IMG/VR virus record: IMGVR_UViG_3300042516_004811
Span: 1-64,000 of that record
Length of the DNA stretch: 64,000 nucleotides
Source of the DNA: a virus
Strand: one strand, 5' to 3'
The translations under genes were made by a program, and so were the position numbers. A model generated the notes under the pieces. It did no database searches. It was not told where the DNA came from and saw nothing but the letters and a program-made list of their open reading frames with translations. This document shows positions 1 to 64,000 of this stretch, one piece after another (within the stretch, counting starts at the first letter, position 1; every line of letters begins with the position of its first letter).

Positions 1-1051
1 GCTGGTACCAGCCATCTTCCCAAAGCTGAGAAAGTCTTCGAAAATGCTTGTCATATTTAAGAGCAACGACATCTAGTGAGTAGTTGTCTATGGCATGCTG
101 CCTAACCATCGTTCTATCCATATATTTAGCATTTTCCGCAGCCTCAATGAACTCCTTAAGCGTCCTGCATCTATAGCCAGAAACGCCATCAACGACAGTT
201 TCCGTGAAAGCACCCCAGTCGGTAGTTATCGCAGGTGTGCCGCAGGCCATTGACTCTGGTGCAACGGTTCCAAACGGCTCGATATATATTGTTGGTGCGA
301 ACGAAGCAATTGCACCCCCCATGAGCTCAGCCCTTTTTTGCGAACCAACCACCCCCACATGCTCGCCGTAAGATGGGGCCACGCCCTGTCCGGCAAGAAT
401 AAGTCTCTTGTTCAGCCGCCTACATACCTCTACGGCAATTTCATAACCCTTACGCTCAATCATCCGTCCAGTAAATAGGTAGTAGTCGTCTGGCGTTTCC
501 CTGAATGGAAATTCACTGATATCGATATATCCAGGGATTACCGCATCGAAGAAATGTCCATCTAGCGCGTTTGGGCTAGTGTTCGTAGTTCCATAAACGG
601 TGTGCATCCAGGCGTATGACTCAAAAACTTTATATTTGGAAAAAACGCCACCGTAGCCAATTCCAAACTCAACAGTCATTTCCCCCGGAAATGCATCCGC
701 AATCGGCTTATGGGAATACCCCCCAATTACACATATGAAGTCCTGGTGTTCCAGTCTCTCAGAGATACCTGAAATCACATTATTGTTAAACTTTATCCAA
801 TGAGGCAAGTTGTAGTTAAACGACGCCATTGTGTAATGCTGTGACCCAACAGCAATAAGTCTTTCTTCTTCGGTTATGCAGGGAATGTGCTCATCTGCTG
901 GTGATTCACTTTCCGGGCCACCATACGTATAAACAGTGTGACCAAGCGATTTCATCATTATTGCGAACTTGCGAACCTTCTCGGTAAATGCACATGCCGT
1001 GAAGTCGCGCGTGATGCTTGTGTGTGGTAAGCCAACTACATGAAAACGCAT
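1..1051 (-). CDS. GT4-family glycosyltransferase (runs off the window start)
   Basis: Not in the ORF track; translated by hand: MRFHVVGLPHT..., with the GT-B motif EPFGTVAPESMACGTPAITTDWGAFTETV. Confidence 0.85.
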   Translation of the reverse strand, partial: MRFHVVGLPHTSITRDFTACAFTEKVRKFAIMMKSLGHTVYTYGGPESESPADEHIPCITEEERLIAVGSQHYTMASFNYNLPHWIKFNNNVISGISERLEHQDFICVIGGYSHKPIADAFPGEMTVEFGIGYGGVFSKYKVFESYAWMHTVYGTTNTSPNALDGHFFDAVIPGYIDISEFPFRETPDDYYLFTGRMIERKGYEIAVEVCRRLNKRLILAGQGVAPSYGEHVGVVGSQKRAELMGGAIASFAPTIYIEPFGTVAPESMACGTPAITTDWGAFTETVVDGVSGYRCRTLKEFIEAAENAKYMDRTMVRQHAIDNYSLDVVALKYDKHFRRLSQLWEDGWYQ

Positions 1052-1055
1052 GGCT

Positions 1056-1676
1056 TTATTGTGGTGTAACTATAAACGAACTGATAATTAGTTTGTCGCT
1101 AGACAGAGGCACCTGTGCCTGATGGGGATAGGTCCAGTGTGCTGGAAACACGCAGATAGCGCCCTTTTCTGGCTTTACGCTGACATTCTGGTACCTAAAG
1201 TACGTTTCTCCACCCTCATCTACGGTGTTGATGTATATGACAACAGCAAGAACTCTTTCTTTGACGCGATTACTCCAGTTTTCACCGTCTACGTGCTCCT
1301 TGTAGAAACCATCACCACGCTTGTAGCCCTGCCAGAGATAGTTGGTATCAATTAGGTTTGGACAGGACTGAAGCCAATCAAAGCGGTCGATGTACATTCC
1401 TGTTGCCACCCTTAGGGATGAGTAAATTTCCTCATTGATTTCGTCATAGCGTCTTCTCAGTTCTGGGTCGGTATTGAAGCAATCCTGGTCTTGGAAGTCG
1501 AGCGTTCTCTTTGTGTTTACAGACAAGCCACCAGCAGTTTGACCAGCGCTAGTTAGGTTTATATTGGCGTAGTAAAAATCCCATATAGTGTCGCAGAGTT
1601 CATCGCTAAGAGCATTTCGGTATAAACAAATTGCTCCCGCTACCTGCTCCTCCACTATTCCTGTATGGGTCTTCAT
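1056..1676 (-). CDS. 2OG-Fe(II) oxygenase, prolyl-4-hydroxylase-like
   Basis: HxD (EHVD), YINTVDEGGETYF, distal His (YPHQ) and terminal K of the 2OG-FeII_Oxy_3 fold. Confidence 0.85.
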   Translation of the reverse strand: MKTHTGIVEEQVAGAICLYRNALSDELCDTIWDFYYANINLTSAGQTAGGLSVNTKRTLDFQDQDCFNTDPELRRRYDEINEEIYSSLRVATGMYIDRFDWLQSCPNLIDTNYLWQGYKRGDGFYKEHVDGENWSNRVKERVLAVVIYINTVDEGGETYFRYQNVSVKPEKGAICVFPAHWTYPHQAQVPLSSDKLIISSFIVTPQ

Positions 1677-1678
1677 GT

Positions 1679-2416
1679 CTACCTCTCGCCGTGCTCCCAG
1701 ATTGCTGGTTTGCTAACGATATGGTACCAACACCATTCATCAAATTCAAGGCTCATGTCTGGGATTGTGGTCGGGTCAGACCTCTCTCTTGCATTGTCAT
1801 CACCCTTAAGGAACTTGGCAACTCTCTGCTCGGGGACCTCATTCCACAACCATTCACGAATTGATTCCGGCAGTTCGAGCTCTTCTAATATTTCATGAGC
1901 CAATACCGAGTAAGTATCTCTAGTACCAAGCTCCTCGTAACACCATTCCCACTCAAGCATTAGGCGAAACAGTTCCTGGAGGGTTCGTCCGAGATTTTCC
2001 GAGTAATGGAAGTCTTTTTTTTCTAGTTCAATATCATTTAATTTAAGAAAAACTATGAAACCTTTATAGCCCTGGATTGGAAGCCTAAGGATTCTGGTAT
2101 TCAGGAGTGAGGCCACATGACTGTTTGTTGTTGGGTATACGGGGTCGGTGCTGCCGCAAAGTTCACAGATACCAGTCTCTCTATTTATTTCGTGTAAGGC
2201 TATTGGTTTCGGTATTTCTGGCTCTGCGAATGAGTCACATCTTTCAAATGTATCTACGGCCTCATCGCCTTCTTTTACTATTTCTGGTTCAAATGGCGCG
2301 GCATAAACAGACTTGATAAAAACAAAGTAGCCACGCTCATCATCCGTTGTTCCAGGAATGCGGTAATACGAACCGAAGCCATGTTTCCCTTTTGGTTCAT
2401 CCCTCAAGTACGGCAT
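1679..2416 (-). CDS. hypothetical Cys/His-motif protein, paralog of 2416-3186
   Basis: Shares ALHE..ETG.C..CGS..PVY.TTNSH, RTL.ELF.LMLEWEW and W..HI with its neighbour. Confidence 0.75.
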   Translation of the reverse strand: MPYLRDEPKGKHGFGSYYRIPGTTDDERGYFVFIKSVYAAPFEPEIVKEGDEAVDTFERCDSFAEPEIPKPIALHEINRETGICELCGSTDPVYPTTNSHVASLLNTRILRLPIQGYKGFIVFLKLNDIELEKKDFHYSENLGRTLQELFRLMLEWEWCYEELGTRDTYSVLAHEILEELELPESIREWLWNEVPEQRVAKFLKGDDNARERSDPTTIPDMSLEFDEWCWYHIVSKPAIWEHGER

Positions 2417-3186
2417 TATCTTGACCCGTACTTCCAGATTGGCTCCGTTTCATGAATGTGGTGATAACACCATCCCTCAAATTCGGGAAGCATTGGCGGA
2501 ATAGTGGATGCCGGAGGCCTTAGCCTCGCATCTGGGTCACCCTTTAGAAACTTGGCAACATGCATATCCGGAACGTTATTCCATAGCCACGAGCGAAGCA
2601 TTTCTGGAACGTCAATTTCTTCAAGAATGTCATGAGCCAGAACGGCACAGACGTCATTTTGGTCAAGATTGTCGTATACCCATTCCCACTCAAGCATCAA
2701 CTTAAAGAGTTCATGAAGTGTCCTGGTAACGTTTGTATTTTCGTAAACCTCTGTTTCCTCTGTTGCTGGGTCAGCTAGTTCCAAGTAGCAAATAAACCCC
2801 TTACGGCCATGGAAAGGAATTCTTAATTCAGTTGCGTTTGATAGTGATGCGTGATGACTGTTTGTGGTCCCATATACTGGGGCACTACTGCCGCAGAATT
2901 TGCATAAACCCGTTTCTTCATCTTCTTCATGCAGGGCTGTTGGGGTCGGCATGTTTTTGGGTGCTGCGGCATCACATCTAACAGCTATTTTTAGCGTTCC
3001 CTCTGGTGAGAGGCTTACATCCTCTTCATAAAATCGTTGATTGTAAACAGCTCTAATGAATGCAAAGTAGCCTTTTTCATCGTTTCCAGAGCCTGGTACT
3101 TTTGAGTATCGACCTAGTTTGCGATGTTTGTAATAATTGAGCATTGATTCTTCGTCGTGATAACGCTCTTCATCTGCTAGTTCCAT
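2416..3186 (-). CDS. hypothetical Cys/His-motif protein, paralog of 1679-2416
   Basis: Colinear similarity to the adjacent ORF; GGAG RBS; start/stop coupling. Confidence 0.75.
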   Translation of the reverse strand: MELADEERYHDEESMLNYYKHRKLGRYSKVPGSGNDEKGYFAFIRAVYNQRFYEEDVSLSPEGTLKIAVRCDAAAPKNMPTPTALHEEDEETGLCKFCGSSAPVYGTTNSHHASLSNATELRIPFHGRKGFICYLELADPATEETEVYENTNVTRTLHELFKLMLEWEWVYDNLDQNDVCAVLAHDILEEIDVPEMLRSWLWNNVPDMHVAKFLKGDPDARLRPPASTIPPMLPEFEGWCYHHIHETEPIWKYGSR

Positions 3187-3194
3187 TTTTCTCC

Positions 3195-4001
3195 TTAAAA
3201 CTTAATTATAAAGTAGATGGACTGCTTATTTATGCTGTGGTCATGTGTTGAGCCGCCAGCATTGCTGGCTATCCCTGCAGTCCCCCAGTTGTGACTATGC
3301 GCATTAACGTTGTACGTGTCGTAACTGTGTTGATGAGCATCTAGGTTAACAGCGTCGCAATTATGTTTATGTGCATGGCTTGTATTGCTCACATTATGGT
3401 TTGCGTGAGCAGTCAGTCCAGTTACGGTTGTGGCATTATTCCCTCTGACGTAACCATGAGCGTGGTTAGCGCTTGGAGCGGAGGTGTTGTGGTTGTGTGA
3501 CCAGTTTGCAGTGAACAGAGCATGGGAGTGGTCATTTGATGTATTTGCACTGTGATTATGGTTCTGGACGGTTGTGTTGCTACTCGTATATTGGGCAGTC
3601 AGATTATGTGTATGAGAAGTGTTTCCTGAACCAAACAGGATTGTCGCACTACCAAGGGCGCCGCCAGCAGCCACACCCAAAGGAGTTACTGGCTTGGTTG
3701 AAGGGATAAAGTTTGGTACATTCCAGCTCGTACTGATTGTTCCACCATAAGAAACACCAATAACGTCCCTCAGTCGCGTGTACTGAGCCCAAGAATAAGA
3801 CTGTCCATTACACAAAAGCCATCCATCTGGGGGTGTCGAGGAGCCGGCCCACATTTCTATTGTTCCCACGGGAACGATGTCTGCGGGAACATAGGCAGCG
3901 CCATCATAAATAAGGGACTGTCCGTCTATTGCGCTAGATGGCGAAACAACATAATCATCTACTTCCAACCCGGTGGATACTTTAAAATCTTTTGCAGTCA
4001 T
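3195..4001 (-). CDS. tail-collar domain fibre protein
   Basis: PVGTIEMWAG..PPDGWLLCNGQ...Y..L..VIG..YGG, HxH repeats, C-terminal YFIIKF. Confidence 0.85.
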   Translation of the reverse strand: MTAKDFKVSTGLEVDDYVVSPSSAIDGQSLIYDGAAYVPADIVPVGTIEMWAGSSTPPDGWLLCNGQSYSWAQYTRLRDVIGVSYGGTISTSWNVPNFIPSTKPVTPLGVAAGGALGSATILFGSGNTSHTHNLTAQYTSSNTTVQNHNHSANTSNDHSHALFTANWSHNHNTSAPSANHAHGYVRGNNATTVTGLTAHANHNVSNTSHAHKHNCDAVNLDAHQHSYDTYNVNAHSHNWGTAGIASNAGGSTHDHSINKQSIYFIIKF

Positions 4002-4002
4002 C

Positions 4003-4893
4003 TCATCTATACCTAATTATGAAATAAAAACCACACGTATCTATGGTGTGAGTGTGGCTTACACTTATCTGAGACAAACTTGAGGTAAATGAATGCGAAT
4101 GAGAATTGGCATTTGAGCCAGCCGGTCCGTTTGAATTTCCGTGGTTATGTGTTCCATCAAGAACTGTGTGGGCATGATTTTGGTTCGTACTTGATACGTT
4201 ATGGGTATGATTTCCACTAGCTCCACCTGTTGCTACTGGTTGGTTATTCCCGGGGATGTGGTTGTGGTCGTGTGATGTGCTTGCATTGCCAAGACCATGA
4301 GTATGCGCAGAGCTATTGGCTGTATTGGCTCCAACATTATTACTATCGAAGTCATGATTATGATTCCACGATGTGGTGTTTGACGTATGGGAGTGGCTTA
4401 AGGTTGAAGACGTAACAGAAGAAACGTTGAATGAACCACCACTTGTGTGTGTATGTGAAAGGTTGGTAGAAGCACCAATTGTGGCCGTGTTTTCATTTGC
4501 TGTCTGATTAAACGGGGAACTGTCATTGGCGCTATCTATTCCAAAAATAAAACGATATGGAGATGTTGCAATTATGTTGAAATCAGGCAACCTAAATGTT
4601 GTGCCAGTTGCGGGAAATGTGTATCGGTTACCTATTACGGCATATAGCTCTGGATAGTCTCCCTGAAGGAGACTTTGCCCCGCACATATTAAATAGTCTT
4701 CTGGAACAGTCGGAGACGTTGAGCCGCTAGCCCAAAGCCTCACAACCCCAACAGGAATATTGCCTTTTGATGAAACATACGAATCGGTAGACGAGCTGTA
4801 AACGATGCCGCCGGAATTTGCTGCAGAACTAACATCAATGAGTACACCATCAACAACTATCGAGTTCTTTATCTTAAAGTCTTGGCTACTCAT
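4003..4893 (-). CDS. tail-collar domain fibre protein
   Basis: IPVGVV..WA..PEDYLICAGQ..YPELYAVIG..TFRLPD, HxH repeats, YFIIRY. Confidence 0.85.
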   Translation of the reverse strand: MSSQDFKIKNSIVVDGVLIDVSSAANSGGIVYSSSTDSYVSSKGNIPVGVVRLWASGSTSPTVPEDYLICAGQSLLQGDYPELYAVIGNRYTFPATGTTFRLPDFNIIATSPYRFIFGIDSANDSSPFNQTANENTATIGASTNLSHTHTSGGSFNVSSVTSSTLSHSHTSNTTSWNHNHDFDSNNVGANTANSSAHTHGLGNASTSHDHNHIPGNNQPVATGGASGNHTHNVSSTNQNHAHTVLDGTHNHGNSNGPAGSNANSHSHSFTSSLSQISVSHTHTIDTCGFYFIIRYR

Positions 4894-4894
4894 G

Positions 4895-5767
4895 CTAAAT
4901 ACCGTGCTGCGCTTTGATTATAAAAAAAACTTTTATTCCCAAAAATCCATCATCATGTGAATGTGAAGAATTACTAATCGTTTGTCCGGCATCAGTTGTT
5001 CCAATAGTTACCTGATGGGTGTGCTCAAGAGATGCCGTGTTGCCGCTCGTGTGGGAATGCTGAATATTTCCATCTACGAACAGGGCGTTATGTGAATGGG
5101 TTGCATTATCAGAGTTCATTCCATGCGAATGATTGCTGTCGGAAAAGCCTGTCTGTGCATTGGCGCCACCAGGCTTGTAGTTGTGAGTGTGGGCTCCAGC
5201 ACCGCCAATGTTGTGGACATCGGTAGAACCGGCACCACCAGAAGTTCCATGATTATGCGTATGGTTCGCAACTACGTGGGTATGGTTAAGGAACTCACCA
5301 ACCCCATCTCCCCACCCGTCAGAGTTATGGGACATGTTGTGATTATGGGAAGCTAGACCATCGCTAGTGCTTGCCGTTGTTATTGTGTTCGGTGCATCGG
5401 TATTTGTCTGTGGGTGCCCTATTGGAAGCCGGTCTGTGAGGTTTGGAAGTCGAAAATGTGTAGTGCCAGCTCCTCCAGAGCCATTTGTTCTAGCCCCATA
5501 GCGGGTTCCTACAACGGTATCCAAATCCGGGTATGAAGCAACAGCCACCTCGCTTCCATCGCAAAGAAGCCATCCACTGGGGAGGTTGCTCTTGGAGCCA
5601 TCAATCAATTTTGTATACATCACTACTGTGCCAATAGGTGTTTCTCTTTTGGCGCTAATTGTGTTGCCGATTCGATGCAGGGACGAGCCAACCCCCGTTC
5701 CGGTAAGGTCAAGCGTTCTTTCACCTATCTGGATTGACCCAGTTACTACGAAGTTTTTGTCCGACAT
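4895..5767 (-). CDS. tail-collar domain fibre protein
   Basis: PIGTVVMY..LPSGWLLCDGS..YPDL..VVG..FRLPNL, HxH repeats, FFIIKA. Confidence 0.85.
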   Translation of the reverse strand: MSDKNFVVTGSIQIGERTLDLTGTGVGSSLHRIGNTISAKRETPIGTVVMYTKLIDGSKSNLPSGWLLCDGSEVAVASYPDLDTVVGTRYGARTNGSGGAGTTHFRLPNLTDRLPIGHPQTNTDAPNTITTASTSDGLASHNHNMSHNSDGWGDGVGEFLNHTHVVANHTHNHGTSGGAGSTDVHNIGGAGAHTHNYKPGGANAQTGFSDSNHSHGMNSDNATHSHNALFVDGNIQHSHTSGNTASLEHTHQVTIGTTDAGQTISNSSHSHDDGFLGIKVFFIIKAQHGI

Positions 5768-5769
5768 GT

Positions 5770-12078
<6,309 letters not shown>

Positions 12079-12133
12079 TTGAAACCAGCCTCAACTGTTT
12101 TCGGTAACTCAAGCGCCCCTCAAGGCACGAAAA

Positions 12134-13651
12134 TTAACCTATTACGACTACTTTGTAGGAGTTGCTAGCCGGCGCCGAAGAGAACGTAATCGTTATTGTG
12201 TCACTATCGGTTCGAATAGTGTCTGCGATAACCGTTTCGCCCGTCGCAACCTCGTAAACCTGAACCATGACATCTGTTGTATCAAAGTCATGAACAAGAG
12301 TGAACGAGGTATCGGCAGCATTACCTATTGTTTTTACAACTTTTCTTACAAGAACCGGAGTGCTTACCCCTGCCCCCTGTGTACCACCAGCAGCAAGGTT
12401 GGTTCTTGCTCCAGACTCAGTACTTGCTCCAGTGCCACCATTGGCTACCGGGAGCTGCCCTGTTACGGCCGCAGACTGAGCGAGGTTTACTGCGTTAAAC
12501 TCGGGAACCCCACCAGCACCAGCCTGAAGAACCTGGTATTGAGTACCAGCAGCGGTTACATCAAGGGCATTGTTGCCATCGCCATAAATAATTCCATTGT
12601 CTGTAAATGACTCATTGCCGGTACCACCAGCAGTTACAGCAACGGTGGTTGCATCCCATGTACCAGTTGTGACCGTTCCAAGGGTGGTTATTGATGTTTG
12701 GCCAACATATGTTGACGCAATATCAACAGAGTCAGCATTGGCTGTAATTCTGTCAGCAGTGCCAACAACGTCTATGGTGTTGCCGGTTTTTGTTAGTCCG
12801 TTTCCAGCAATACTTTGTCCCGCTGAAGAGAATTGAACAAACGTTAGGTTTGTGGAACCTATGGTTATTGCGCCGTCAGTTGTGAGAACCCATCCAGAGT
12901 CTGCCCAATTGCTACCCTGCTCAACAAATGTGAACATTCCAGGGTTGAGCTCAGTGGCAGTATCAGCATCACTTGAGCGTGTAAGAACAAATACAGCAGA
13001 CTCGCTACCAACTACGGTTACGTCATAGATGCCGTTATACGGAGCATTAGAAGATGTTTCGTTCTTGACGAGGATTCTATTTCCGGGCTGAGGTGTCGTA
13101 CCATCAACAGACAACGCACCATTGGCAGAGGCGGTAATTACACCAGAACTATATGTATATGCTGGAAGCGCAGCATTTGTAGCTAGTTTTACAGATTGCT
13201 TGACATCAAGACCTGAGCGAGCAGCGTCAACGTAATTTTTGGTGGCAGCATGCGCTGGGTCTGTTGGGTCGGCTACCTTGATGTTTCCAGATGCATCACG
13301 AATAACTAGCTTGCTTGGGGTGGCATCAGACGTTGCATCGGCAAGCTTTGAAAAATCACTTGCGGACATAAGGCCAGCGCTTGCTGATGTTGCAAGGTTT
13401 GGCGTAATTGTTACAGTGCCCTTGGACTCAGTGATTGTCAGGGCTGTTGAGTAAGCCCCACCAGAAGTGACCCCATTTATAAAATTCTGCCACTGGCCAT
13501 CCGCATATATGCGGAGCGTGTCGGTTGTGGTGTTGTAGTAAATCCAACCTTCAAATAGGTTGGCAACGGGGTCGCTAGAAAGAGCCTGGAAGCGACCATT
13601 CAAGACCTGATTCTGATTTAGGTCAAGATTTGTTACAAACTTTGTTGCCAT
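12134..13651 (-). CDS. tail/fibre structural protein
   Basis: DPT...HAATKNYVD, RILVKNET..NGIY, GQLPVANGGTGAST..ARTNL motifs typical of phage fibres. Confidence 0.75.
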   Translation of the reverse strand: MATKFVTNLDLNQNQVLNGRFQALSSDPVANLFEGWIYYNTTTDTLRIYADGQWQNFINGVTSGGAYSTALTITESKGTVTITPNLATSASAGLMSASDFSKLADATSDATPSKLVIRDASGNIKVADPTDPAHAATKNYVDAARSGLDVKQSVKLATNAALPAYTYSSGVITASANGALSVDGTTPQPGNRILVKNETSSNAPYNGIYDVTVVGSESAVFVLTRSSDADTATELNPGMFTFVEQGSNWADSGWVLTTDGAITIGSTNLTFVQFSSAGQSIAGNGLTKTGNTIDVVGTADRITANADSVDIASTYVGQTSITTLGTVTTGTWDATTVAVTAGGTGNESFTDNGIIYGDGNNALDVTAAGTQYQVLQAGAGGVPEFNAVNLAQSAAVTGQLPVANGGTGASTESGARTNLAAGGTQGAGVSTPVLVRKVVKTIGNAADTSFTLVHDFDTTDVMVQVYEVATGETVIADTIRTDSDTITITFSSAPASNSYKVVVIG

Positions 13652-13664
13652 CAGGCCCTCGTGA

Positions 13665-14036
13665 TTATGTCAGATACGCATACCCAGCAAACGCTGCTGT
13701 AAACGTCACTGTTATTTGCGAATTACTAATATATGTTACCTCACCAATTACCACGGTTCCTGCAGTATCAACCACTGTTATGGATGGCCTACCACCAAGT
13801 GAATGGTTTATCGTCCAAAGGGCAGATGGTGAAGCCTGGGTATAGACCAATCGCCTCGTAACACCAGTGGATGTTGCCAGCTTTACAACTACCTGATTTG
13901 GCGCATCCTGATTGACAACAACCTTTGCGGCTGTGTCTTCGTTGATAATTACACTATTTGGTGCATCCTGATAAACGTTTACGTTATTGGCAGTTTCCTC
14001 TTGTACAACAACGTTATTCGGAACATTATTGCTCAC
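13665..14036 (-). CDS. small virion protein
   Basis: WTINHSLG..PSITVVD...G.AYL beta-domain often found next to fibre genes. Confidence 0.6.
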   Translation of the reverse strand: MSNNVPNNVVVQEETANNVNVYQDAPNSVIINEDTAAKVVVNQDAPNQVVVKLATSTGVTRRLVYTQASPSALWTINHSLGGRPSITVVDTAGTVVIGEVTYISNSQITVTFTAAFAGYAYLT

Positions 14037-14413
14037 CTGGTTACCTCAGGGCTCAGGTTAAACTCGCCCTCAAGAACTCTTGACACAACTCCGGAGACGT
14101 CAATAATCTCGATGTCATATACTCCGCTTGTTGATACAGATGCTGTAACGCTGGCTGAAACGTCAATATATATTTCGTTTATTGCAGTACTCGGGTTTAT
14201 TGTGAGTGCGCCATTTTCTGTCGTCAGCTCTAGAAGAAAATTCGTCGTGTCTATAGTTCTTCTAACCTGCATCCGGGCGTTGTAACCACTAAGGTCAAAA
14301 GGCGCAAAAGTATTACCTGTGGGGTCTTCCGCCAAATCTGGTTGTTCGATAAAAAGGGTACGACGAAAGGTTGTTCCCTGCTCGCATGTCATGTTGTACT
14401 TGCCAGCTCTCAT
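14033..14413 (-). CDS. baseplate/BppU-like Ig-fold virion protein
   Basis: QGTTF...DLSGY.ARMQVR...GVYDIEI...RVLEG.F...PEVTR. Confidence 0.6.
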   Translation of the reverse strand: MRAGKYNMTCEQGTTFRRTLFIEQPDLAEDPTGNTFAPFDLSGYNARMQVRRTIDTTNFLLELTTENGALTINPSTAINEIYIDVSASVTASVSTSGVYDIEIIDVSGVVSRVLEGEFNLSPEVTR

Positions 14414-14489
14414 CGGGCAGACCTCTCCTCAATCCACACAGCGTCAGTAAAGATTGTAGATTAGGATTAAATACTTTTATGAGAAGTAT

Positions 14490-14705
14490 TTAAAGTGCCG
14501 AAGCGGAATCCTTATCGGAGCCAACCTTTTTGAGACCCATGCTCATCGCGATAGACAGGGCAACGGCAACCACTGCAGCCTTGAAGTTGTCCGCATTTGT
14601 GAGGCCATCGAAGTCAGCACCGCCAACCATCCAAACGGATAGGTACGCCTGAACAAAGGTTCTAGCAGCTCTTTCCGCTGTCTCTTTAATGAATTTTGCA
14701 CTCAT
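14490..14705 (-). CDS. holin, phage r1t family
   Basis: ETAERAARTFVQA signature plus two hydrophobic segments. Confidence 0.75.
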   Translation of the reverse strand: MSAKFIKETAERAARTFVQAYLSVWMVGGADFDGLTNADNFKAAVVAVALSIAMSMGLKKVGSDKDSASAL

Positions 14706-14795
14706 GGAAATTCTCCCCACGCTCGTTGTGCAATTTTACCACGTCAGAATTTTTAAAAACGTCTTTAATGTACAGGGATACCAAAATAGCGTAGG

Positions 14796-15902
14796 ATGAG
14801 GCCGATTTATATGAAGAAGCCCCAAAAACCTACAGTTGCTTTTTTAACCCACGACTGGTCGTGGGGCACTGAGCCGCTTCAACCAAACGGATGTGCATGG
14901 TACAGGTGCAAACTTCCGTCAAACGAACTCAATAAGCGCGGGTGGTTTACTACCGTTGGTTTTCCAGGTTTTAGTGAAAATCGTGGGTTCGGCATGGTCG
15001 TGGATGGCAGCAGGGCCGTCCACGGCTGGGACATCATTGTCCTGAAGTTACTCATGCAGCAAGAGATTCTTGATGTTATGCCTCTAGCCCAAGCCATGGG
15101 TCAAAAACTTGTTGTTGATATTGATGACTGGTTTGATGGTCTTTCCCCTGCAAACATGGCACACAAATCAACCGACCCATCAGTTAATCCGCGCTCAAAT
15201 AGGGAGATATATGCGCAGATAATAATGAAGGCTGATGCAGTAATTACCTCAACACCATTCTTGTTTGATTATTACGGTAAACGCAGAGACAATGTTTTTC
15301 TGGTCAGGAACGGCATAGACACACAAAGGTGGAAAAAAAAATATCAACGTTCTAATCGCAGGCCAAAAATTGGATGGGTAGGGGCTACCCATTGGAGGTC
15401 TAACGACCTTGAGCAGTTATCTGGATTTTTTGACAAGTTTCTAGAAGAGAATCAACTTGTTTTTCATCATTCCGGTCATACCGCGTCTGCACCAGAAGCT
15501 AGCGAACTTTTGGAGATAGATAAGAAAAGGTCACGAGCAATGGGTATGGCACCGATTTTGTCCTATCCAAGACTTTTTGAACCAATTGACATTGGAATAA
15601 TTCCTCTTAACGATATTCCATTTAATCATGCAAAATCCTTTATTAAGGGGCTTGAGTATGTTGCCGCCGGTATTCCGTTCATCGCCTCATACTCTCCAGA
15701 ATATCAATATCTAGCAGAACAGGGAATTGGAAGAGTTGCTAATTCTCCGGAAGAGTGGCTACACCACTTAAACGAGTTAATTAAGCCACAAATGCGAGTT
15801 GATGAAGCAAATGAAAATTACAGCTTGCTGAAAGATTTTTCAATGGATGCTCGTGGGGACGATTGGGATGCGACAATGCGGTTTATCAAGGACAAACTAT
15901 GA
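14796..15902 (+). CDS. GT-B glycosyltransferase
   Basis: VVDIDD, KIGWVG, DIGIIPL...FN.AKS.IK.LEY.AAGIP. Confidence 0.85.
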   Translation: MRPIYMKKPQKPTVAFLTHDWSWGTEPLQPNGCAWYRCKLPSNELNKRGWFTTVGFPGFSENRGFGMVVDGSRAVHGWDIIVLKLLMQQEILDVMPLAQAMGQKLVVDIDDWFDGLSPANMAHKSTDPSVNPRSNREIYAQIIMKADAVITSTPFLFDYYGKRRDNVFLVRNGIDTQRWKKKYQRSNRRPKIGWVGATHWRSNDLEQLSGFFDKFLEENQLVFHHSGHTASAPEASELLEIDKKRSRAMGMAPILSYPRLFEPIDIGIIPLNDIPFNHAKSFIKGLEYVAAGIPFIASYSPEYQYLAEQGIGRVANSPEEWLHHLNELIKPQMRVDEANENYSLLKDFSMDARGDDWDATMRFIKDKL

Positions 15903-16558
15903 GGCTTCCAGATATCCAATGGACTTTCGGAATAGTGACCGGATTCGAAGACACTAATCGTCTTAATGAAATTTTTGAATCAATACGCTCTTTGCGTATC
16001 CCAGAATACGAAATATTGCTTATTGGTGGTGGAGGAAACGGTTTTTTCAGTAATTTCAGAGACGTAAGAATAGTTGATTTTGACGAAACTATCAAACCAA
16101 GGTGGATTACCAAAAAAAAGAACATGCTTGCATCAGAAGCTAAATATGAAAACATTGTCTTGATGCACGACTATCACGTTTTCGAAAAAGACTGGTACAA
16201 GCACTTTCAGGTTTTTGGAACAGATTGGGATATTTGCTCATGTCCGCAATATCTAATTACTGGTGCGCGAAACCCGATGGACTGGTCGTTATGGGATAAG
16301 CCGGGTCACGGGAGAGCTTGGTCGCTGGACTATAACGACTGGACCCAGACGCAGTATATGTATATTTCTGGCGGTTTTTTTATTGTCAAAAAACATGTCC
16401 TAGCCGAGGAACCGCTTAACGAAGAACTCGTATGGAATGAAGAAGAAGACGTTGAGTGGTCGATGCGTGTCAGAAATAAGTACGTGATGAAGTGTAATGG
16501 TAAAAGTATTGTGCGACACAATAAGTGGCATAGACACGCAGGACCGGAACCAAAATGA
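15899..16558 (+). CDS. GT-A (GT2-like) glycosyltransferase
   Basis: KKN....AKYENIVLMHD, GGFFIVKK, EDVEWS; ATGA-coupled start at 15899. Confidence 0.7.
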   Translation: MRLPDIQWTFGIVTGFEDTNRLNEIFESIRSLRIPEYEILLIGGGGNGFFSNFRDVRIVDFDETIKPRWITKKKNMLASEAKYENIVLMHDYHVFEKDWYKHFQVFGTDWDICSCPQYLITGARNPMDWSLWDKPGHGRAWSLDYNDWTQTQYMYISGGFFIVKKHVLAEEPLNEELVWNEEEDVEWSMRVRNKYVMKCNGKSIVRHNKWHRHAGPEPK

Positions 16559-17928
16559 GCTATCAAAAACTTGTCATATTCGACCTTGATGGTGTTCTCA
16601 TTGACTCAAGAGATGTTCATTACGAATCACTTAATAAAGCCCTCGCAAAACACGGTGAGCAGTACATAATTTCACGTGACGAGCACCTATCCAAGTTTGA
16701 TGGGCTTGGTACGAGCAAAAAACTTGAAATGCTTTCTGAATTAAAGGCTCTACCAAGGGAATTGCATAGAGAAATATGGGTCGACAAGCAAAAGGCAACT
16801 ATAGAGATACTTAGCAGGCTTCCGAGAAACTACAACGCAATAGAGATAATGGAATCATTGCGTCAAGATGGGTGGAAGATAGCAGTTGCCAGTAATGCCG
16901 TACGGGAAACGGTAATAGTCTCACTTAACGCAATAGGCGTACTTCATTATGTAAGCCATATTATGAGCAATGAAGACGTTAAGCACCATAAGCCACATCC
17001 AGAAATGTACTGGCGCTGCATGACCAATGTTGGTGCAGTTCCATCAACAACGATTATCATCGAAGATTCACATATTGGACGAGAGGGGGCAATAGCGTCT
17101 GGTGCTCACCTTTATGCAATAAAAGACTCAAACGACCTGGACAAAAACGGTCTTCTGAATCTTGCTAATCAAATATCCAATCAAGATAAACACAAGGTTG
17201 CATGGAGGAACCATAAAATGAACGTTCTTATTCCGATGGCTGGGGCCGGGTCGCGATTTGCCCAGGCTGGCTACACTTTTCCAAAACCCCTTATTGAGGT
17301 TGACGGGAAACCAATGATTCAGTGCGTTGTTGATAACCTGAACATTGATGCGCACTTCATATTCATAGTTCAGGAAGAACATTACGTTAAGTACAACCTA
17401 AATCAGGTTCTACGACTTATTAAGCCTGACTGTGACATTGTTCTGATAAGCGGCATGACAGAGGGCGCGGCCTGCACAACACTCGAAGCAGAGCAGTTCA
17501 TCAATAATGACAACCCATTACTGATTGCTAACTCTGACCAAATTATTGAGTGGGATAGCAACGAATGCCTTTATGCGTTTGATGCAGATTCAATTGATGG
17601 TGGAATTCTCACCTTTAAGTCAACTCACCCCAAGTGGTCGTATGCAAAAATCGGCAGCGATGGGTTTGTTGAAGAAGTTGCTGAAAAAAATCCAATCTCC
17701 GATAACGCAACGGTTGGCATCTACTACTGGAAACGTGGTTCAGACTACGTAAAGTATGCGCATCAGATGATTGATAAAAACATCAGAACAAACAACGAGT
17801 TTTATGTTTGTCCCGTATTTAACGAAGCAATCGGTGATAGCAAGAAAATAAGGGTTAAGGAAGTTTCAAAGATGTGGGGTATTGGAACACCAGAAGACCT
17901 CAACTACTACTTGGAGAACAGGAAATGA
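16555..17928 (+). CDS. HAD phosphatase / sugar nucleotidyltransferase fusion
   Basis: N-terminal FDLDGVLID..KPHP..IEDS; C-terminal IPMAGAGSRF..PKPLI, NSDQ, EK, GTPEDL. Confidence 0.9.
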   Translation: MSYQKLVIFDLDGVLIDSRDVHYESLNKALAKHGEQYIISRDEHLSKFDGLGTSKKLEMLSELKALPRELHREIWVDKQKATIEILSRLPRNYNAIEIMESLRQDGWKIAVASNAVRETVIVSLNAIGVLHYVSHIMSNEDVKHHKPHPEMYWRCMTNVGAVPSTTIIIEDSHIGREGAIASGAHLYAIKDSNDLDKNGLLNLANQISNQDKHKVAWRNHKMNVLIPMAGAGSRFAQAGYTFPKPLIEVDGKPMIQCVVDNLNIDAHFIFIVQEEHYVKYNLNQVLRLIKPDCDIVLISGMTEGAACTTLEAEQFINNDNPLLIANSDQIIEWDSNECLYAFDADSIDGGILTFKSTHPKWSYAKIGSDGFVEEVAEKNPISDNATVGIYYWKRGSDYVKYAHQMIDKNIRTNNEFYVCPVFNEAIGDSKKIRVKEVSKMWGIGTPEDLNYYLENRK

Positions 17929-18632
17929 GCAAGGACAAGAGCGATTATTTATCGATGCAGAACTCATACTACGATGAGTATGCTTCTCAGTGGTCTTTAA
18001 ATTTTAGAGACCCCGTTGTTGGTTCCTATGATGCTCATAATAACTGGTCGGACTACGACACCCATCTTTTTAAGGACTTTAATACCGAAGGCAAGATTGC
18101 ACTTGAGTACGGGTGTGGTCCTGGAAGAAATATCGTAAAGTTCTCTAAGCGGTTCAAGAGGATTGATGGCGTTGATATATCTGCCATAAATATTGAAAAA
18201 GCTGAACTGAATACTGCACACAACAAGGTCACGAAACCAGAACTGTACGTAACCAGTGGCGACAATCTTTCGATGATTAACGACAATACGTATGATGTTG
18301 TTTTTGCTGTCATATGTTTCCAGCACATATGTGTTCACGAGGTTAGATTTAATATCCTGAAAGAAATACACAGGGTTTTAAAACCGGGTGGACAACTGTG
18401 CTTCCAGATGGGGTATGGCGGCAAGGAAGGAATACCAACAGCCGGCTACTACGAAAACATTTATGAAGCAGTGAGCACAAATGGACATGCCGATGTAAGT
18501 ATTACTGACGAATCTGCATTAGTAAATGATTTAGTCGAAAAGATTGGATTTAAGAATTATAAATCCGATATACGTCCAACTGGACCTGGAGATAATCATC
18601 GAAACTGGATATGGGTTCAGGTTGAAAAATGA
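17925..18632 (+). CDS. class I SAM-dependent methyltransferase
   Basis: ALEYGCGPGR, GVDIS, RVLKPGG. Confidence 0.9.
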   Translation: MSKDKSDYLSMQNSYYDEYASQWSLNFRDPVVGSYDAHNNWSDYDTHLFKDFNTEGKIALEYGCGPGRNIVKFSKRFKRIDGVDISAINIEKAELNTAHNKVTKPELYVTSGDNLSMINDNTYDVVFAVICFQHICVHEVRFNILKEIHRVLKPGGQLCFQMGYGGKEGIPTAGYYENIYEAVSTNGHADVSITDESALVNDLVEKIGFKNYKSDIRPTGPGDNHRNWIWVQVEK

Positions 18633-19093
18633 TTCTAATTGCTCATCGAGGCAACACAAAAGGGCCAAACAAAAACCTAGAAAACACAGTTAGTCATATT
18701 GAGTCGGCAATTTCTGATGGTTACGACGTTGAGATAGATATTTGGGGGTTAGGTAATTATCTGTATCTTGGGCATGACGAAGCGAATACAAAAGTAGATA
18801 ATTCATGGCTTGAGCTTCATTCTGGGTCGCTCTGGATTCACTGCAAGAATGTAACCGCTTTATCGATTATGACAGGTTTGTCGTATAACTACTTTTTTCA
18901 CCATACAGATGCATACACAATTACCTCCAAGGGGTACGTATGGGCATACCCAGGCAACCCACCAGCTGGACAATCCACTATTGCTGTTATGCCTGAATTA
19001 TTTACTGGGAAAAGACAAATAAACCTTCATAAATATGCCGGTGTTTGTTCGGACTTTGTTGGAATTATGGGTTTTACGGATAATGAATCGTGA
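18629..19093 (+). CDS. glycerophosphodiester phosphodiesterase-like protein
   Basis: IAHRG...ENT...VEIDIW...GHD, GVCSD. Confidence 0.8.
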   Translation: MILIAHRGNTKGPNKNLENTVSHIESAISDGYDVEIDIWGLGNYLYLGHDEANTKVDNSWLELHSGSLWIHCKNVTALSIMTGLSYNYFFHHTDAYTITSKGYVWAYPGNPPAGQSTIAVMPELFTGKRQINLHKYAGVCSDFVGIMGFTDNES

Positions 19094-19706
19094 ATCAAGC
19101 CTCCATGACATCGGGCTAAAGCATGGCACTGATAAATCCACTTATCACATGTATATGGATGTTTATGAGCGCCATATCGATAAACAAGAAACCTCTTCTT
19201 TTCTGGAGATTGGGGTTCAGGGTGGTTTTTCTCTAAAAGCTTGGCGCGAGTGGTTGCCCAAGGATGCCCATGTTGAGGGTTGGGACATACTTGATGTCCC
19301 AAAAATTGATGGATGCACAACCAGGGTTGTTGACCAATCAAGCAGGACGCAAATGGGGAATAATCTTTTTCCCTCTGGTTACGATGTCATTCTTGATGAT
19401 GGAGGACATACGCCAAAATTAATGGAGACGTCTTTCTCTTTTCTCTTCCCACACTCCAAGATATACATAATCGAAGACCTGCACGCCTGGTGGCTTGGCT
19501 ACACAGAGGATGGCGACAAGACCCCAACTGTAGATTTACTACAGTCAATTTCAGACGGTGGATGGAACTCAAAGTACGCCACCAAAGAGGAATCCGATTA
19601 CGTATCGAGATATGCAAAACTATCCGAGGTATTTTTCCGTGGGGAAAGGGAAGCGCCAGATTCAATGACTGCAATAATTTACAATATGGAGAAATTCAAT
19701 GATTAA
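19083..19706 (+). CDS. sugar O-methyltransferase-like SAM methyltransferase
   Basis: GTDK..H.Y, FLEIGV.GG.SL, DQS, ILDDGGH, YIIEDL. Confidence 0.8.
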   Translation: MNRESSLHDIGLKHGTDKSTYHMYMDVYERHIDKQETSSFLEIGVQGGFSLKAWREWLPKDAHVEGWDILDVPKIDGCTTRVVDQSSRTQMGNNLFPSGYDVILDDGGHTPKLMETSFSFLFPHSKIYIIEDLHAWWLGYTEDGDKTPTVDLLQSISDGGWNSKYATKEESDYVSRYAKLSEVFFRGEREAPDSMTAIIYNMEKFND

Positions 19707-20496
19707 GGAAATTGATTACCAGAAACATTTCGTGATTGGCACGCCACTTGTTGGCTGGAAGTGCGATGCCGGAGAGCATCTTGACTGGATTGCTTATCGT
19801 AAACAAATTTCATCAATGTTCCCAAATGTTAAGTGGTTTGCTGCTTTTGAACTTGACGCCAGGGGTATTGAGCCGTTCGGTGAAGTGATTAATGCACTCA
19901 AACAAGTAAATGGCGATTACTGGACCTACTCGGTTAACGATATGCAAGAAAAAGTCACATCCTCCAATCGTTGGATTCGAATAGAAACAGGCAGGAACCT
20001 AATTAGAGAGTTCACACAAAGACACAGAGTGACATCCGGTCATCACTGGGGTGAAGACTGCACTGAGGAGAATATGGGTGTTGTCAACTATCAGGCAGTC
20101 CTTTATGTTGACTCAGACATGAAGCTAACGCCGGATGTTGTGCAGAAGATGCTTGAGGTGGATAGGCCGCTGGTTGGGGCAAACGTGAATGCATATGGTC
20201 TTTCTGGGCCAAAGGTTTGCAGTAACCCGCCAATCGAGGAGCACTGGACAACGGCTGGCTGCCTGCTTGTAAATTCTCCAGCATTTTATGACCTCCCCTG
20301 GTATCACAATTCATATCTCAATCTAAGTGACGACCCAAGCTTTCAATCAATGGCCGAAAGACTTCTCAGAAGAGAAGGCATTAACAATCTCGATACAACC
20401 TATGGCATGACGTGGGTTCGCAAGGATATAAATGTTGGCCACAACGGAAATCTTGTTCCAGTAGAAGAAAGAAATATTGCTGACCGTACCTTGTAA
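19699..20496 (+). CDS. GT-A-like glycosyltransferase
   Basis: GRN, LYVDSD, AGCLLV, SDDP.F. Confidence 0.55.
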   Translation: MIKEIDYQKHFVIGTPLVGWKCDAGEHLDWIAYRKQISSMFPNVKWFAAFELDARGIEPFGEVINALKQVNGDYWTYSVNDMQEKVTSSNRWIRIETGRNLIREFTQRHRVTSGHHWGEDCTEENMGVVNYQAVLYVDSDMKLTPDVVQKMLEVDRPLVGANVNAYGLSGPKVCSNPPIEEHWTTAGCLLVNSPAFYDLPWYHNSYLNLSDDPSFQSMAERLLRREGINNLDTTYGMTWVRKDINVGHNGNLVPVEERNIADRTL

Positions 20497-20548
20497 ATAA
20501 TGGCGCGAGGTACATTGGTCCACTAACAATTTTTGGCGTAATGTAAAA

Positions 20549-22414
20549 TTGCTTTCTGTAAGGAGAAAGCAATTGCTAACTAAACGCTTTTTTCGGATAC
20601 TACCGAATGCCATAATTTTAATTCCAATACTGTTTCTGGTGTCATTCATGACAGTCGGTCATGCAATGGCGCCAAATCTTCTGCAGAATGGCAATTTTTC
20701 AGCAGGAATAAGTGGTTGGACTGGGGGAAATGGCGGTCCTGGTTGTCAATCTGGGTTGCCGTCAGTAGGTGAATGGTCGGCCAATTCAGTTACATTTTCA
20801 TACATACAGAATGCCATATATCAAGATGTGGTTGTAGAAAATCCATCAACGCTGCTGCTTACTTATGATGCAGTAAACCGGCCTGAAGAGTGGATAAACG
20901 GCAAGGTTCAAGTTTTAATTTCTGGACCAAATGCAACAATTGATTCAGGTTGGATTATCCCACCAAGAATCAAATCTCAATTTTCCTTAGAGTATGAAAC
21001 GGTTCAGCCTGGAGAGACTCTAAGAATTTCCATATCGGGCGACGATAATGGTCTTTTTTGGGCTGGATGTTACGGACCAAACGTAAGCAACATGTCACTG
21101 GTGGTAATCGAAGAGGTAACACCATGGCCAGAACATGTGTCTGGAACAGCATTTGAGGGCAGCTCGTTAACATTATCCGCCCCAGAGGGCAATCAATTCA
21201 GCGAGGTTCTTTTTGCCAGCTATGGCACCCCCAATGAAATGGAGATTGGTTCCTGTCATGCGCAGAATAGCCAAGAAATAGTTGAACAGGTCTTTATTGG
21301 GCAACAGACTGCAACCATAAACGCATCAAATAGCGTGTTCGGAGACCCGTGCGAGAGCACATATAAAAAACTAACGGTTGCTATTGCTTATGCGCCTATT
21401 GCGACAACCACAACTCTGCCGGAATCAACAACTACGGAACCCCCAGTAGAAACTACCCTGCCTCCAGTGGAGACTACTCTCCCCCCTGAGACAACCCTTC
21501 CTCCGGTGGAAACGACTCTGCCTCCAGAGACCACAGTTCCTCCAACTCTTCCTCCTCAGACAACGGTGCCTGTTCCCAGTACAACCAGTCCTTCTCAACC
21601 GTCCGTGCCAGAAAATACCCAGACAACGCCCCCAACAACACTATTACCTGAAACACCAGAAGAATCACCTGAAAATCTTACCCCAGAAGAACCAATAAAT
21701 ATAGACGAAATAACCGAAGGTGGAATTACGGCAGAAGAAGCAGTGGAAGCAATATCCAGTCCTGAACTTCTACAAGAAATATCAGCCTCTGAGGCCGTTG
21801 AGCTTTTCTCTGCCCTTGATGAATCCGAAATATCGGAAGAAGAAGCGGCAGAAATTATTGCTGCAGTCCAGGATGCACCAGAAGAAATACGCGAGGCATT
21901 CGAAGATACGGTTGATGTTTTTGGCGGAAACTTTGATGAATACATCATGGTGGATTCAAAAGTCAATGTAGGCGACAGAAGAACGCTTGTAGCTGTCAGT
22001 GTCGTTAGCTCCATAGCAACCCTTGCTGCTGCACCGGCAATGCCAACAAGAAGCGGTGGAGCGCCATCTCCGGCACCGTCTGGTGGTTCTGCGCCAACTA
22101 CTGGGTCAGTACAGGCCTCAAAAAGGGAAGATGAAGAAGAAAGCGAGCCAGTCGGGGAAATCGCTGGCGACGGGGTGGATTGGATTAAGTCAATATCTAT
22201 TTACAAGGAAATAGACGGAGAGAGAGTAATGAGCTGGAAAGCATTTATTAAAAAATTCCTGTTCGGGATAATGAACTTGGGCTTCACGATTTCTGGCTCG
22301 ATTGTGGTGTACTTCACCCTTTCGGGAACAATCCAGAAAATCGCCCTATTCAGCACGCTTGCAGCGTTTGCTGCTGCGATGTTTTTACATATGCAAGAAC
22401 CGGAAGGAGAGTGA
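20549..22414 (+). CDS. membrane protein with a SUEL/Gal_Lectin domain and a Pro/Thr-rich stalk
   Basis: N-terminal hydrophobic signal, FASYGTP..GSCHA..NS..FGDPC..TYKKL, PPVETTL repeats, C-terminal TM helices; true start uncertain. Confidence 0.75.
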   Translation: MLSVRRKQLLTKRFFRILPNAIILIPILFLVSFMTVGHAMAPNLLQNGNFSAGISGWTGGNGGPGCQSGLPSVGEWSANSVTFSYIQNAIYQDVVVENPSTLLLTYDAVNRPEEWINGKVQVLISGPNATIDSGWIIPPRIKSQFSLEYETVQPGETLRISISGDDNGLFWAGCYGPNVSNMSLVVIEEVTPWPEHVSGTAFEGSSLTLSAPEGNQFSEVLFASYGTPNEMEIGSCHAQNSQEIVEQVFIGQQTATINASNSVFGDPCESTYKKLTVAIAYAPIATTTTLPESTTTEPPVETTLPPVETTLPPETTLPPVETTLPPETTVPPTLPPQTTVPVPSTTSPSQPSVPENTQTTPPTTLLPETPEESPENLTPEEPINIDEITEGGITAEEAVEAISSPELLQEISASEAVELFSALDESEISEEEAAEIIAAVQDAPEEIREAFEDTVDVFGGNFDEYIMVDSKVNVGDRRTLVAVSVVSSIATLAAAPAMPTRSGGAPSPAPSGGSAPTTGSVQASKREDEEESEPVGEIAGDGVDWIKSISIYKEIDGERVMSWKAFIKKFLFGIMNLGFTISGSIVVYFTLSGTIQKIALFSTLAAFAAAMFLHMQEPEGE

Positions 22415-22481
22415 TGCTGACAACAAACATTTTAAGGTAAAGACCTATTTAATGAAAGCTTTAATAATGTACACTGATTTG

Positions 22482-22718
22482 ATGGAAGCAATTACGGTAG
22501 CTGTCATCGGTATGGTCGGTGGGATAATCGTTGCTTTCGTTGAAAAGGGTCGTCGGGACAACCGCAATGACCATCTGGCTACCTCTGAAAAACTTGACTT
22601 AGTTGGGAAATCCTTGGGCCGCTCAATCGACAGGATTGAAAAAGCCGTGGAGAGAACTGAGGAAAAAATCGACCAGCATATCCGCGACCACGCCAAGGGA
22701 GTTTTTGACGATGAGTAA
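22482..22718 (+). CDS. single-TM coiled-coil membrane protein, possibly lysis-associated
   Basis: TM segment, then a coiled coil ending IDQHIRDH; TACACT 6 nt before ATG (leaderless). Confidence 0.6.
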   Translation: MEAITVAVIGMVGGIIVAFVEKGRRDNRNDHLATSEKLDLVGKSLGRSIDRIEKAVERTEEKIDQHIRDHAKGVFDDE

Positions 22719-22926
22719 GGGTAAGAAGCCAGCCAAGCCAATAGCAGGTCAGTCAAGAACACAGACCTTGGACCCCAATATCTATGGTGTACAGGTTAAG
22801 TATCTTGGCATGAAGGGCTCCCCATCTGTTTGCGCTAAGTGCGGAAAAGGCACTTTACGCGGAATGGTGCGGATTCTTGGTGAAAAGAGCTACTGCTCGG
22901 TTACTTGCGTAACTTCCGACAAATAG
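22711..22926 (+). CDS. small Zn-ribbon protein
   Basis: CAKC...CSVTC; overlaps the upstream stop. Confidence 0.55.
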   Translation: MSKGKKPAKPIAGQSRTQTLDPNIYGVQVKYLGMKGSPSVCAKCGKGTLRGMVRILGEKSYCSVTCVTSDK

Positions 22927-23014
22927 ACACACCCGCAGGGTGATTTCAGTAAAAATCTAATTTTTATACTGAAACCGTTTCATTAAACTATTTGTCTACA
23001 AGGATATTACAAAA

Positions 23015-23266
23015 GTGAAGAAAGAACTACTATCCAACATCCTTCTCAGGATTCTCGCCACGTTTGCCGCCTCTGGCCTTGGCGTTATCGGTGCCGGAGC
23101 AATAGCCGGCATCCAAATGACACAAGCTGTCCTAATGGCCGGCATTGCTGGAGTTGCCACGGTTATTGAGGGTTTGGCTCGCGCATTCCTCGATGATGGG
23201 AAACTAACAAAAGAGGAAATTAACGCTGTATTTGCGAAGGTAGATAAGAAAGTCGCCAAGGACTAA
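23015..23266 (+). CDS. holin-like two-TM protein
   Basis: Two TM helices, charged C-terminus DDGKLTKEEI. Confidence 0.55.
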   Translation: MKKELLSNILLRILATFAASGLGVIGAGAIAGIQMTQAVLMAGIAGVATVIEGLARAFLDDGKLTKEEINAVFAKVDKKVAKD

Positions 23267-23405
23267 TCTCCGGCAGACCCTTATACCAGATAAATATTAC
23301 GCCACTAAGCAAATATCGAGTGCTACCGTGTTCTCACGAAGAGAAGTTCTTCGTCCAGGGGGATGAAGTGATTTTTTCAGATTTATCCAAACGGAACGGT
23401 AACCG

Positions 23406-23765
23406 GTGGCACGCAAAGAAGAAATCGAGCAGGTTTGGCACAACGACGGCCACCGCTTAATCCTGCGTATAAATCGCGCAGAATTAGAGGTGCTCGAAGT
23501 CATCTGCCCCCACGAAACAGGAAGCGGTCCGTGCAGGGACCGGAAGAATGAGTGTGTGGTGCGCCTGTTTGTCTACAGATTTGGTATGGACTGCAACGGG
23601 GGTGTTTGCCCGCCATCACAGCAGATTCCAATCTGCTGGACAATAACTGGAGACATAGACGATATGGACGCGTCCCAGGTTTGGTTCATGCCGTTAACTG
23701 ATGAGATATTCAGTGCCTGGATGGTTTCAAACGGTCTTGACCCTAATCCGCCTGCATCTTCATAA
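23406..23765 (+). CDS. hypothetical Cys-rich protein
   Basis: ORF with plausible composition. Confidence 0.55.
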   Translation: MARKEEIEQVWHNDGHRLILRINRAELEVLEVICPHETGSGPCRDRKNECVVRLFVYRFGMDCNGGVCPPSQQIPICWTITGDIDDMDASQVWFMPLTDEIFSAWMVSNGLDPNPPASS

Positions 23766-24225
23766 TATTTCGCTTATCGGCAGAGTTTCGCAACTCCAAT
23801 TTCTTGCGGAAGCCGTATTCAACATCCGCAAGAATCTTGTCTTCGATTTCTAAAGCTTTTTCGTCTACTCCAAAAACATAGTTTGAGGCGTTGGAAAGCT
23901 TTGCCCTAACATCGGCCATATACCTTGGTCCAAGGAGTCGGCTCTTGAGGGCCGCCCTGTAGGCCACGGTTGCGCTAATAGCAGAAACCCCCTGCTGCGT
24001 GATGCACCACAAATTCTTATCTACCTGACGCAGGTAGCCCATCTTCTCAAGAGACCTTGCCGTGCCATTGAATGCTTCTTTTGGTCTGCTCATTTTATTG
24101 AAGTAGCCAGAAATACACGACATGCACCTATCTGCTGTAAAAGGTTCAGAAATCATTTTTCCGAAACAAAGCATTGCGTACATTCTTGTCCCGTACGGAA
24201 CTTTTATCTCTCGCCCAGATGCCAT
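23743..24225 (-). CDS. hypothetical protein, possible winged helix
   Basis: SLEKMGYL....WCITQQG resembles a wing. Confidence 0.45.
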   Translation of the reverse strand: MASGREIKVPYGTRMYAMLCFGKMISEPFTADRCMSCISGYFNKMSRPKEAFNGTARSLEKMGYLRQVDKNLWCITQQGVSAISATVAYRAALKSRLLGPRYMADVRAKLSNASNYVFGVDEKALEIEDKILADVEYGFRKKLELRNSADKRNIMKMQAD

Positions 24226-24238
24226 GACGAGATGATAC

Positions 24239-24679
24239 CTAGAACGGTGAGTCGTCTTCTACTTCTGGCGATGAATCTTTTTCCCCACCAAGTCGCGTGA
24301 TTGCCTTCAAAAACTGCTGTATATCAGGTTGAGAAAGAATCAGAGAATTATTTAATCTATAGACATTTTGTCGGTTCACTTTTGTCTTTGTAATTAGTCC
24401 TGCAGCAATCAATTGCTTTACCGTTTTATCAATCATTGTTTCGCTCAGGTCGAGGTAGACGGAGATTGCTCGAATTGTCATTGTTGGGTCATCAGCCAAA
24501 GAAACCAGAACTCTTCCAGCAGTAGATAGAAGACTTATATCTTCACCTTTGTGGTATCTAAATATCTTCTTGTCATCAAGAGCTTGAAGCACTTTTTCAA
24601 CAGCAGCCGTATCTCCGCCGGTAGAAGCCAGAACCTCTTCAAGGACTTTCTTTATTTCTTCTGACTTTTGATTTTTCAC
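24239..24679 (-). CDS. MarR/ArsR-like winged-HTH regulator
   Basis: MTIRAISVYLDLSETMIDKTVKQLIAAGLITKTKVNRQNVY. Confidence 0.8.
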   Translation of the reverse strand: MKNQKSEEIKKVLEEVLASTGGDTAAVEKVLQALDDKKIFRYHKGEDISLLSTAGRVLVSLADDPTMTIRAISVYLDLSETMIDKTVKQLIAAGLITKTKVNRQNVYRLNNSLILSQPDIQQFLKAITRLGGEKDSSPEVEDDSPF

Positions 24680-24790
24680 GACATATCTCCACGTGGGGTT
24701 CCCGGTGGTGTACTATTGTGGAAATCACTGCGACCAGCAGTGAGACCACCACATCCATCTATCCCAAACACTAGCAGGCGGGGGAATAAA

Positions 24791-25069
24791 ATGCTGAAAG
24801 ATGCGCTATCCAACCTTATCGAGAAGGCCGAGTCAGGCCGACCGAAAGAATGCAAAATTTGCAAAATAGTCAATGAGCAGGACTCTGAGACTGCGGAAAT
24901 AATTATTAAAACTTTTCAGAGTGATGCCTCAACTATGTCAATCGTTCGTGCCCTCAACTCTGAGGGCATCAATCTATCCAGGGAATACCTGGGCGAGAAG
25001 CGCAAGGTCTGCTTCAAGGACCCCAACTCCAACTGCGCGCTCATGAGCAATAAAAAAGGCGGTAAGTAA
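24791..25069 (+). CDS. hypothetical CxxC protein
   Basis: CKIC motif, RBS, upstream of the phosphoesterase. Confidence 0.55.
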   Translation: MLKDALSNLIEKAESGRPKECKICKIVNEQDSETAEIIIKTFQSDASTMSIVRALNSEGINLSREYLGEKRKVCFKDPNSNCALMSNKKGGK

Positions 25070-25071
25070 CC

Positions 25072-26319
25072 ATGGCTCAGAAGAAACCAACAGAACGAGC
25101 CACAGCTCATAAGAAACCAGCACTTGGCTCAAACTTAAAGTCTATTATGGATGATGCCAACAAGAGCGAGAAGGACAAGCAGTCCAAGAAGATGCTCAAT
25201 GATATCGCCGCCATGCTTTCCCGAAAAGGTATTGACATTTCGGAAGTTGGCACTGTCAACAAAGTGTCGTTGTATCAGACGGTTACAAAAGACGAGGATG
25301 GCAATACTCAGGTCCATGATTTGCAGGCTATTCAGTTCAGTCCTGCATGGGAGACTGGCCCAGAATGGCCGGTGGTTACCCAGGGCCCTTCAATACAACT
25401 ACAAAAGCCAAAGACAAAAGCTGCACCCCCTAAGGGGTGGCATACGGCTGTCATAGTGCCTGATATACAGATTGGTTTTTACCGTAAATCATTGGATGAC
25501 TACGAGTTGGAGCCAATTCATGACGAAAAAGCAATTGCTGTCGCTCTTGAGGTAATCCGTGAAATGCAACCCCAGCAGGTTGTCATGGTTGGCGACAACC
25601 TAGACTTCGCTGAATTTGGCAAATATTTGACCGCAGCTCCATTTAAGCAGCTCGTTCAGGCATCGATTGACAGAGCCACAATGCTTTGCGCGCAGATGAG
25701 AGAAGCCGCTCCCCATGCTGAAATCACATGGATTGCTGGAAACCACGAGGCCAGAATGGCCAGATATATCCAGACAAACGCTGAGGCAGCTTTCGGCATC
25801 ACCCGAGGAAAAGTAGATAAATTTAGAGAGAACTGGCCTGTGTTGTCCGTCCCATTCCTTTGCCGAATGGACGAATTTGATGTCAAGTACCTGCCTGGGT
25901 ACCCAGAGTCGGCTCACTATATCAACTCCAACCTAGTGGTTGTCCATGGTGACAAGGTTGTCTCAAACAACTCGACTACAAAGAAGTATCTGGACAACGA
26001 GCGTATATCAGTCATCTATGGACATATCCACAGAAACGAACTCGCCTACCGCACCTACCGCACTGACCATGGCCCGAGAACAATCATGGCAGCAAGCCCT
26101 GGATGCCTCTGCCGAGTGGACGGCGCAGTACCTTCCACGAAATCCGGCATGGACGAATTCGGTAGACCAATCCTTCAGGGTGCCGAAAACTGGCAGCAGG
26201 GTCTAGGCATAGTCACGTATCAGCCTTTCGGGGTTGGCGATGAGTGGTTCAACTATGAGCCAATGTGGATTTATAACGGCCGGGGAATCCTGAGAGGCAA
26301 GGAATATAAAACCTTATGA
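25072..26319 (+). CDS. calcineurin-like metallophosphoesterase
   Basis: PDIQ, GDNLD, GNHE, HG, GHIH motifs. Confidence 0.85.
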   Translation: MAQKKPTERATAHKKPALGSNLKSIMDDANKSEKDKQSKKMLNDIAAMLSRKGIDISEVGTVNKVSLYQTVTKDEDGNTQVHDLQAIQFSPAWETGPEWPVVTQGPSIQLQKPKTKAAPPKGWHTAVIVPDIQIGFYRKSLDDYELEPIHDEKAIAVALEVIREMQPQQVVMVGDNLDFAEFGKYLTAAPFKQLVQASIDRATMLCAQMREAAPHAEITWIAGNHEARMARYIQTNAEAAFGITRGKVDKFRENWPVLSVPFLCRMDEFDVKYLPGYPESAHYINSNLVVVHGDKVVSNNSTTKKYLDNERISVIYGHIHRNELAYRTYRTDHGPRTIMAASPGCLCRVDGAVPSTKSGMDEFGRPILQGAENWQQGLGIVTYQPFGVGDEWFNYEPMWIYNGRGILRGKEYKTL

Positions 26320-26552
26320 GCAGTTGGCGCGAGGATGATGAGACCTATCAGAGAATTCTCAGAGAATTAGAGACTCTAGTTAAGGCAGGTCTGATTGAAG
26401 TCACTGGAATCACCGATGATGGTCAGTGGCTATACAGCATGACGCCCATTGCCAAAGAAATAATCGAGTCCCTTGACCCTACCGATAACGAGACCCTCGC
26501 ACGCATCCTCGTAGATATCATTGACAACCTCGATGAGGACGGCAATATCTAA
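26316..26552 (+). CDS. hypothetical protein
   Basis: Overlap-coupled within the operon. Confidence 0.6.
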   Translation: MSSWREDDETYQRILRELETLVKAGLIEVTGITDDGQWLYSMTPIAKEIIESLDPTDNETLARILVDIIDNLDEDGNI

Positions 26553-27184
26553 TGACGACGCTCGTTGGTGTTCAGGGAGACGGATTTGCCGTCGTTGGGG
26601 CTGATGGTCTCATCACCTCCTATGACGAGGCGGGCAGCGCATACCAAAAGTCAGTTCTGGCATCAGGCTCATCCAAGGTATTTACTAATGGGAAGTATAT
26701 ACTGGGAGCAGCTGGAGACGTTAGGGCAATCAACCTCCTCCAGCACGCATTCCAGCCACCAACTCCTACGCCGGGAATGAGGGGAAAGAAGCTCGATTCC
26801 TTCATTACAGTTAAATTTATCCCAGCATTGAGAGCCTGCTTTGACCAGCATGGCTACTCACCCCCAGAGAGCAAAGACAGCAAAGACCATATTGCTCAAC
26901 ATGACTCAACAATCTTGACAGTAGTCAACTCAACTATCTACATGATTGAGGGGGACTACTCCTGGATAAACGAGGCAACCGGCTTTTACGTCGCCGGCAC
27001 TGGCGGAGCCTATGCATTGGGTGCCTTGCAGGCTATATCGGATGGCAAGAAGCTAACCCAGGAAAAGGCAAAAGCCACAGTGGTCAAGGCCCTCACAATC
27101 GCAGCTAAATATGACCCCAACTCTGGACCCCCATATCAGACAGTCATCCAGAGCGTCGAAAAACCGGAATCCTCCCGAAGGTAA
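26552..27184 (+). CDS. Ntn-hydrolase, proteasome-beta/HslV-like peptidase
   Basis: N-terminal MTT, ADG, K, GAAG, AGTGGAYALGAL, D..SG. Confidence 0.8.
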   Translation: MTTLVGVQGDGFAVVGADGLITSYDEAGSAYQKSVLASGSSKVFTNGKYILGAAGDVRAINLLQHAFQPPTPTPGMRGKKLDSFITVKFIPALRACFDQHGYSPPESKDSKDHIAQHDSTILTVVNSTIYMIEGDYSWINEATGFYVAGTGGAYALGALQAISDGKKLTQEKAKATVVKALTIAAKYDPNSGPPYQTVIQSVEKPESSRR

Positions 27185-27194
27185 TTAGATAAAT

Positions 27195-27440
27195 TTGTCT
27201 GAGGATGCATGGACCTGGTTTATCTTCGGTATGGAGCTAGTCGGAATCGCCGGCCTCTATAACGCAGGAAAGCGCCATTGGTGGGGATGGGCAATGGTCC
27301 TGGCCTCCGCTATCCCATGGTTCGTGTACGCCGTAATCTTCGATAAGCCAGGATTCGCAGCAATGAGCCTGCTCTGGATATCTGTCCACACCAGAAACAC
27401 TGTCAAGTGGTATCGGGACAGACACAACAAGACTCAGTAG
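27195..27440 (+). CDS. small PnuC-like membrane protein
   Basis: Three TM segments, WWGW motif. Confidence 0.5.
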   Translation: MSEDAWTWFIFGMELVGIAGLYNAGKRHWWGWAMVLASAIPWFVYAVIFDKPGFAAMSLLWISVHTRNTVKWYRDRHNKTQ

Positions 27441-27722
27441 ATAAGTCTCATCAGAGGGGAAAACAAACGCGCGTTTTTCCTTCCACGTTTGCAAATCCCG
27501 CATAGGTCTCAAATACCCCATAGGCGTAGTAAGACAGACACTATAGGGAGTACATAGACAGTAAAGAACTTGAGTTTGTTTTTCATCGCAGTAGAACACT
27601 GTGCCTGAACGGTTCTTACAGGCAATCCCCACCTACCACATCTTTTACAGCAACTACTTGCCTTTTCCGGAGACGTAATTACATGATAGTAATTATGCCG
27701 TTCGTCTAAAAAAGGTGCGTTA

Positions 27723-28091
27723 ATGCAGAACTCTAGCTCTGGAATTCCAGATAAAACACCCACACAAAAATACGGTAATAAAAGTTCCACACCAGAATCG
27801 TCTACTGATATACCTGATAAAACGTGGTTTGACAGTGCAGCTTGCAAAGGGAAAACCGAACTAATGTTCCCCAAACAACATAAGGACATTACCTATATTG
27901 CACAGGCAAGGGCTATCTGTAAGTCGTGCCCAGTGAAGCCCCAGTGCTTAGAGTACGCCTTGGAGTTCCCACCTGCCGATATGCATGGGGTATGGGCCGG
28001 CCTGACTAGCAGACAGTTGGCACAGGAACAGAGAAAGCGTAAGATAAAGCCAGTTAGACCAACACTGGCACAGATGTGGGGGGAACAATGA
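27723..28091 (+). CDS. whiB: WhiB-family Fe-S transcription factor
   Basis: W...AAC, C..CPV...CLEYAL, GVWAGL. Confidence 0.92.
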   Translation: MQNSSSGIPDKTPTQKYGNKSSTPESSTDIPDKTWFDSAACKGKTELMFPKQHKDITYIAQARAICKSCPVKPQCLEYALEFPPADMHGVWAGLTSRQLAQEQRKRKIKPVRPTLAQMWGEQ

Positions 28092-28304
28092 TTGACTATC
28101 TAGTAGTAATCGGCGGATGCGTCGGGTTTCTTATCTTTGCATTCTGGATAAAGAACCACTAGGCGTAACTGTGAAGCTGATTGACACAGAGACCAGAGAC
28201 TGGCTTAGCACGATAACCGACTTCCTGGCTATAGGGCTTATACCCAGCTTCTTCCACACTGTCTATATGGTGAACAAGCTAGTACGCAAGGTAAAGGGTT
28301 CGAA

Positions 28305-28379
28305 TGGAGCCCCCGGACAGGATTGAACTGTCGACCTACCGCTTACAAGGCGGTTGCTCTACCACTGAGCTACAAGGGC
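28305..28379 (-). tRNA. tRNA-Thr(UGU)
   Basis: Cloverleaf GCCCTTG/CGGGGGC, D arm GCTCAGTGGTAGAGC, anticodon loop CT-TGT-AA, T loop TTCAATC, encoded CCA. Confidence 0.95.
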
Positions 28380-28649
28380 GAAGGCCCCCGCCTGAATCAA
28401 CCGTGCCTTCCCACATTTCTCCGTGCGATAAGCAATCCAGGCGAGGGCAAGGGGAAGTATATCTCGCCGGCTCCAAAACACAAGGGGCAAAAAAGTGCCG
28501 AAAAGCTTGGGGGTACGGGGGTAAAAAAAATTTTGGCGAGTTTTGTCGTTGGCAAAATACAAATTATCTTCTATCTCTAATTTCACTAAACTGATTGCGC
28601 GCGCAACTATTCGGCATGCAGCAGCGTTTGTGGCCGGCGATTCGGCTAT

Positions 28650-28994
28650 TCAGAAGATGCGGAGATTGCAGGTCTCACAAAATTGCATGTCATTTAATTG
28701 CACAATTTTTTTGGTGCAATCTTTTTGACCGCATGGCTGCAGGATGTGTTCGCCTCTGATGTAGGCCAGCACTGTTTCATCGATTGATGGGATGGAGAAT
28801 TGCGCCGAGCCTGGCGAGGGGATGCCTTTGTCTCTGCGGATGAAATCCCAGACGGCATACAGAATGACATCGTTTACTGATAAGCCCTTCTTGCGGGCAT
28901 AGTCGATGATTTCGTTCTTCTGTCTACCCTTTAGACGGATGTTGAGGGTGACGAAGTTATCTACCCAGCGGGTCTTCTCTGCCTTACGCCCCAT
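28650..28994 (-). CDS. ribbon-helix-helix protein with a C-terminal Zn ribbon
   Basis: VTLNIRL...KNEIIDYARKKGLSVNDVI; C....C...CETC. Confidence 0.7.
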   Translation of the reverse strand: MGRKAEKTRWVDNFVTLNIRLKGRQKNEIIDYARKKGLSVNDVILYAVWDFIRRDKGIPSPGSAQFSIPSIDETVLAYIRGEHILQPCGQKDCTKKIVQLNDMQFCETCNLRIF

Positions 28995-29154
28995 CGCGCT
29001 CAACCAGGGCCTGTATGTAGGCGGTGAGCGTCAGGTCAACGGCGGAGGATTGTTCTATGAGCTTCTCTTTGAACTCTTTGGTGACGCGCAGGGTCAAGGT
29101 GACCACTGGCTTCGTTGGCACGCTGACTGGACGTCCGGGGTTCCGCTTCATCAT
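28984..29154 (-). CDS. small ribbon-helix-helix DNA-binding protein (not in the ORF track)
   Basis: MMKRNPGRPVSVPTKPVVTLTLRVTKEFKEKLIEQSSAVDLTLTAYIQALVERDGA; TAAATT 7 nt upstream. Confidence 0.7.
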   Translation of the reverse strand: MMKRNPGRPVSVPTKPVVTLTLRVTKEFKEKLIEQSSAVDLTLTAYIQALVERDGA

Positions 29155-29319
29155 GCCAGCGAATTTACTGCAATATGAAAGCCCTCATTGCAACTACCAG
29201 GCCAACTATCCAAAAAATCCTCAACAGGAATGGGGCCTTCGAATAGGCAATCTTGTAAATGGTTACAGTAGAAGCCACCAGCAATATGGCAAGTAGAAAG
29301 TTCCTCATTTATTTACCCT

Positions 29320-29823
29320 TCAATTGTTGTCTGATTTTTTTGGGGCCGGCGGAACGGCGTACTTTTCTGCCTCTATCTCATTGACTATACGTTCGTATGT
29401 CTTGCAGAAAGCTTCTCTATCTGAATTGGTGTGCATGGCATATGCCGGCTCCCCAATCTGCTTCACAGTTAATTTGAGTGCATCTGATACGGGTATCGAT
29501 GGAGGCATACCGGAATGCACCTCTTTTGAAAGGGTAATCCATTTACCCCAAGCAACAAGGGGTTCATCGAATTGGGGCATTTTTGTACGGGCATCAATTG
29601 TGGCACGTCTGATGATTCCGGGTCGCGGCATGAACTCTGCCCAGACTGCCATCTTCAGAAACGCGGCTTTTGTCTCTTCGTATCCCAGGTCGTGCAGTAG
29701 CTCCCACCAGGCGGTGTAGAGATTCTTTATATCCTCATCCCGCTGAGGGAGCTCTTTGGCGTAACTGGCGTGCACCTGGTCTACTAGAGATATCAGCTCT
29801 TCTTTGGTCATGAGTCGAGCCAC
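29320..29823 (-). CDS. helicase loader/inhibitor (G39P-like)
   Basis: AW.ELL.DL.YEE..AA......FMPRPG..R; follows the initiator-like gene. Confidence 0.55.
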   Translation of the reverse strand: MARLMTKEELISLVDQVHASYAKELPQRDEDIKNLYTAWWELLHDLGYEETKAAFLKMAVWAEFMPRPGIIRRATIDARTKMPQFDEPLVAWGKWITLSKEVHSGMPPSIPVSDALKLTVKQIGEPAYAMHTNSDREAFCKTYERIVNEIEAEKYAVPPAPKKSDNN

Positions 29824-30185
29824 TTCTGTTTGGCTGAGCTGGATTTGGTCTTATCGAGCTCATCATGAAAGCGCTCTACATGTTCTGCATCTCTAAAGAT
29901 GAGCGTAATGTCGTTGTAGGCAGTCTTGCGATTGTTCTGGCCCATATGGAACGGGGAGGCCTTGCAGCCGTCGATTGCGTCTCTGGCTCCATCTAGGCCG
30001 TATACAGCAATTGCCCAGCCGATGTCACGTGCGCGCTTGGTGTCCATTACTGCGCGCTTCTTGCCCATGACCTCTTTCCAGTAGTCGAATACTTCCTGTA
30101 CGAGAGTCATAGAGACAGTCTTTGATAGTTCTGTCTTTGACTTGTTGTGGGCGTTCTGACCCCGCCCCTTTGGTGTAGTAGTCAT
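29808..30185 (-). CDS. phage replication-initiator C-terminal-like protein
   Basis: VQEVFDYWKE...R...AIDGC...ITLIFR; leaderless after TTGACG-N18-TAGAAT. Confidence 0.5.
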   Translation of the reverse strand: MTTTPKGRGQNAHNKSKTELSKTVSMTLVQEVFDYWKEVMGKKRAVMDTKRARDIGWAIAVYGLDGARDAIDGCKASPFHMGQNNRKTAYNDITLIFRDAEHVERFHDELDKTKSSSAKQKWLDS

Positions 30186-30684
30186 CTGTGGCATTCTATC
30201 CCCGTTCTTCCGCCAGCGTCAATCAGATATTGTATTTGGATTGAGTCCAAAGTTTGAATTTATCCATTTTGAATTTTGAACAGACTTCACCTTAAACCCC
30301 TGTTAGAAACTTAATTCTCTTACTTAACTTGATGAGTAATTCTTGGAAAAGAATCTGTCTCATCTACAGAAGAGAATACAAAGCAGAAGAAGTAAAGAAC
30401 TTACTTTGGAGGGGGGTCTGGGGGGAACCTTTGCAAATACTTTTGCATTTGGGCATGCCAGAACCCACCAGGATTTGGTGGTCGTTTTTTTCTAGGTGGT
30501 GGGTGTATGCCTACACCGAATGAATCATTCTCTCGCTCTATTGAGCTCGATGAGGAAACACTATAGCGACTCTTCCACCACCGTCAACTACCTCCCGTAA
30601 GATTTTTTTGCCGGCGACGGATTTTGTTACAGTATTAGAACTATTTACACCATTCACGTGTTACATGTGTGGTATTTTAGCGGG

Positions 30685-30791
30685 GCTCCGATACGAAGTT
30701 CCCCCTTTCGCTTCGTAGAGGGGCAGGGTGCCGGGTTGAGCTTGGGATGGGTTGGTAGGTGGCCATCCTAAGCTCCCCGGACCCGCTTTCT
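30685..30791 (+). ncRNA. candidate two-hairpin small RNA
   Basis: TGTGG-TATTTT extended -10 at 30668-30678; two long stems; no ORF. Confidence 0.55.
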
Positions 30792-30905
30792 CAGTAGCCC
30801 TTCAGCCTGAGCCAGACAGCTACTGCAGCGGTACGTAGTTTATTGAAAATCTTCGTCATGTTCATGCCGGCAAACATAGCCCAGCTTCGCCGGCCACAGA
30901 CTTAT

Positions 30906-31283
30906 CTACTTGTCCCACTCGTCGAACATGGGCCAGAAATCCATATTGGCCGGCCGGTTGCGCGGCGGATTCTTTCTTTTTTTCGACATCTCGTCTCGAG
31001 CTAGCCGGGCCAAGGTCTCATTGTCCGGTTTATAACTAGTCGGATGCCGGTCCATTGCCTGCTTTTTTTGCTTTTCTCGTTCTTCCTTATGTGCACTCTC
31101 ATGAAGTTCGATGTAGTCATAGATTTCATCCATAAATCCATCACTGTATTTCTTCTCTTCTTCGAGAGCTGCCCAGTAACGACGTCTGGTTTTCCAGGCC
31201 TCGATTGTTTTCGAATCCCAAAACCAAAGTACGTAAGCTAGCGCGTGCAGCGCCAGTACAAAAATTTCCCACTTTTTCATCAT
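30906..31283 (-). CDS. hypothetical membrane-anchored protein
   Basis: N-terminal TM segment, AAGGGGG RBS. Confidence 0.55.
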   Translation of the reverse strand: MMKKWEIFVLALHALAYVLWFWDSKTIEAWKTRRRYWAALEEEKKYSDGFMDEIYDYIELHESAHKEEREKQKKQAMDRHPTSYKPDNETLARLARDEMSKKRKNPPRNRPANMDFWPMFDEWDK

Positions 31284-31477
31284 TCCCCCTTGAGGTCTTC
31301 TTCGCCGGCCACAGCCTGCTCGATTTTTTTCATTTTTTGCTCGTGCTGCCAGATGAGCTCGTCAGCTACTCCGTCGTAATAACGTTCGAGATGCTCAAGC
31401 ATTTCGAGGTCAGGGTCTGGCCTGTAGTCGAAGTCATATGGGTCTGGCATGTTTTGAGCCTTTCTGGTTAGATTTAT

Positions 31478-31723
31478 CTAGAAGCTGGCTGCCTGGGCGG
31501 CAAGGGCGGCTGCCCCAATTTGTCCCTTTTGCTCAAAGCTCTCGGCGTCATAGATGGCGCCGCAGCCCATGCATAGATAGAGATGTCCATCCCATGGCCC
31601 ATGAATGTCGGGTTCCACTAGGGTGCCGTCTTCAAGGCACGCGTAGAAACCATTGATGTGGGGTTCGTTGCCGCAGTGACAAACGAGCCAGTGTTTACTT
31701 GACTTTAAATAGTCGAGTGTCAT
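31478..31723 (-). CDS. small Zn-finger protein
   Basis: CHCGN...CMGC, AAAGGA RBS. Confidence 0.6.
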   Translation of the reverse strand: MTLDYLKSSKHWLVCHCGNEPHINGFYACLEDGTLVEPDIHGPWDGHLYLCMGCGAIYDAESFEQKGQIGAAALAAQAASF

Positions 31724-32048
31724 TGACCAATCCTTTAGTAGTTAATTGAGGTCTTATTTTATTTGATGCCGGCGAAAAAATCAAATAGGCCAAATAGTGA
31801 CCGGTTCACATCCGCCGTCGAAGTAATCCTTGAGTGCTTCGTCCTGGCCGCAGGAGGAACAAATTTCCGTTTTATTGTCGGCCCTGGAGAGAGCTCCGAC
31901 GTACATCCCCCATTGTTCGTTATTTGGAATCAAATTTGTTGCACAACGCGGGCACGTCTTCTTAATACGTTCAGTAATCACGATTTTCTCATTTCTAGTA
32001 ATGGCCTATTAGGTTGGCCTAACCTTTGTGGCTTTCCACCACCGTCAA

Positions 32049-32780
32049 TCACTTCCTTGAGTCATTGATTAGCGGTAGGAGGAACCAGCCCCTCTCCCAC
32101 ATCATACCGATGGCGGAGTACCCAATGATGTCTAGGTACGTGTCGGTAACACTTTCGTTAGCCGACTCCCCGCCACGGAAGAGGTGAAGATTTTTCAGTC
32201 TGGCAATCTTGTCATGGCAGCGCACGAGTAGACCGTCCAGGCCAAACCGACTGATGTTCTCTGGACCGTAGTCAGTCTGCTTACGAATCAGGGTTTGTGT
32301 AATTTCTTCGCGGAGCATCCAGCTATCCAGGACGCCGGCCGATGCAGAATTTCCAAAATCTGGATGTTTTGCCATCTGGGCGTCGAGTGCATTCTTCATT
32401 AAATCGCTATTTTGAATGCCGGCAGCCGCAGCAATCGAGCCAAGAATTCGCCATTCTTCAACCCAGTACATCGAGTCACTTGAGAACCACTTCAGATTAT
32501 TGAGCATTCCCTCGAACTGAATGTCCAGGAGGTGGAGGCCTTCGAGAATATTGTTCAGTTTTTCATCAATACTGTCGACGCCGGCTGAGCTCACAATTCG
32601 TCGATTTTCTTCAGAATTTGAAAACGTGGAGACGTGGCCCAAAACCTTATCTACCGAGTCAAAAATCTGACAAACCACAATCTTGGCAGCATCCTGCCAG
32701 CGGTCTGGCTGCTGTGGGTTTATGTCTTCCACCACCGTCAACATCTTATCTACCTGTCCCCCATCGGGAAGTCGTCCCAT
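32049..32780 (-). CDS. DUF1599 / nucleotide-modification-associated domain protein
   Basis: RKQTDYG...GLLVRCHDKIARLKNL...ESV.DTYLDIIGYS. Confidence 0.75.
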   Translation of the reverse strand: MGRLPDGGQVDKMLTVVEDINPQQPDRWQDAAKIVVCQIFDSVDKVLGHVSTFSNSEENRRIVSSAGVDSIDEKLNNILEGLHLLDIQFEGMLNNLKWFSSDSMYWVEEWRILGSIAAAAGIQNSDLMKNALDAQMAKHPDFGNSASAGVLDSWMLREEITQTLIRKQTDYGPENISRFGLDGLLVRCHDKIARLKNLHLFRGGESANESVTDTYLDIIGYSAIGMMWERGWFLLPLINDSRK

Positions 32781-33220
32781 TTCTCGGGCGGATTAATCGC
32801 TAGCTCCATCTTAACCATCTCGGCCATCTTCTCCAACTCAGCCACCCACAGGTCTTCGCCCTGCGGTTGGAGCCCCGCTCTCTCTTCATCAAGAAACTCC
32901 TGAATATCAATTTGCTTCAAGGATTCAATAATGAAGTCGCGAGAAAATGCTGCGATAATAGAATTCTCGCCACCCCCGCGCATGAGCACTGGGCCCGGCT
33001 TATCATCCAGGGCAGAGGCTGGGACGTGAATGCCGGTCACGACGTACGGTCCATCGGTGTACAGAAAAACAATATTGCTTTCCCCGCTATCAATGTCCTT
33101 GAGTTGACTCTTCACTTCATGCACAACTTCCGCAGGCAAACCAGAGGCGTCCAGCATCTGGGTGAATTCCGTCTTTTCTGTACTGATTCGACGATTGATT
33201 GGGTCCTGGTCTTTGCTCAT
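32750..33220 (-). CDS. hypothetical protein
   Basis: ORF within the minus-strand run. Confidence 0.6.
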   Translation of the reverse strand: MSKDQDPINRRISTEKTEFTQMLDASGLPAEVVHEVKSQLKDIDSGESNIVFLYTDGPYVVTGIHVPASALDDKPGPVLMRGGGENSIIAAFSRDFIIESLKQIDIQEFLDEERAGLQPQGEDLWVAELEKMAEMVKMELAINPPEKWDDFPMGDR

Positions 33221-33319
33221 TTTGTCTCTTTTTCTGTTGTAGGTCTCGAGTAGCTCTACGTGAGCTCGATGGTAGATGTGTCAAATTTTTGATTTTTTAA
33301 ACATGCCGCAGCCGGCCGG

Positions 33320-33640
33320 TCACTTCCGCCCGATAATGCCGAAGTTGAAAAATGGACTAGATGGCTCATCGCGAGATTGTCCAAATTTTGGAAATCCACG
33401 CGGCCCCTGCGGCTCGTCCGCCTCAAGCTCATCTGGTGAAAAAAGTCCACTTTCATGAACTGTTTCGCTGGCCATGAAGATTGCCCCCCAGTAGCGCACG
33501 CCAAGTTCGAAGTCTTCTTCGCTGTCATGAGTGATTCGAATCTTTTCATAATTCTCGTGACTAGTTTCGATGGTGATGTCGATGTGGTAGACGTTCCCGT
33601 CATTGAACGGCGAAAAGTCCATAATTCTTCCAGCTTTCAT
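33320..33640 (-). CDS. hypothetical protein
   Basis: GAGGAGG RBS, ATGA coupling. Confidence 0.6.
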   Translation of the reverse strand: MKAGRIMDFSPFNDGNVYHIDITIETSHENYEKIRITHDSEEDFELGVRYWGAIFMASETVHESGLFSPDELEADEPQGPRGFPKFGQSRDEPSSPFFNFGIIGRK

Positions 33641-33894
33641 ATGGTTGCCTCCTCTTTGATTTCTTTGTTTTTAAAGACCATGAATCCAGGGATAGCGCTG
33701 TGACCCCAATACCTTGGGTCACAAAAAGCAGGTCCCGTAACCCATGGGTGTGAAAACCTTTCGACAGCATTAATGTCCTGGTCCTCAAGGATTTCTGTCA
33801 TCTCTTTCACGGCAGCGGACATAGCCTCTTCTGGAGATTCTGCTATGACGCTTATGCCGACCAAGACCTGGACGGTGTATTGATGTTTACTCAT
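33637..33894 (-). CDS. hypothetical protein
   Basis: AAGGGG RBS; AESPEEA motif common in small phage proteins. Confidence 0.6.
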   Translation of the reverse strand: MSKHQYTVQVLVGISVIAESPEEAMSAAVKEMTEILEDQDINAVERFSHPWVTGPAFCDPRYWGHSAIPGFMVFKNKEIKEEATI

Positions 33895-33909
33895 TTGGTT
33901 CCCCTTGGT

Positions 33910-34083
33910 TTAGTACTCGCAGCGCTGCCCGCCACAGCTTCCATAGTTCTTACAGAAACTCTGGTAATTGATGCAGTCTGGATTACGCGTGTCCTGCTTC
34001 TGGCTACGTGCGCGTTTGCGCTCAGCTTTGGCGCCACGTGACTTGCCGAACTTGTATGTAACAACAGTTCCTAATAGTCCCAT
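33910..34083 (-). CDS. small basic Cys-rich protein (not in the ORF track)
   Basis: MGLLGTVVTYKFGK...CINYQSFCKNYGSCGGQRCEY. Confidence 0.5.
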   Translation of the reverse strand: MGLLGTVVTYKFGKSRGAKAERKRARSQKQDTRNPDCINYQSFCKNYGSCGGQRCEY

Positions 34084-34199
34084 GGCACTACCTTATCCAC
34101 CACCGCAGATAATTGCAACCTACAAATTAATCACTCCAGTAAATTCAAAATCAAAAGGTTTAGTGACAAGCGAACATGTGTTCGTCTAGTATTCCTAGT

Positions 34200-34574
34200 A
34201 TGGACAACACCACAAAATTCAACATTTATATACAGGCTCTCGAGCAGTACATCGCCCGAGAAGGTAATTCGAAAATCCCGGCAACTTATGTCGAAAAAAT
34301 CGAAAATTCTGACATCTCACTGGGAGCTTGGGTTGGTTACATCCGTCAGAGATACCGCAAGCAAATTCTTTCTGATTCTCGCATCTCACGCCTGGAACAG
34401 ATTTCAGGTTGGCAGTGGGGTCCGTTCCAGCCAGGGCCGGCAACTGATGCTTCAAGAAATGAAACAATTCGCAATATGCGTGCCGCCGGAAAATCACTCA
34501 GAGAAATTGCGGATGAGTTTGATTTGTCTCGGCAGCGAGTTCACCAAATTATCAAGAAACTAAACATCGCCTAG
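34200..34574 (+). CDS. helicase-associated (HA) domain fused to a sigma-4-like HTH
   Basis: L..Y..REG...IP....LGAWV..IRQRY...L...W.W; SLREIADEFDLSRQRVHQI. Confidence 0.75.
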   Translation: MDNTTKFNIYIQALEQYIAREGNSKIPATYVEKIENSDISLGAWVGYIRQRYRKQILSDSRISRLEQISGWQWGPFQPGPATDASRNETIRNMRAAGKSLREIADEFDLSRQRVHQIIKKLNIA

Positions 34575-34621
34575 TACGTGGTCTTCCACCACCGTCAATT
34601 GGTTACCCGTAAGGAGACATC

Positions 34622-34930
34622 ATGCCGTCAAGAAAACCACATTATGGAAATGCCTTCGGGAGTTTCCCCCGTGCGATAACTGACCCGAAATCTACCGGGG
34701 CTCCAACCCGAGGGAAGGTGCAAAAGCACAGCGGGGCTCCAGTCGGAGCGCAGGCATTTGTCGGCTTTCTGTTTATCGTCGTGGTGAACTCGGCGGTGCT
34801 GTGGACTGGCGCACGGATTCTGCGCTCTGCCGAGGTGGTGTCTTGGAGTCTGTCTCTCGTGGAAGTCGTGAGCCTTGCGATTCTGTGGGTCGTGTGGCGA
34901 GCGATAGACCGAGCCACACATCGGCACTGA
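34622..34930 (+). CDS. hypothetical two-TM membrane protein
   Basis: AAGGAG RBS, two hydrophobic helices. Confidence 0.55.
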   Translation: MPSRKPHYGNAFGSFPRAITDPKSTGAPTRGKVQKHSGAPVGAQAFVGFLFIVVVNSAVLWTGARILRSAEVVSWSLSLVEVVSLAILWVVWRAIDRATHRH

Positions 34931-35098
34931 CGAGCCATGAGAGCCTGTCTCTCGTAGCCTGCCAGCGAGCCTCTGTGAGTGTCTGTGGAGCCGTGTGCCG
35001 GTCATCCCACACACAGAGCGTGTAGGTCACAAGAACGCATGTCAGAGCCATGACGGATAGAGCCAGTAGTAGGTAGATAAGTGCCATGAGTGTCCCTC

Positions 35099-35338
35099 TC
35101 ACTCGTTCTCTGCGTAATCGTCATCAAGGTTCATGTAGTCGCCCAACACTGCCAGTAAGTCATACTCGCCCATAGTGAGCGTGTCGTAATCCTTGACTGA
35201 CTTCTCAATGCTGTATCTGCTTTCCGTGATTTCTGCGAGCATGCCCGAGTAGTAGCGAACGAGTTTGGAAATCGTTTCACAGAGTTCATCAAGCAGTTCT
35301 TCTTCTCGTTCTTCTTTGGTAGTTGCTTGCGTGTTCAT
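35099..35338 (-). CDS. hypothetical acidic protein
   Basis: GAGG RBS. Confidence 0.55.
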   Translation of the reverse strand: MNTQATTKEEREEELLDELCETISKLVRYYSGMLAEITESRYSIEKSVKDYDTLTMGEYDLLAVLGDYMNLDDDYAENE

Positions 35339-35587
35339 TTCTAATACCTCTTTTTTTGACTCTATCGTTTATGTTCTGACTTATCTACCTGCATTGCCTG
35401 TGTCTCGTGTGTGGTACTAGGTAGATAAGTTGATTTTTTCGCTCGCCGTTGCCAGCCCCCCGATGGGCTTTCCTGAAAAGGAGCAACACAGTCAGCCCAC
35501 CGAGGGGCGAGCATGGTACAGGTAGATAAGTCCACCTGTCACGCCGAGAGCAGTGGGGCTTGCGCCCCACCACTCCTAGCGAGGCTT

Positions 35588-37144
35588 CTAGGTCAGTGAC
35601 CTGCCCATGTGCTTGCGGTAAGTGTCTTGGAACATGTACGCCCACACCGAGCGAGCCTGACCACCAGTGCGCAGTTTGCGCAGTTGCTCAATGGCTTCCT
35701 CAACATGGGGAACCACGATGTAGCCGTGCTTCTGTGCGTACTCAATGCACTGCATGGAAAGGATTTCAGAGAAAGAGTCTCTGTGTCCACACACTCCACC
35801 GTCTGTGACCCACACAAGCGGAGCGTTCTTGCCTTGACGGTTCTCAACGCCCCAAACTATTGCAGGGTAGTCCACGCCGTTTCCGTGTCCATAGTCAATG
35901 TATTCCACATTCTCAACCATGCGACCCTTGTCAGCGATGACCCACATGTTCGGTGCGGTGTCACTGTTCTTGTCGGAATAGATAGCCACCGTTGCGCCCT
36001 TTGCGTTATCCACGATTTCCACGATTTGTTGTGTCGTGAAAGACATGGAACCGCTTGCGTCAATAATGACCATTCCACCCGAGCCACGGATGTTCTTGTC
36101 AAACACACGCTTTGCAGGGTCGGTCATGTATCGGTGCAGTCTGCGAGGACGGCGACCCATGTTGGTCGCAATGCGCTTCTTGCCGATGTTGCCAACATGC
36201 AAGCGAGGCATTGGCTCACGACTCACACGGAGTTCCGACCACTTAGGAGCAGAGCCGTGGTATTCGGTCGGCTTCATGTCCTTGTGCGGATTTCCATTGC
36301 GGTCGCCTTCACCGTCAGGCTCGCCTTCATTGCTTGGAGACTTATCTACCGACTCATCGGCTTCCTCTCCCTTGCCCTCGCTCTTGTCAGAGCCAGCCTT
36401 GCTCTTGCCTTTGTCACCCTTGCGCTCTTTCGGCGGTGGGAACGAGGCGATTCTGTCCACCCACTCTGCGATTCGCTCAGTGTGTGAGAATCCATGCGGT
36501 GCAAGTCCACCGTCACGCTCAACGCCAGTAGAAGCGAGCGTACCTGTGCGGTGCGCTTTCTTCATTTCTCGCATTGCTCGCTTGCCAATGTCCAGCAGAG
36601 CGTCACCCCATGCTCGGTTGTGCCTACGGATTCCAGTCAGGAACTTCTTGTGACCAGCAGTGCCAGCAGTAGCGAAGCAGGTAGCAACCGCACCTGCCCA
36701 GTCATTTGCTTGCGCAAGCCGTTCACCTGCTTCCATTTCACTTCCGTCAGCGAGTTCCGTCTTGATAGGGAAGCCAACATTTTCAGCGAGGTAGTTCATG
36801 CGAAGTTCCTCAACTGCCACCATTGCAGGTGCAGAGGCAACGCCTCGGGCAACCCACTGCTCCATTTGTTCCTCGGTCGGAGACAACTTGGCATGCATAA
36901 GTTCATGCCCTCGGATAGCCCGAGCGAGTTCGGAGTCGGTCGCAGGTGCAAACATCACACGCTTGTCAATGCTCGTGCGAGGCTCACCACGCACAGGTCG
37001 GCAGTTCTCAACTGTCCAACGCTCATGGGCAACATCGTGTCGCCCGAGCAGGTTCGGTTCGGGCTTGTGCGCCCCCACCTCGGACTTATCTACCGAGGTG
37101 GGGAACGCCTTGCCCGACTTGCTTGGAGTCGGTGTGGTGGACAT
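35588..37144 (-). CDS. HExxH metallopeptidase-like / VWA-domain protein (MoxR partner)
   Basis: GHELMH, acidic linker, MIDAS IIDASGSM, VWVTDG; start MSTTP 1 nt after the ATPase stop. Confidence 0.8.
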   Translation of the reverse strand: MSTTPTPSKSGKAFPTSVDKSEVGAHKPEPNLLGRHDVAHERWTVENCRPVRGEPRTSIDKRVMFAPATDSELARAIRGHELMHAKLSPTEEQMEQWVARGVASAPAMVAVEELRMNYLAENVGFPIKTELADGSEMEAGERLAQANDWAGAVATCFATAGTAGHKKFLTGIRRHNRAWGDALLDIGKRAMREMKKAHRTGTLASTGVERDGGLAPHGFSHTERIAEWVDRIASFPPPKERKGDKGKSKAGSDKSEGKGEEADESVDKSPSNEGEPDGEGDRNGNPHKDMKPTEYHGSAPKWSELRVSREPMPRLHVGNIGKKRIATNMGRRPRRLHRYMTDPAKRVFDKNIRGSGGMVIIDASGSMSFTTQQIVEIVDNAKGATVAIYSDKNSDTAPNMWVIADKGRMVENVEYIDYGHGNGVDYPAIVWGVENRQGKNAPLVWVTDGGVCGHRDSFSEILSMQCIEYAQKHGYIVVPHVEEAIEQLRKLRTGGQARSVWAYMFQDTYRKHMGRSLT

Positions 37145-37145
37145 G

Positions 37146-37868
37146 TCAGCGAACCTTGTCCACTGCGAGAGCGTCAAGAATCTGCTTGGCACGGCGACCA
37201 AAGGTGAGTTCGCAAGCCCTCTCCATTCCGAGAGACTTCCGCAACTTGTCCAGTGCGAGGAACGCACGGAGCGAGATTCGGTCATCACCAGCGTCAGCCA
37301 TGCGCACTGCGTATCCACGCAGGTCGGGAGACAGAGCCAGCAGAGCCGAGGGGTGAGGCTCGTTGATTCGGATTCGGATAGGGAAACGGTCAGCGAGAGC
37401 CGTGGGCAGTTCACCCATGTTCTCAATGTTCGTGGTCATAACGGCAGAGAAGCCGTTGAGAGGACGCAGGATTTCGCCAGTTTCGGGATGCTCGTAGGAA
37501 GCAGACTCGGGAGAGTCAAGCATTGCGAGCAGGGTAGCGAACACATCGCCACCAGCCTTATCTACCTCATCAACGATGAGGCGACCGCCCTTTGCTCCGT
37601 TGCCTTTCCACGCTTTGAGCGCAGAGCCGTCAAGCCACTGGAAGCCACCATTGTTGGACGGCATGAAACCGCCAGTGACATCCATGTTGGTCATGTCCTC
37701 GGTGCAGACGAGGCGGTATGCGCCAGCCTCGGTGTCTCCGAAATGCAGACCTGCGTAGGTCTTGCCGATTCCAGCAGGACCGAACAGGATGATTCGGTCA
37801 ATGCCAGCGTTGAGTGCGTCCTCAACATCTTTCCAGCACTTGGGTAGTGCTTCGGTGGTGGTGTCCAT
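37146..37868 (-). CDS. MoxR/CbbQ-like AAA+ ATPase
   Basis: GPAGIGKT, LIVDEVDK, TTN, ALADRF. Confidence 0.88.
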   Translation of the reverse strand: MDTTTEALPKCWKDVEDALNAGIDRIILFGPAGIGKTYAGLHFGDTEAGAYRLVCTEDMTNMDVTGGFMPSNNGGFQWLDGSALKAWKGNGAKGGRLIVDEVDKAGGDVFATLLAMLDSPESASYEHPETGEILRPLNGFSAVMTTNIENMGELPTALADRFPIRIRINEPHPSALLALSPDLRGYAVRMADAGDDRISLRAFLALDKLRKSLGMERACELTFGRRAKQILDALAVDKVR

Positions 37869-38196
37869 TGTTTGCTCCTTTGTAAGCGGTTGGTAGGGAC
37901 AGACACACCATACCATGCATGGTTCAGACTTAGTAACTCTTGACAGCCCGACTTATCTACCTACATAGAAGCCTTGCCAGCATTGGCTCTCCGACTTATC
38001 TACCTACATCAGCGCACACCTCTTATGTGGTGCGTTGCAGGTGGCATGTTGGCGCACGGATGATTCTCCGACTTTTCTAGCCGTCCCCCCATGCCTGCGC
38101 CCACCAGCCTGCGCTGGAGCCCCGCACCGCTCGGGCTTACAACGGGGCTCTTGTGGCCGGCGAGAGATTTATTGACTTTTTGACTTATCTACCTAG

Positions 38197-38685
38197 TCAG
38201 TCGCGTTCGTCTTTACTGACGCTCCACAGCCCGCGTTTCACCTTAACGAAAATCGGACTTTCTGAAACGTACTTCAGTGTTGTCTGGTACGAGAACCCAG
38301 ACTGCTCGACCAGTTGCTCGGTTGTGAACTGTTCCCCTCGATGGCCTTGAGCCCACTTGTCAAAGTTTTCCCATTTATTTGCGCGCTTCTGTGGAGCTTC
38401 TTCCTTCTCACGCTTTGAGCTGTACTTGAGGCTGGAGTAACCGAGGTTGTCCAGCACATACTGTGCTGACTCCTCTGATACCGAGTAACTGCGTAATGCA
38501 GAGATAGGCGAGCCACTGCCACCATCTCGCTGCCAAATCTGAACAACGTACATCCCTCGCAAAATCTCGTTTATGCGAGTCACTTCTTCCTTTGGAACTG
38601 CGAACAAGTTCTTGTATTTCTTCTCGGCCTCACCCCACAGTTGTTCGTGGTGGATGTCAATGACCTCACTTGTTATCTGATTCAT
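38197..38685 (-). CDS. hypothetical protein with a C-terminal HTH-like region
   Basis: GAAGGA RBS; FTTEQLVEQSGFSYQTTLK..KVKRGLW. Confidence 0.55.
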   Translation of the reverse strand: MNQITSEVIDIHHEQLWGEAEKKYKNLFAVPKEEVTRINEILRGMYVVQIWQRDGGSGSPISALRSYSVSEESAQYVLDNLGYSSLKYSSKREKEEAPQKRANKWENFDKWAQGHRGEQFTTEQLVEQSGFSYQTTLKYVSESPIFVKVKRGLWSVSKDERD

Positions 38686-38921
38686 GTTTCCTTCCTCGGA
38701 CTTATCTACGTGTCCACCCAGCATGGTAATGGAAAAATCAACTATTTGACAAATGCTAAGTTCCGCCAGGCAAGTCTTCCCCCACCGTCATTGCCTACCT
38801 TCCCTGGTTTTCCGCCGCAGCCGGCCGCAGGTATGTAAAAAAAACGAAAAATTGAACACGGTTTAAGCCCTAGGGCTCAATCCAGCCGGGGCTCCACACC
38901 GCATTGAGCGAGTTGGGGCAT

Positions 38922-38960
38922 AAAAAAGCGAGAGCCACCATCCCCGTCAGATGGTGGCTC
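38922..38960 (-). terminator. intrinsic terminator
   Basis: GAGCCACCATC/GATGGTGGCTC stem followed by a T6 run on the minus strand. Confidence 0.7.
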
Positions 38961-39009
38961 CCTACTAGGTAGATAAGAAGAAAGGAAATAAACACTTATC
39001 TACCAGTCC

Positions 39010-39228
39010 TTAGAGGAAGGTGAACTTGTCACCCGCCTCTGATACGAGTCCAAGGCTACTGCCATTATCCCATTTCACAAACACAGTGCCAATGTCATCT
39101 ATGTGGTCAATGGTTCCCTCGTCACCAGCACGGAGCGTGGTGTATGGGTCGGCAGTGAAATCCAGTCTTATCCTTCGCCCGATGTAGTTGTCACGCATTT
39201 CCTTGATGACGGTCATTATGTGCTTCAC
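39010..39228 (-). CDS. DUF4314-family protein
   Basis: G.RIRL....DPY..L..G.EGT...IDD.GT..V.WDNGSSLGL. Confidence 0.8.
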   Translation of the reverse strand: MKHIMTVIKEMRDNYIGRRIRLDFTADPYTTLRAGDEGTIDHIDDIGTVFVKWDNGSSLGLVSEAGDKFTFL

Positions 39229-39374
39229 TTGTCTGCTCCTTCCAGTTGTTCCTCTTGCAGTACGAGAATCCGCATGTCCAACAACATGTCCACCATTTCA
39301 CTAGTAGAGATAATGTCCCTGCCTGAGCAGGACGCTATTGCGTTGTCCAACATCTTGATGAGTTCGGCGTTCAC

Positions 39375-40061
39375 TTATTTACCTTCCTTTCTTGCTCGGG
39401 CAAGAAGGTCTTGGTACTCGGAAGTACGCAGAGCCATTTCCATGTATTGACAGATAGCGATGAGTGTGTCGGGGATTCGCCCAAACTCGCTGTCCTCTTT
39501 TAGTTCGCAGACCTCTGCCTTTGGTTCGGAGAACTGTGGGATTCCTTGGTCGTCGTACTTGTAGGGAGCAACGCTGTGCCACAACTTGTCTGCACCCCAG
39601 TTGATAGCGGTGATGACATGAGCCTCGCACACATCGGTAAATGGATTCTCCTGAAACTCCTTCTGCAAGTCGCCTCGGTTCATGTTCTTCATGTTCGCAC
39701 GACCTTCTTCGGGGTCGGTGAATGAGCGTGTGTAGCCCTCAACAGCGAGGATGATGAAGTCAAACTTGGCAATGGGCATTGCCTTGACCACATCCTCAAT
39801 GCAGTCCACTACATCCTCTTTGTGAATCAGAGGAATCATTGCAAGGTGGTAGGGCTTGCTCAGACCAACTTCCTGCTGGAACTCAACACAGGTGTCGTGT
39901 TCGGGGTTGGTTTCATTGCTCTCAACAGCGATGAGCATAATCGCAGGATTATCGGACATTGGCTCCGACTTGCACATCTCTATCTTGGCAAACTGTGAGC
40001 GAATAATCACATCCTCTACGAGAATCTGACCGTCCCTCTCAATGGCTTCTTTGGTGTTCAC
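39375..40061 (-). CDS. hypothetical protein
   Basis: Repeat promoter plus GAAAGGA RBS. Confidence 0.7.
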   Translation of the reverse strand: MNTKEAIERDGQILVEDVIIRSQFAKIEMCKSEPMSDNPAIMLIAVESNETNPEHDTCVEFQQEVGLSKPYHLAMIPLIHKEDVVDCIEDVVKAMPIAKFDFIILAVEGYTRSFTDPEEGRANMKNMNRGDLQKEFQENPFTDVCEAHVITAINWGADKLWHSVAPYKYDDQGIPQFSEPKAEVCELKEDSEFGRIPDTLIAICQYMEMALRTSEYQDLLARARKEGK

Positions 40062-40167
40062 AGTGTTTCCTTTCTGTGGGTTGGTGGTAATGGAAGCATA
40101 CCATGTATGGTTCAGACTTATCTACTGACTAATGGGGCTATCTCTCCCCAACGGTCAGCAATGTACT

Positions 40168-40374
40168 TCATCCAATAATGGAGTCAGTGGGGATTCCGAG
40201 TGCCTTGCCAAGAGCAACTAGCGTCTCAACGCTTGGCATGAAGTGACCGTTCTCAATGCGATTTACGGTCTTTCTGTCAATGCCAGCCCGAGAAGCAAGT
40301 TCTATCTGTGACCAGCCTGCGTTCTCACGCAGTTCCTTCACTCGCTTACTAATGGTTTCTTGTGTTTTTGTCAT
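40168..40374 (-). CDS. XRE-family HTH regulator
   Basis: LRENAGWSQIELASRAGIDRKTVNRIENG...PS. Confidence 0.9.
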   Translation of the reverse strand: MTKTQETISKRVKELRENAGWSQIELASRAGIDRKTVNRIENGHFMPSVETLVALGKALGIPTDSIIG

Positions 40375-40407
40375 GGGGGTTTCTGTTTCTGTGGAGTTAT
40401 CTACTGA

Positions 40408-41121
40408 TTAGACGCTTGGAATGAAGGACTCCACATACCTTCCTTCCTTGCGTTGTCTGTCTGCCTTCCGCTTCCAAACGAGATACTCGTTCATTACGGT
40501 TTCAGCATCTGTGTACATCATGTCTGTGTTGTTGTTGCGCCAGTCGTTATGTGCTTCGTAATACTCATCCCACAGCATGGTTTCGTCTTTTTCTGTTGCT
40601 TCGTCATACAACTTCTGCAAATCTTCTGGCATGCGGTCAGTGTCAAGGCTTCCTTCCTCAACTGTTTCTCCGTTAGCGATTACTTCCCAACCGCAGAACT
40701 GATGACCTTCTTCATCATAAGAAAGCGAGAACACGAGATTCGGAAACTGCTCAGACACAGACTGAATCAACTTCGTTGCAGGTGACCATGCGCTCTCAAA
40801 TCGCACATGAAGTGGATACGAGTTTTCATCGTCTACTTCCACATTGCATGCACCCCACTTTGTTCCCCACTTCTCTATTGCGTCTGCGTATCCGTCAAAG
40901 CCGTCTGACTCCGTGCTTGCGAACACCGAGAATGTGGTGGTCACATCGTTTCCATCTTTGTCCTTGTGTGTGCTGACTTTCTCAATGCTTCCCCTCGGGT
41001 CAAGAGGAACGAGTCTGTTCAGTTCATAGCACTGCTTCGGTTCACGCATTGCGCTGATGAGTTTCCGCAGTTCACGCTTATTGCCAGCGACCAACATGTT
41101 TGTGTAGCACCAGTTAGGCAT
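40408..41121 (-). CDS. DUF1281/YubB ferredoxin-like domain protein
   Basis: MPNWC, WGTKW, FESAWSP, YDEEG. Confidence 0.75.
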   Translation of the reverse strand: MPNWCYTNMLVAGNKRELRKLISAMREPKQCYELNRLVPLDPRGSIEKVSTHKDKDGNDVTTTFSVFASTESDGFDGYADAIEKWGTKWGACNVEVDDENSYPLHVRFESAWSPATKLIQSVSEQFPNLVFSLSYDEEGHQFCGWEVIANGETVEEGSLDTDRMPEDLQKLYDEATEKDETMLWDEYYEAHNDWRNNNTDMMYTDAETVMNEYLVWKRKADRQRKEGRYVESFIPSV

Positions 41122-41409
41122 GTCCAGTTCCTTTCGGGTTTAGTTCCATGCGATGTACCATACCAGCACAGGGACAAACTTATCTACCTGACTCATCCAC
41201 CACCGTCATTTGGTTTTTGGAGACTTATCTACCTGTCCCCCCGTGCTCCTCGTCTTTCGGTTGGAGAAAGTTCGTAGTTAGATTTATCTAAATGTCCACC
41301 CACACGAGCGACCTTCGGTGTCACGGCGTGAGCCCCGGCGCTGGTCCGTGCATAGCGGGGCTCCAGCTGGAGTTATCAGATTTCAGGGAAAGTTGGTGGA
41401 CTTATCTAC

Positions 41410-41745
41410 TTAGATGGACTCAACAGGAGAAGCGTAGATAAGTTCCGAGTAGGCAATGCGCCAGCCCTCGTCACTACCTTGCCAAGCGATACGGATAATG
41501 TCACGCACTCCACTTAGGTATCGGAACACTGCATCATCGTCAATGCCAAAATCGTCTAGTTCATCACCCACAGGTGGAGCAGAGAAAGAGACATAGGCGT
41601 AAATGTGGTGGCTAGCCTTTTCTTCCCATTTCAGTGCAACATCAGCACCAACCAGTATGCGCCCCTGCGTTGCCGTGTGATACCAGTGTGTGAACATCAC
41701 TGCGATAGTCCACGCACAACGACGCAAAAAGTTATCTACCCACAT
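41410..41745 (-). CDS. hypothetical protein
   Basis: GGGGGA RBS before MWVDN. Confidence 0.5.
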   Translation of the reverse strand: MWVDNFLRRCAWTIAVMFTHWYHTATQGRILVGADVALKWEEKASHHIYAYVSFSAPPVGDELDDFGIDDDAVFRYLSGVRDIIRIAWQGSDEGWRIAYSELIYASPVESI

Positions 41746-41962
41746 TGAGTCCCCCTTCCACGGTACGGAGCGTTGCGTCTGCAACGGCGAGAGCAAGTGT
41801 ACGGGCATCAACGCCATGCTCATCAGAAATCCATGGAAATAGATGACCGTCTCGTATGTCATCCCACATGTTGCACATTGCTTCTACTGGCGTGACACCG
41901 AGAGTGTTGTATTCAGTCCATAGGAAGTCTGTGAGTTCGCCCACGCTCATCGGCTCACTCAT
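41732..41962 (-). CDS. hypothetical protein
   Basis: ATGA coupling. Confidence 0.55.
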   Translation of the reverse strand: MSEPMSVGELTDFLWTEYNTLGVTPVEAMCNMWDDIRDGHLFPWISDEHGVDARTLALAVADATLRTVEGGLNVGR

Positions 41963-42171
41963 TGCGCTACTTCTTCTACCTTGATAGTTGAGATACTGGT
42001 GAGGTTCTTGCGGAAGTCAAATGAGAACTTCATTGCCCAGTAATCCAGCATGACGCTCTGCGCTTCTTCGCAAGCCTCTTTGAGTTTCTTGGGAGAGATA
42101 GAGTCGTCAAAAATGATGTCCTCTGAAATCTCTGTACCACGGATTACGCCCGTAACTCTGTACTTTGCCAC
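41959..42171 (-). CDS. hypothetical protein
   Basis: GTG start directly after GGAAGGTAGATAA. Confidence 0.55.
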   Translation of the reverse strand: MAKYRVTGVIRGTEISEDIIFDDSISPKKLKEACEEAQSVMLDYWAMKFSFDFRKNLTSISTIKVEEVAQ

Positions 42172-42208
42172 TTATCTACCTTCCTTCCGAATCCGTGCCA
42201 GTCTACTT

Positions 42209-42790
42209 CTAGACCAGCAACTCCTTGACCCAACCAAATCGCTCATCCACTCGCATCGCAGCCAAGCCAGCGTCAATGGCTCGCTGTGCGTTAGTGTCAA
42301 TGGAAGCAACGACAGGCTGACGGTTGAGAACACTCTGAACATCCTTGGCAGTGAGAGCCAAGCCATCTCCAATAAAAGCGACCAGCAGTTCAGTGCTAGG
42401 TGCGAATCGGTTGGCGGTGTTGTGCAGGCTCATGTACTCGTTGCGCACGACACACACACGCTGAACCGTGTAAGCGGTCGGGTACTCCTGTGAGCAGTTG
42501 CGCCCGTTGTCAATGACCACGAAATCGTAGTCGGAAACATTGACAGATGAAATCTTTTCACTGTCACCGACACGCACCATGTCCAAGTTGGGGAACACGC
42601 CCTTGGCAACCTCTCCACGGGAACCAATGGGTAATGCAATATTGAGCCACGGATAAGTGTCGGGGGAGTAGCCCGAATCAACGAGCAGAGTAGAACGCCC
42701 CTTATTCGCAAGAATCAAAGCCAATGAGCAGGCGGTTGTGGTCACTCCCACTCCGCCCTTGTATGAATGAATGTCGTAAATCTGTGTCAT
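42209..42790 (-). CDS. ParA/MinD-like P-loop protein with a degenerate Walker A
   Basis: SYKGGVGVTTT, TLLVD, YDFVVID. Confidence 0.75.
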   Translation of the reverse strand: MTQIYDIHSYKGGVGVTTTACSLALILANKGRSTLLVDSGYSPDTYPWLNIALPIGSRGEVAKGVFPNLDMVRVGDSEKISSVNVSDYDFVVIDNGRNCSQEYPTAYTVQRVCVVRNEYMSLHNTANRFAPSTELLVAFIGDGLALTAKDVQSVLNRQPVVASIDTNAQRAIDAGLAAMRVDERFGWVKELLV

Positions 42791-42849
42791 GTTTTCCTCT
42801 CGGTAGGTGTTGCTAGTAACTGTACCACTAACGGTTCAGACTTATCTAC

Positions 42850-43236
42850 CTATTCCTCGTCCTCGTCGTCCGACCAAAGTTCGTTTTCGTCCTCTGAATC
42901 GTCCTCAAACTCATCCTCGTCATCGCTGATGAACTGAACGGTCACGGATGAAACTCGTCCGTCCTCTGCGTATTCCACGAATACGGGATACAGGCCGTCT
43001 CCCCAGCCTGATGAGACACACACGCCAGCACCAGTGCCACCATGCTTGTAGAGCAACTGCCCACCACCCTGCTCACTGAGGGAAGCACCGCAGGCTCCGT
43101 TATACGAGTACGGGTGGGTCTCTCCCTCTGACGGCGCAAACTCCTCATCGCTGAGGAAGTCGCTGACATAGCACGGGTCGGTCAGGAGAATCTGTCCTGA
43201 ATCCACTCCGCAGTATCCGATGAGTTTCCGTTCCAT
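42850..43236 (-). CDS. DUF4241-like protein
   Basis: GVDSGQ..L.DP, SSGWGDG.YPV. Confidence 0.65.
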   Translation of the reverse strand: MERKLIGYCGVDSGQILLTDPCYVSDFLSDEEFAPSEGETHPYSYNGACGASLSEQGGGQLLYKHGGTGAGVCVSSGWGDGLYPVFVEYAEDGRVSSVTVQFISDDEDEFEDDSEDENELWSDDEDEE

Positions 43237-43585
43237 TTCTTATCTACCTTTCTTGGTGGGTGATGTGAACGACTGTACCACACACGGTTCAGACTTACAA
43301 AGCGAGTCATCCACCACCGTCATTGTGTTAGGGGGGTGTGTCAGAGTTATTTACCAGCCCCACCAAAAAAGCGAGAAATCTGAAACAGGCATGACTTATC
43401 TACTTGTCCCCCCACGCGCACGGGTTCACCGCCACCCGCAGGGAGCCCCGGCGGTCCACTGCATGTAGCGGGGCTCCAGCCGAACAGGTGGGTATGTGGC
43501 TCGGACTTATCTACCTACCTAGGCAGGGGGGCAGAGTGAGGGTAGATAAGTATGGGGGGCGCACTTATCTACCCTCTACCGCCAG

Positions 43586-43906
43586 TCAGTCGTCCAACCC
43601 TCTCAACTTGCCGCCTCGCACCTCGTAGTCGTGGAGAGCGTCAGCAATGTTCCTACGGTATTCGCCATTCCCGAAAGACCAGCCCTCGGGACGGTCGTAG
43701 GCGGTGAACACAGCGAACGGGTGGAGTGGGTTGTGGGGCAGGAGACACAGCACCACCCACACGGCGTAGGTGTCTATGTCAGAGGGGCGCAACAGCCAGC
43801 ATGCGAGGACGGTGTAGGCGTAGTCACTTGATGTAGGCGTGACCACTTCGCCCACAGAGAGCAGGCGCATGGGATAGGTGTCGGTCGGGGACTTATCTAC
43901 TGACAT
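43586..43906 (-). CDS. hypothetical protein
   Basis: GAAGGGA RBS; second gene of its module. Confidence 0.6.
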   Translation of the reverse strand: MSVDKSPTDTYPMRLLSVGEVVTPTSSDYAYTVLACWLLRPSDIDTYAVWVVLCLLPHNPLHPFAVFTAYDRPEGWSFGNGEYRRNIADALHDYEVRGGKLRGLDD

Positions 43907-43909
43907 GGC

Positions 43910-44362
43910 TTACTTCCCTTCCAGCCAAGCGTCAAACTCGTCATCGGTCAGAGATACGACCTTCGGACTGGGGTCATCCATGATTCGGGCGACTTCCGCC
44001 TCTACGGTGGTGCGCACTCGCTCATCGTTCAGAATGAGTCCAGCGATGAGATGAAAACGCTCGCCCATGAACTCGGCAGGCACGTCGTAATCGTTTCCGT
44101 CGTACTCGCCACGCTCATTCAGATAGCCAACGACCACACAGTCACCCACGAGAGGACGACCGAACAGAACGCTCGCCACGAGATTCGGAGCAAGACCGAT
44201 GAGCAGTCCCTCGTCGTGGACGTAGCCAGCGAGATTCTCGCCATTGGTCACGCAGTCAATCCAACCGCCAACCAGTGAGTTGATGGTCTGATAGGCGTTC
44301 TCCTCGGGGAGAGTGACGGGTGCGATTCCCCCGTCTGCCTTGATTAGTAGTGCTTGTGTCAT
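43910..44362 (-). CDS. DUF3846-family protein
   Basis: LVGGWID.V...YVHDEGLL.GL.PN..AS...LVGD.V. Confidence 0.75.
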   Translation of the reverse strand: MTQALLIKADGGIAPVTLPEENAYQTINSLVGGWIDCVTNGENLAGYVHDEGLLIGLAPNLVASVLFGRPLVGDCVVVGYLNERGEYDGNDYDVPAEFMGERFHLIAGLILNDERVRTTVEAEVARIMDDPSPKVVSLTDDEFDAWLEGK

Positions 44363-44427
44363 GTGGATTCCTTTCTCCGTTGGTGACACCTGAACTGTAC
44401 CACCACAGGTTCAGACTTACAAACCGA

Positions 44428-44558
44428 ACTTATCTACTTGCTCCCCCATCCCAGCCTCGCCCTCTCGCGCGGTGGGAGCCCCGGGGTTCTGCCAACTGTG
44501 GCGGGGCTCCAGCTCGGCACGGCTCGCTGGCTGTGAGTGGGGTGGCAGGTAAGAAAGT
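44428..44558. repeat. ~132-bp symmetric intergenic element
   Basis: ACTTATCTAC..GAGCCCCG-N18-CGGGGCTC..GTAAGAAAGT. Confidence 0.9.
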
Positions 44559-44721
44559 CGCAGATTTCTGTGGTGGTTGCTTCTTATCTACATTCTCTCT
44601 ACCGCCCTCGCTCACGCTCGGTTGCTCTCGGAGTAATAGGTAGATAAGTCGGGACAAAGAGAAGCCCCACCACTCTCCCCTAAGTAGGTAGATAAGTGGT
44701 GGGGTTCCCTTTGGGGGTCTG

Positions 44722-45135
44722 TCAGGCAGTCGCCTTCTTGGTGGACTTGACTGCCTTCGGCTTGTCTGCGCCCTTCGTGGGTCGCACCAGCACTCGCACA
44801 GAGTGAGAGATTTCCACGCAGGTACGAATGACCTTTGCGGAGATTTCGCCTCGCTCAACTGAGGAGTCCCACGCCTTCGTGTCCACCGTGGGCTTCGTGA
44901 CCTTGCGGAACACGGCAGGAGAGACAGCCTCACGCAGTTTCTCCAAGTTCCACGAACGGCGTTCGGCGGGGGACAGTTTGACCGTCACCTCGTCAAGAGC
45001 CACTTCGTCAAGCCCGTGGCTTGCGAGCGTGTCCAGCAGGATTTGGCGAGCCTCGTCGTGGGCTTCCTCTGCCCTCTCTTTGAGGGTGAGAGCGTCAAGG
45101 TAGCCCTTGACTGCGTTGGTTACTTGCTTGTCCAT
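44722..45135 (-). CDS. hypothetical protein
   Basis: Repeat promoter plus GAAAGGGA RBS. Confidence 0.7.
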   Translation of the reverse strand: MDKQVTNAVKGYLDALTLKERAEEAHDEARQILLDTLASHGLDEVALDEVTVKLSPAERRSWNLEKLREAVSPAVFRKVTKPTVDTKAWDSSVERGEISAKVIRTCVEISHSVRVLVRPTKGADKPKAVKSTKKATA

Positions 45136-45296
45136 TTCAGTATCCCTTTCGTGTTGAGTGGTGGACACCACCACTCTACACCACATAGTTCAGACTTCAC
45201 AACTTCCCTTGACACTTATCTACCTAGTCAGGGACAGCCCACACGCCAGCGCACTTATCTACCTTCATTCGCCTCGCACATTTGCCAACTAAGATG

Positions 45297-45427
45297 ACTT
45301 ATCTATGCGCCCCCCCATTCCAGCCAGCCCTCTCCGCACGGCTGGAGCCCCGTTGTTTCGGCAGTTTGGTGCGGGGCTCCTGGCTCGGCTTGCCCGCAAC
45401 CTCAGTACGGGGGGCAGGTAGAAAAGT
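45297..45427. repeat. ~132-bp symmetric intergenic element
   Basis: Core at 45345-45379 (N19). Confidence 0.85.
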
Positions 45428-45700
45428 GGAGATTTCATCACTCAACCAACTACGGCTATCTCGTCTAGCCATTCGCCTCGCAGAGATAGAAGCAGACCTC
45501 GGGTTCGTGGAAGCGCAGAACGCAGAGAACAGAGCAGTCCTCCGCAGAGCCACATTCCACTCGGTTTCAGAGTTATCTACCTCCCCTGAACCTCCCACTA
45601 TCTAGGTAGATAAGTGTCCCCAGACAAGCGAAAGGGGGAGTGAGCAACCAACTGCCCACTCCCCCTTGCTTGGGGCGTTTCCCTTATAGAGAAAGGGAGG

Positions 45701-46123
45701 CTAGAGGTACTCCGCCACGCTCTTGAGTGTGGTTGCCGACACATACTCTTGGTCGGTCATTTCCAGCACTCGGATTGCTTGTTCCAAAGCCTCTCGGTCA
45801 GCCTTCCAGTTCCACTCCTTGTAGAGTTCGGGGGACTCGGGCTCGCTTCCGATAGTGGACTTCGGGAACTCAAAGGTCGCCTGAATGGTCACGACCTTTT
45901 CCTTGTTGTTGGGTCGCCAGCGAGAAGTGGTTGCCTCCGTGACCTTGCCCTTGCCAGCCTTGACAAGTTTCAGCAGGTTGGTGTTGTATGCCTCCACAGC
46001 CTTGTCATACTCGGCTTCCAACTTGTCGTTGTTGGCGAACCGCTTGGCTCGCTCGTCAAGTGCCTTCTTGAGTGCCTCCAAGAGAACACTCACCTTGACT
46101 TTCACCTGAAGTGATTTGGACAT
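45701..46123 (-). CDS. hypothetical protein
   Basis: Repeat promoter, RBS, downstream hairpin at 45628-45667. Confidence 0.7.
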   Translation of the reverse strand: MSKSLQVKVKVSVLLEALKKALDERAKRFANNDKLEAEYDKAVEAYNTNLLKLVKAGKGKVTEATTSRWRPNNKEKVVTIQATFEFPKSTIGSEPESPELYKEWNWKADREALEQAIRVLEMTDQEYVSATTLKSVAEYL

Positions 46124-46210
46124 TTCCTTTTCTCCTTACCAACGGCATTTCTCGGTTGTGAACCGCTGGCACAGGCACAGTACCACATACGGGACAGACT
46201 TCATAACTCA

Positions 46211-46342
46211 ACTTATCTACCTGCCTCCCCATTCCCAGCGCACAGCCATTCGCACGGCAGAGCCCCGTTGCTTCTGCGATTACGGCGGGGCTCCGGCACT
46301 CGGCGGTTCTAACTGCGAGCGTGGGTGGGCAAGTAAGAAAGT
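46211..46342. repeat. ~132-bp symmetric intergenic element
   Basis: Core at 46260-46293; 39-bp linkers on both sides. Confidence 0.9.
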
Positions 46343-46468
46343 CGGGAAATAGAAACGCATTTAGTTGGCTCGGAGAGTTATCTACCTTTCTCATTTAGGT
46401 AGATAAGTCGGTAGATAAGTGAAAGCCCCTACCCACTAGGGGCAGGGGCTTCACTCGGGGGGTCTCGG

Positions 46469-46909
46469 TTAGAAGGCTCGCACCAGCAGGTTCTGAACTG
46501 CGTCAGCGAGTGAACCCGTTGCCTGTCCTTCATCCACGACTGGTTCAGTCGGCTCGTCTTGGAAGCGGAGAACGCTCACCACGCTCTCACGGCTGGCGAA
46601 CACGGAGAGACGGACACGCCTCTTGGCAGGGTGTTCGCTCGGTGCGCCTTCGGCTTCGCCCTCGCTGTTGAGTGGCGCCGCCCAGCCTGTCGTGACAAGT
46701 GCTATGTAGTCGGACACCTGCGCCACCTTTACGGCAGTATCGCTGTCCAGCAGGTCGTACACATCCCGTTCGGCGGTAGCGAGCGTCAGGCTCACCTCTC
46801 CGTTCAGGTCAATGTTCACGGAGTAGAGGTGTGCGCTACCCATTTCGTAGCCCACCTCTGCGTCAATGATTTCTTCCGCTCTGGAAGCACTTTCGGTGAA
46901 TGTTGCCAT
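46469..46909 (-). CDS. hypothetical protein
   Basis: Repeat promoter plus GAAAGGGA RBS. Confidence 0.7.
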   Translation of the reverse strand: MATFTESASRAEEIIDAEVGYEMGSAHLYSVNIDLNGEVSLTLATAERDVYDLLDSDTAVKVAQVSDYIALVTTGWAAPLNSEGEAEGAPSEHPAKRRVRLSVFASRESVVSVLRFQDEPTEPVVDEGQATGSLADAVQNLLVRAF

Positions 46910-47308
46910 TTGGTTGTCCCTTTCTCGGTTGGTTGGTTGGACACCACGACAGTACCACATACGGTTCAGACTTAGCAAGGGTGGGACTTATCTACCTAGT
47001 CAGCGAGTGCGCTGGTGAGGTTCTTCCACCACCGTGAATGTCTTGGGGAGAGGTTGTCACGCCCTGCCTCACCGCACGGCTTGACGAACTCGGCAACTTG
47101 ATGCGACTTATCTACTTGCCCACCCCTTCCTGCGCCTCACCGCCCCAGCACGGCGGAGCCCCGGCGGTGATGAGCGTCAGCGGGGCTCCTGCCCACCATC
47201 GGCGCACGGAGAGAAATGTCATCGGCTCGGCATTGGGTCGGACTTATCTACCCCCTCACAGAAAGGGGGAGAGAGAGGGTAGATAAGTGCCGAACGCCTA
47301 CGCTACCG

Positions 47309-47599
47309 CTAGGGGTTGCGTGGCGAGTCTGTGGGGAGATGAATGGTCTGCCAAGTGTCTATGCCTGCCCCGTACATCGCTACCAGCGTGTCAATGACGG
47401 CGAGAACATCGCCAGTACAATGACGGCGAGCAATACCGTCTAGCGTGTCGCCACTCACTACCTCAACGCTACGCACGGCGCAGGAAAAGGTGGGAGGCTC
47501 TACCGCCTTGCGTACCGCCCACACTCCTGCCCACAGCAGGGCGAACACTATGGGCGTGAACACTACGAAACGGCGCACGGTGTACTTATCTACCCTCAC
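47309..47599 (-). CDS. membrane-anchored LysM protein
   Basis: TM helix then VVSGDTLDGIARRH; GTGA coupling. Confidence 0.7.
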   Translation of the reverse strand: MRVDKYTVRRFVVFTPIVFALLWAGVWAVRKAVEPPTFSCAVRSVEVVSGDTLDGIARRHCTGDVLAVIDTLVAMYGAGIDTWQTIHLPTDSPRNP

Positions 47600-48063
47600 G
47601 CCGTTGCCTCCTGAATAGCGATGCTCTCCCACGGGTGAGCCTTCTCAAAAATGGCAACATCGTTACCGTTCTCGTCTTTCGTAATGCGCCGAACTTCCAA
47701 CCTGTCATCGTGAATGATGTACAGCCACTCGCACCACGCAAGTTCCTTGTCCTCATTGGTGAACCACGCCGAAGGGTCGTAAAGGCTCGTGTCCGTGTGT
47801 GCGTAGCCGTAGCCTGTCACGCAAGCGTGTGCTTCGTAAAGGCTCGGCTCTCCTGCCTCGCTCGGCTTGGCAAGTGGGTCAATGATAGACCACGAAGCGT
47901 GTTCATAGCAGAGCGTGTGTGCCACATTCACTCTGCCGTCTCGTGCTACAAGTTCGCCAAGAACTCCCACAATGCGTTGTGGGTAGTTGTCCCAATGGAC
48001 ATACCTGCCACGCCACCCGTTTCCGCCGTGTGTTGCGTGTGCCACTATTCCTCGTGTTGCCAT
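47596..48063 (-). CDS. conserved phage hypothetical (Y.HWD.YP motif)
   Basis: MATRG...YVHWDNYP...EWLYI. Confidence 0.7.
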   Translation of the reverse strand: MATRGIVAHATHGGNGWRGRYVHWDNYPQRIVGVLGELVARDGRVNVAHTLCYEHASWSIIDPLAKPSEAGEPSLYEAHACVTGYGYAHTDTSLYDPSAWFTNEDKELAWCEWLYIIHDDRLEVRRITKDENGNDVAIFEKAHPWESIAIQEATA

Positions 48064-48135
48064 TGCTTTCCCTTTCTCGTCAGTTGCTATGGACACCACC
48101 ACAGTACCACGCAAGGTTCAGACTTACAAACCCAA

Positions 48136-48267
48136 ACTTATCTACCTGTCACCCCACGCACGAGCCTCTGCCCTCGCACGGCGAGAGCCCCGATGTTTAG
48201 CCGTCTGTGGCGGGGCTCCAGCTCCTCGCTCACACTCACGCCGGCACGGGTGGACGCGTAGATAAGT
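48136..48267. repeat. ~132-bp symmetric intergenic element (canonical copy)
   Basis: ACTTATCTAC-N39-GAGCCCCG-N18-CGGGGCTC-N39-GTAGATAAGT. Confidence 0.95.
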
Positions 48268-48382
48268 CGGCAAAGTTCAGTCAAGTTCACGACGCTTGCA
48301 GGTTGGTTGTGTTCATACAGACGCATAGACCTATCTACCCTGCCGTTACTAGACAAGGTAGATAAGTCGTGCGGTTAGTTAG

Positions 48383-48781
48383 TTATTCGTCGTCGGACTC
48401 AAACACGGGGACAACAAGGCTTGCACTGCCAGTTGGAGCATCGTGGTGCGAGAGAGAGAACTCAACTCGGTCAGAGAACACTCGGTAGCGGAGAATCCAT
48501 TCTGAATCCACGGTGATTGCACGAACGAACTCGGAGACGGTGCGAGCCTGAAACACTCCACCAACTTCACGATTCCAAAGACGGATTCCCGAAACTCGGA
48601 AAGTGTCAGATTGTGAAAGAAAGTTGTTCAGACACTCGCCAAAGAAGTACAACTCATCTTCGTAGCAAGTACCGAAACACACGGGAGAATCCGTGAAGGT
48701 ATCGGTTTCTTGGTCGTGCACGGTGCAGGTGCAAGTGTTGGTCAGTTCGCCATAGGCGACTGGCATCTCGGTGGTGGTCAT
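48383..48781 (-). CDS. hypothetical protein
   Basis: Repeat promoter, RBS, SHHDAPTG motif. Confidence 0.7.
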   Translation of the reverse strand: MTTTEMPVAYGELTNTCTCTVHDQETDTFTDSPVCFGTCYEDELYFFGECLNNFLSQSDTFRVSGIRLWNREVGGVFQARTVSEFVRAITVDSEWILRYRVFSDRVEFSLSHHDAPTGSASLVVPVFESDDE

Positions 48782-48847
48782 TTCATTCCCTTTCTCGGTG
48801 GTGGACAAGCACAGCGTACCACGCAAGGGTCAGACTTATCTACCTTG

Positions 48848-49102
48848 TTAGTAGGGGTCGTAGTTGTCCCATTCATCTCGCCTACGCTCCAAGTAGCGTT
48901 CTTGGCAGTTGTCATACTCACCACAGGCGTAGAAGTCATCTTGTGACTTGTCAGGATTCTTCGTCAGCCATTCAGCTAAGTCTTCTTCCAGTCCGTCTTC
49001 GTCGTATTCTTCCAGCCAGCGTTCTTCTTGTGATGACAAGCACCCACGCTCACTACCTCTCAACAACCAAGTGTCGTAATCAAGTTGGAACTTCGGTCGC
49101 AC
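48848..49102 (-). CDS. hypothetical acidic protein
   Basis: Repeat promoter, GGAGAGGGA RBS. Confidence 0.6.
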   Translation of the reverse strand: MRPKFQLDYDTWLLRGSERGCLSSQEERWLEEYDEDGLEEDLAEWLTKNPDKSQDDFYACGEYDNCQERYLERRRDEWDNYDPY

Positions 49103-49154
49103 AATAATCCCTCTCCGTTAGTAGCACAACACAACGCTAACACAGAGTGTTCAG

Positions 49155-49286
49155 ACTTATCTACTCGCCCACCCACACACAGCACTCGCACCTCGCGTAG
49201 CGGGAGCCCCGGCGTGGCTCGCTCTGTGGCGGGGCTCCTGCCCAAGGCGGTGGCAGGTGTGTGAACGGGGAGACAGGTAAATAAGT
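49155..49286. repeat. ~132-bp symmetric intergenic element
   Basis: Core at 49204-49237; 39-bp linkers. Confidence 0.92.
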
Positions 49287-49591
49287 CGTCATCCCACCAC
49301 AAACTTTCTCGGATTTATTTTGACACTTACCCACGCAACGAACCTTCTAATAGATGTGAAACGCTACTACTTCTCACATTGTGGTTCTCTCCACCCCATT
49401 AGCCGTGACTTGGTGTTTGATGATGACGGTCAGCCCAAGTCGTACTATCCGCTAGTTGCCTGTCCCGTATGCCGAAAGATTTGCTGGCTCACACACGCAT
49501 ACGAGGCTGGCAATGATGATGAGTAGATAAGTACGGGCAGGGGCTTACCTACCTACATAGAACACGCCACATAGGTAGATAAGTCAGGCGA

Positions 49592-49789
49592 TTACTCGCA
49601 CTCGCACTCGCCCCATTCCTCGCCACAGTCGTCACAGAGTTCGTCAGGCTCACGCTCGTAAGGCTCGGAGTCGTAGTCAGGCTCGTCAGCGTAGTAGTCG
49701 GCGTACCTATCCTCTTGCGCCTTGATAATGGACGCTTCCTCGTTCCAATGCGAGTAGTCCCTAATGCTGGAATGACGCTCGTTAGCCAT
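49592..49789 (-). CDS. hypothetical acidic protein
   Basis: RBS overlaps the GTAGATAA box. Confidence 0.6.
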   Translation of the reverse strand: MANERHSSIRDYSHWNEEASIIKAQEDRYADYYADEPDYDSEPYEREPDELCDDCGEEWGECECE

Positions 49790-49806
49790 TGTTATCTACC
49801 TACCTT

Positions 49807-50283
49807 TCAGACCTTCTTGGCGCACACAGGACCAATGCCACGCTGGACGCTCTTGCTATCGGTTAGTTCCGCACCGCACACACAGCAAATGCCGTACAGC
49901 GCACCGACTTCTTCCGCTTCTTGGATAGTCAGTCGGTCATTGGCAGACAGACGCTTGATAGCACCGCCTTCATAAACCAAACGCTCGCTCTTGGTAGTTG
50001 CTTCTGGAACGAAACGCAATGCGTAGAGTGCCGTGCCTGCTTGGTTCCAACGCACACGGTAGATGTTTGCGCCGTTGCGGTACATACCAACCTCGGTAAC
50101 AGGGTTGATGTCACCTCGTGCGTTCTCACGCTCACGCTGAATGTTGCGAAGCACGGCTTCTATCTGCTTGGTGGTCAGACTGCCCTTAGTGCGCCATTGG
50201 GTGAACAGGGACGCAAGGAATGAGTTGCGCTCGTGGTTCTCCTCTAAGTAGTCAATGGCTCGGTCAAAGTCATTAGTGGACAT
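49807..50283 (-). CDS. DUF6011 Zn-finger protein
   Basis: CCVCGAELTD..S..RGIGPVC. Confidence 0.75.
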   Translation of the reverse strand: MSTNDFDRAIDYLEENHERNSFLASLFTQWRTKGSLTTKQIEAVLRNIQRERENARGDINPVTEVGMYRNGANIYRVRWNQAGTALYALRFVPEATTKSERLVYEGGAIKRLSANDRLTIQEAEEVGALYGICCVCGAELTDSKSVQRGIGPVCAKKV

Positions 50284-50411
50284 AGGTTCCCTTTCTCTTG
50301 GTGGACACTCACAGAGTATCACTAGTGGTACAGACTTATCTACCTAGTCACAGGCTCGGACTTATCTACCTAGTCAGTCACAGTCACCCCCTCGCCCCCG
50401 TCAAATCTCCG

Positions 50412-50544
50412 ACTTTTCTACGCGTCCCCCCACACCCAGCACCTCCCTGCCCCGCAGGGCGGAGCCCCGCACAGTTCGGGCACGGGCCGGGGCTCCAGCT
50501 CGCTGGTGCTGGCTCGGCGTGGATGGGGTGGCAGGTAAATAAGT
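50412..50544. repeat. ~132-bp symmetric intergenic element
   Basis: Core at 50462-50495. Confidence 0.88.
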
Positions 50545-50623
50545 TTGAGAAAGTTCCAAGCAGATGTCCGATACGGGGACTTAGCGAACCTCAAAGTAAA
50601 TGAGAGAGAGGAACAGACAAGAG

Positions 50624-50863
50624 ATGGACGATTACGACAGATACGACCAAGAGTTGGCTACTTGTGCCGTGCTGTATGACGAGATAAACGAGAACTACAT
50701 CTGTGGATACTGCCTAGACGACTTCTCGTTCTCGCAACTCCACGCCACCTACGGTGGGAACATCCTGCCGATACCCACATTCCGTTCACGCAAGACACGC
50801 AAGCACCTGTGTCACGAGATGTGCGGTATGTGTGGTCTACCAGCGTCACGAGCGTTCTCGTAG
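50624..50863 (+). CDS. small Cys-rich protein
   Basis: CGYC...C..CGMC; GAGGA RBS. Confidence 0.5.
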   Translation: MDDYDRYDQELATCAVLYDEINENYICGYCLDDFSFSQLHATYGGNILPIPTFRSRKTRKHLCHEMCGMCGLPASRAFS

Positions 50864-50926
50864 GGGGACAGGGCTTATCTACCCTCCCAGCCCGACGCTA
50901 AGAGGGTAGATAAGTGTCCAGCCTTG

Positions 50927-51442
50927 TCAGCAGATAGAGAAACCGCCAGAGTTCTCCAAGAACTCCACGAACGCACGGACATTCTCCGTGCTGAACGGAT
51001 AGCCAGACTCCCACGACTCTCGTGTGCCTATCCCGTCACAAGCGTTACACCAGCCGTGTGTGCGACCAGTCAAAATCTGAACTTCTACGGACAACTCTTT
51101 GTCGTGTTGCCCCATCTCACGACCAATGTCATCAGTACGGATACCCGTGCCGTCACAGAGGTCGCACTTCTCACGGGGAAGGCTCGCCCTCCACTCGTTG
51201 TATTGACGCTCGTTCTCGGCGGTAGCACCCGTCTCCAACTCGTGGCGCAACTGCTTGGCGAGTTCCAGCGCACCAGACTCATCCAGCCCGTCACCGTCGT
51301 TGTAGTGACCAGACACGCCCTCGCAGAGTTCGGGAGCAACCGTCACGCAGTAGTCCCACAGGGGTCGCCACCACCACACATTGTTGCGGAAGTATTCGCC
51401 CGTCTCGTTGGTCGGCTTCTTGCCGTACACATCCATTCCCAT
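50927..51442 (-). CDS. hypothetical protein with a DnaJ-type CxxCxGxG Zn finger
   Basis: MGMD...YFRNN.W.WRPLW; CDLCDGTG, CNACDGIG. Confidence 0.7.
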   Translation of the reverse strand: MGMDVYGKKPTNETGEYFRNNVWWWRPLWDYCVTVAPELCEGVSGHYNDGDGLDESGALELAKQLRHELETGATAENERQYNEWRASLPREKCDLCDGTGIRTDDIGREMGQHDKELSVEVQILTGRTHGWCNACDGIGTRESWESGYPFSTENVRAFVEFLENSGGFSIC

Positions 51443-51506
51443 TACTTTGCCCCTTTCACTTGGCTCGGTCTTGTGAGCGTACCACACACGGCACAGACTT
51501 ATCTAC

Positions 51507-51677
51507 CTATGCTGATACGGACTCGCTGATGTTGTAGTCACACTCATCCCAAGTCAGGGAGAGGTTGGCTGTCTTGGCAAGGCTGTCAATGTAGGCATTG
51601 ACTATGCGCTCGGCGTGTTCCTCGCTGTCAGCCTCAAACTCATTCACTTCCAGAATGATGTTGGCAGAGAACTTCAT
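51507..51677 (-). CDS. small hypothetical protein (not in the ORF track)
   Basis: MKFSANIILEVNEFEADSEEHA..., AAAGGAG RBS, repeat promoter. Confidence 0.65.
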   Translation of the reverse strand: MKFSANIILEVNEFEADSEEHAERIVNAYIDSLAKTANLSLTWDECDYNISESVSA

Positions 51678-51731
51678 TGGTCTAACTCCTTTGTAGTTGG
51701 TGTGTACGAAACATTACCAGTAAAGGTACAG

Positions 51732-51859
51732 ACTTATCTACTCGCCCCCCGCACCACACGCCTAGCCACCGCAAGGCGGAGCCCCGCTGGTTGCCCGCTG
51801 TAGCCGGGGCTCTTGGCCCCTCGCCCGACTTATCTACCTGTCCTTGTGGGTAGATAAGT
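51732..51859. repeat. symmetric intergenic element (128 bp)
   Basis: Core at 51779-51812. Confidence 0.85.
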
Positions 51860-51877
51860 GGGCGGGTGCGCCTTGGG

Positions 51878-52162
51878 TCAGGCGGTGATTTCCTGCCAGC
51901 CGACCGACTCGCAACGGAACCGCTTGCCGTCGACCTCAACCTCGTCACCGACCGACAGGGCCGTGTGGGTGCGGTCCTCGGGCAGGACTGGCTCCAGCAG
52001 GTTCCAGAACTCACCTGTGTAGGTGTTGGTGTCGTGGAACACGAACTCGCAAACCGTGCGTTCGTTCACATCTGCGATGCTGGTCCACTTCACGGTGGTC
52101 TGGGTCGGCGTTCCGAAGGCCTTCCAAATCACCGTGATGGTGCGTGTGTCTGTGTCGAGCAT
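51878..52162 (-). CDS. hypothetical protein
   Basis: LSVGD.V.VDG....C...GW motif, repeat promoter. Confidence 0.7.
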   Translation of the reverse strand: MLDTDTRTITVIWKAFGTPTQTTVKWTSIADVNERTVCEFVFHDTNTYTGEFWNLLEPVLPEDRTHTALSVGDEVEVDGKRFRCESVGWQEITA

Positions 52163-52222
52163 TGCTCCCCTTTCTGGCGAGCCCTTCTCGCCTTCCCCTG
52201 AACTGTACCACGCACGGTTCAG

Positions 52223-52365
52223 ACTTATTTACCTGCCTACCCGTTCCCTGGGTTCCCCTGGGGCTGGAGCCCCGTTGGTTCGTGCGATTGGTGCGGGGCT
52301 CCGCCCCCGGCGGGCGTGGGGTGGCGCTGGCTAGCTTGCTGGCACGGGATGGCAAGTAGATAAGT
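52223..52365. repeat. symmetric element carrying divergent promoters (143 bp)
   Basis: Core at 52267-52301; both outer boxes overlap repeat promoters. Confidence 0.88.
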
Positions 52366-52415
52366 TTGAACCTTGAGTGGTACATTGATGTCAAGCCAAG
52401 AGAAAGGGAAACGAA

Positions 52416-52679
52416 ATGGCAACACTGCAAGAAGCTCCGTACAAGCCAGAGGGTTGTACTTGCCCCCCCGATGTAAATATTTGGGGTAAAGATATTTGTG
52501 CGGTTTGTCGTGATTATCGTGATGCTTGTGACGAAGCAGAAGCTCTCATCACTTATTGCAAGGTTTGTGACGGCGCTCACGATGGTGGCGAATTTGGCGA
52601 ACTTTGCCCAGCGAATGGTCGCCATTGGTTTGAGCCTTCAGACCCACGAGACCTTTACGATGCGGAGGATAGGTTCTGA
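52416..52679 (+). CDS. small Cys-rich protein
   Basis: Repeat promoter plus GAAAGGGA RBS. Confidence 0.65.
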   Translation: MATLQEAPYKPEGCTCPPDVNIWGKDICAVCRDYRDACDEAEALITYCKVCDGAHDGGEFGELCPANGRHWFEPSDPRDLYDAEDRF

Positions 52680-52882
52680 TGCGAGCAACACACAACACCC
52701 CAATCCCACCCGAAGAGCCCGAGTTTCCGATTCCAGACGATTGCGCTTGCGAGGACGGCGTGAACTGGTGCACCGCTTGCCAGCGAGTGCTAGCGGAGCT
52801 GCTGGCACGGCAAGACGAGGAGGAGCGCTCATTTCGCGAACACGACCACGAGGCTTAGCCACGGCAGGTAAATAAGTCCCCC

Positions 52883-53005
52883 GCTTATCTACCTGTCTGT
52901 CTGTGGCGCGCGCCCGGGGCGGAGCCCCGTTGGCTAGCGCATCCCGCGCGGGGCTCTCCCCCTGGGCCAAGGCTGGCTCGTGCGTGGGGAAGCAAGTAGA
53001 TAAGT
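52883..53005. repeat. symmetric intergenic element (123 bp)
   Basis: Core at 52922-52956. Confidence 0.85.
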
Positions 53006-53032
53006 CTGTCCCATTGCTGGTAATGTGTTGGC

Positions 53033-53419
53033 ATGACCAAGACCACCGAGTACGACAAGAAGTTCCAAGACAAGTACGGCAATGATGTTCCCAAGGGTGA
53101 TGGCGATTGCTTTGACAAGGCCGTGGAAGTAGCGGAGCGATTTGAGAAGGACTACCCCGATGTTCTCATTGTTCACGGAGAACCGATTGGCACGGGTGGT
53201 GAAGCATTGGGGGTTCGCTTTCCTCACGCTTGGGTTGAGTTGGACCTAAATGGCTTTGCGCTCGTGATTGACGAGTCCAATGGAAACGATGTGACGATTT
53301 CCAGGGATTTCTACTACGCTTTCGGCAACATCGTGGAAGCCGATGTGGTGAGGTACACGCTGACCGAGGCACGGATACAGATGCTGAAGCACAAGCACTA
53401 CGGCCCTTGGCACTGGTAG
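53033..53419 (+). CDS. transglutaminase/cysteine-protease-like protein
   Basis: GDCF...VHG...HAWVE..ID; leaderless after TAATGT. Confidence 0.55.
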   Translation: MTKTTEYDKKFQDKYGNDVPKGDGDCFDKAVEVAERFEKDYPDVLIVHGEPIGTGGEALGVRFPHAWVELDLNGFALVIDESNGNDVTISRDFYYAFGNIVEADVVRYTLTEARIQMLKHKHYGPWHW

Positions 53420-53475
53420 ATAAGTCTGAACCTGTAGTGGTACAGTGATGACAGGCCAAGAGAAAGGGAAATAAA

Positions 53476-53628
53476 ATGGCTACACCGAATGAACCCACTG
53501 GGAATTGGAGGGACTACCTCTCTGATGACGAGCCCCTCACGGAGGAGAGCCTGTGGCAGGCAATCGCTGATGCGAACGGGGTGGACTACTCCGAAATCGC
53601 TGACGGCGATTTGGTTGAGTGGCTCTAA
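53476..53628 (+). CDS. small acidic protein (not in the ORF track)
   Basis: [50 protein letters not shown]; repeat promoter plus RBS. Confidence 0.65.
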
Positions 53629-53800
53629 AGAGGTAGATAACAATGACCGTGCGGAGGGGGACCCCCACCCCCTCTAATCGGCCCCCGGAGCCCCGCCATG
53701 ATTCGTTTTCGGGGTGGGCATGTAGATAAGTTGACGAAATCCACAGCCGGTCTGTATCCTGAGCCATCCGGGGTGTAACCCGATACCAGAGGAGAAAACC

Positions 53801-54193
53801 ATGGCTACCAAGCCTGCGAAAAAGACCGCCAAGAAGGCGGCACCAAAGAAGACGGTGGCCAAGAAGCCTGCCGCGAAGAAGCCCGTGGCAAAGAAGTCGC
53901 CGGCCAAGAAGAAGCCTGCAGCCAAGAAGGCAAGCGCGAAGAAGGCGCCTGCCAAAAAGGTTGCTGCAAAGAAGTCGCCGGCCAAGAAGGCTGTCGCAAA
54001 GAAGGCTCCGGCTAAGAAGGCTGCAAAGACTGTTGCCAAGAAGGCTCAGCCGAAGAAGAAGCCGATTGCAAAGAAGCTTGCGAAGGTCATTCCGATTACG
54101 CGTCGTAGCAAGTCGACAACGCGCAAGGATGTGAAATACGTATCCGTTCTCTCTACACCAGTGAGTGACGCGACTCCGGAAAGCAATTCCTAA
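53801..54193 (+). CDS. histone H1-like Lys/Ala/Pro-rich DNA-binding protein
   Basis: Repeated AKK/PAKK units, GAGGAG RBS. Confidence 0.8.
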
Positions 54194-54450
54194 TGTCAGA
54201 AGTTGACCAAGAGTCGATTTCGTTTGACGATTGGATTGCTATAGGAATTACCCGTGGATGGTGTGGACCGCCAGTGTGCTACACGCACGACGGTCTCCCT
54301 ACTGCACTTGAGGAAGACGAAGAGTTTGACGAGGGCCACGACCCCTGTATTCACATCGTTCGAATGTACGAAAGCGAGCAGCATAAAGATGCTGTCGAGC
54401 ACGCGCATTCACCTTCGCAATGGCGAAACCACTATACGGAGAACAAGTAG
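54193..54450 (+). CDS. hypothetical protein
   Basis: TAATG coupling; GWC.PPVC.THDG.P motif. Confidence 0.65.
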
Positions 54451-54486
54451 ATAAGTCGGTCCGAAAATTACGGACAACAAGGACGG

Positions 54487-54519
54487 CGACCTGCCTTGGG
54501 GGGGCGGGTCGCTTTCTTT
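54487..54519 (+). terminator. intrinsic terminator
   Basis: GCGACCTGCC/GGCGGGTCGC stem followed by TTTCTTT. Confidence 0.65.
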
Positions 54520-54695
54520 GCGTCTGACACAAGAACGGAACGTTTCTTAGGTGGGACAGCAGCAGATTCGGGATTTGGTGCTGGGTCTTGGTCGCGCTTT
54601 GCCATAGCAATAGTTTCCCATAGGTGACTTTTCTACAGGGGAACTCAGGGCGTGTCGATTTTTCGTTTTTTTGTTGTCGACTTGTAGCTCAGATT

Positions 54696-54905
54696 TTAAA
54701 ACAAGCTCGGCTGCATTGCTTCTTCAAGTCTGCGCTCGTCACAGAACTCGTGCTTGTAGTTATGAAGTTCTTCCTGGACACGGCTAATTGTGGTGCCTTT
54801 TGACTTTAGCCACACAACAGCAAGACGAACGGTTGTTCCGTCCTGGGGGCGGATTGGCAAATCGCAGACAATGCAGCGATACATTGCTGGTATTCCTCCG
54901 CTCAT
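54696..54905 (-). CDS. small hypothetical protein
   Basis: CIVC...H.FC. Confidence 0.5.
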   Translation of the reverse strand: MSGGIPAMYRCIVCDLPIRPQDGTTVRLAVVWLKSKGTTISRVQEELHNYKHEFCDERRLEEAMQPSLF

Positions 54906-55161
54906 TAGCGAATCCTGTCTATGGCCCAAAGAAGGCCCATCACGACAAAGAAAACTATCCCAAGGATAATCATTGAATCTCTATTCTCTCGGTTCATGCG
55001 CTACAGGATACATGCCGCATCGCCGGCTTGGCAAATAATGGTAAATGCTGGTATGTTGACTACAAGGGCTGGTGGGGTGCGTTCCACTCCTTTCTCGGTA
55101 CACCTCGGAACGCATCTCGCCGGCCTTACCTATCTACCTATTTATTGCTAGGCTTTTGCCC

Positions 55162-57078
55162 ATGAGGATGTACCTAGAGAATGGCGAAGTAGTACTGGAC
55201 TTTCCGTACGACGCTGGCCAGGTGAATGAAATCAAGAAAATCACTGGAGCCAAATGGGACAAGCTTGGCAAAGTGTGGCGCCTCCCAATCACCTCAATGA
55301 ACGAGGGCAGAGATTTCGCAATGAAGCACGACTTTGAAGTTGCGCTGGATGCAATGAAGTTCTTGGTAGATAAGCCCAAGACAGCCTCAGCAAGGGTATT
55401 CTTGCTGGATGGTTCAATAATAATGAGGTTCCCCTACGAGAGGGTCATCATTAAAGCGGTTAAGCAAATACCCGCAGTCTCGTGGGACAGCAAGAAGTCT
55501 GCATGGCAGGCGCCCCTCTCATCCGTCAAGGAAGTCATCAACTGGGCAGAAACATTCTCCGTCTATGTCGAGCCCGAAGTAATCGCGATAGCAGATGACG
55601 TAACGGAAAAAATGAACGAGTTTATTGAGGCTTCTCGTTCCACGGACGCTGGGGTGCAGGTAGATAAGTTGCAGGGTGACCTACTTCCCTATCAGCGAGC
55701 AGGTGTTGCCTATGCATCAAAAGCACTACGTACATTCATTGCAGATGAGATGGGTCTAGGAAAGACCATTCAGGCACTGGCGACCGTTGAGTATGTCTAC
55801 GACTCGTATCCAGCCGTTGTTGTGTGTCCTCCAAGCCTTGTACTTAACTGGGCGTCTGAATACCGTAAGTGGTTGCCACATCGGAGAGTCGCCACGGTGA
55901 CCAATAGAAAAGAGTTCCCTGACGCTGGCTCCTATGACGTTGTAGTGGTTGGTTATTCCAATCTCGCAACATGGGAGAAGAGTTTGTCTGGTCACCGCTC
56001 GTACATCTTCGATGAGAGTCACTACTGCAAAACGCCAACAGCACAGCGCACTAAAGCAGCAGTCAAGATAGCCCGTAGCGCCCCCAAAGAGGGCATTGTT
56101 CTGTGTCTCACTGGAACGCCAGTAACAAACAGGCCGAATGAATACGCCTCTCAGCTCGAGATTCTTGGAAGACTCAAAGACTTTGGTGGTCTGTGGGGCT
56201 TCTACCGACGCTACTGCGCTGCCTATCAGGACAAGTTCGGTCAGTGGAACATCAGTGGACACTCGCACCTAGATGAACTCAATGAGCGCCTGCGAGGCAC
56301 GTGTTACATCAGGCGTACGAAAGACCAAGTTCTCTCCGAATTACCACCCGTGATTCACAGCAAGATTCTCATTGAGGGCGAGAGCGCGGCGATGAAGGAA
56401 TACAAGAAGGCAGAGAATGACATTCTTGTTTACATCGCAGACAGAGCACGGCAAATGGCAATCGAGCAAGGCAAGCCATCGTACGGTGCCGCCATTGCCG
56501 CAATGATTAGAGCAGAGGCAAACGAGCATTTGGTTCGTTTGTCCGTTCTTCGCCGGCTTTCAGCAAAGGCAAAGATGGAAGCCGCAATGGAATGGATTCA
56601 GGCTCGGGTGGAAAATGGTAAAAAAGTCGTAGTTGCCGCTCACCACAGAGACATCGTGGATGAGATTTCTAGAAAGTATGGCAACCTTCGTATTCAGGGC
56701 GGAATGGCAGTAGAGGAAGTAGAGGACAATAAGCACAAGTTCCAGACACTCTCGGTAGATAAGGCGCCAGTCATCGTTCTTTCGATACAAGCAGCCAAGA
56801 CTGGTCACACTCTCACCGCATCGGAAGAATGCTTGTTCATTGAGTTGCCATGGACACCCGCAGACGTAGACCAGACATACAGCCGTCTTCACCGTATTGG
56901 GCAAAAGGGGAGCGTTACGTCCACCTACATGCTCACTGCTGGCACGATAGACGAGGACATCTATTCACTAATTGAGAACAAGCGTTCAGTAGTGAATGCA
57001 GCAGTAGAGGGCGGAGAAATGGTTGCGGACGATGGAGCGGTTCAGCTCATTCTGAGCATGATTGACAAGATTAGTTAG
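55162..57078 (+). CDS. SNF2-family helicase with two N-terminal HARP-like repeats
   Basis: ADEMGLGKT, DESH, LTGTP, Q...R.HRIGQ; duplicated FPY....IK.I....WD...W; leaderless after TAGGCT. Confidence 0.9.
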   Translation: MRMYLENGEVVLDFPYDAGQVNEIKKITGAKWDKLGKVWRLPITSMNEGRDFAMKHDFEVALDAMKFLVDKPKTASARVFLLDGSIIMRFPYERVIIKAVKQIPAVSWDSKKSAWQAPLSSVKEVINWAETFSVYVEPEVIAIADDVTEKMNEFIEASRSTDAGVQVDKLQGDLLPYQRAGVAYASKALRTFIADEMGLGKTIQALATVEYVYDSYPAVVVCPPSLVLNWASEYRKWLPHRRVATVTNRKEFPDAGSYDVVVVGYSNLATWEKSLSGHRSYIFDESHYCKTPTAQRTKAAVKIARSAPKEGIVLCLTGTPVTNRPNEYASQLEILGRLKDFGGLWGFYRRYCAAYQDKFGQWNISGHSHLDELNERLRGTCYIRRTKDQVLSELPPVIHSKILIEGESAAMKEYKKAENDILVYIADRARQMAIEQGKPSYGAAIAAMIRAEANEHLVRLSVLRRLSAKAKMEAAMEWIQARVENGKKVVVAAHHRDIVDEISRKYGNLRIQGGMAVEEVEDNKHKFQTLSVDKAPVIVLSIQAAKTGHTLTASEECLFIELPWTPADVDQTYSRLHRIGQKGSVTSTYMLTAGTIDEDIYSLIENKRSVVNAAVEGGEMVADDGAVQLILSMIDKIS

Positions 57079-57514
57079 CGTCTTCTTCTTCTGGCGAGAC
57101 GCCACGGAAGATTTCTTCGGCAATCAACTTCGAGTACTTTCTGCGAAGGCGCCAAATCTTCTTGTTCAACTCAATCATTTCACGGCTCATTCGTGCTTTT
57201 ATTATCGCATCATTGTCATAGACACCGTACGTCTTGAACAGAGCATCATGAATGTCAGCATCTTCAATGATGATGTCTGAAATCCAGCCAGCCTTCTTGT
57301 CAATAGCAATCATGAGGTCGCACATACCCTCAACGCCGAACTCATCCCAAATACGATTGGCGATGATGTTGCAAAAATGCGAACGATACATCTGTCGCGC
57401 TTTCTGTGATTGAGACATGAAGTCGGATAGCCAGACGGCAAGTTCTGCCGGTGTAGGCATGTCGCCATCGCCGTCAGAGAGGAACTCGTAAAAGTTCTCG
57501 TCGTCTTCGCTCAT
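57071..57514 (-). CDS. hypothetical protein
   Basis: GAGG RBS. Confidence 0.65.
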   Translation of the reverse strand: MSEDDENFYEFLSDGDGDMPTPAELAVWLSDFMSQSQKARQMYRSHFCNIIANRIWDEFGVEGMCDLMIAIDKKAGWISDIIIEDADIHDALFKTYGVYDNDAIIKARMSREMIELNKKIWRLRRKYSKLIAEEIFRGVSPEEEDAN

Positions 57515-57562
57515 TAGGCCTCGCTATGTCCGTAGATAAGTCAATGATACAGGGAATTGTTA

Positions 57563-58588
57563 TCAACGACTTGACAAGAGGAAATCCTGAGCTTTTATCT
57601 TTGAACGAGTCACCCAAGAATTGTTATCCATTGACGCAAGCGCACGCTCTGTCACTGTTGCATCACGATAGTGGTCAAGGTATTCACCAATAGCATTCAC
57701 TAGTGACCACCCGTTGTACCCATAGCCCTTTGCGTTGTTGTCGTTGTCATACACCGCACGAACAAGTGAAAGCACATTGTCTCTGTTGCGCTTCTGACGC
57801 TCTGTTGCACTTGTTTCCAGTGGAAATACTGCATTCAGTGTTTCGTTCAGTACTTTTGAGCCAGGCGCAACGGGGATTGACAGAAGTTTCTCAGCAGTTG
57901 CTGTAAACGCTTTTGCCCATTCATTGGAGATTTCGAGCACACTGTTTGCTTCTTCAATCGCACGCTCGGCGTTGCGTGTATGACGAGCAGTGAACACTCT
58001 CCGTGCACTGCTAAGACCTGCAACAACAGTGTTCTTGCATACGGCGCGAATACTTGTGTTTGCGAACGTAATCGCCGTCTTTCCGTCGTGCCCATTGCGA
58101 ACTAGTAGATAACGCTCAATCTGGTCATTCACGCCCATTGGGTCAATGACAAGCGCACCTAGGTCAAGAGATGAGAAGAACTCTCTGCCACCATTGAGAA
58201 CACCGCAAGTATCTACTACTGCATCACCCGTAGATGCTCCTGCGATAGCGAGCGCATAGTCAAGACATTCACGATTTTGCTGCACCACGTAGCGTGTGCC
58301 AACCGTTGCAAGACCATTGAACGTGCCGTCACCATTGACACGCACTGTGGCTCTACTGTCTGGTACTAGAACGAGCGAGCCATCAGAGTTTCTGATTACT
58401 TCGCCATTATCGTCACACACTGCTACCCGTGTGGTCACGACATCAAAGTTGGCCTGGGCGGCGGCGAGCATTGCCTCTGCCGTCTGCAAGCCCTTCATTG
58501 GTGTTCCAAGGCGATGCCAAGGGATTTCCCTGTCGGCGTAAGCCATTCTGGCTGTGCCGTCTTCGTTGATTTCTATGTCGTGTGACAT
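57563..58588 (-). CDS. DUF932-family phage/plasmid protein
   Basis: PWHRLG, VG.RY..QN, NGHDG, R.VC.NT, RHT, EYLDH. Confidence 0.85.
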   Translation of the reverse strand: MSHDIEINEDGTARMAYADREIPWHRLGTPMKGLQTAEAMLAAAQANFDVVTTRVAVCDDNGEVIRNSDGSLVLVPDSRATVRVNGDGTFNGLATVGTRYVVQQNRECLDYALAIAGASTGDAVVDTCGVLNGGREFFSSLDLGALVIDPMGVNDQIERYLLVRNGHDGKTAITFANTSIRAVCKNTVVAGLSSARRVFTARHTRNAERAIEEANSVLEISNEWAKAFTATAEKLLSIPVAPGSKVLNETLNAVFPLETSATERQKRNRDNVLSLVRAVYDNDNNAKGYGYNGWSLVNAIGEYLDHYRDATVTERALASMDNNSWVTRSKIKAQDFLLSSR

Positions 58589-58781
58589 TTCGTCTCCGTT
58601 CGCTATTTGCTTGTAGATAAATCTATCTGAAAGTACCCCCTTTCAGGCAGATGATTTCAGGCGGGGCTCCCCCTTGGGGGTGGGTTGGGCGCACGGGGAA
58701 CGGGTAGATAAGTCTGAACCGTATGTGGTACAGTGTTGATAGGAGGCACCAACGCCCCCGAACCGACCGAAAGGGGTCACC

Positions 58782-59081
58782 ATGTCCAGACCAATCATCC
58801 CAGTGAAAGCAGAGGCGATGCCATCGCTTCTCAGCGCATACCTCGCACGAGAAATCGACATGTTCGATGGTCACATCATCCGTGAGTTCCACCAGTTCGC
58901 CCTGCAAGCACAGGACGCGTTTGAGAAGGTCACCCAGACACCAGCGATGGCCGACTTCTACGCATCTTGTCTGCAACAGACAATCGCTCAACTGCTTGCC
59001 ACGACCTGCAAGACCGCAGGACTTCGGAACGCTCAGCGAGCCGTTGATGGCGCAATCACACAGCACACAGACAGCGTGTAG
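58782..59081 (+). CDS. hypothetical protein
   Basis: Repeat promoter, CGAAAGGGG RBS, terminator at 59115-59144. Confidence 0.65.
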   Translation: MSRPIIPVKAEAMPSLLSAYLAREIDMFDGHIIREFHQFALQAQDAFEKVTQTPAMADFYASCLQQTIAQLLATTCKTAGLRNAQRAVDGAITQHTDSV

Positions 59082-59255
59082 ATAAGTCTCGCCAAGCGAG
59101 GGTTCCCTGATTGAGGGGGTGAGCCAATCGGTTCGCCCCCTTTATCTATGGGTAGATAAGTCCAGCAGGAGCCCCGCTGACCAGGGTGAGCTGGGGTGGA
59201 CAGGTAGATAAGTCGAAGAGTTGATTTTTCTCTTTGCATTGTTTATTATGGTGAC

Positions 59256-60506
59256 ATGACTGGTACTGAAAGCCCAAAGGGGTTCACCTCGCCGTTAGAG
59301 GCACATGAAATGCAGACTGAATACCTGGTGTGGCGCAAAGGCCACCCGAGCGCAGACCGACTATTGCACGCATCTCAGTGGACTGCTCAGCAGAATGGAT
59401 TGTTTGAGTCGGTAGTTACATTGGAGAACAGAGAAAAGCAGTTCGCAGACTCGCGCGTTGCTCATAACGTGTGGCGTTTGACGGATGATGAAATCATTTC
59501 CCGTGCAGACACCGTGTACCTATCGGAAGAACTGCACGAATTGGTGCACACAGCATCGGAGTCAATGCCTGATGAAGTTCTTTTTCGCACTGATGTCTAC
59601 ACGCCGTGTGCAATGGTTTTCCTTGAACGCCCAATCCAGGTGAGGGTTCACGCTGGATGCTTATCGGATGACATTGACGAAATAGTAGATAAGGTTCGTC
59701 AATACGGTGGAACCGTTGAGGGAACCCGTAAGTACACGCAGACAGAGGACGGATACCTTGATGGCGTAGACGTTTACGAAATCGTTGCATTTTCGTGGGG
59801 CGATTGCGAGTCAATCTATCCTCACGTGCTTGAATCGGTAGCGAAGCAGTATGGCACTGCTAGTCCTGAATACAAATTCCAACTTGAGTTGGAACACTAC
59901 GAGAAGGAGGAATTGAATCACGCACGTTTTGTTGAAGAGGACGGAACAGAGCACCCGATGAACGCAATCATCGTTGGTGTGTTTGGGCGTATTGTCAGCT
60001 CAGAGATTGACGGTTTGACACTTGCCGTAAGAAACCCACTCATCTCGTTGAAAATGAATCTGATTGACAGTTACTACTTTATGTATGGAGAAGATGGTTT
60101 TCAACTTGAAAATGACTCGTTTGAAGAAGCAATGAATCAGTCAAGTTTTGACCGTTATCGCAGGTCTCGTAGATTCATCGTTGCACTGTTGCGTTTGATG
60201 AATGAGTACGTAGATGTTGAAACAACCCGTGTGCCTCGCCCGTTCTCTCGCAGGGGCGCAAGGGCTGGACGCGTGAACACTGACAGTATCACCACGCTAG
60301 AACTACGCAGGGCGCTCTACGGTGATAGTGATTCAGCAACAGGGCGCAAGGTATCGCTCGCACACCTTGTGCGTGGACACTGGCGTAATCAGTGGTATCC
60401 ATCGCAACAGATGCACCGTGCTCGCTGGATAAATGCGCACCGCAGAGGTGGAAGCGCAACAGATGAAGTGGTAGATAAGCCTCGCATCGTGACAGTGACG
60501 AGGTAG
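59256..60506 (+). CDS. conserved phage hypothetical (C-terminal VRGHWRNQW motif)
   Basis: HLVRGHWRNQWYPS...WINAH.RG; leaderless after TATGGT. Confidence 0.7.
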   Translation: MTGTESPKGFTSPLEAHEMQTEYLVWRKGHPSADRLLHASQWTAQQNGLFESVVTLENREKQFADSRVAHNVWRLTDDEIISRADTVYLSEELHELVHTASESMPDEVLFRTDVYTPCAMVFLERPIQVRVHAGCLSDDIDEIVDKVRQYGGTVEGTRKYTQTEDGYLDGVDVYEIVAFSWGDCESIYPHVLESVAKQYGTASPEYKFQLELEHYEKEELNHARFVEEDGTEHPMNAIIVGVFGRIVSSEIDGLTLAVRNPLISLKMNLIDSYYFMYGEDGFQLENDSFEEAMNQSSFDRYRRSRRFIVALLRLMNEYVDVETTRVPRPFSRRGARAGRVNTDSITTLELRRALYGDSDSATGRKVSLAHLVRGHWRNQWYPSQQMHRARWINAHRRGGSATDEVVDKPRIVTVTR

Positions 60507-60669
60507 CACTACTCACTCAGGAGCCCCGGCTGCTAGCGCCCTCGCGCGTTCGCGCTTCGGTTGCTCTCGGGCAGAGAATGCAAGTAGGTAGATAAGACCT
60601 AGCCCCCACCCCACTTATCTACTAAGCAGGGCAGGGGCAGGACTAGCAAGCGGAGATAGGGAACGCTTG

Positions 60670-61368
60670 CTAGTAGGGCTCGGGCGCGTGTACGGTCATG
60701 CCTGCGCCACACTGCGCGCACTTCATGCCTTCACCCGTGTACTCGGGATAGGACGAATCGTCAGCGCAAGAACCTTCCCACGAAATCCACTCGCCGTACC
60801 ACGAGAGTCCGTGAGTCTCTTCGCCACTGTCACACGTGACGTGATAGGAATCGTTATCGCATGGAAAGTATGACGCGTCACTCATCTCAATGCGGAATGC
60901 GCGCGGACGCGTATAGCCACCGCGAACGTCACAACCCCCGTGAATCTGAATCAGCGCGTACACACGCTCACCGATTGCGAACGTGACACCCTGCAAGGTT
61001 TGCGAGAGTGAATCGTCCCCGTTGTAGGTGTTCCACGTATGCGCCGACGAATCGCGCTCATTGGCGAAATCCTGCATGAGTGAGAAGTACCCGTCATCAG
61101 CATTGTGAGAGCAGAACGAATCCCACTCAGCATTGAGTGAGTCGTCATACTTGACGCGCGCCGTGAGATAGTGAAACACGGAAAGCGTCACGCCGTAGGA
61201 ACTCGCCCACGCTTGCGGTTCGCTCTCAAAATCAGCAAGCACCTTGCCTGCGTTTTTCTCGTAGTGTCTGCCGTAGTAGTCGCCACTATCAAGCATACTC
61301 CTACCCGTATTCTCGGTCAGCATTTCAGCAATGACCTCGGCGGTTTTGGTGTCGGTTGCGGTTGTCAT
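60670..61368 (-). CDS. hypothetical protein
   Basis: NTYN, HGG.DVRGGYT.P motifs; RBS overlaps the box. Confidence 0.7.
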   Translation of the reverse strand: MTTATDTKTAEVIAEMLTENTGRSMLDSGDYYGRHYEKNAGKVLADFESEPQAWASSYGVTLSVFHYLTARVKYDDSLNAEWDSFCSHNADDGYFSLMQDFANERDSSAHTWNTYNGDDSLSQTLQGVTFAIGERVYALIQIHGGCDVRGGYTRPRAFRIEMSDASYFPCDNDSYHVTCDSGEETHGLSWYGEWISWEGSCADDSSYPEYTGEGMKCAQCGAGMTVHAPEPY

Positions 61369-61382
61369 GACTTATCTACCTT

Positions 61383-61661
61383 TCAGCGATTACGGAACGG
61401 ATAGGACGGGTGGGCTTGGCGCTCGTGGTTGCGCTCTTCGGCAAGTGCGTTGCTCATTGCGATTGTCATCAGCGTTGCGCCGATTGACCCGAACACTGCG
61501 AACACACCGCCCACGAGCAAGTCGTACAGAGCGTGTGAGTAGTAAGACACTGCCAGCAGAGCAACCCCGAACAACGGGAACGCCCACGACAGGACAGCGA
61601 GAGTGCGCATTACTGTCACGTCTTGCGCTCGGTTTCGGTTGGTGTGGTGTGTAGTAGCCAT
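61383..61661 (-). CDS. two-TM membrane protein
   Basis: Repeat promoter, RBS, two TM segments. Confidence 0.6.
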   Translation of the reverse strand: MATTHHTNRNRAQDVTVMRTLAVLSWAFPLFGVALLAVSYYSHALYDLLVGGVFAVFGSIGATLMTIAMSNALAEERNHERQAHPSYPFRNR

Positions 61662-61862
61662 TTTTTCCCTTTCGTTTGGCGACACACTCACCGTATCACA
61701 CGTGGTACAGACTTACAAGTATTTCCCGACTTATCTACCTGCCACCCCACGCCACAGCAAGCCCCAGCCTTGCACCCTGCCGGGAGCCCCGCTGATTAGC
61801 GGTATGCTGACGAGATGCCAGTACTTTACGGACATTCCACAAGCACGGAGGACGGGAACGAT

Positions 61863-62090
61863 ATGAGTGACATCACGCAGTTCACTAAGTGGTTTCACCT
61901 CAATGGCATGGACTTCCAACTAACGAACATCGCTGGCCAATGGAAATGCACTGCGTGGAAACGTGGCGTACCGACGCTTGAAGACGGCACGCCTAGTGAT
62001 TACTGGGCAAGTGGTTCGTGCACGTCAATAGTGAAAGCGATGCTCCGTTGCTACGAGTCAATCAGACACACACAACGCAAGGGAAACTAG
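61863..62090 (+). CDS. hypothetical protein
   Basis: GGAGGA/GGGA RBS. Confidence 0.5.
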   Translation: MSDITQFTKWFHLNGMDFQLTNIAGQWKCTAWKRGVPTLEDGTPSDYWASGSCTSIVKAMLRCYESIRHTQRKGN

Positions 62091-62104
62091 TTATCTACCC
62101 GTAG

Positions 62105-62491
62105 TTAGGTAGTCGGCGGGTCATCGTGCCATTGGCCATCAGGCCAGGCAGTACGAGCGTGGACACCATAGATGTCAGTGCCGAACAGGTCTGTGCCTTG
62201 CCAAGCGTGACGGCAACACGGCACTTCGTCATCGCAAGGGTGACAGTTCGCTCCGAGTTTCTCAGCGAGTCGGGGGAAAAGCTCGAGAAACTTCACAACG
62301 CAATCGTGACAGAAAATCCATTCTCTCGTTCGTTGGTCGCCTGCGAGCACAGGCATCATATCGTCAAATCCACCGTAGTATCCGAATGTGTCAAATGGTA
62401 AGACCCAACCATTATCAGGGTAGATGAGTTGCGAGTTGCACTCAGTGCGTGTGTCGCACGCCGAACACACTGCATAGTTCTTTTCTCTCAT
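62105..62491 (-). CDS. Cys-rich hypothetical protein
   Basis: Leaderless after the repeat promoter; several CxxC. Confidence 0.6.
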   Translation of the reverse strand: MREKNYAVCSACDTRTECNSQLIYPDNGWVLPFDTFGYYGGFDDMMPVLAGDQRTREWIFCHDCVVKFLELFPRLAEKLGANCHPCDDEVPCCRHAWQGTDLFGTDIYGVHARTAWPDGQWHDDPPTT

Positions 62492-62545
62492 AACTGCGAG
62501 CGTACCACACTGGGGACAAACTTAGCAACCCGTGGCACTTGCGCC

Positions 62546-62917
62546 TTATCTACTGAATGCACCTGAGGTCATTCGTATGAATGTTGAGTAGGCATACTGC
62601 TTGCGTTGGCTTGCGATGTACTGCGCTTCGTACCGCTTCCATCTGTTCATTAGTTCCAGTTCGGTATCCGATGTTGCGATACCTAACTGTCTCTCGGCTT
62701 CCGCCATCAGGGATACCATCTGAAATGGGACACCCGTGGAGCTCCACGGCGTTACGTCGTGCGCACGACAAGCATCAAGCACTTTGGTGGTGAACAGTGC
62801 TGCGAGGTGAATTCTCGTCATTCTTTCACGCTCATCTATCTCAAAGAATGACGGCGCACCAACACTTATGCGTTCACGCAATACCGCATAGGGCGTGACA
62901 AACAGATAGGTGTTCAT
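62546..62917 (-). CDS. hypothetical protein
   Basis: TACTGT 8 nt upstream of ATG. Confidence 0.55.
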   Translation of the reverse strand: MNTYLFVTPYAVLRERISVGAPSFFEIDERERMTRIHLAALFTTKVLDACRAHDVTPWSSTGVPFQMVSLMAEAERQLGIATSDTELELMNRWKRYEAQYIASQRKQYAYSTFIRMTSGAFSR

Positions 62918-62954
62918 TGCTCACAACAGTATCACTGCGTGAGAGACGTGTCAC

Positions 62955-63134
62955 CTATCCCCACTTGACCTCATTGCCACTACTCTTTTGTTCAGGCAAC
63001 ACGCTCACTACTTCTATGAGTGCGCCTTGTGTCAAGAGGTTGTACACAGTTGCAACAGCCTCATCAACTGTTGTCGGATTGTCAAGGTCTTTGTGCTTGC
63101 GCACTGCGACTGTTAGTCGGAATGTCTCGCTCAT
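62955..63134 (-). CDS. small hypothetical protein (not in the ORF track)
   Basis: MSETFRLTVAVRKHK..., follows the 63139 gene. Confidence 0.45.
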   Translation of the reverse strand: MSETFRLTVAVRKHKDLDNPTTVDEAVATVYNLLTQGALIEVVSVLPEQKSSGNEVKWG

Positions 63135-63138
63135 TGGC

Positions 63139-63324
63139 TCAGCCTATCGCCTCATAGAACCTCGCAATAGCAACTGCTTGCTCAGGGGAGACACACTCAA
63201 TGGTGTCTACCTGCGTGTGTGAGACGCCATCTGTATCAGTGCTCTTGGCGAACACTTGTACCACACTGCCAAGGGGCAGGGCGTGAATGACCCTGGGTCG
63301 TATGTGGGTCGTTGTTGTATCCAT
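63139..63324 (-). CDS. small hypothetical protein
   Basis: TTTACA-N17-TACTGT-N7-ATG (leaderless). Confidence 0.5.
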   Translation of the reverse strand: MDTTTTHIRPRVIHALPLGSVVQVFAKSTDTDGVSHTQVDTIECVSPEQAVAIARFYEAIG

Positions 63325-63699
63325 ACCGCTCACAGTAGTGGGTGGGTGTGTCAATGTAAAGGGTTCGTGCGACTTATTTACCTGCTCACCCGTGGCACTT
63401 GGGCGACCAATGACTAGGGTAATGGTATGGCATTCGGTCAAGAAGATGGGTGGGAGAGGGCGATACCTGAACGCTCACTGCCTGAGGTAGATGGGCGCAC
63501 TGTTGTCGTGCGTGCCTACACGGCGATAGGTATGGGACTACTAGGGCTTGCCTCACTAGGTGGGTGGTATGTCGGCTGGCTACCCGTGGCGTGTGTGTAC
63601 TCTGCCTTGTTCTACTTCTCTCTGCGTACTTATGACAACGAGCACGATAGTGACTCACCTACTCACTGACGCATTGCTCACTGTATCGCTAGCCTTGCT

Positions 63700-64000
63700 C
63701 ACTGCTTGTGCGTAACACACTCACACTGCTTGTCTCTCAACACTTCACACACACTCACTTACACTTTGTGTGTTTGCTTGTCGCTTGCTTGCGTGTGTGT
63801 TCGCATCACACTTACAACGGCGTACGTGTGTGCGTGTGTAACACACTGCGTGTGAACACTTGACGCACTATGTATGTATGCGTTTATTGTTTCGTGTCGT
63901 GACATACTTCGTGCGCACTTCGTGTTGCGTTGCGTTGGCAATGGCGTAGGCAAGTTCATAGCACTTCATAGGCACTTCATAGGCACTTCGTGAAGCGCTT
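63700..64000. repeat. low-complexity CA/GT-rich tract and 11-bp tandem repeat GGCACTTCATA
   Basis: 3-4 imperfect copies at 63949-63989. Confidence 0.6.

Follow-up and report, generated by a model that had tools for sequence, protein, structure and literature searches.

A short asymmetric word, here called the box, occurs in 95 copies in the first 64 kb of the 151-kb genome of an apparently lytic lake myovirus with terminal repeats, and nearly all copies are confined to the early/accessory gene block. The explanation that we favour is an array of stoperator-like operators to which a sequence-specific DNA-binding protein of the phage itself would bind; a candidate for this protein can be named, and the probability that we give to this reading is somewhat below one half (about 0.45). 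The initial annotation had proposed a region-wide landing code for such a protein over the early genes, and this came out as the best reading. The window, i.e. the whole stretch of 64,000 nucleotides that was analysed, represents the first part of a complete genome of 151,107 bp. A WhiB gene at 27723-28091 (plus strand), a marker for actinobacterial hosts, and a second WhiB gene at 89.0-89.2 kb of the genome point to an actinobacterium as the host. Neither a tyrosine nor a serine recombinase that would represent an integrase was found.

Both strands of the window together contain 95 exact copies of the 8-mer TTATCTAC/GTAGATAA, close to the about 90 copies that had been reported. Dinucleotide shuffles of the window (n=100) contain 1.00 +/- 0.98 copies of TTATCTAC (maximum 4), which corresponds to a Z-score of about 96. 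The extended consensus of the 95 copies is an asymmetric 12-mer, aGGTAGATAAGTc. All but one of them (94 of 95) fall within positions 23240-62553, where they occur at a mean density of one box per ~420 bp, genes included. The lone window copy outside this block is found at 18794 and has poor flanks; it had been missed when the first 23 kb were described as free of boxes. The remaining 87 kb of the genome add only 5 copies to a genome-wide total of 100. There are 60 occurrences of the 10-mer GGTAGATAAG, apparently only one of which (113463) is located outside the block. When 12 kb from the block were compared with the phage collection by megablast, no match was obtained. Scanning IMG/VR for TAGGTAGATAAGTC returned a single enriched contig; it shares 99.65% identity with the window and thus comes from the same phage.

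Part of the boxes is closely associated with predicted promoters. For 12 of the 100 copies, the motif TGnTAnnnT occurs exactly 14 nt after the 8-mer. In these 12 promoters, which have a good extended minus-10 but a poor minus-35, the box spans positions -38 to -28, in agreement with the overlap with minus-35 regions that had been claimed. The boxes concerned are those at 40118, 41180, 42842, 48836, 49157, 50336, 51499 and 51734 on the minus strand and those at 52356, 52996, 53416 and 58704 on the plus strand. An example is found at 42819-42852 (minus strand), which reads GGTAGATAAGTCTGAACC-N5-TGGTACAGT. According to the gene map, the outermost rightward box promoter (52353-52386, plus strand) is located at the point where the leftward and rightward early blocks diverge. 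Another 7 boxes (37953, 44430, 45216, 46213, 46988, 48138, 61731) are of an upstream type, exemplified by 44390-44440 (minus strand), where the box is placed 13-18 nt upstream of a promoter with its own TTGnTA minus-35. Together, boxes overlap or abut the minus-35 of ~19 predicted sigma-A-type promoters with a TG-extended minus-10. Generic scans for sigma-70 promoters and for terminators remained at chance level. The distance from box to minus-10 is 14, 23 or 26-27 nt, depending on the lineage, and this variation argues for the box being an operator and not a core element read by a sigma factor.

The orientation of the boxes was counted on a conservation-based gene map. It took the place of maps obtained by a greedy codon-score procedure and from the longest ORFs, which could not be trusted where the sequence is GC-rich and led to misleading orientation counts. 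There are 20 boxes within genes and, when read as GTAGATAA, 18 of them are sense and 2 antisense, though only one sense frame is open. Of the intergenic copies, 61 of 74 are co-oriented with a flanking gene. The same bias was encountered in six genomes (64:19 in genes, 168:54 in intergenic regions). Antisense copies sit directly after stop codons and mostly represent one arm of a hairpin, with a sense box as the other arm. The box is directional and points along transcription. An occurrence in both orientations had been put forward as a contrast to the stoperators of mycobacteriophage L5; this is wrong, because the boxes follow transcription just like those of L5, and the antisense minority mostly pairs with sense copies in hairpins.

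Hairpins with a box and its complement as arms are found after stop codons on the minus strand at 43539-43575 (dG -22, z -7.5), 45570-45616 and 47241-47289 (dG -26, z -7.7). Others are located between convergent genes, at 50872-50916 (dG -31, z -7.1; between 50600-50863 on the plus and 50927-51487 on the minus strand) and at 60585-60625 (between 59256-60506 on the plus and 60670-61368 on the minus strand). The post-stop hairpins are stable and lack U-tracts. A module consisting of stop codon, hairpin, one or several boxes, promoter and gene is repeated every ~0.5-1 kb. The box modules that were inspected cover about 120-400 bp. Boxes also supply stop codons, and all five reported cases hold. 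The box at 53416-53423 (plus strand) provides the TAG stop of the ORF 53033-53419 and doubles as the box over the minus-35 of the promoter that follows; the others are at 27437, 41732, 54447 and 59078 (ORF ends 27440, 41732, 54450 and 59081). For the starts at 42171, 43236 and 61368, where boxes had been described as ribosome binding sites, inspection of the sequence places the box between a GAAAG-type SD and the start codon. At 43240-43247 (minus strand) it fills this spacer (gaaagGTAGATAAgaaATG), and the boxes at 42172 and 61372 do likewise.

Co-orientation with transcription suits a signal at the RNA level equally well. In that case, GGUAGAUAAGU on early transcripts would be the target of an RNA-binding protein or an endoribonuclease of the phage which times mRNA decay, processing or translation, with T4 RegB, RegA and the RNase III sites between T7 early genes as analogues and the hairpins as processing or stability elements. 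The strong sense-strand bias in genes and intergenic regions, the boxes in SD-start spacers and at stop codons, the stable post-stop hairpins without U-tracts and the failure to find a DNA-binding reader all agree with this. Nevertheless, we consider an RNA-level signal to be improbable. Twelve boxes are at a fixed distance upstream of the minus-10 and therefore are outside the transcript that they control. The box at 52356 belongs to the outermost promoter of a divergent pair, which, judging from the gene map, sense RNA should not cross. In distant relatives, the equivalent position is occupied by DnaA boxes, which are read as DNA, and a non-exhaustive search revealed no RNase or RNA-binding candidate.

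As the initial annotation had described, boxes inside genes are read in frame; they encode Val-Asp-Lys/Asn. Upon shuffling of synonymous codons (n=500), 1.4 +/- 1.1 in-gene copies were obtained (maximum 5) while 17 are observed. This far exceeds the expectation from codon usage and indicates selection on the in-gene copies. The spelling preference is region-specific, as VD[KN] tripeptides are written as GTAGATAA in 12 of 13 cases within the block but only in 4 of 13 cases outside. The helicase gene 55072-57078 carries three in-frame boxes (55366, 55660 and 56755, spanning 55366-56762 on the plus strand), each encoding Val-Asp-Lys. Comparison between lineages revealed that these correspond to amino acid changes in the present lineage (APK, IPT and VEE to VDK), while other lineages have boxes of their own variant at different places in the helicase gene. 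The word has been written into long genes at the expense of amino acid changes. In metagenome contigs which are >99% identical to the phage, one of the 40 differences listed, out of 238 in total, lies within a box, a number too small to assess purifying selection. Among the sequencing runs listed as containing the phage, none was of RNA.

More than 400 related contigs from lake phages carry 45-120 copies each of lineage-specific words of the form xxx-TAGrTAA-sT. These are likewise confined to one block, where they occupy corresponding syntenic gaps and retain the pattern of orientations. Box counts per gap are correlated between relatives (r = 0.92, 0.85 and 0.96), and the orientation strings match. 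Collinear relatives use at least six spellings; at one orthologous site, three lineages have AGGTAGATAAGT, GAGTAGATAAGT and GTGTAGGTAAGT. Hairpin arms change their spelling together between lineages, as illustrated by the orthologue of the hairpin at 45570-45616 in genome G019, where both arms are in the spelling of that genome. At many sites, conservation is limited to the 10-12-nt word and does not extend to the flanks. On this comparison, ~100 sites per lineage have been re-spelled in concert, which argues for a phage-encoded reader.

The resemblance to DnaA boxes which had been pointed out is real, as the 8-mer is one mismatch away from the core TTATCCAC. In more distant relatives, true DnaA boxes (TGTGGATAA) are found directly upstream of early promoters, in 12-bp tandem and at the same position and strand. 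Tandem boxes with 12-bp spacing are also found in places in the present genome, e.g. at 46399/46411. The resemblance looks ancestral. It could be argued that host DnaA still reads the box, so that 95 sites titrate the initiator, or that DnaA as a transcription factor couples early genes to the replication status of the host. Besides the similarity itself and the perfect boxes in distant relatives, this would be in line with the lack of an identified phage reader and with the finding that no DnaA domain IV was detected in the phage. We nevertheless regard reading by host DnaA as quite improbable and titration as unlikely. Positions C6 and A9 are important in the DnaA box consensus TTWTNCACA. 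DnaA would have to bind TTATCTACC, which mismatches this consensus at exactly these two positions. Among collinear relatives from similar lake habitats, at least six spellings are in use, and they deviate at the very positions that a conserved host protein would need to be constant; the concerted change of ~100 sites per lineage is equally difficult to reconcile with such a reader. In addition, neither the present genome nor other TAGrTAA genomes are enriched in the perfect DnaA 9-mer.

Concerted change would also result from gene conversion, and the boxes may represent pure cis architecture without a dedicated reader, i.e. repeated terminator-promoter cassettes, similar to PeSL, which are homogenised by gene conversion and act as recombination joints when early modules are swapped. 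This agrees with the regular succession of modules and with metagenome contigs that break at cassettes, but the sides of these joints are only 20-23 nt long and may be assembly artefacts. Between relatives, the block is collinear and ends of homology blocks are not enriched at boxes (20% are within 30 bp of a box, compared to 14% for random positions with a simulation maximum of 24%). As isolated in-gene boxes without a cassette have arisen from protein-altering point changes and the 10-12-nt word alone is conserved at many sites, we rate this about as low as reading by host DnaA.

Returning to a phage-encoded reader, the best remaining candidate is a fast-evolving MarR-like protein of 160 aa (23743-24225, minus strand). 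It has a winged helix and a long helical tail, and its gene holds a box (24017) in the wing codons. Strong orthologues are present in all 11 TAGrTAA genomes searched while they are weak or absent elsewhere; this restricted distribution is confounded by phylogeny. Likewise, the gene profile common to box-bearing genomes is confounded by relatedness. The recognition helix and the box type do not correspond one-to-one, as 5-7 residues differ between genomes that share a box (G007/G013 and G005/G020). MarR proteins usually bind to palindromes as dimers, and the asymmetry of the box counts against this candidate. In a co-variation test, no protein had recognition residues which cleanly track the motif, and four HTH proteins failed.

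Several other proteins were rejected as readers. A 132-aa protein with an HA domain and a sigma-r4-like HTH (34176-34574, plus strand) is a core gene product, encoded against the flow of the early block; its HTH is invariant across box types and present in box-less genomes, and Foldseek with a model of this protein gave only generic HTH matches. A 68-aa XRE/Cro-type HTH protein (40168-40374, minus strand) has an invariant recognition helix in genomes with and without the box. Its gene is also found in G021-G023, G026 and G031, all of them box-less, and its presence or absence does not predict the box. For a 146-aa TrmB/MarR-like winged-helix protein (24239-24679, minus strand), the helix is invariant in all genomes. 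A 245-aa sigma-r4/Mor-like HTH protein, probably of the terminase small subunit type, likewise keeps the same recognition helix whatever the box type, and the 102-aa product of 34622-34930 is a membrane protein. Thus, for the XRE and winged-HTH proteins which had been suggested as binders, the recognition helices are invariant across box types, and no RHH protein could be identified. Among ~45 proteins scanned, none had a Pfam, PHROG or PDB-sequence match to a gp71-type repressor (HTH plus Stoperator domain). Lsr2 was not found, and a search for T7-type RNAP gave no match, neither here nor in control genomes, which makes the latter result uninformative. A role in partition, also suggested earlier, is not supported. 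There is no parABS cassette that would track the boxes; an orphan ParA-like gene has a patchy distribution among box-bearing relatives, and a ParB_N domain is located in the structural region.

Least probable is a role of the box as a substitute for the minus-35, with RNA polymerase being recruited by a phage activator, as at the T4 MotA box, or by a phage sigma-like factor: the 12 promoters with the box over a poor minus-35 and the small sigma-region-4-like HTH protein would fit, but only ~19 of 95 boxes adjoin a promoter, the distance to the minus-10 is not constant, neither within the genome nor from lineage to lineage, copies in genes and after stop codons are left unexplained, and the HTH protein is invariant across box types and present in box-less genomes.

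In a stoperator-like array, the reader would block initiation when bound to promoter boxes and would block elongation, dependent on orientation, at intragenic and intergenic boxes. The whole block could be shut off or held silent as a unit, e.g. in an early-to-middle switch. The word may have descended from promoter-proximal host DnaA boxes and may then have been taken over by a private reader, possibly the MarR-like protein encoded at 23743-24225. A more far-reaching version is tentative, and we would rather bet against it: a clade of lake actinophages would have re-spelled host-read DnaA boxes and expanded them ten-fold to ~100 oriented sites, including coding sequence, and a fast-evolving phage protein would switch the 40-kb early block off or on as a unit in a non-temperate phage, representing a stoperator-type chromatin code independent of Cluster A repressors.

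To our knowledge, the Cluster A mycobacteriophages are the only phage group for which orientation-dependent blocks to transcription at multiple sites have been described in detail; there, they are connected to lysogenic immunity. The array would represent this type of logic at three to four times the density, in unrelated and apparently lytic 150-kb phages which are abundant in lakes (>400 contigs, and occurrences in 18 studies). Natural re-spelling at conserved sites provides a ready specificity series for identification of the reader. The DnaA box link in deeper relatives suggests a route by which a phage privatises a host regulatory signal, and the VDK tripeptides of the helicase show that a regulatory word can override protein sequence. 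For annotation, the word provides a marker for the early regulon of these uncultured genomes and for the direction in which they are transcribed.

The closest known system is the operator/stoperator network of Cluster A mycobacteriophages (L5 gp71, Bxb1, TipsytheTRex; PMC9283540, PMC6550527). Common features are an asymmetric word (12-13 bp) in more than 20 copies, promoter sites that overlap the minus-35, sites in short gaps over start and stop codons, an orientation that follows transcription, similar but distinct motifs at syntenic sites of related phages, and an actinobacterial host. However, there are 95-120 sites here compared to about 25-35 in Cluster A, with a far higher density than in L5, and their distribution is restricted to a 40-kb early block while those of Cluster A are found genome-wide. 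Many of the sites are inside genes and many contribute arms to hairpins. With its 151 kb and terminal repeats, the phage is a myovirus without integrase or parABS; a two-domain repressor of the gp71 type was not detected, and the word appears to be related to DnaA boxes. DnaA acts as a transcription factor at promoter-proximal DnaA boxes, e.g. for dnaA and nrdAB of E. coli. The boxes have in common with these the 9-mer core, apart from 1-2 mismatches, as well as the strand, a location immediately upstream of early promoters and, in places, the tandem spacing. They differ by the broken C6/A9, the lineage-specific spelling and the 10-fold copy expansion into genes and hairpins, and the reader is probably no longer DnaA. 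Promoter-early stem-loop (PeSL) cassettes of T4-type phages (PMC2839356, PMC4122927) are also composite units of hairpin and early promoter between small accessory genes, in the plastic region of a large myovirus. Here, in contrast, the conserved unit is a short word and not the whole cassette, solitary copies of this word are also found inside genes, relatives do not show an excess of module junctions at boxes, and the hairpins have no U-tracts. In contrast to T4 MotA boxes, a fixed distance from the minus-10 is found for only 12 of the 100 copies, and this distance is lineage-dependent. Finally, Streptomyces phage phiC31 carries conserved inverted repeats (CIR), ~18 palindromic operators that are bound by the c repressor. 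While phiC31 is temperate and has a known repressor for its fewer and palindromic sites, CIR and the presumed box operators are alike in being present in multiple copies that are distributed over the early region of an actinophage, close to early promoters and terminators.

The window, which makes up the first 64 kb of a complete genome, contains 95 copies of the 8-mer TTATCTAC/GTAGATAA, compared to 1.0 +/- 0.98 copies in dinucleotide shuffles, so that the enrichment of about 90 copies reported in the initial annotation is borne out. The complete genome of 151,107 bp contains 100 copies, 94 of them within 23,240-62,553, and just 5 are found in the remaining 87 kb. When extended, the word has a length of about 12 nt (aGGTAGATAAGTc). 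The uses proposed for the box could be confirmed: the box provides the stop codon of five ORFs, takes up the spacer between SD and start codon in three cases, and encodes Val-Asp-Lys/Asn where it is in frame. In-gene copies exceed what codon usage predicts, with 17 in the genes of the block, compared to 1.4 +/- 1.1 when synonymous codons were shuffled (at most 5 in any of 500 shuffles). Furthermore, 12 of 13 VD[KN] tripeptides encoded in the block are spelled with the box, while this is the case for only 4 of 13 elsewhere. The in-gene copies are thus not a consequence of codon usage.

Genes were called by conservation against relatives before orientations were counted. In-gene copies, read as GTAGATAA, are sense in 18 cases and antisense in two; the sense reading is open in one frame only, with TAG or TAA in the other two. 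Between genes, 61 of 74 copies point in the same direction as one or both neighbouring genes. The remaining 13 are fully antisense; they are located 18-118 nt past a stop codon, and about ten of them build a hairpin stem together with a sense box. Folding of 12 box/anti-box pairs gave dG values of -10 to -31 kcal/mol and z values of -1.7 to -7.7, and a U-tract was found at none of these hairpins. The orientation bias is repeated in six genomes (64:19 within genes, 168:54 intergenic). Due to this sense bias, and because the antisense copies are mostly hairpin partners, the initially claimed contrast to the stoperators of phage L5, according to which the box occurs in both orientations, does not hold.

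The strand bias would agree with a signal that acts at the RNA level. However, boxes are found at a fixed distance upstream of transcription starts, and one (52356) is located at the outermost divergent promoter, so that we consider an RNA-level signal unlikely, even if it survives best among the alternatives. A TG-extended minus-10 element (TGnTAnnnT) follows exactly 14 nt after 12 of the boxes, which thus occupy positions -38 to -28 of these promoters. Seven further boxes lie 13-18 nt further upstream, at promoters which have their own TTGnTA minus-35 element. The distance between box and minus-10 element depends on the lineage, being 14 nt in this phage (G000), 23 nt in the relatives G019, G004, and G005, and 26-27 nt in the relative G003. 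This variability argues for a box that would act as an operator at or beside the promoter rather than as a core element read by sigma. An activator element resembling that of MotA would account for no more than one fifth of the sites and is the least probable explanation.

Modules usually consist of a stop codon, a box/anti-box hairpin, one or two boxes, a box promoter, and the gene. Such an architecture would also be in agreement with a PeSL-like cassette that functions without any reader, but isolated boxes have been created within genes and a junction test was negative, which leaves little room for this explanation. An imperfect 20-bp palindrome (CTGAACC-N6-GGTACAG) spans the minus-10 element of six box promoters (42820, 43273, 44390, 52198, 53426, and 58714). 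A dimeric regulator, e.g. the conserved XRE protein, could use this palindrome as its operator, which would then add another level of control. In several lakes, metagenome contigs assembled from short reads end at promoter cassettes (40096-40125, 44291-44320, 51374-51392, and 52985-53014), and the repeats thus fragment assemblies of this phage clade.

The genome is viral and has direct terminal repeats. The phage is a myovirus with tail sheath, portal, an HK97-type head, and giant head-associated proteins; an integrase of either type was not found in the genome. It carries two WhiB genes, a family which among 14 control genomes matched solely the actinobacterium. The closest cultured capsids are from Gordonia and Brevibacterium phages (ca 50% identity). 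The phage is a member of a large uncultured clade with over 400 contigs in IMG/VR, whose helicase and capsid show 60-86% amino-acid identity and whose genomes measure 137-170 kb. It is found in lake and freshwater metagenomes of 18 studies. Next to tail-fibre-like and glycosyltransferase genes, a 2102-aa protein is encoded (5770-12078) in which collagen triple-helix repeats form 11 stretches. A 2967-aa ORF (genome positions 110345-119248; contig L003:6345-15248, minus strand) is a fusion of prohead serine protease, ArdC-N, zincin metallopeptidase, and UvrD-type helicase. Its 2070-aa neighbour (102423-108635) has no Pfam match, and both products are candidates for head-packaged cargo. A single tRNA-Thr (TGT; 28305-28379, minus strand) is located within the box domain, on its left side. 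A small orphan ParA/MinD-type ATPase (42209-42790), patchy across relatives and without a recognisable ParB partner nearby, is followed by two tiny ORFs (41959-42171 and 41732-41962) of unassigned fold. In metagenome contigs, indels and loose ends are frequent at 53825-53971, within the gene for a Lys/Ala-rich histone H1/HC2-like protein (53801-54193), the repeat region of which is thus hypervariable between strains.

Each relative has its own high-copy word, and these are variations on one theme. In this phage, the core TAGATAA is preceded by aGG and followed by GTc (100 copies of the 8-mer). The same core is flanked by GAG and GTC in G019 (119 copies, spelled GAGTAGATAAGT), by GAG and CT in the partial genome G004 (47), by aAC and GTs in G002 (47), by tAA and GTC in G003 (79), and by tAA and CTc in G007 (78). 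In G005, the core TAGGTAA is flanked by GTG and GTC (80 copies, spelled GTGTAGGTAAGT). In every case the copies are restricted to a single block of 30-40 kb. The blocks are collinear, and box number and strand pattern are nearly equal in syntenic gaps across lineages (r = 0.92, 0.85, 0.96). Nucleotide alignments revealed one orthologous site upstream of a conserved promoter with three spellings, and an orthologous hairpin whose two arms have been altered together. In the helicase gene, VDK at three boxes of this phage replaces APK, IPT/VPG, and VEE/VES of the orthologues, while in other lineages this gene has boxes of the respective type at different codons. Thus, positions are kept, new sites arise by selection, and the spelling has changed in a concerted manner at about 100 sites of each genome. 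Such a pattern is to be expected from a reader that acts in trans, is specific to its lineage, and evolves together with the sites. Unrelated words are found in further members of the clade: G021 (L380-L387) has about 25-30 copies of GGAAATTTGGTAT, G008 (L326-L333) has a CCGACAA-type word, and no high-copy word was found in the 137-kb clade genomes G024 and G025 (L358-L371). It seems that a private word over the early block has been repeatedly re-invented or lost within the clade.

Four recognisable HTH proteins were rejected as reader, as their recognition helix is invariant across box types and they are present in box-less genomes: the HA plus sigma-r4-like protein (34176-34574), the XRE protein (40168-40374), a TrmB-like winged helix (24239-24679), and a 245-aa HTH protein (86.4-87.2 kb). 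The sole fast-evolving DNA-binding candidate is a 160-aa protein (23743-24225) without a sequence match in Pfam, PHROG, or PDB. In its AlphaFold model, a winged helix predicted with confidence leads into a long helical tail, and the top Foldseek matches are all MarR-family regulators. Strong orthologues occur in 11 of 11 genomes searched that have a TAGrTAA core, and weak partial homologues or none outside this group. However, this distribution is confounded by phylogeny and the helix does not match box type one-to-one, so that the modelled MarR-like protein is a candidate reader only.

The resemblance to the DnaA box, noticed at the outset, is real. The sequence TGTGGATAA, which is perfectly complementary to the DnaA-box consensus, is enriched in six distant relatives (L184, L178, L179, L169, L168, and L182; 3-10 copies per 8-20 kb, compared to ca 0.15 expected). 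These copies show a strong strand bias, often form 12-bp tandems, and are located directly upstream of early-type promoters. The GGTAGATAA of this phage differs from TGTGGATAA at two positions. Taken together, the resemblance is thus probably ancestral. That host DnaA reads the box today is unlikely, because the box departs from the consensus at the conserved positions C6 and A9, which are known to be important, because its spelling varies among collinear relatives, and because the TAGrTAA genomes show no enrichment of the true DnaA 9-mer. A phage-encoded DnaA domain IV was not found.

A literature search that covered both the motif and actinophage early promoters with DnaA boxes did not reveal a description of such a system. 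No mention of such motifs was encountered in the COBRA paper, a general treatment of whiB-encoding freshwater actinophages. The box array follows the same logic as the stoperators of Cluster A phages. It differs from them in belonging to a different phage group, in its much higher density and its confinement to one block, and in extending through coding sequence, apparently without lysogeny.

Follow-up and report, generated by a model that had tools for sequence, protein, structure and literature searches.

What does an uncultured phage keep in a gap of some hundreds of base pairs where all the surrounding genes run the other way, and could the product act on the phage's own early messages? 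The virus record examined here is 151,107 bp long with direct terminal repeats, and the window, by which the whole analysed stretch of DNA is meant, is its first 64 kb. A preliminary description of the window, made from its letters, proposed that the gap encodes a small RNA whose first hairpin exposes a loop complementary to the ribosome-binding site (RBS) of a set of phage genes. Every lytic phage has to switch off its early genes at the right time, a central problem to which the textbook answers are proteins, such as RegA of phage T4, and changes of the RNA polymerase. An RNA with a loop that mirrors the early Shine–Dalgarno (SD) sequence would probably be another kind of answer, an RNA switch for early protein synthesis. 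The positions of the features discussed below are collected in Table 1.

Table 1. Parts of the RNA element and candidate target leaders in the window.
Feature	Positions	Strand	Description
Extended -10 promoter	30670–30678	+	TGG-TATTTT (TGnTAnnnT); predicted start ~30684–30686
Hairpin 1	30685–30724	+	GCUCC-GA-UACGAAG[UUCCCCCUUUCG]CUUCGUA-GA-GGGGC in the MFE fold; lower stem GCUCC/GGGGC, GA/GA internal loop, upper stem UACGAAG/CUUCGUA
Loop 1	30699–30710	+	UUCCCCCUUUCG; invariant core CCCCUUUC at 30702–30709, complement of GAAAGGGG
Hairpin 2	30731–30780	+	GC-rich base; invariant GGUUGAG/CUCCCC segment with UU bulge; variable middle stem
Loop 2	30751–30762	+	GUUGGUAGGUGG; invariant core UUGGUAGGUG at 30752–30761, complement of CACCUACCAA
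Pyrimidine-rich 3' tail	30781–30794	+	ACCCGCUUUCUCAG; CACCUUCGCUUUUCA at the same place in relatives
Candidate leader, 240-aa AAA ATPase gene	37866–37900	-	CCUACCAACC, perfect 10-nt loop-2 complement; SD AAAGGAG
Candidate leader, 228-aa gene	40059–40088	-	ACCACCAACCCACAGAAAGGAAAC...GUG; duplex with loop 2 of -18.9 to -20.2 kcal/mol
Candidate leader	46907–46942	-	GUCCAACCAACCAACCGAGAAAGGGAC...AUG
Candidate leader	51440–51469	-	Exact GAAAGGGG SD
Candidate leader	52160–52195	-	Exact GAAAGGGG SD
Candidate leader	58741–58784	+	CGAAAGGGG, 9-nt loop-1 complement

Genomic Setting of the Element

The element lies in a gap of ~700 bp between two minus-strand open reading frames (ORFs; 29808–30194 and 30906–31283), and the genes around it are all on the strand opposite to it. 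The phages that bear it form a group of uncultured phages of 150 kb. The best protein matches to the SNF2 helicase of the window phage are found in Arthrobacter and Gordonia phages, at ~33% identity; together with promoters of the TANNNT type and leaderless starts, these matches fit an actinobacterial host. A nucleotide match to the 711-bp gap was not found among cultured phage records. The relatives of the two flanking proteins are only near-identical or non-syntenic, which makes these proteins useless for synteny, and the useful relatives came from the DUF1599 gene at 32049–32780, which served as the synteny anchor.

Two other features lie close to the element. The only tRNA gene of the window, for tRNA-Thr with anticodon TGT, is 2.3 kb away at 28305–28379 (-). 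Upstream in the same gap, positions 30405–30492 (+) are 87% identical to the closest relative, L141. This stretch contains a G-rich run, GGAGGGGGGTCTGGGGGGAACC, whose GGGGGAA is the complement of the 5' half of loop 1, and a hairpin, CCACC...GGTGG, which is followed in the window by a run of seven T; the fold of the whole stretch is not significant (z = -0.5).

A Conserved RNA with Two Hairpins

Positions 30680–30795 have a minimum free energy (MFE) of -61.7 kcal/mol with a z-score of -3.55, and 2 of 200 shuffled sequences fold equally well. The sequence and the pair of hairpins first described at 30685–30780 on the plus strand are borne out by the letters and by the fold. Hairpin 2 has an inner stem of 13 bp that closes a 12-nt loop and is followed by ACCCGCUUUCUC. 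The exposed segments are of two types, loop 1 being C-rich and loop 2 G/U-rich. When the 15 known members are folded from the predicted start, all of them form the identical two-hairpin structure, with unpaired probabilities of 0.86–1.00 for loop 1 and 0.55–0.80 for loop 2. An additional outer stem drawn by RNAfold, GCGGG/CCCGC, was rejected, as only 64% of its alignment cells are paired and several members lack an intact stem. The preliminary description also drew attention to the tandem GA internal loop, which is peculiar to the window phage and not conserved.

The element matches no Rfam family. A search of the whole window against Rfam at gathering scores returned a tRNA only, and cmscan of positions 30100–31000 with E-values up to 10 returned just miRNA, snoRNA, and CRISPR models as chance matches. 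A covariance model built from the window sequence (R1) found full-length matches in 17 related viral loci. As in the window, the RNA in each of these is encoded on the strand opposite to the homologue of the DUF1599 gene, ~1.2 kb beyond it. Further members were taken from motif scans of viral and metagenome contigs. In the loose scan of viral contigs, ~80% of 100 matches were chance hits or coding sequence, and true members occurred only among gaps of 11–12 nt. The distinct member sequences number 15 in total, and all come from viral or metagenome contigs. One strong copy, scoring 74–123 bits, is present in each of five complete or near-complete genomes (G000–G004, the window's genome and four relatives fetched whole). 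The same type of scan across 185,579 bacterial and archaeal genomes gave a single match, which the covariance model rejected.

Comparison of the members argues for selection on an RNA structure. In the model-fitted alignment, 89% of the cells are paired, versus 37–54% when the 3' partners are slid out of register. Both sides change in 24 of the 36 base pairs, and none of 500 shuffled alignments reaches any of the measures. The two helices of hairpin 1 (helices 2 and 3) are paired in 96% and 90% of cells, with changes on both sides in 10 of 13 pairs, and that of hairpin 2 (helix 4) is paired in 93%, with changes on both sides in 12 of 18 pairs. Against these covarying stems stand four blocks that are invariant in all 15 members: the 5' segment CGGGGCU(U/C)C, the core of loop 1, the GGUUGAG/CUCCCC segment with its UU bulge, and the core of loop 2. 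The invariance of loop 2 had been missed at first, along with the lack of conservation of the GA loop and the motifs that the RNA has in common with a repeated intergenic element (see below). The RNA is read from the plus strand, since its frequent G·U pairs would turn into A·C mismatches on the other.

The locus had also been described as holding no ORF. ORFs of 36–37 aa with TTG or GTG starts do overlap the element, but they are unconserved, and the conservation pattern is that of an RNA because the stems covary and their insertions and deletions are not multiples of three. By these comparative measures, the element is a conserved RNA gene and a new RNA family, so that the small RNA originally proposed becomes a conserved gene with a promoter signature of its own. 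Its predicted product is a phage small RNA of ~100–110 nt with the two hairpins, transcribed alone.

Promoter and 3' End

Directly upstream of the RNA, the letters TG-TA---T are invariant, first in 8 and then in all 15 aligned members, including the extended -10 that had been pointed out in the window. They form an extended -10 promoter signature. A start 6–8 nt past the -10 would, judged from this spacing, fall on the first base of hairpin 1, as had been proposed. Early promoters of the phage have CTG(A/T)(A/C)CC right before TGGTAC, and the upstream part of the RNA's promoter differs from this, which suggests that the RNA is probably regulated differently from its presumed targets.

The other end is less sharply marked. 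Past hairpin 2 comes a conserved C/U-rich tail that contains only 3–4 U, and a terminator scan makes no call there; the RNA may end within this tail, where the U run is weak.

The sequences flanking the RNA vary within the group. In L087, L037, L082, L076, and other relatives, a palindromic or near-palindromic box, CTTGCAAG or TTTGCGAG, stands ~21 nt upstream of the RNA's -10. Its distance from the -10 is too great for a normal -35, and it is possibly an operator. TTTACAC takes its place in the window and in L141. On the 3' side, a word private to the phage (ACTTATCTACC or TTATCTAC) adjoins the end of hairpin 2 in L141 and L087, and in the window it is found at 30898–30909, ~110 nt further on from hairpin 2.

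Loop 1 and the Early Ribosome-Binding Site

The core of loop 1 is the exact complement of GAAAGGGG, the RBS of promoter-proximal early genes. RBSs were counted in the five genomes as motifs placed 3–10 nt ahead of a start codon, for ORFs of 40 aa or more. By this count, GAAAGGGG is used as an RBS at 31 sites (3, 9, 11, 4, and 4 in G000–G004) and the canonical GAAAGGAG at 0. SDs of the GAAAGGG type serve 14, 17, 16, 7, and 5 genes in the same order, and 10, 14, 13, 6, and 1 of these genes are at most 75 nt from an extended -10. SDs of the GGAGG type serve 13–27 genes per genome and are found near an extended -10 promoter in 0, 0, 3, 0, and 0 cases. Genes with GGAGG sites and leaderless genes are classes apart from the GAAAGGGG genes. 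Within the window's genome, exact GAAAGGGG has 8 copies, 3 of them at an RBS, and GAAAGGGA is commoner, with 13 copies and 9 at an RBS. The 11 RBSs listed in the preliminary description all prove to be GAAAGGG(G/A) and to stand 5–7 nt before ATG.

The actinobacterial 16S rRNA ends in the tail CCUCCUUUC, with which GAAAGGAG would pair perfectly. With 31 uses of GAAAGGGG and 0 of GAAAGGAG, the promoter-proximal early genes of the phage family are therefore distinguished by an SD that is one letter off the host optimum. In a single control, the cultured Arthrobacter phage Ottawa, GAGGAG is the dominant motif and AAGGGG precedes 1 of the 83 annotated starts, which argues that GAAAGGGG is not a general habit of actinophages.

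A set of 65 early leaders, defined by their promoter alone, contains the exact 8-mer in 23 members and at least 7 nt of it in 39. Loop 1 pairs better with these leaders than with other start regions (p = 1e-5 to 3e-4 in G000–G002), a comparison to be read with the caveat that any SD-like sequence partly complements any anti-SD-like loop and that a control with the 16S anti-SD scores well too. Counts across the five genomes are not independent, as the leaders are partly orthologous. The core of loop 1 never varies, and covariation of the loop with the SD is for that reason unavailable as proof of pairing; there is only a weak trend in G004, where the loop reads ACCCC and the SD is followed by T in 8 of 15 cases versus ~30% elsewhere. 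The seed CCCCUUUC is conserved and unpaired, with exact complements at 31 RBSs in mRNAs encoded elsewhere in the genomes. The complementarity of loop and RBS, first seen in the window, is exact for the SD of leadered early genes throughout the phage family.

The presumed regulon is a mixture of small accessory genes, among them those for an AAA ATPase, a ParA-like protein, and DUF1281_C, DUF4241, and DUF3846 proteins, besides genes of unknown function. Their leaders are 25–45 nt long, A/C-rich, and mostly unstructured. The leaderless genes, which had been proposed to escape the RNA, are a conserved separate class and would be out of its reach. Their ATG or GTG stands 6–8 nt after TGnTAnnnT, as at 53018–53035 (+) in the window and at 86072 (-), 126109 (+), and 135258 (+) in G000, with orthologues in G001–G004. 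The class includes two genes of ~180 aa and the gene of a giant head protein, whose length ranges from 1210 to 4250 aa in the five genomes.

SD and anti-SD sequences also occur in hairpins at other places in these genomes. One hairpin, at 45620–45680 (-), lies just past the stop of the early gene 45701–46123 (z = -3.8 for 45590–45720). In it, an SD-like AAGGGGGAGUG is paired with CACUCCCCCUU, the loop holds GUUGGU, and the 3' side carries CCCCCUUUCGCUU. The 14 nt at 45626–45639 match, letter for letter, the small RNA's loop 1 and the first bases of its stem, and the hairpin may be related to the anti-SD motif as a cis-encoded form. Several copies of GAAAGGGG away from RBSs (~18306 and ~25887 in G001, ~103495 and ~111350 in G002, and 47261 in the window) sit in the loops of hairpins whose arms are the private box of the respective phage, for example GAGTAGATAAGT-GAAAGGGGGG-ACTTATCTACTC. 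Such hairpins display the SD or the anti-SD, depending on which strand is transcribed.

Loop 2 and the A/C-Rich Tract

Early leaders have a common layout, in which G(U/C)CC is followed by an A/C-rich tract and then by the SD. The core of loop 2, UUGGUAGGUG, often complements this tract, mostly at 0–6 nt 5' of the SD. The perfect complement in the AAA ATPase leader of the window also occurs in two leaders of G002; other complements are CACCUACCAAC and ACCUACCAA in two leaders of G004, and CACCUACCGA and ACCAACCC in leaders of the window. A Watson–Crick match of at least 7 nt to loop 2 is found in 19 of the 65 leaders, where permuted loops average 3.3 (38 of 2000 do as well), and one of at least 8 nt in 9 of 65, where they average 0.9 (16 of 2000). 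The enrichment of loop-2 matches near the SD thus has a p of about 0.01–0.02. Among 31 leaders with a match of at least 6 nt, 30 have it on the 5' side of the SD or directly adjoining it, separated by -1 to 14 nt. Antiparallel pairing requires just such an order, given that loop 1 is 5' and loop 2 is 3' in the RNA. The longer the match to one loop, the shorter it tends to be to the other (rho = -0.30, p = 0.014, from data that are not independent).

Duplex energies give a mixed picture. Real loop 2 outperforms a control of reversed polarity in G001 (-15.9 vs -10.2 kcal/mol) and in G002 (-15.5 vs -11.6 kcal/mol), but in the window's genome it is no better than that control (medians of -10.4 vs -10.7 kcal/mol). 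Scanning the whole genome for loop-2 energy gives much noise: 1524 sites reach -13 kcal/mol or better, and the top ones are arms of a repeated intergenic element, not leaders. With the reversed control equal in the window's genome and the best partners being repeat arms, an address for loop 2 on the leaders is suggestive only.

The same loops can be read in another way. A real RNA could have its invariant loops bound by a protein, by host mRNAs, or by host rRNA and ribosomes, rather than by phage leaders. Loop 1 would then copy the 16S anti-SD, from whose tail it differs by one letter, loop 2 would hold an SD-like AGGUG(A/G), and the match to the early SD would be a by-product. The invariance of ten loop-2 letters and of the paired GGUUGAG/CUCCCC segment speaks for this reading; variable tracts hardly seem to call for so much constancy, which typifies a protein site or a single fixed partner. 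The motif is absent from the bacterial genomes scanned, so no homologue in the host explains it. The reading would leave unexplained, on the other hand, why GAAAGGAG is avoided (0 sites) and GAAAGGGG used (31 sites) and why the complement of loop 2 adjoins the SD in the right order, and the SD-like stretch of loop 2 is just 6 nt long. On balance, binding to a partner other than the phage leaders is unlikely, although it carries appreciable weight.

Link to a Repeated Intergenic Element

The repeated intergenic element has a central hairpin (GGAGCCCCG...CGGGGCTCC, 43449–43479 in the window), and the 3' arm of this hairpin is identical to the first 12 nt of the RNA region, TAGCGGGGCTCC (30678–30689). 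Copies of GGAGCCCCG number 30, 30, 27, 12, and 15 in G000–G004. The small RNA and the repeated element may share an ancestor or a binding factor.

This kinship is the starting point for a third account of the locus, in which the element has no function in trans and is a local terminator or insulator between convergent units or else a diverged copy of the repeat that has been kept. An arm of the repeat's hairpin at 43468–43479 recurs at the start of the RNA region, loop 2 resembles another arm of the repeat, GGGGAGGCAGGTAGATAAG, the covariance models give weak matches of 19–22 bits on the repeated elements, and hairpin 2 could act as a terminator. A plain terminator, though, would need neither two invariant loops nor an invariant promoter of its own nor a single syntenic copy per genome, and the loops of the small RNA are unchanged between relatives. 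A purely local role is accordingly very unlikely.

Proposed Mechanism

The interpretation first given, of a phage RNA that shuts off leadered messages and spares leaderless genes, is partly supported by these comparisons. In the reading preferred here, which we consider to have roughly an equal chance of being right or wrong, the RNA acts in trans on early mRNAs of the phage itself, covering their leaders and so lowering their translation. The RNA would be transcribed from its own extended -10 promoter, on the strand opposite to the neighbouring genes. Loop 1 would pair with the SD and loop 2 with the neighbouring A/C-rich tract. Such pairing would keep 30S subunits off the leader, and the translation of roughly 15–20 early genes would fall. 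Genes with SDs of the GGAGG type and leaderless genes would be spared. As the leaders are short and for the most part lack structure, repression would be the natural outcome of pairing; this direction of the effect is an assumption of the model.

The sign could also be the reverse. The RNA may pair with early leaders and act positively or on stability, for instance by protecting them from nucleases or by setting the timing of translation. The complementarity is the same in both cases, and the sequence does not fix the direction of the effect. Short, A/C-rich, mostly unstructured leaders, however, offer no inhibitory fold that an activator could open, and covering of an SD normally blocks initiation (PMC6486639). 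An activating or stabilizing role is for these reasons quite unlikely.

A more specific form of the repression model ascribes to the early leaders a private address in two parts, an ACC-rich tract and GAAAGGGG, with GAAAGGAG strictly avoided. One RNA with two loops would read both parts and silence 15–20 early genes, while leaderless genes and genes with GGAGG sites would still be translated. This complete version is tentative and probably goes too far, but it is a real possibility.

Comparison with Known Regulatory RNAs

The actinobacterial small RNA 6C has C-rich loops that pair with the G-rich RBSs of several mRNAs, apparently without a chaperone (PMC6486639). The phage RNA has in common with 6C (B11, RF01066) that it is a small hairpin RNA in an actinobacterial setting and that an unpaired C-rich loop faces G-rich RBSs. 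It differs in giving no match to the 6C model even at E = 10, and in having one C-rich and one G/U-rich loop where 6C has two C-rich ones. Moreover, 6C resides on actinobacterial chromosomes, whereas the phage RNA is phage-encoded, is absent from bacterial genomes by motif scan, and has the phage's own early genes as presumed targets.

A second resemblance is to the c4 RNA of phages P1 and P7, in which loop sequences block an RBS (PMC12197685). Like c4 (RF01695), the RNA is phage-encoded and would act in trans through loops that pair around the RBS of phage mRNA, the pairing being a prediction in the present case. The c4 model gives no match at E-values up to 10. Control by c4 is of one operon (icd-ant) and serves immunity, unlike the phage RNA, which faces ~15–20 leaders that share a private SD. 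Compared with the two exposed segments of c4, the complement of loop 1 here is the SD itself, and the complement of loop 2 lies alongside it at the modest enrichment given above. In its predicted workings, the phage RNA is most like the actinobacterial 6C RNA and also resembles c4. It is a member of neither family, given the lack of model matches, the single C-rich loop, and its location on phages.

Anti-SD loops on hairpins are likewise found in small RNAs of Firmicutes with C-rich loops, namely S. aureus RNAIII and RNAs of the RsaE/RoxS type. RNAIII makes two loop-loop contacts on one target. These RNAs are host-encoded, have other folds, and show no sequence relation to the phage RNA, and their motif is UCCC as opposed to CCCCUUUC. 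T4 RegA is a phage translational repressor that acts at the initiation regions of the phage's early mRNAs and shuts off many of them. The logic proposed here is the same, with the difference that RegA is a protein and the proposed effector is an RNA. A search of a library of papers found no described actinophage RNA of this kind.

Significance for Phage Biology

The complementarity conserved throughout the phage family points to an RNA that carries out early shut-off on a whole class of genes, namely those whose ribosome-binding sequence is a single letter away from the host optimum. Should this hold, the avoidance of the best SD by the early genes would have an explanation, and phage biology would gain a riboregulator that acts on an entire regulon. 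Actinobacteria, in which the mechanisms of small RNAs are poorly known, would then also have a compact, orthogonal translation switch.

Follow-up and report, generated by a model that had tools for sequence, protein, structure and literature searches.

What divides the accessory region of this lake-water phage into small gene cassettes, and what might read the dividing sequences? The window, a stretch of 64,000 nucleotides from a 151-kb genome, had been described in an earlier note as carrying a symmetric four-box element of about 132 bp, thought to be a recombination site, a folded single-stranded substrate or a regulatory hub. Our analysis suggests that the element is probably a module of several protein-binding sites that controls early promoters and, as a secondary effect, promotes homologous shuffling of the kind seen with PeSLs, the cassettes of promoter and stem-loop known from T4-type phages (Arbiol et al. 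2010, PMC2839356).

At the centre of the element is an inverted pair of cores, GAGCCCCG-N-CGGGGCTC, of which 13 copies occur, all intergenic, between 38117 and 52956, with spacers of 18 nt (nine copies), 19 nt (three) and 17 nt (one), in agreement with the earlier count. Simulating the region 300 times with an order-2 model produced no such pair, and the rest of the genome contains none. The full lengths given for nine copies (131, 131, 132, 132, 132, 133, 128, 143 and 123 bp) were likewise correct. However, the claim that most copies are bracketed by inverted outer boxes at a fixed distance holds for six of the 13 (44428, 45297, 46211, 48136, 49155 and 50412), where outer sites lie at 38-40 bp on both sides, and fails for the other seven. 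Two of the six have a right box with three mismatches, only the copy at 48136 matches the written four-box consensus exactly, and in four elements (38117, 41330, 43443 and 47156) the right-hand box is reversed. Symmetry is also absent from most relatives. The ~132-bp geometry belongs to one clade and is not family-wide. The constant unit is a single arm, in which some 39 bp separate a core from an outer site of 22 bp, and the arm length is 36-40 bp in 19 of the 23 arms of this genome. The reported bias towards C-rich left and G-rich right linkers is present, but is largely the conserved C-run of the outer site. In element 8, three spacer bases were changed in all four lake runs, with the length the same. 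Eleven more cores (of 37 in all) have no partner and lie at 30.7-64.2 kb, within and beyond the range first described. Solo cores are also found within coding sequence, at 32870 and in its orthologues.

The position of the elements relative to promoters supports a role in regulation. A predicted promoter of one class lies downstream of every element, at a distance of 60-205 bp, and the arm carrying the outer site faces this promoter in 13 of 13 cases, six of which are symmetric copies. The two solo arms have the same polarity. A scan for consensus sigma70 -35/-10 promoters remained at chance level. The outer 10-mer does not belong to the element alone: it also occurs as a free box, GTAGATAAGT, with 67 exact copies, all within the early block and all between 27.4 and 61.7 kb. 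These stand at promoters, at the starts and stops of genes, within coding sequence and in short inverted pairs. It overlies the -35 position in 14 of the 22 class promoters, and only three boxes were classed at translation starts. Copies that overlap genes are sense-oriented in 31 of 33 cases, although the sense form introduces stops in two of three frames, and intergenic copies occur in both orientations. The short inverted box pairs show a weak periodicity, the pairs not being independent of each other. A second family-wide motif, TGACGGTGGTGGA, lies 32-39 bp or somewhat more upstream of the -10 in those cases where it precedes a class promoter, and these promoters have no core nearby.

Features of the early block and candidate reader genes (positions in the window; promoters are predicted)
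Feature	Position	Strand	Remarks
Element 1	38071..38150	.	outer site 38071, core pair 38117-38150; one-armed; AAA/vWA operon promoter 205 bp downstream
Element 2	41282..41363	.	one arm; right-hand box reversed
Element 3	43394..43476	.	one arm
Element 4	44428..44558	.	symmetric, 131 bp; right box with 3 mismatches; promoter -10 at 44394-44399
Element 5	45297..45427	.	symmetric, 131 bp
Element 6	46211..46342	.	symmetric, 132 bp; right box with 3 mismatches
Element 7	47106..47188	.	one arm; spacer 17 bp
Element 8	48136..48267	.	132 bp; sole exact four-box copy
Element 9	49155..49286	.	symmetric, 132 bp; left box is the promoter -35 region
Element 10	50412..50544	.	symmetric, 133 bp
Element 11	51732..51812	.	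one arm; followed by short inverted box pair 51828-51859
Element 12	52223..52365	.	early-block centre, between two divergent promoters (gaps 34 and 54)
Element 13	52883..53005	.	serves plus-strand promoter; the 39-bp arm is here the right arm
Solo arm	58662..58713	+	one core and outer site, directly upstream of promoter
Second solo arm	61729-61791		core and outer site
Early promoters, one class (22)	37907..62523	.	pattern match AAGTCTGWMC, then TG and TAnnnT -10 hexamer
Free box	27437..61738	.	67 exact copies; 94 8-mers in 23-66 kb
Second motif	30575..43322	-	seven co-oriented copies
LexA-type SOS box	34171-34184	+	in promoter of HA-domain and sigma4-like HTH gene (feature 34171..34574)
162-aa two-domain protein	38197..38685	-	C-terminal winged helix; recognition helix nearly invariant in family
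MarR/PadR-like winged-helix protein	23743..24225	-	fast-evolving; clear orthologues only in box-bearing clade; best E 0.01

Comparison with uncultured relatives, which carry this set of spaced sites before their early promoters as well, separates an invariant part of the element from a changing one. The core CGGGGCT is invariant across the family, with 330 copies in the early block of nine genomes and 2 outside it, where 38.5 would be expected. Each genome has 16-58 copies, about 1-2 per kb, the counts for G002 and G006 being lower bounds because these assemblies are broken inside the early block. The orientation and pairing of the core differ by lineage, and in G008 it often sits at a hairpin tip. 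By contrast, the box consensus is lineage-specific: the phages that carry the box group together in a single clade (17 of 17 leaves, support 0.98), and the box has changed in concert between phages at 85-88% nucleotide identity. Elements occupy orthologous positions in phages with 55-60% protein identity. The capsid is closest to that of the Gordonia phage GMA6 group (50%). A host regulon was also considered and rejected, as the two bacterial assemblies that bear a related contig contain just 4 and 3 core pairs, at least some of them on phage-like contigs.

Spacing in these relatives agrees with the earlier proposal of a phased nucleoprotein complex or regulatory hub. The conserved linker length holds there as a peak at 36-39 bp, but not for a second group at 45-50 bp, and orthologous arms have shifted from 38 to 50 bp in one case and from 36 to 49 bp in another. 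In G007 the core lies 9-11, 19-21 or 41-42 bp from the promoter, in phase with a 10.5-bp helical repeat (R=0.92, p=8e-6), and G008 shows similar phasing (R=0.79, n=6). Nine other lineages pooled gave no 10.5-bp signal (R=0.24), possibly because their motif anchors differ. In the present genome, distances from core to -10 (60-65, 77-80, 144, 166-168 and 202-205 bp) fit no single helical phase, and helical phasing extends to the outer site only.

These patterns lead us to a model in which the spaced sites most likely serve regulatory proteins as docking points. Along the direction of transcription, a boundary would consist of a stop, a terminator hairpin, a short inverted box pair, an optional mirror arm, the core pair, about 39 bp, the outer site and the promoter. 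Upstream of early promoters, two or more proteins would recognise the element in its double-stranded form. We infer that the invariant core has a conserved protein as its reader, and that the box and the outer site, overlapping the -35 region or next to it, are contacted by another phage protein, one that evolves fast. The 39-bp arm would hold both proteins on one face of the helix and allow them to act jointly on the host RNA polymerase. The reader of the core could be an activator or a co-repressor, and the many polar free boxes would most likely enable the fast-evolving protein to switch off the early block in the manner of stoperators. A lysogenic role for such a repressor is conjectural, as no integrase was found.

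Two predicted winged-helix proteins are candidates for these roles: the 162-aa protein as reader of an invariant motif, and the MarR/PadR-like protein as reader of the lineage-specific box. Fold searches returned no match for either at E<=0.001. None of the candidates' DNA-binding helices, including that of the MarR/PadR-like protein, co-varies with the box, and site-pattern scans for box-tracking genes yielded no convincing gene. HA-HTH, XRE, two RHH, TrmB-like and WhiB proteins were rejected as box readers, as their recognition parts are near-constant despite different boxes. Further candidate genes lie at 24239-24679, 34200-34574, 40168-40374 and 28650-29154. With regard to a temperate life style, the LexA-type SOS box is at the same place in seven genomes, and a ParA-like gene lies within a mobile cassette in three of nine.

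One may also speculate that the two readers serve a larger purpose. The invariant 7-mer and the helix-phased operator might together organise or gate the whole 40-kb early block instead of single promoters, with roles in entry, silencing or superinfection exclusion; the 7-mer would have been purged elsewhere, and the operator would have changed jointly at 30-90 sites from one close relative to another. We consider this possible but unlikely. The core might alternatively be the mark of a 40-kb chromosome domain on which some process acts at the level of the DNA, for example its entry, the protection or condensation of the DNA injected first, replication or packaging, and would then lie upstream of promoters only because free space exists there. 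The strong avoidance of the core outside the block also fits such a mark, as do its density, its lineage-varying orientation and pairing (the G008 hairpin tips included) and the solo cores in coding sequence. This alternative is nonetheless improbable, given the helical phasing of core to promoter motifs in G007 and an arm polarity that is set by the promoter even at the point of divergence. It is very unlikely that the element is a folded single strand, either a DNA hairpin substrate or a structured RNA, and we regard this as the least probable reading. Symmetric copies can fold into long imperfect hairpins, and the hairpin-tip cores of G008 point the same way, but two arms within an element match each other no better than arms taken from different elements (permutation p 0.93), chimeras fold more stably than native elements (p 0.9996), compensatory change in the core was never seen, and the unpartnered cores have nothing to pair with. 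An Rfam scan matched a tRNA-Thr only and no element. The long-hairpin model is thus largely refuted by arm-swap tests.

Cassette shuffling, as the earlier note supposed, is real between relatives: 14-82% of gene adjacencies are rearranged in the cassette region, as opposed to 0-14% in the rest of the genome. Together with the two-fold symmetry of inner and outer sites, this would suit a site-specific recombination site of the res, cer or attC type, used by a dedicated or host recombinase, and so would one element-to-element deletion between close relatives and a joint from element 11 to element 12 (51792-52338, side 57) in a single lake run, X8. That joint, which may derive from a related phage, is the only one we kept, since most other joints in the lake contigs are short-sided and probably repeat artefacts. 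However, the 16 mapped indels reveal no common or fixed crossover point, with two in a promoter, one in an element, four just past the second motif and nine at gene junctions or replacements, so that some breakpoints do fall in elements or promoters and most (13) fall elsewhere. The tyrosine recombinase profile PF00589 is absent from five complete genomes (positive control 14 of 14), searches with PF00239, PF07508 and PF01797 gave no match, the last (Y1) being the one HUH family covered, and a dif-like layout of two boxes 6 bp apart was not found. With element positions kept between distant relatives and symmetry missing from seven copies and most relatives, we give a dedicated recombination site very little credence. 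Nor do we think it at all likely that the elements lack a dedicated reader and are ordinary PeSLs, promoter/terminator cassettes homogenised by homologous recombination. The three indels that cross over within a promoter or element, a segment that was translocated and inverted together with its own promoter, and a Rad52-type gene agree with this idea; the blocky conservation, with invariant cores and boxes around free spacers of fixed length, the boxes retained in coding sequence and the avoidance of the core elsewhere do not. In the regulatory module that we prefer, shuffling would be a side effect, because promoter and element sequences are repeated. These repeats would provide short homologies through which a Rad52-type annealing protein and an exonuclease could delete, insert and move cassettes; a Rad52/22-type annealing gene is present in all five complete genomes and lies beside a PD-(D/E)XK nuclease in this one. 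The elements are thus occasional crossover points for the gain, loss and movement of cassettes, with no dedicated recombination system.

Freshwater Actinobacteria have abundant large phages that are uncultured, and no relevant paper on their gene control was among the top literature matches for these motifs. The combination of an invariant and a lineage-specific site at a constant distance, with few candidate readers, offers a testable handle, and the box, which changes in concert between close relatives, provides a natural experiment in operator-reader co-evolution. PeSL-like shuffling and stoperator-like control appear to be joined in one region.

Among known systems, integron attC sites and res or cer sites with accessory sequences also have inner and outer inverted sites, span about 130 bp and lie between gene cassettes, as the element does here. 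Integron attC sites are used by the IntI tyrosine recombinase as a single-strand hairpin, mostly between promoterless cassettes, whereas here PF00589 is absent, no hairpin co-varies and cassettes have their own predicted promoters. Res and cer differ in having a cognate serine or tyrosine recombinase and a fixed exchange position, neither of which was matched here, though a host enzyme might act in place of the former. The resemblance to PeSLs is closer: repeated predicted terminator and early-promoter modules stand between small accessory genes, and cassettes are gained or lost by crossover in repeats with no dedicated recombinase (PMC2839356). However, this phage is not T4-type and has consensus sigma70 promoter matches at chance level only, its conserved parts are short spaced sites instead of promoter and hairpin, and it adds three motif classes, a conserved arm length and avoidance of the motifs elsewhere. 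The SAS/ESAS of Cluster K mycobacteriophages, whose function is unknown, similarly join inverted repeats around a free spacer to an asymmetric repeat and precede non-structural genes (Pope et al. 2011, PMC3203893), but SAS lies at translation starts, while the module here lies upstream of the promoter and has a family-invariant inverted half-site of 7-8 bp with a spacer of 16-19 or 24-27 bp. The stoperators of Cluster A mycobacteriophages, which also have an actinobacterial host, are, like the free box, short, asymmetric, multi-copy sites that follow the direction of transcription, lie at promoters and at junctions of genes and have a consensus that differs between lineages (PMC6550527, PMC9283540). 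They number 20-30 copies, compared with 67-94 free boxes here, and neither a repressor nor an integrase was found among our candidates and profile searches. In stoperator systems the bound repressor blocks elongation, and the phages are temperate, with an integrase or parABS. The free box is further set apart by its restriction to the early block, its many intergenic inverted pairs and its coupling, at a fixed distance, to a second, invariant site.

The thirteen elements are probably a double-stranded, multi-protein control module of early promoters. The early block, the region that carries these promoters, contains four motif classes together: a promoter (P), a free box (B), the core (C) and a further repeat (D). 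Over most of the block, P promoters are directed outward from a divergence centre located at 52.3 kb. Each element has a P promoter 60-205 bp downstream. In 13 of 13 the arm bearing the outer site faces that promoter, so that beyond the divergence centre it is the right arm instead of the left. B boxes supply or abut 15 stop codons, lie in some cases within coding sequence and form short inverted pairs; 31 of the 33 gene-overlapping copies are in sense orientation. Class D occurs upstream of promoters with no core nearby and is strictly co-oriented in every relative counted.

Features of the early block and other parts of the phage
Feature	Position	Description
Thirteen core pairs	38117-52956	GAGCCCCG-N17-19-CGGGGCTC
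Class P (promoter)		AAGTCTGWMC, then TG and a TAnnnT hexamer; 22 copies
Class B (free box)		GTAGATAAGT; overlaps the -35 position of 14 promoters
Class C (core)		CGGGGCT
Class D	30575-43322	TGACGGTGGTGGA; seven co-oriented copies
Winged-helix protein	38197-38685	two domains; candidate reader
MarR/PadR-like protein	23743-24225	fast-evolving; candidate reader
Replication module	29320-30560	O-like initiator (C-terminal half only) and helicase loader
HA-HTH gene promoter	34171-34574	LexA-type SOS box; seven genomes
ParA-like gene	42209-42790	
Histone H1-like protein	53801-54193	lysine/alanine-rich; own TTGACG promoter, solo core and box upstream
TG/GCGT-rich DNA	63560-64000 + L001:1-170	~600 bp, low complexity; three short tandem repeats

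The core pairs were recovered with the spacers that the earlier note had given, and none arose in simulations; eleven more cores stand alone. The four-box symmetry had been overstated, holding in six elements, where outer sites lie 38-40 bp off on both sides (two of the six have three mismatches). Elsewhere the right-hand box is reversed (four elements), or the gaps or the right flank differ (three). The 10-mer of the outer box is present but not confined to elements, as its 67 exact copies are spread over 27.4-61.7 kb. The outer site, of ~22 bp, is a B box plus a C-run rather than simply B, and only its first half resembles the free box of each relative. The two arms of an element resemble each other no more than arms taken from different elements do (gapped score 16.5 vs 17.2, p=0.93), arm-swapped chimeras fold more stably than native elements (residual +3.1 kcal/mol, p=0.9996), and three relatives gave no significant excess in the same test. 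The symmetry is that of two copies of one half-site, and the arm-swap tests in this genome and those relatives argue against a selected hairpin.

Comparison drew on 80 related loci, found by searching with the AAA gene adjoining the elements, and on eight related genomes retrieved whole or nearly whole. CGGGGCT is invariant in the family: nine genomes together have 330 copies in the early block and 2 outside it, where an order-3 model predicts 38.5. How the copies are arranged differs: this phage's clade has pairs spaced by 16-20 bp, the related genome G007 often has spacers of 25-30 bp, and in G008 the copies are mostly single and often at hairpin tips. The box sequence differs among lineages. 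Phages that bear the box fall into a single clade, beyond which the repeated lineage motif is the promoter's own -35/spacer region. Between phages of 84-88% nucleotide identity (loci L173, L177, L178; L199, L202), every copy of the promoter motif is changed at three or more positions, a concerted change of the repeated sites. Arm lengths across the clade fall into a main peak at 36-39 bp and another group at 45-50 bp; orthologous arms measure 39, 39, 49 and 50 bp in a 75%-identical relative vs 39, 38, 36 and 38 here. The distance from the end of the core to the promoter motif in G007 is 9-11, 19-21 or 41-42 bp, which fits helical phasing (R=0.92, p=8e-6), and G008 agrees weakly; the other lineages, when pooled, gave no such signal, and core-to--10 distances in this genome are not on one phase.

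In the control module that we favour, an invariant reader would bind C and a lineage-specific reader the outer site and B, both kept on one helical face beside RNA polymerase, while polar free boxes might act as Cluster A mycobacteriophage stoperators do (PMC6550527). That proteins bind, that the promoters are active and in which direction they are controlled is all inferred. An invariant helix is compatible with the winged-helix protein as reader, because Cluster A repressors whose HTH domains are identical can still recognise different sites; the MarR/PadR-like protein is another candidate. The main rival, in which the core is a DNA-level domain mark, fits the avoidance of the core outside the early block too, and we consider it unlikely. 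AGCCCAG (38 vs 143), CAACCAG and GGCGCC-containing words, which are likely to be host restriction sites, are also strongly depleted there in nine genomes. Hexamers resembling the -10 are depleted as well. G007 has four LexA-type SOS boxes at or near early promoters; such boxes suggest a damage-responsive state, possibly a carrier state, without integrase. Four copies of a parS-like palindrome, GTTTCACGTGAAAC, lie near early promoters of G008 (L295-L302) and are absent from the other eight genomes.

The proposed cassette shuffling was borne out, gene order in the cassette region being broken at 14-82% of shared adjacencies vs 0-14% elsewhere; the closest clade largely retains gene order and element positions. 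Breakpoints fall at elements only in part: close relatives differ by 16 mapped indels or replacements, of which one takes in a whole element, two are crossovers in a promoter, four lie just after motif D and nine are at gene junctions or replace a stretch. Four gene indels between close relatives (loci L152-L177) begin a few bases past TGACGGTGGTGGA, a motif that could serve as a shuffling joint better than the element does. Two cassettes are inverted and relocated, promoters included, between G001 and G003, and one lake run contains a joint of element 11 to element 12. The ParA-like gene changes cassette and orientation among G000, G001 and G008, and is itself an indel between L199 and L202. 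Searches for tyrosine, serine and Y1 recombinases found none; a Rad52/22-family gene, here adjoining a PD-(D/E)XK nuclease, is present in all five complete genomes tested, and proteins of this type recombine short, diverged sequences (PMC3945230). With the control module as the best reading, shuffling would be a by-product of the repeats.

The complete record is 151 kb, and the window covers its first 64 kb. The phage encodes WhiB-like proteins, whiB being a marker for actinophages (PMC6802176), its capsid protein is nearest to that of Gordonia phage GMA6 and kin (48-50%), and a related contig was binned within an Actinomycetota assembly; 16 studies of lake and freshwater metagenomes contain near-identical DNA. 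The replication module is preceded by AT-rich non-coding DNA that may be the origin. The TG/GCGT-rich stretch, at the early block's far edge and with counterparts in G001 and G002, is possibly a genome end or packaging region.

The combination of these parts, and the motifs themselves, were not found in the literature searched. Cassette rearrangement here agrees with the route described for PeSLs, the promoter/stem-loop cassettes of T4-type phages (PMC2839356), and parts of the module resemble PeSLs, stoperators and the ESAS repeats of Cluster K (PMC3203893).
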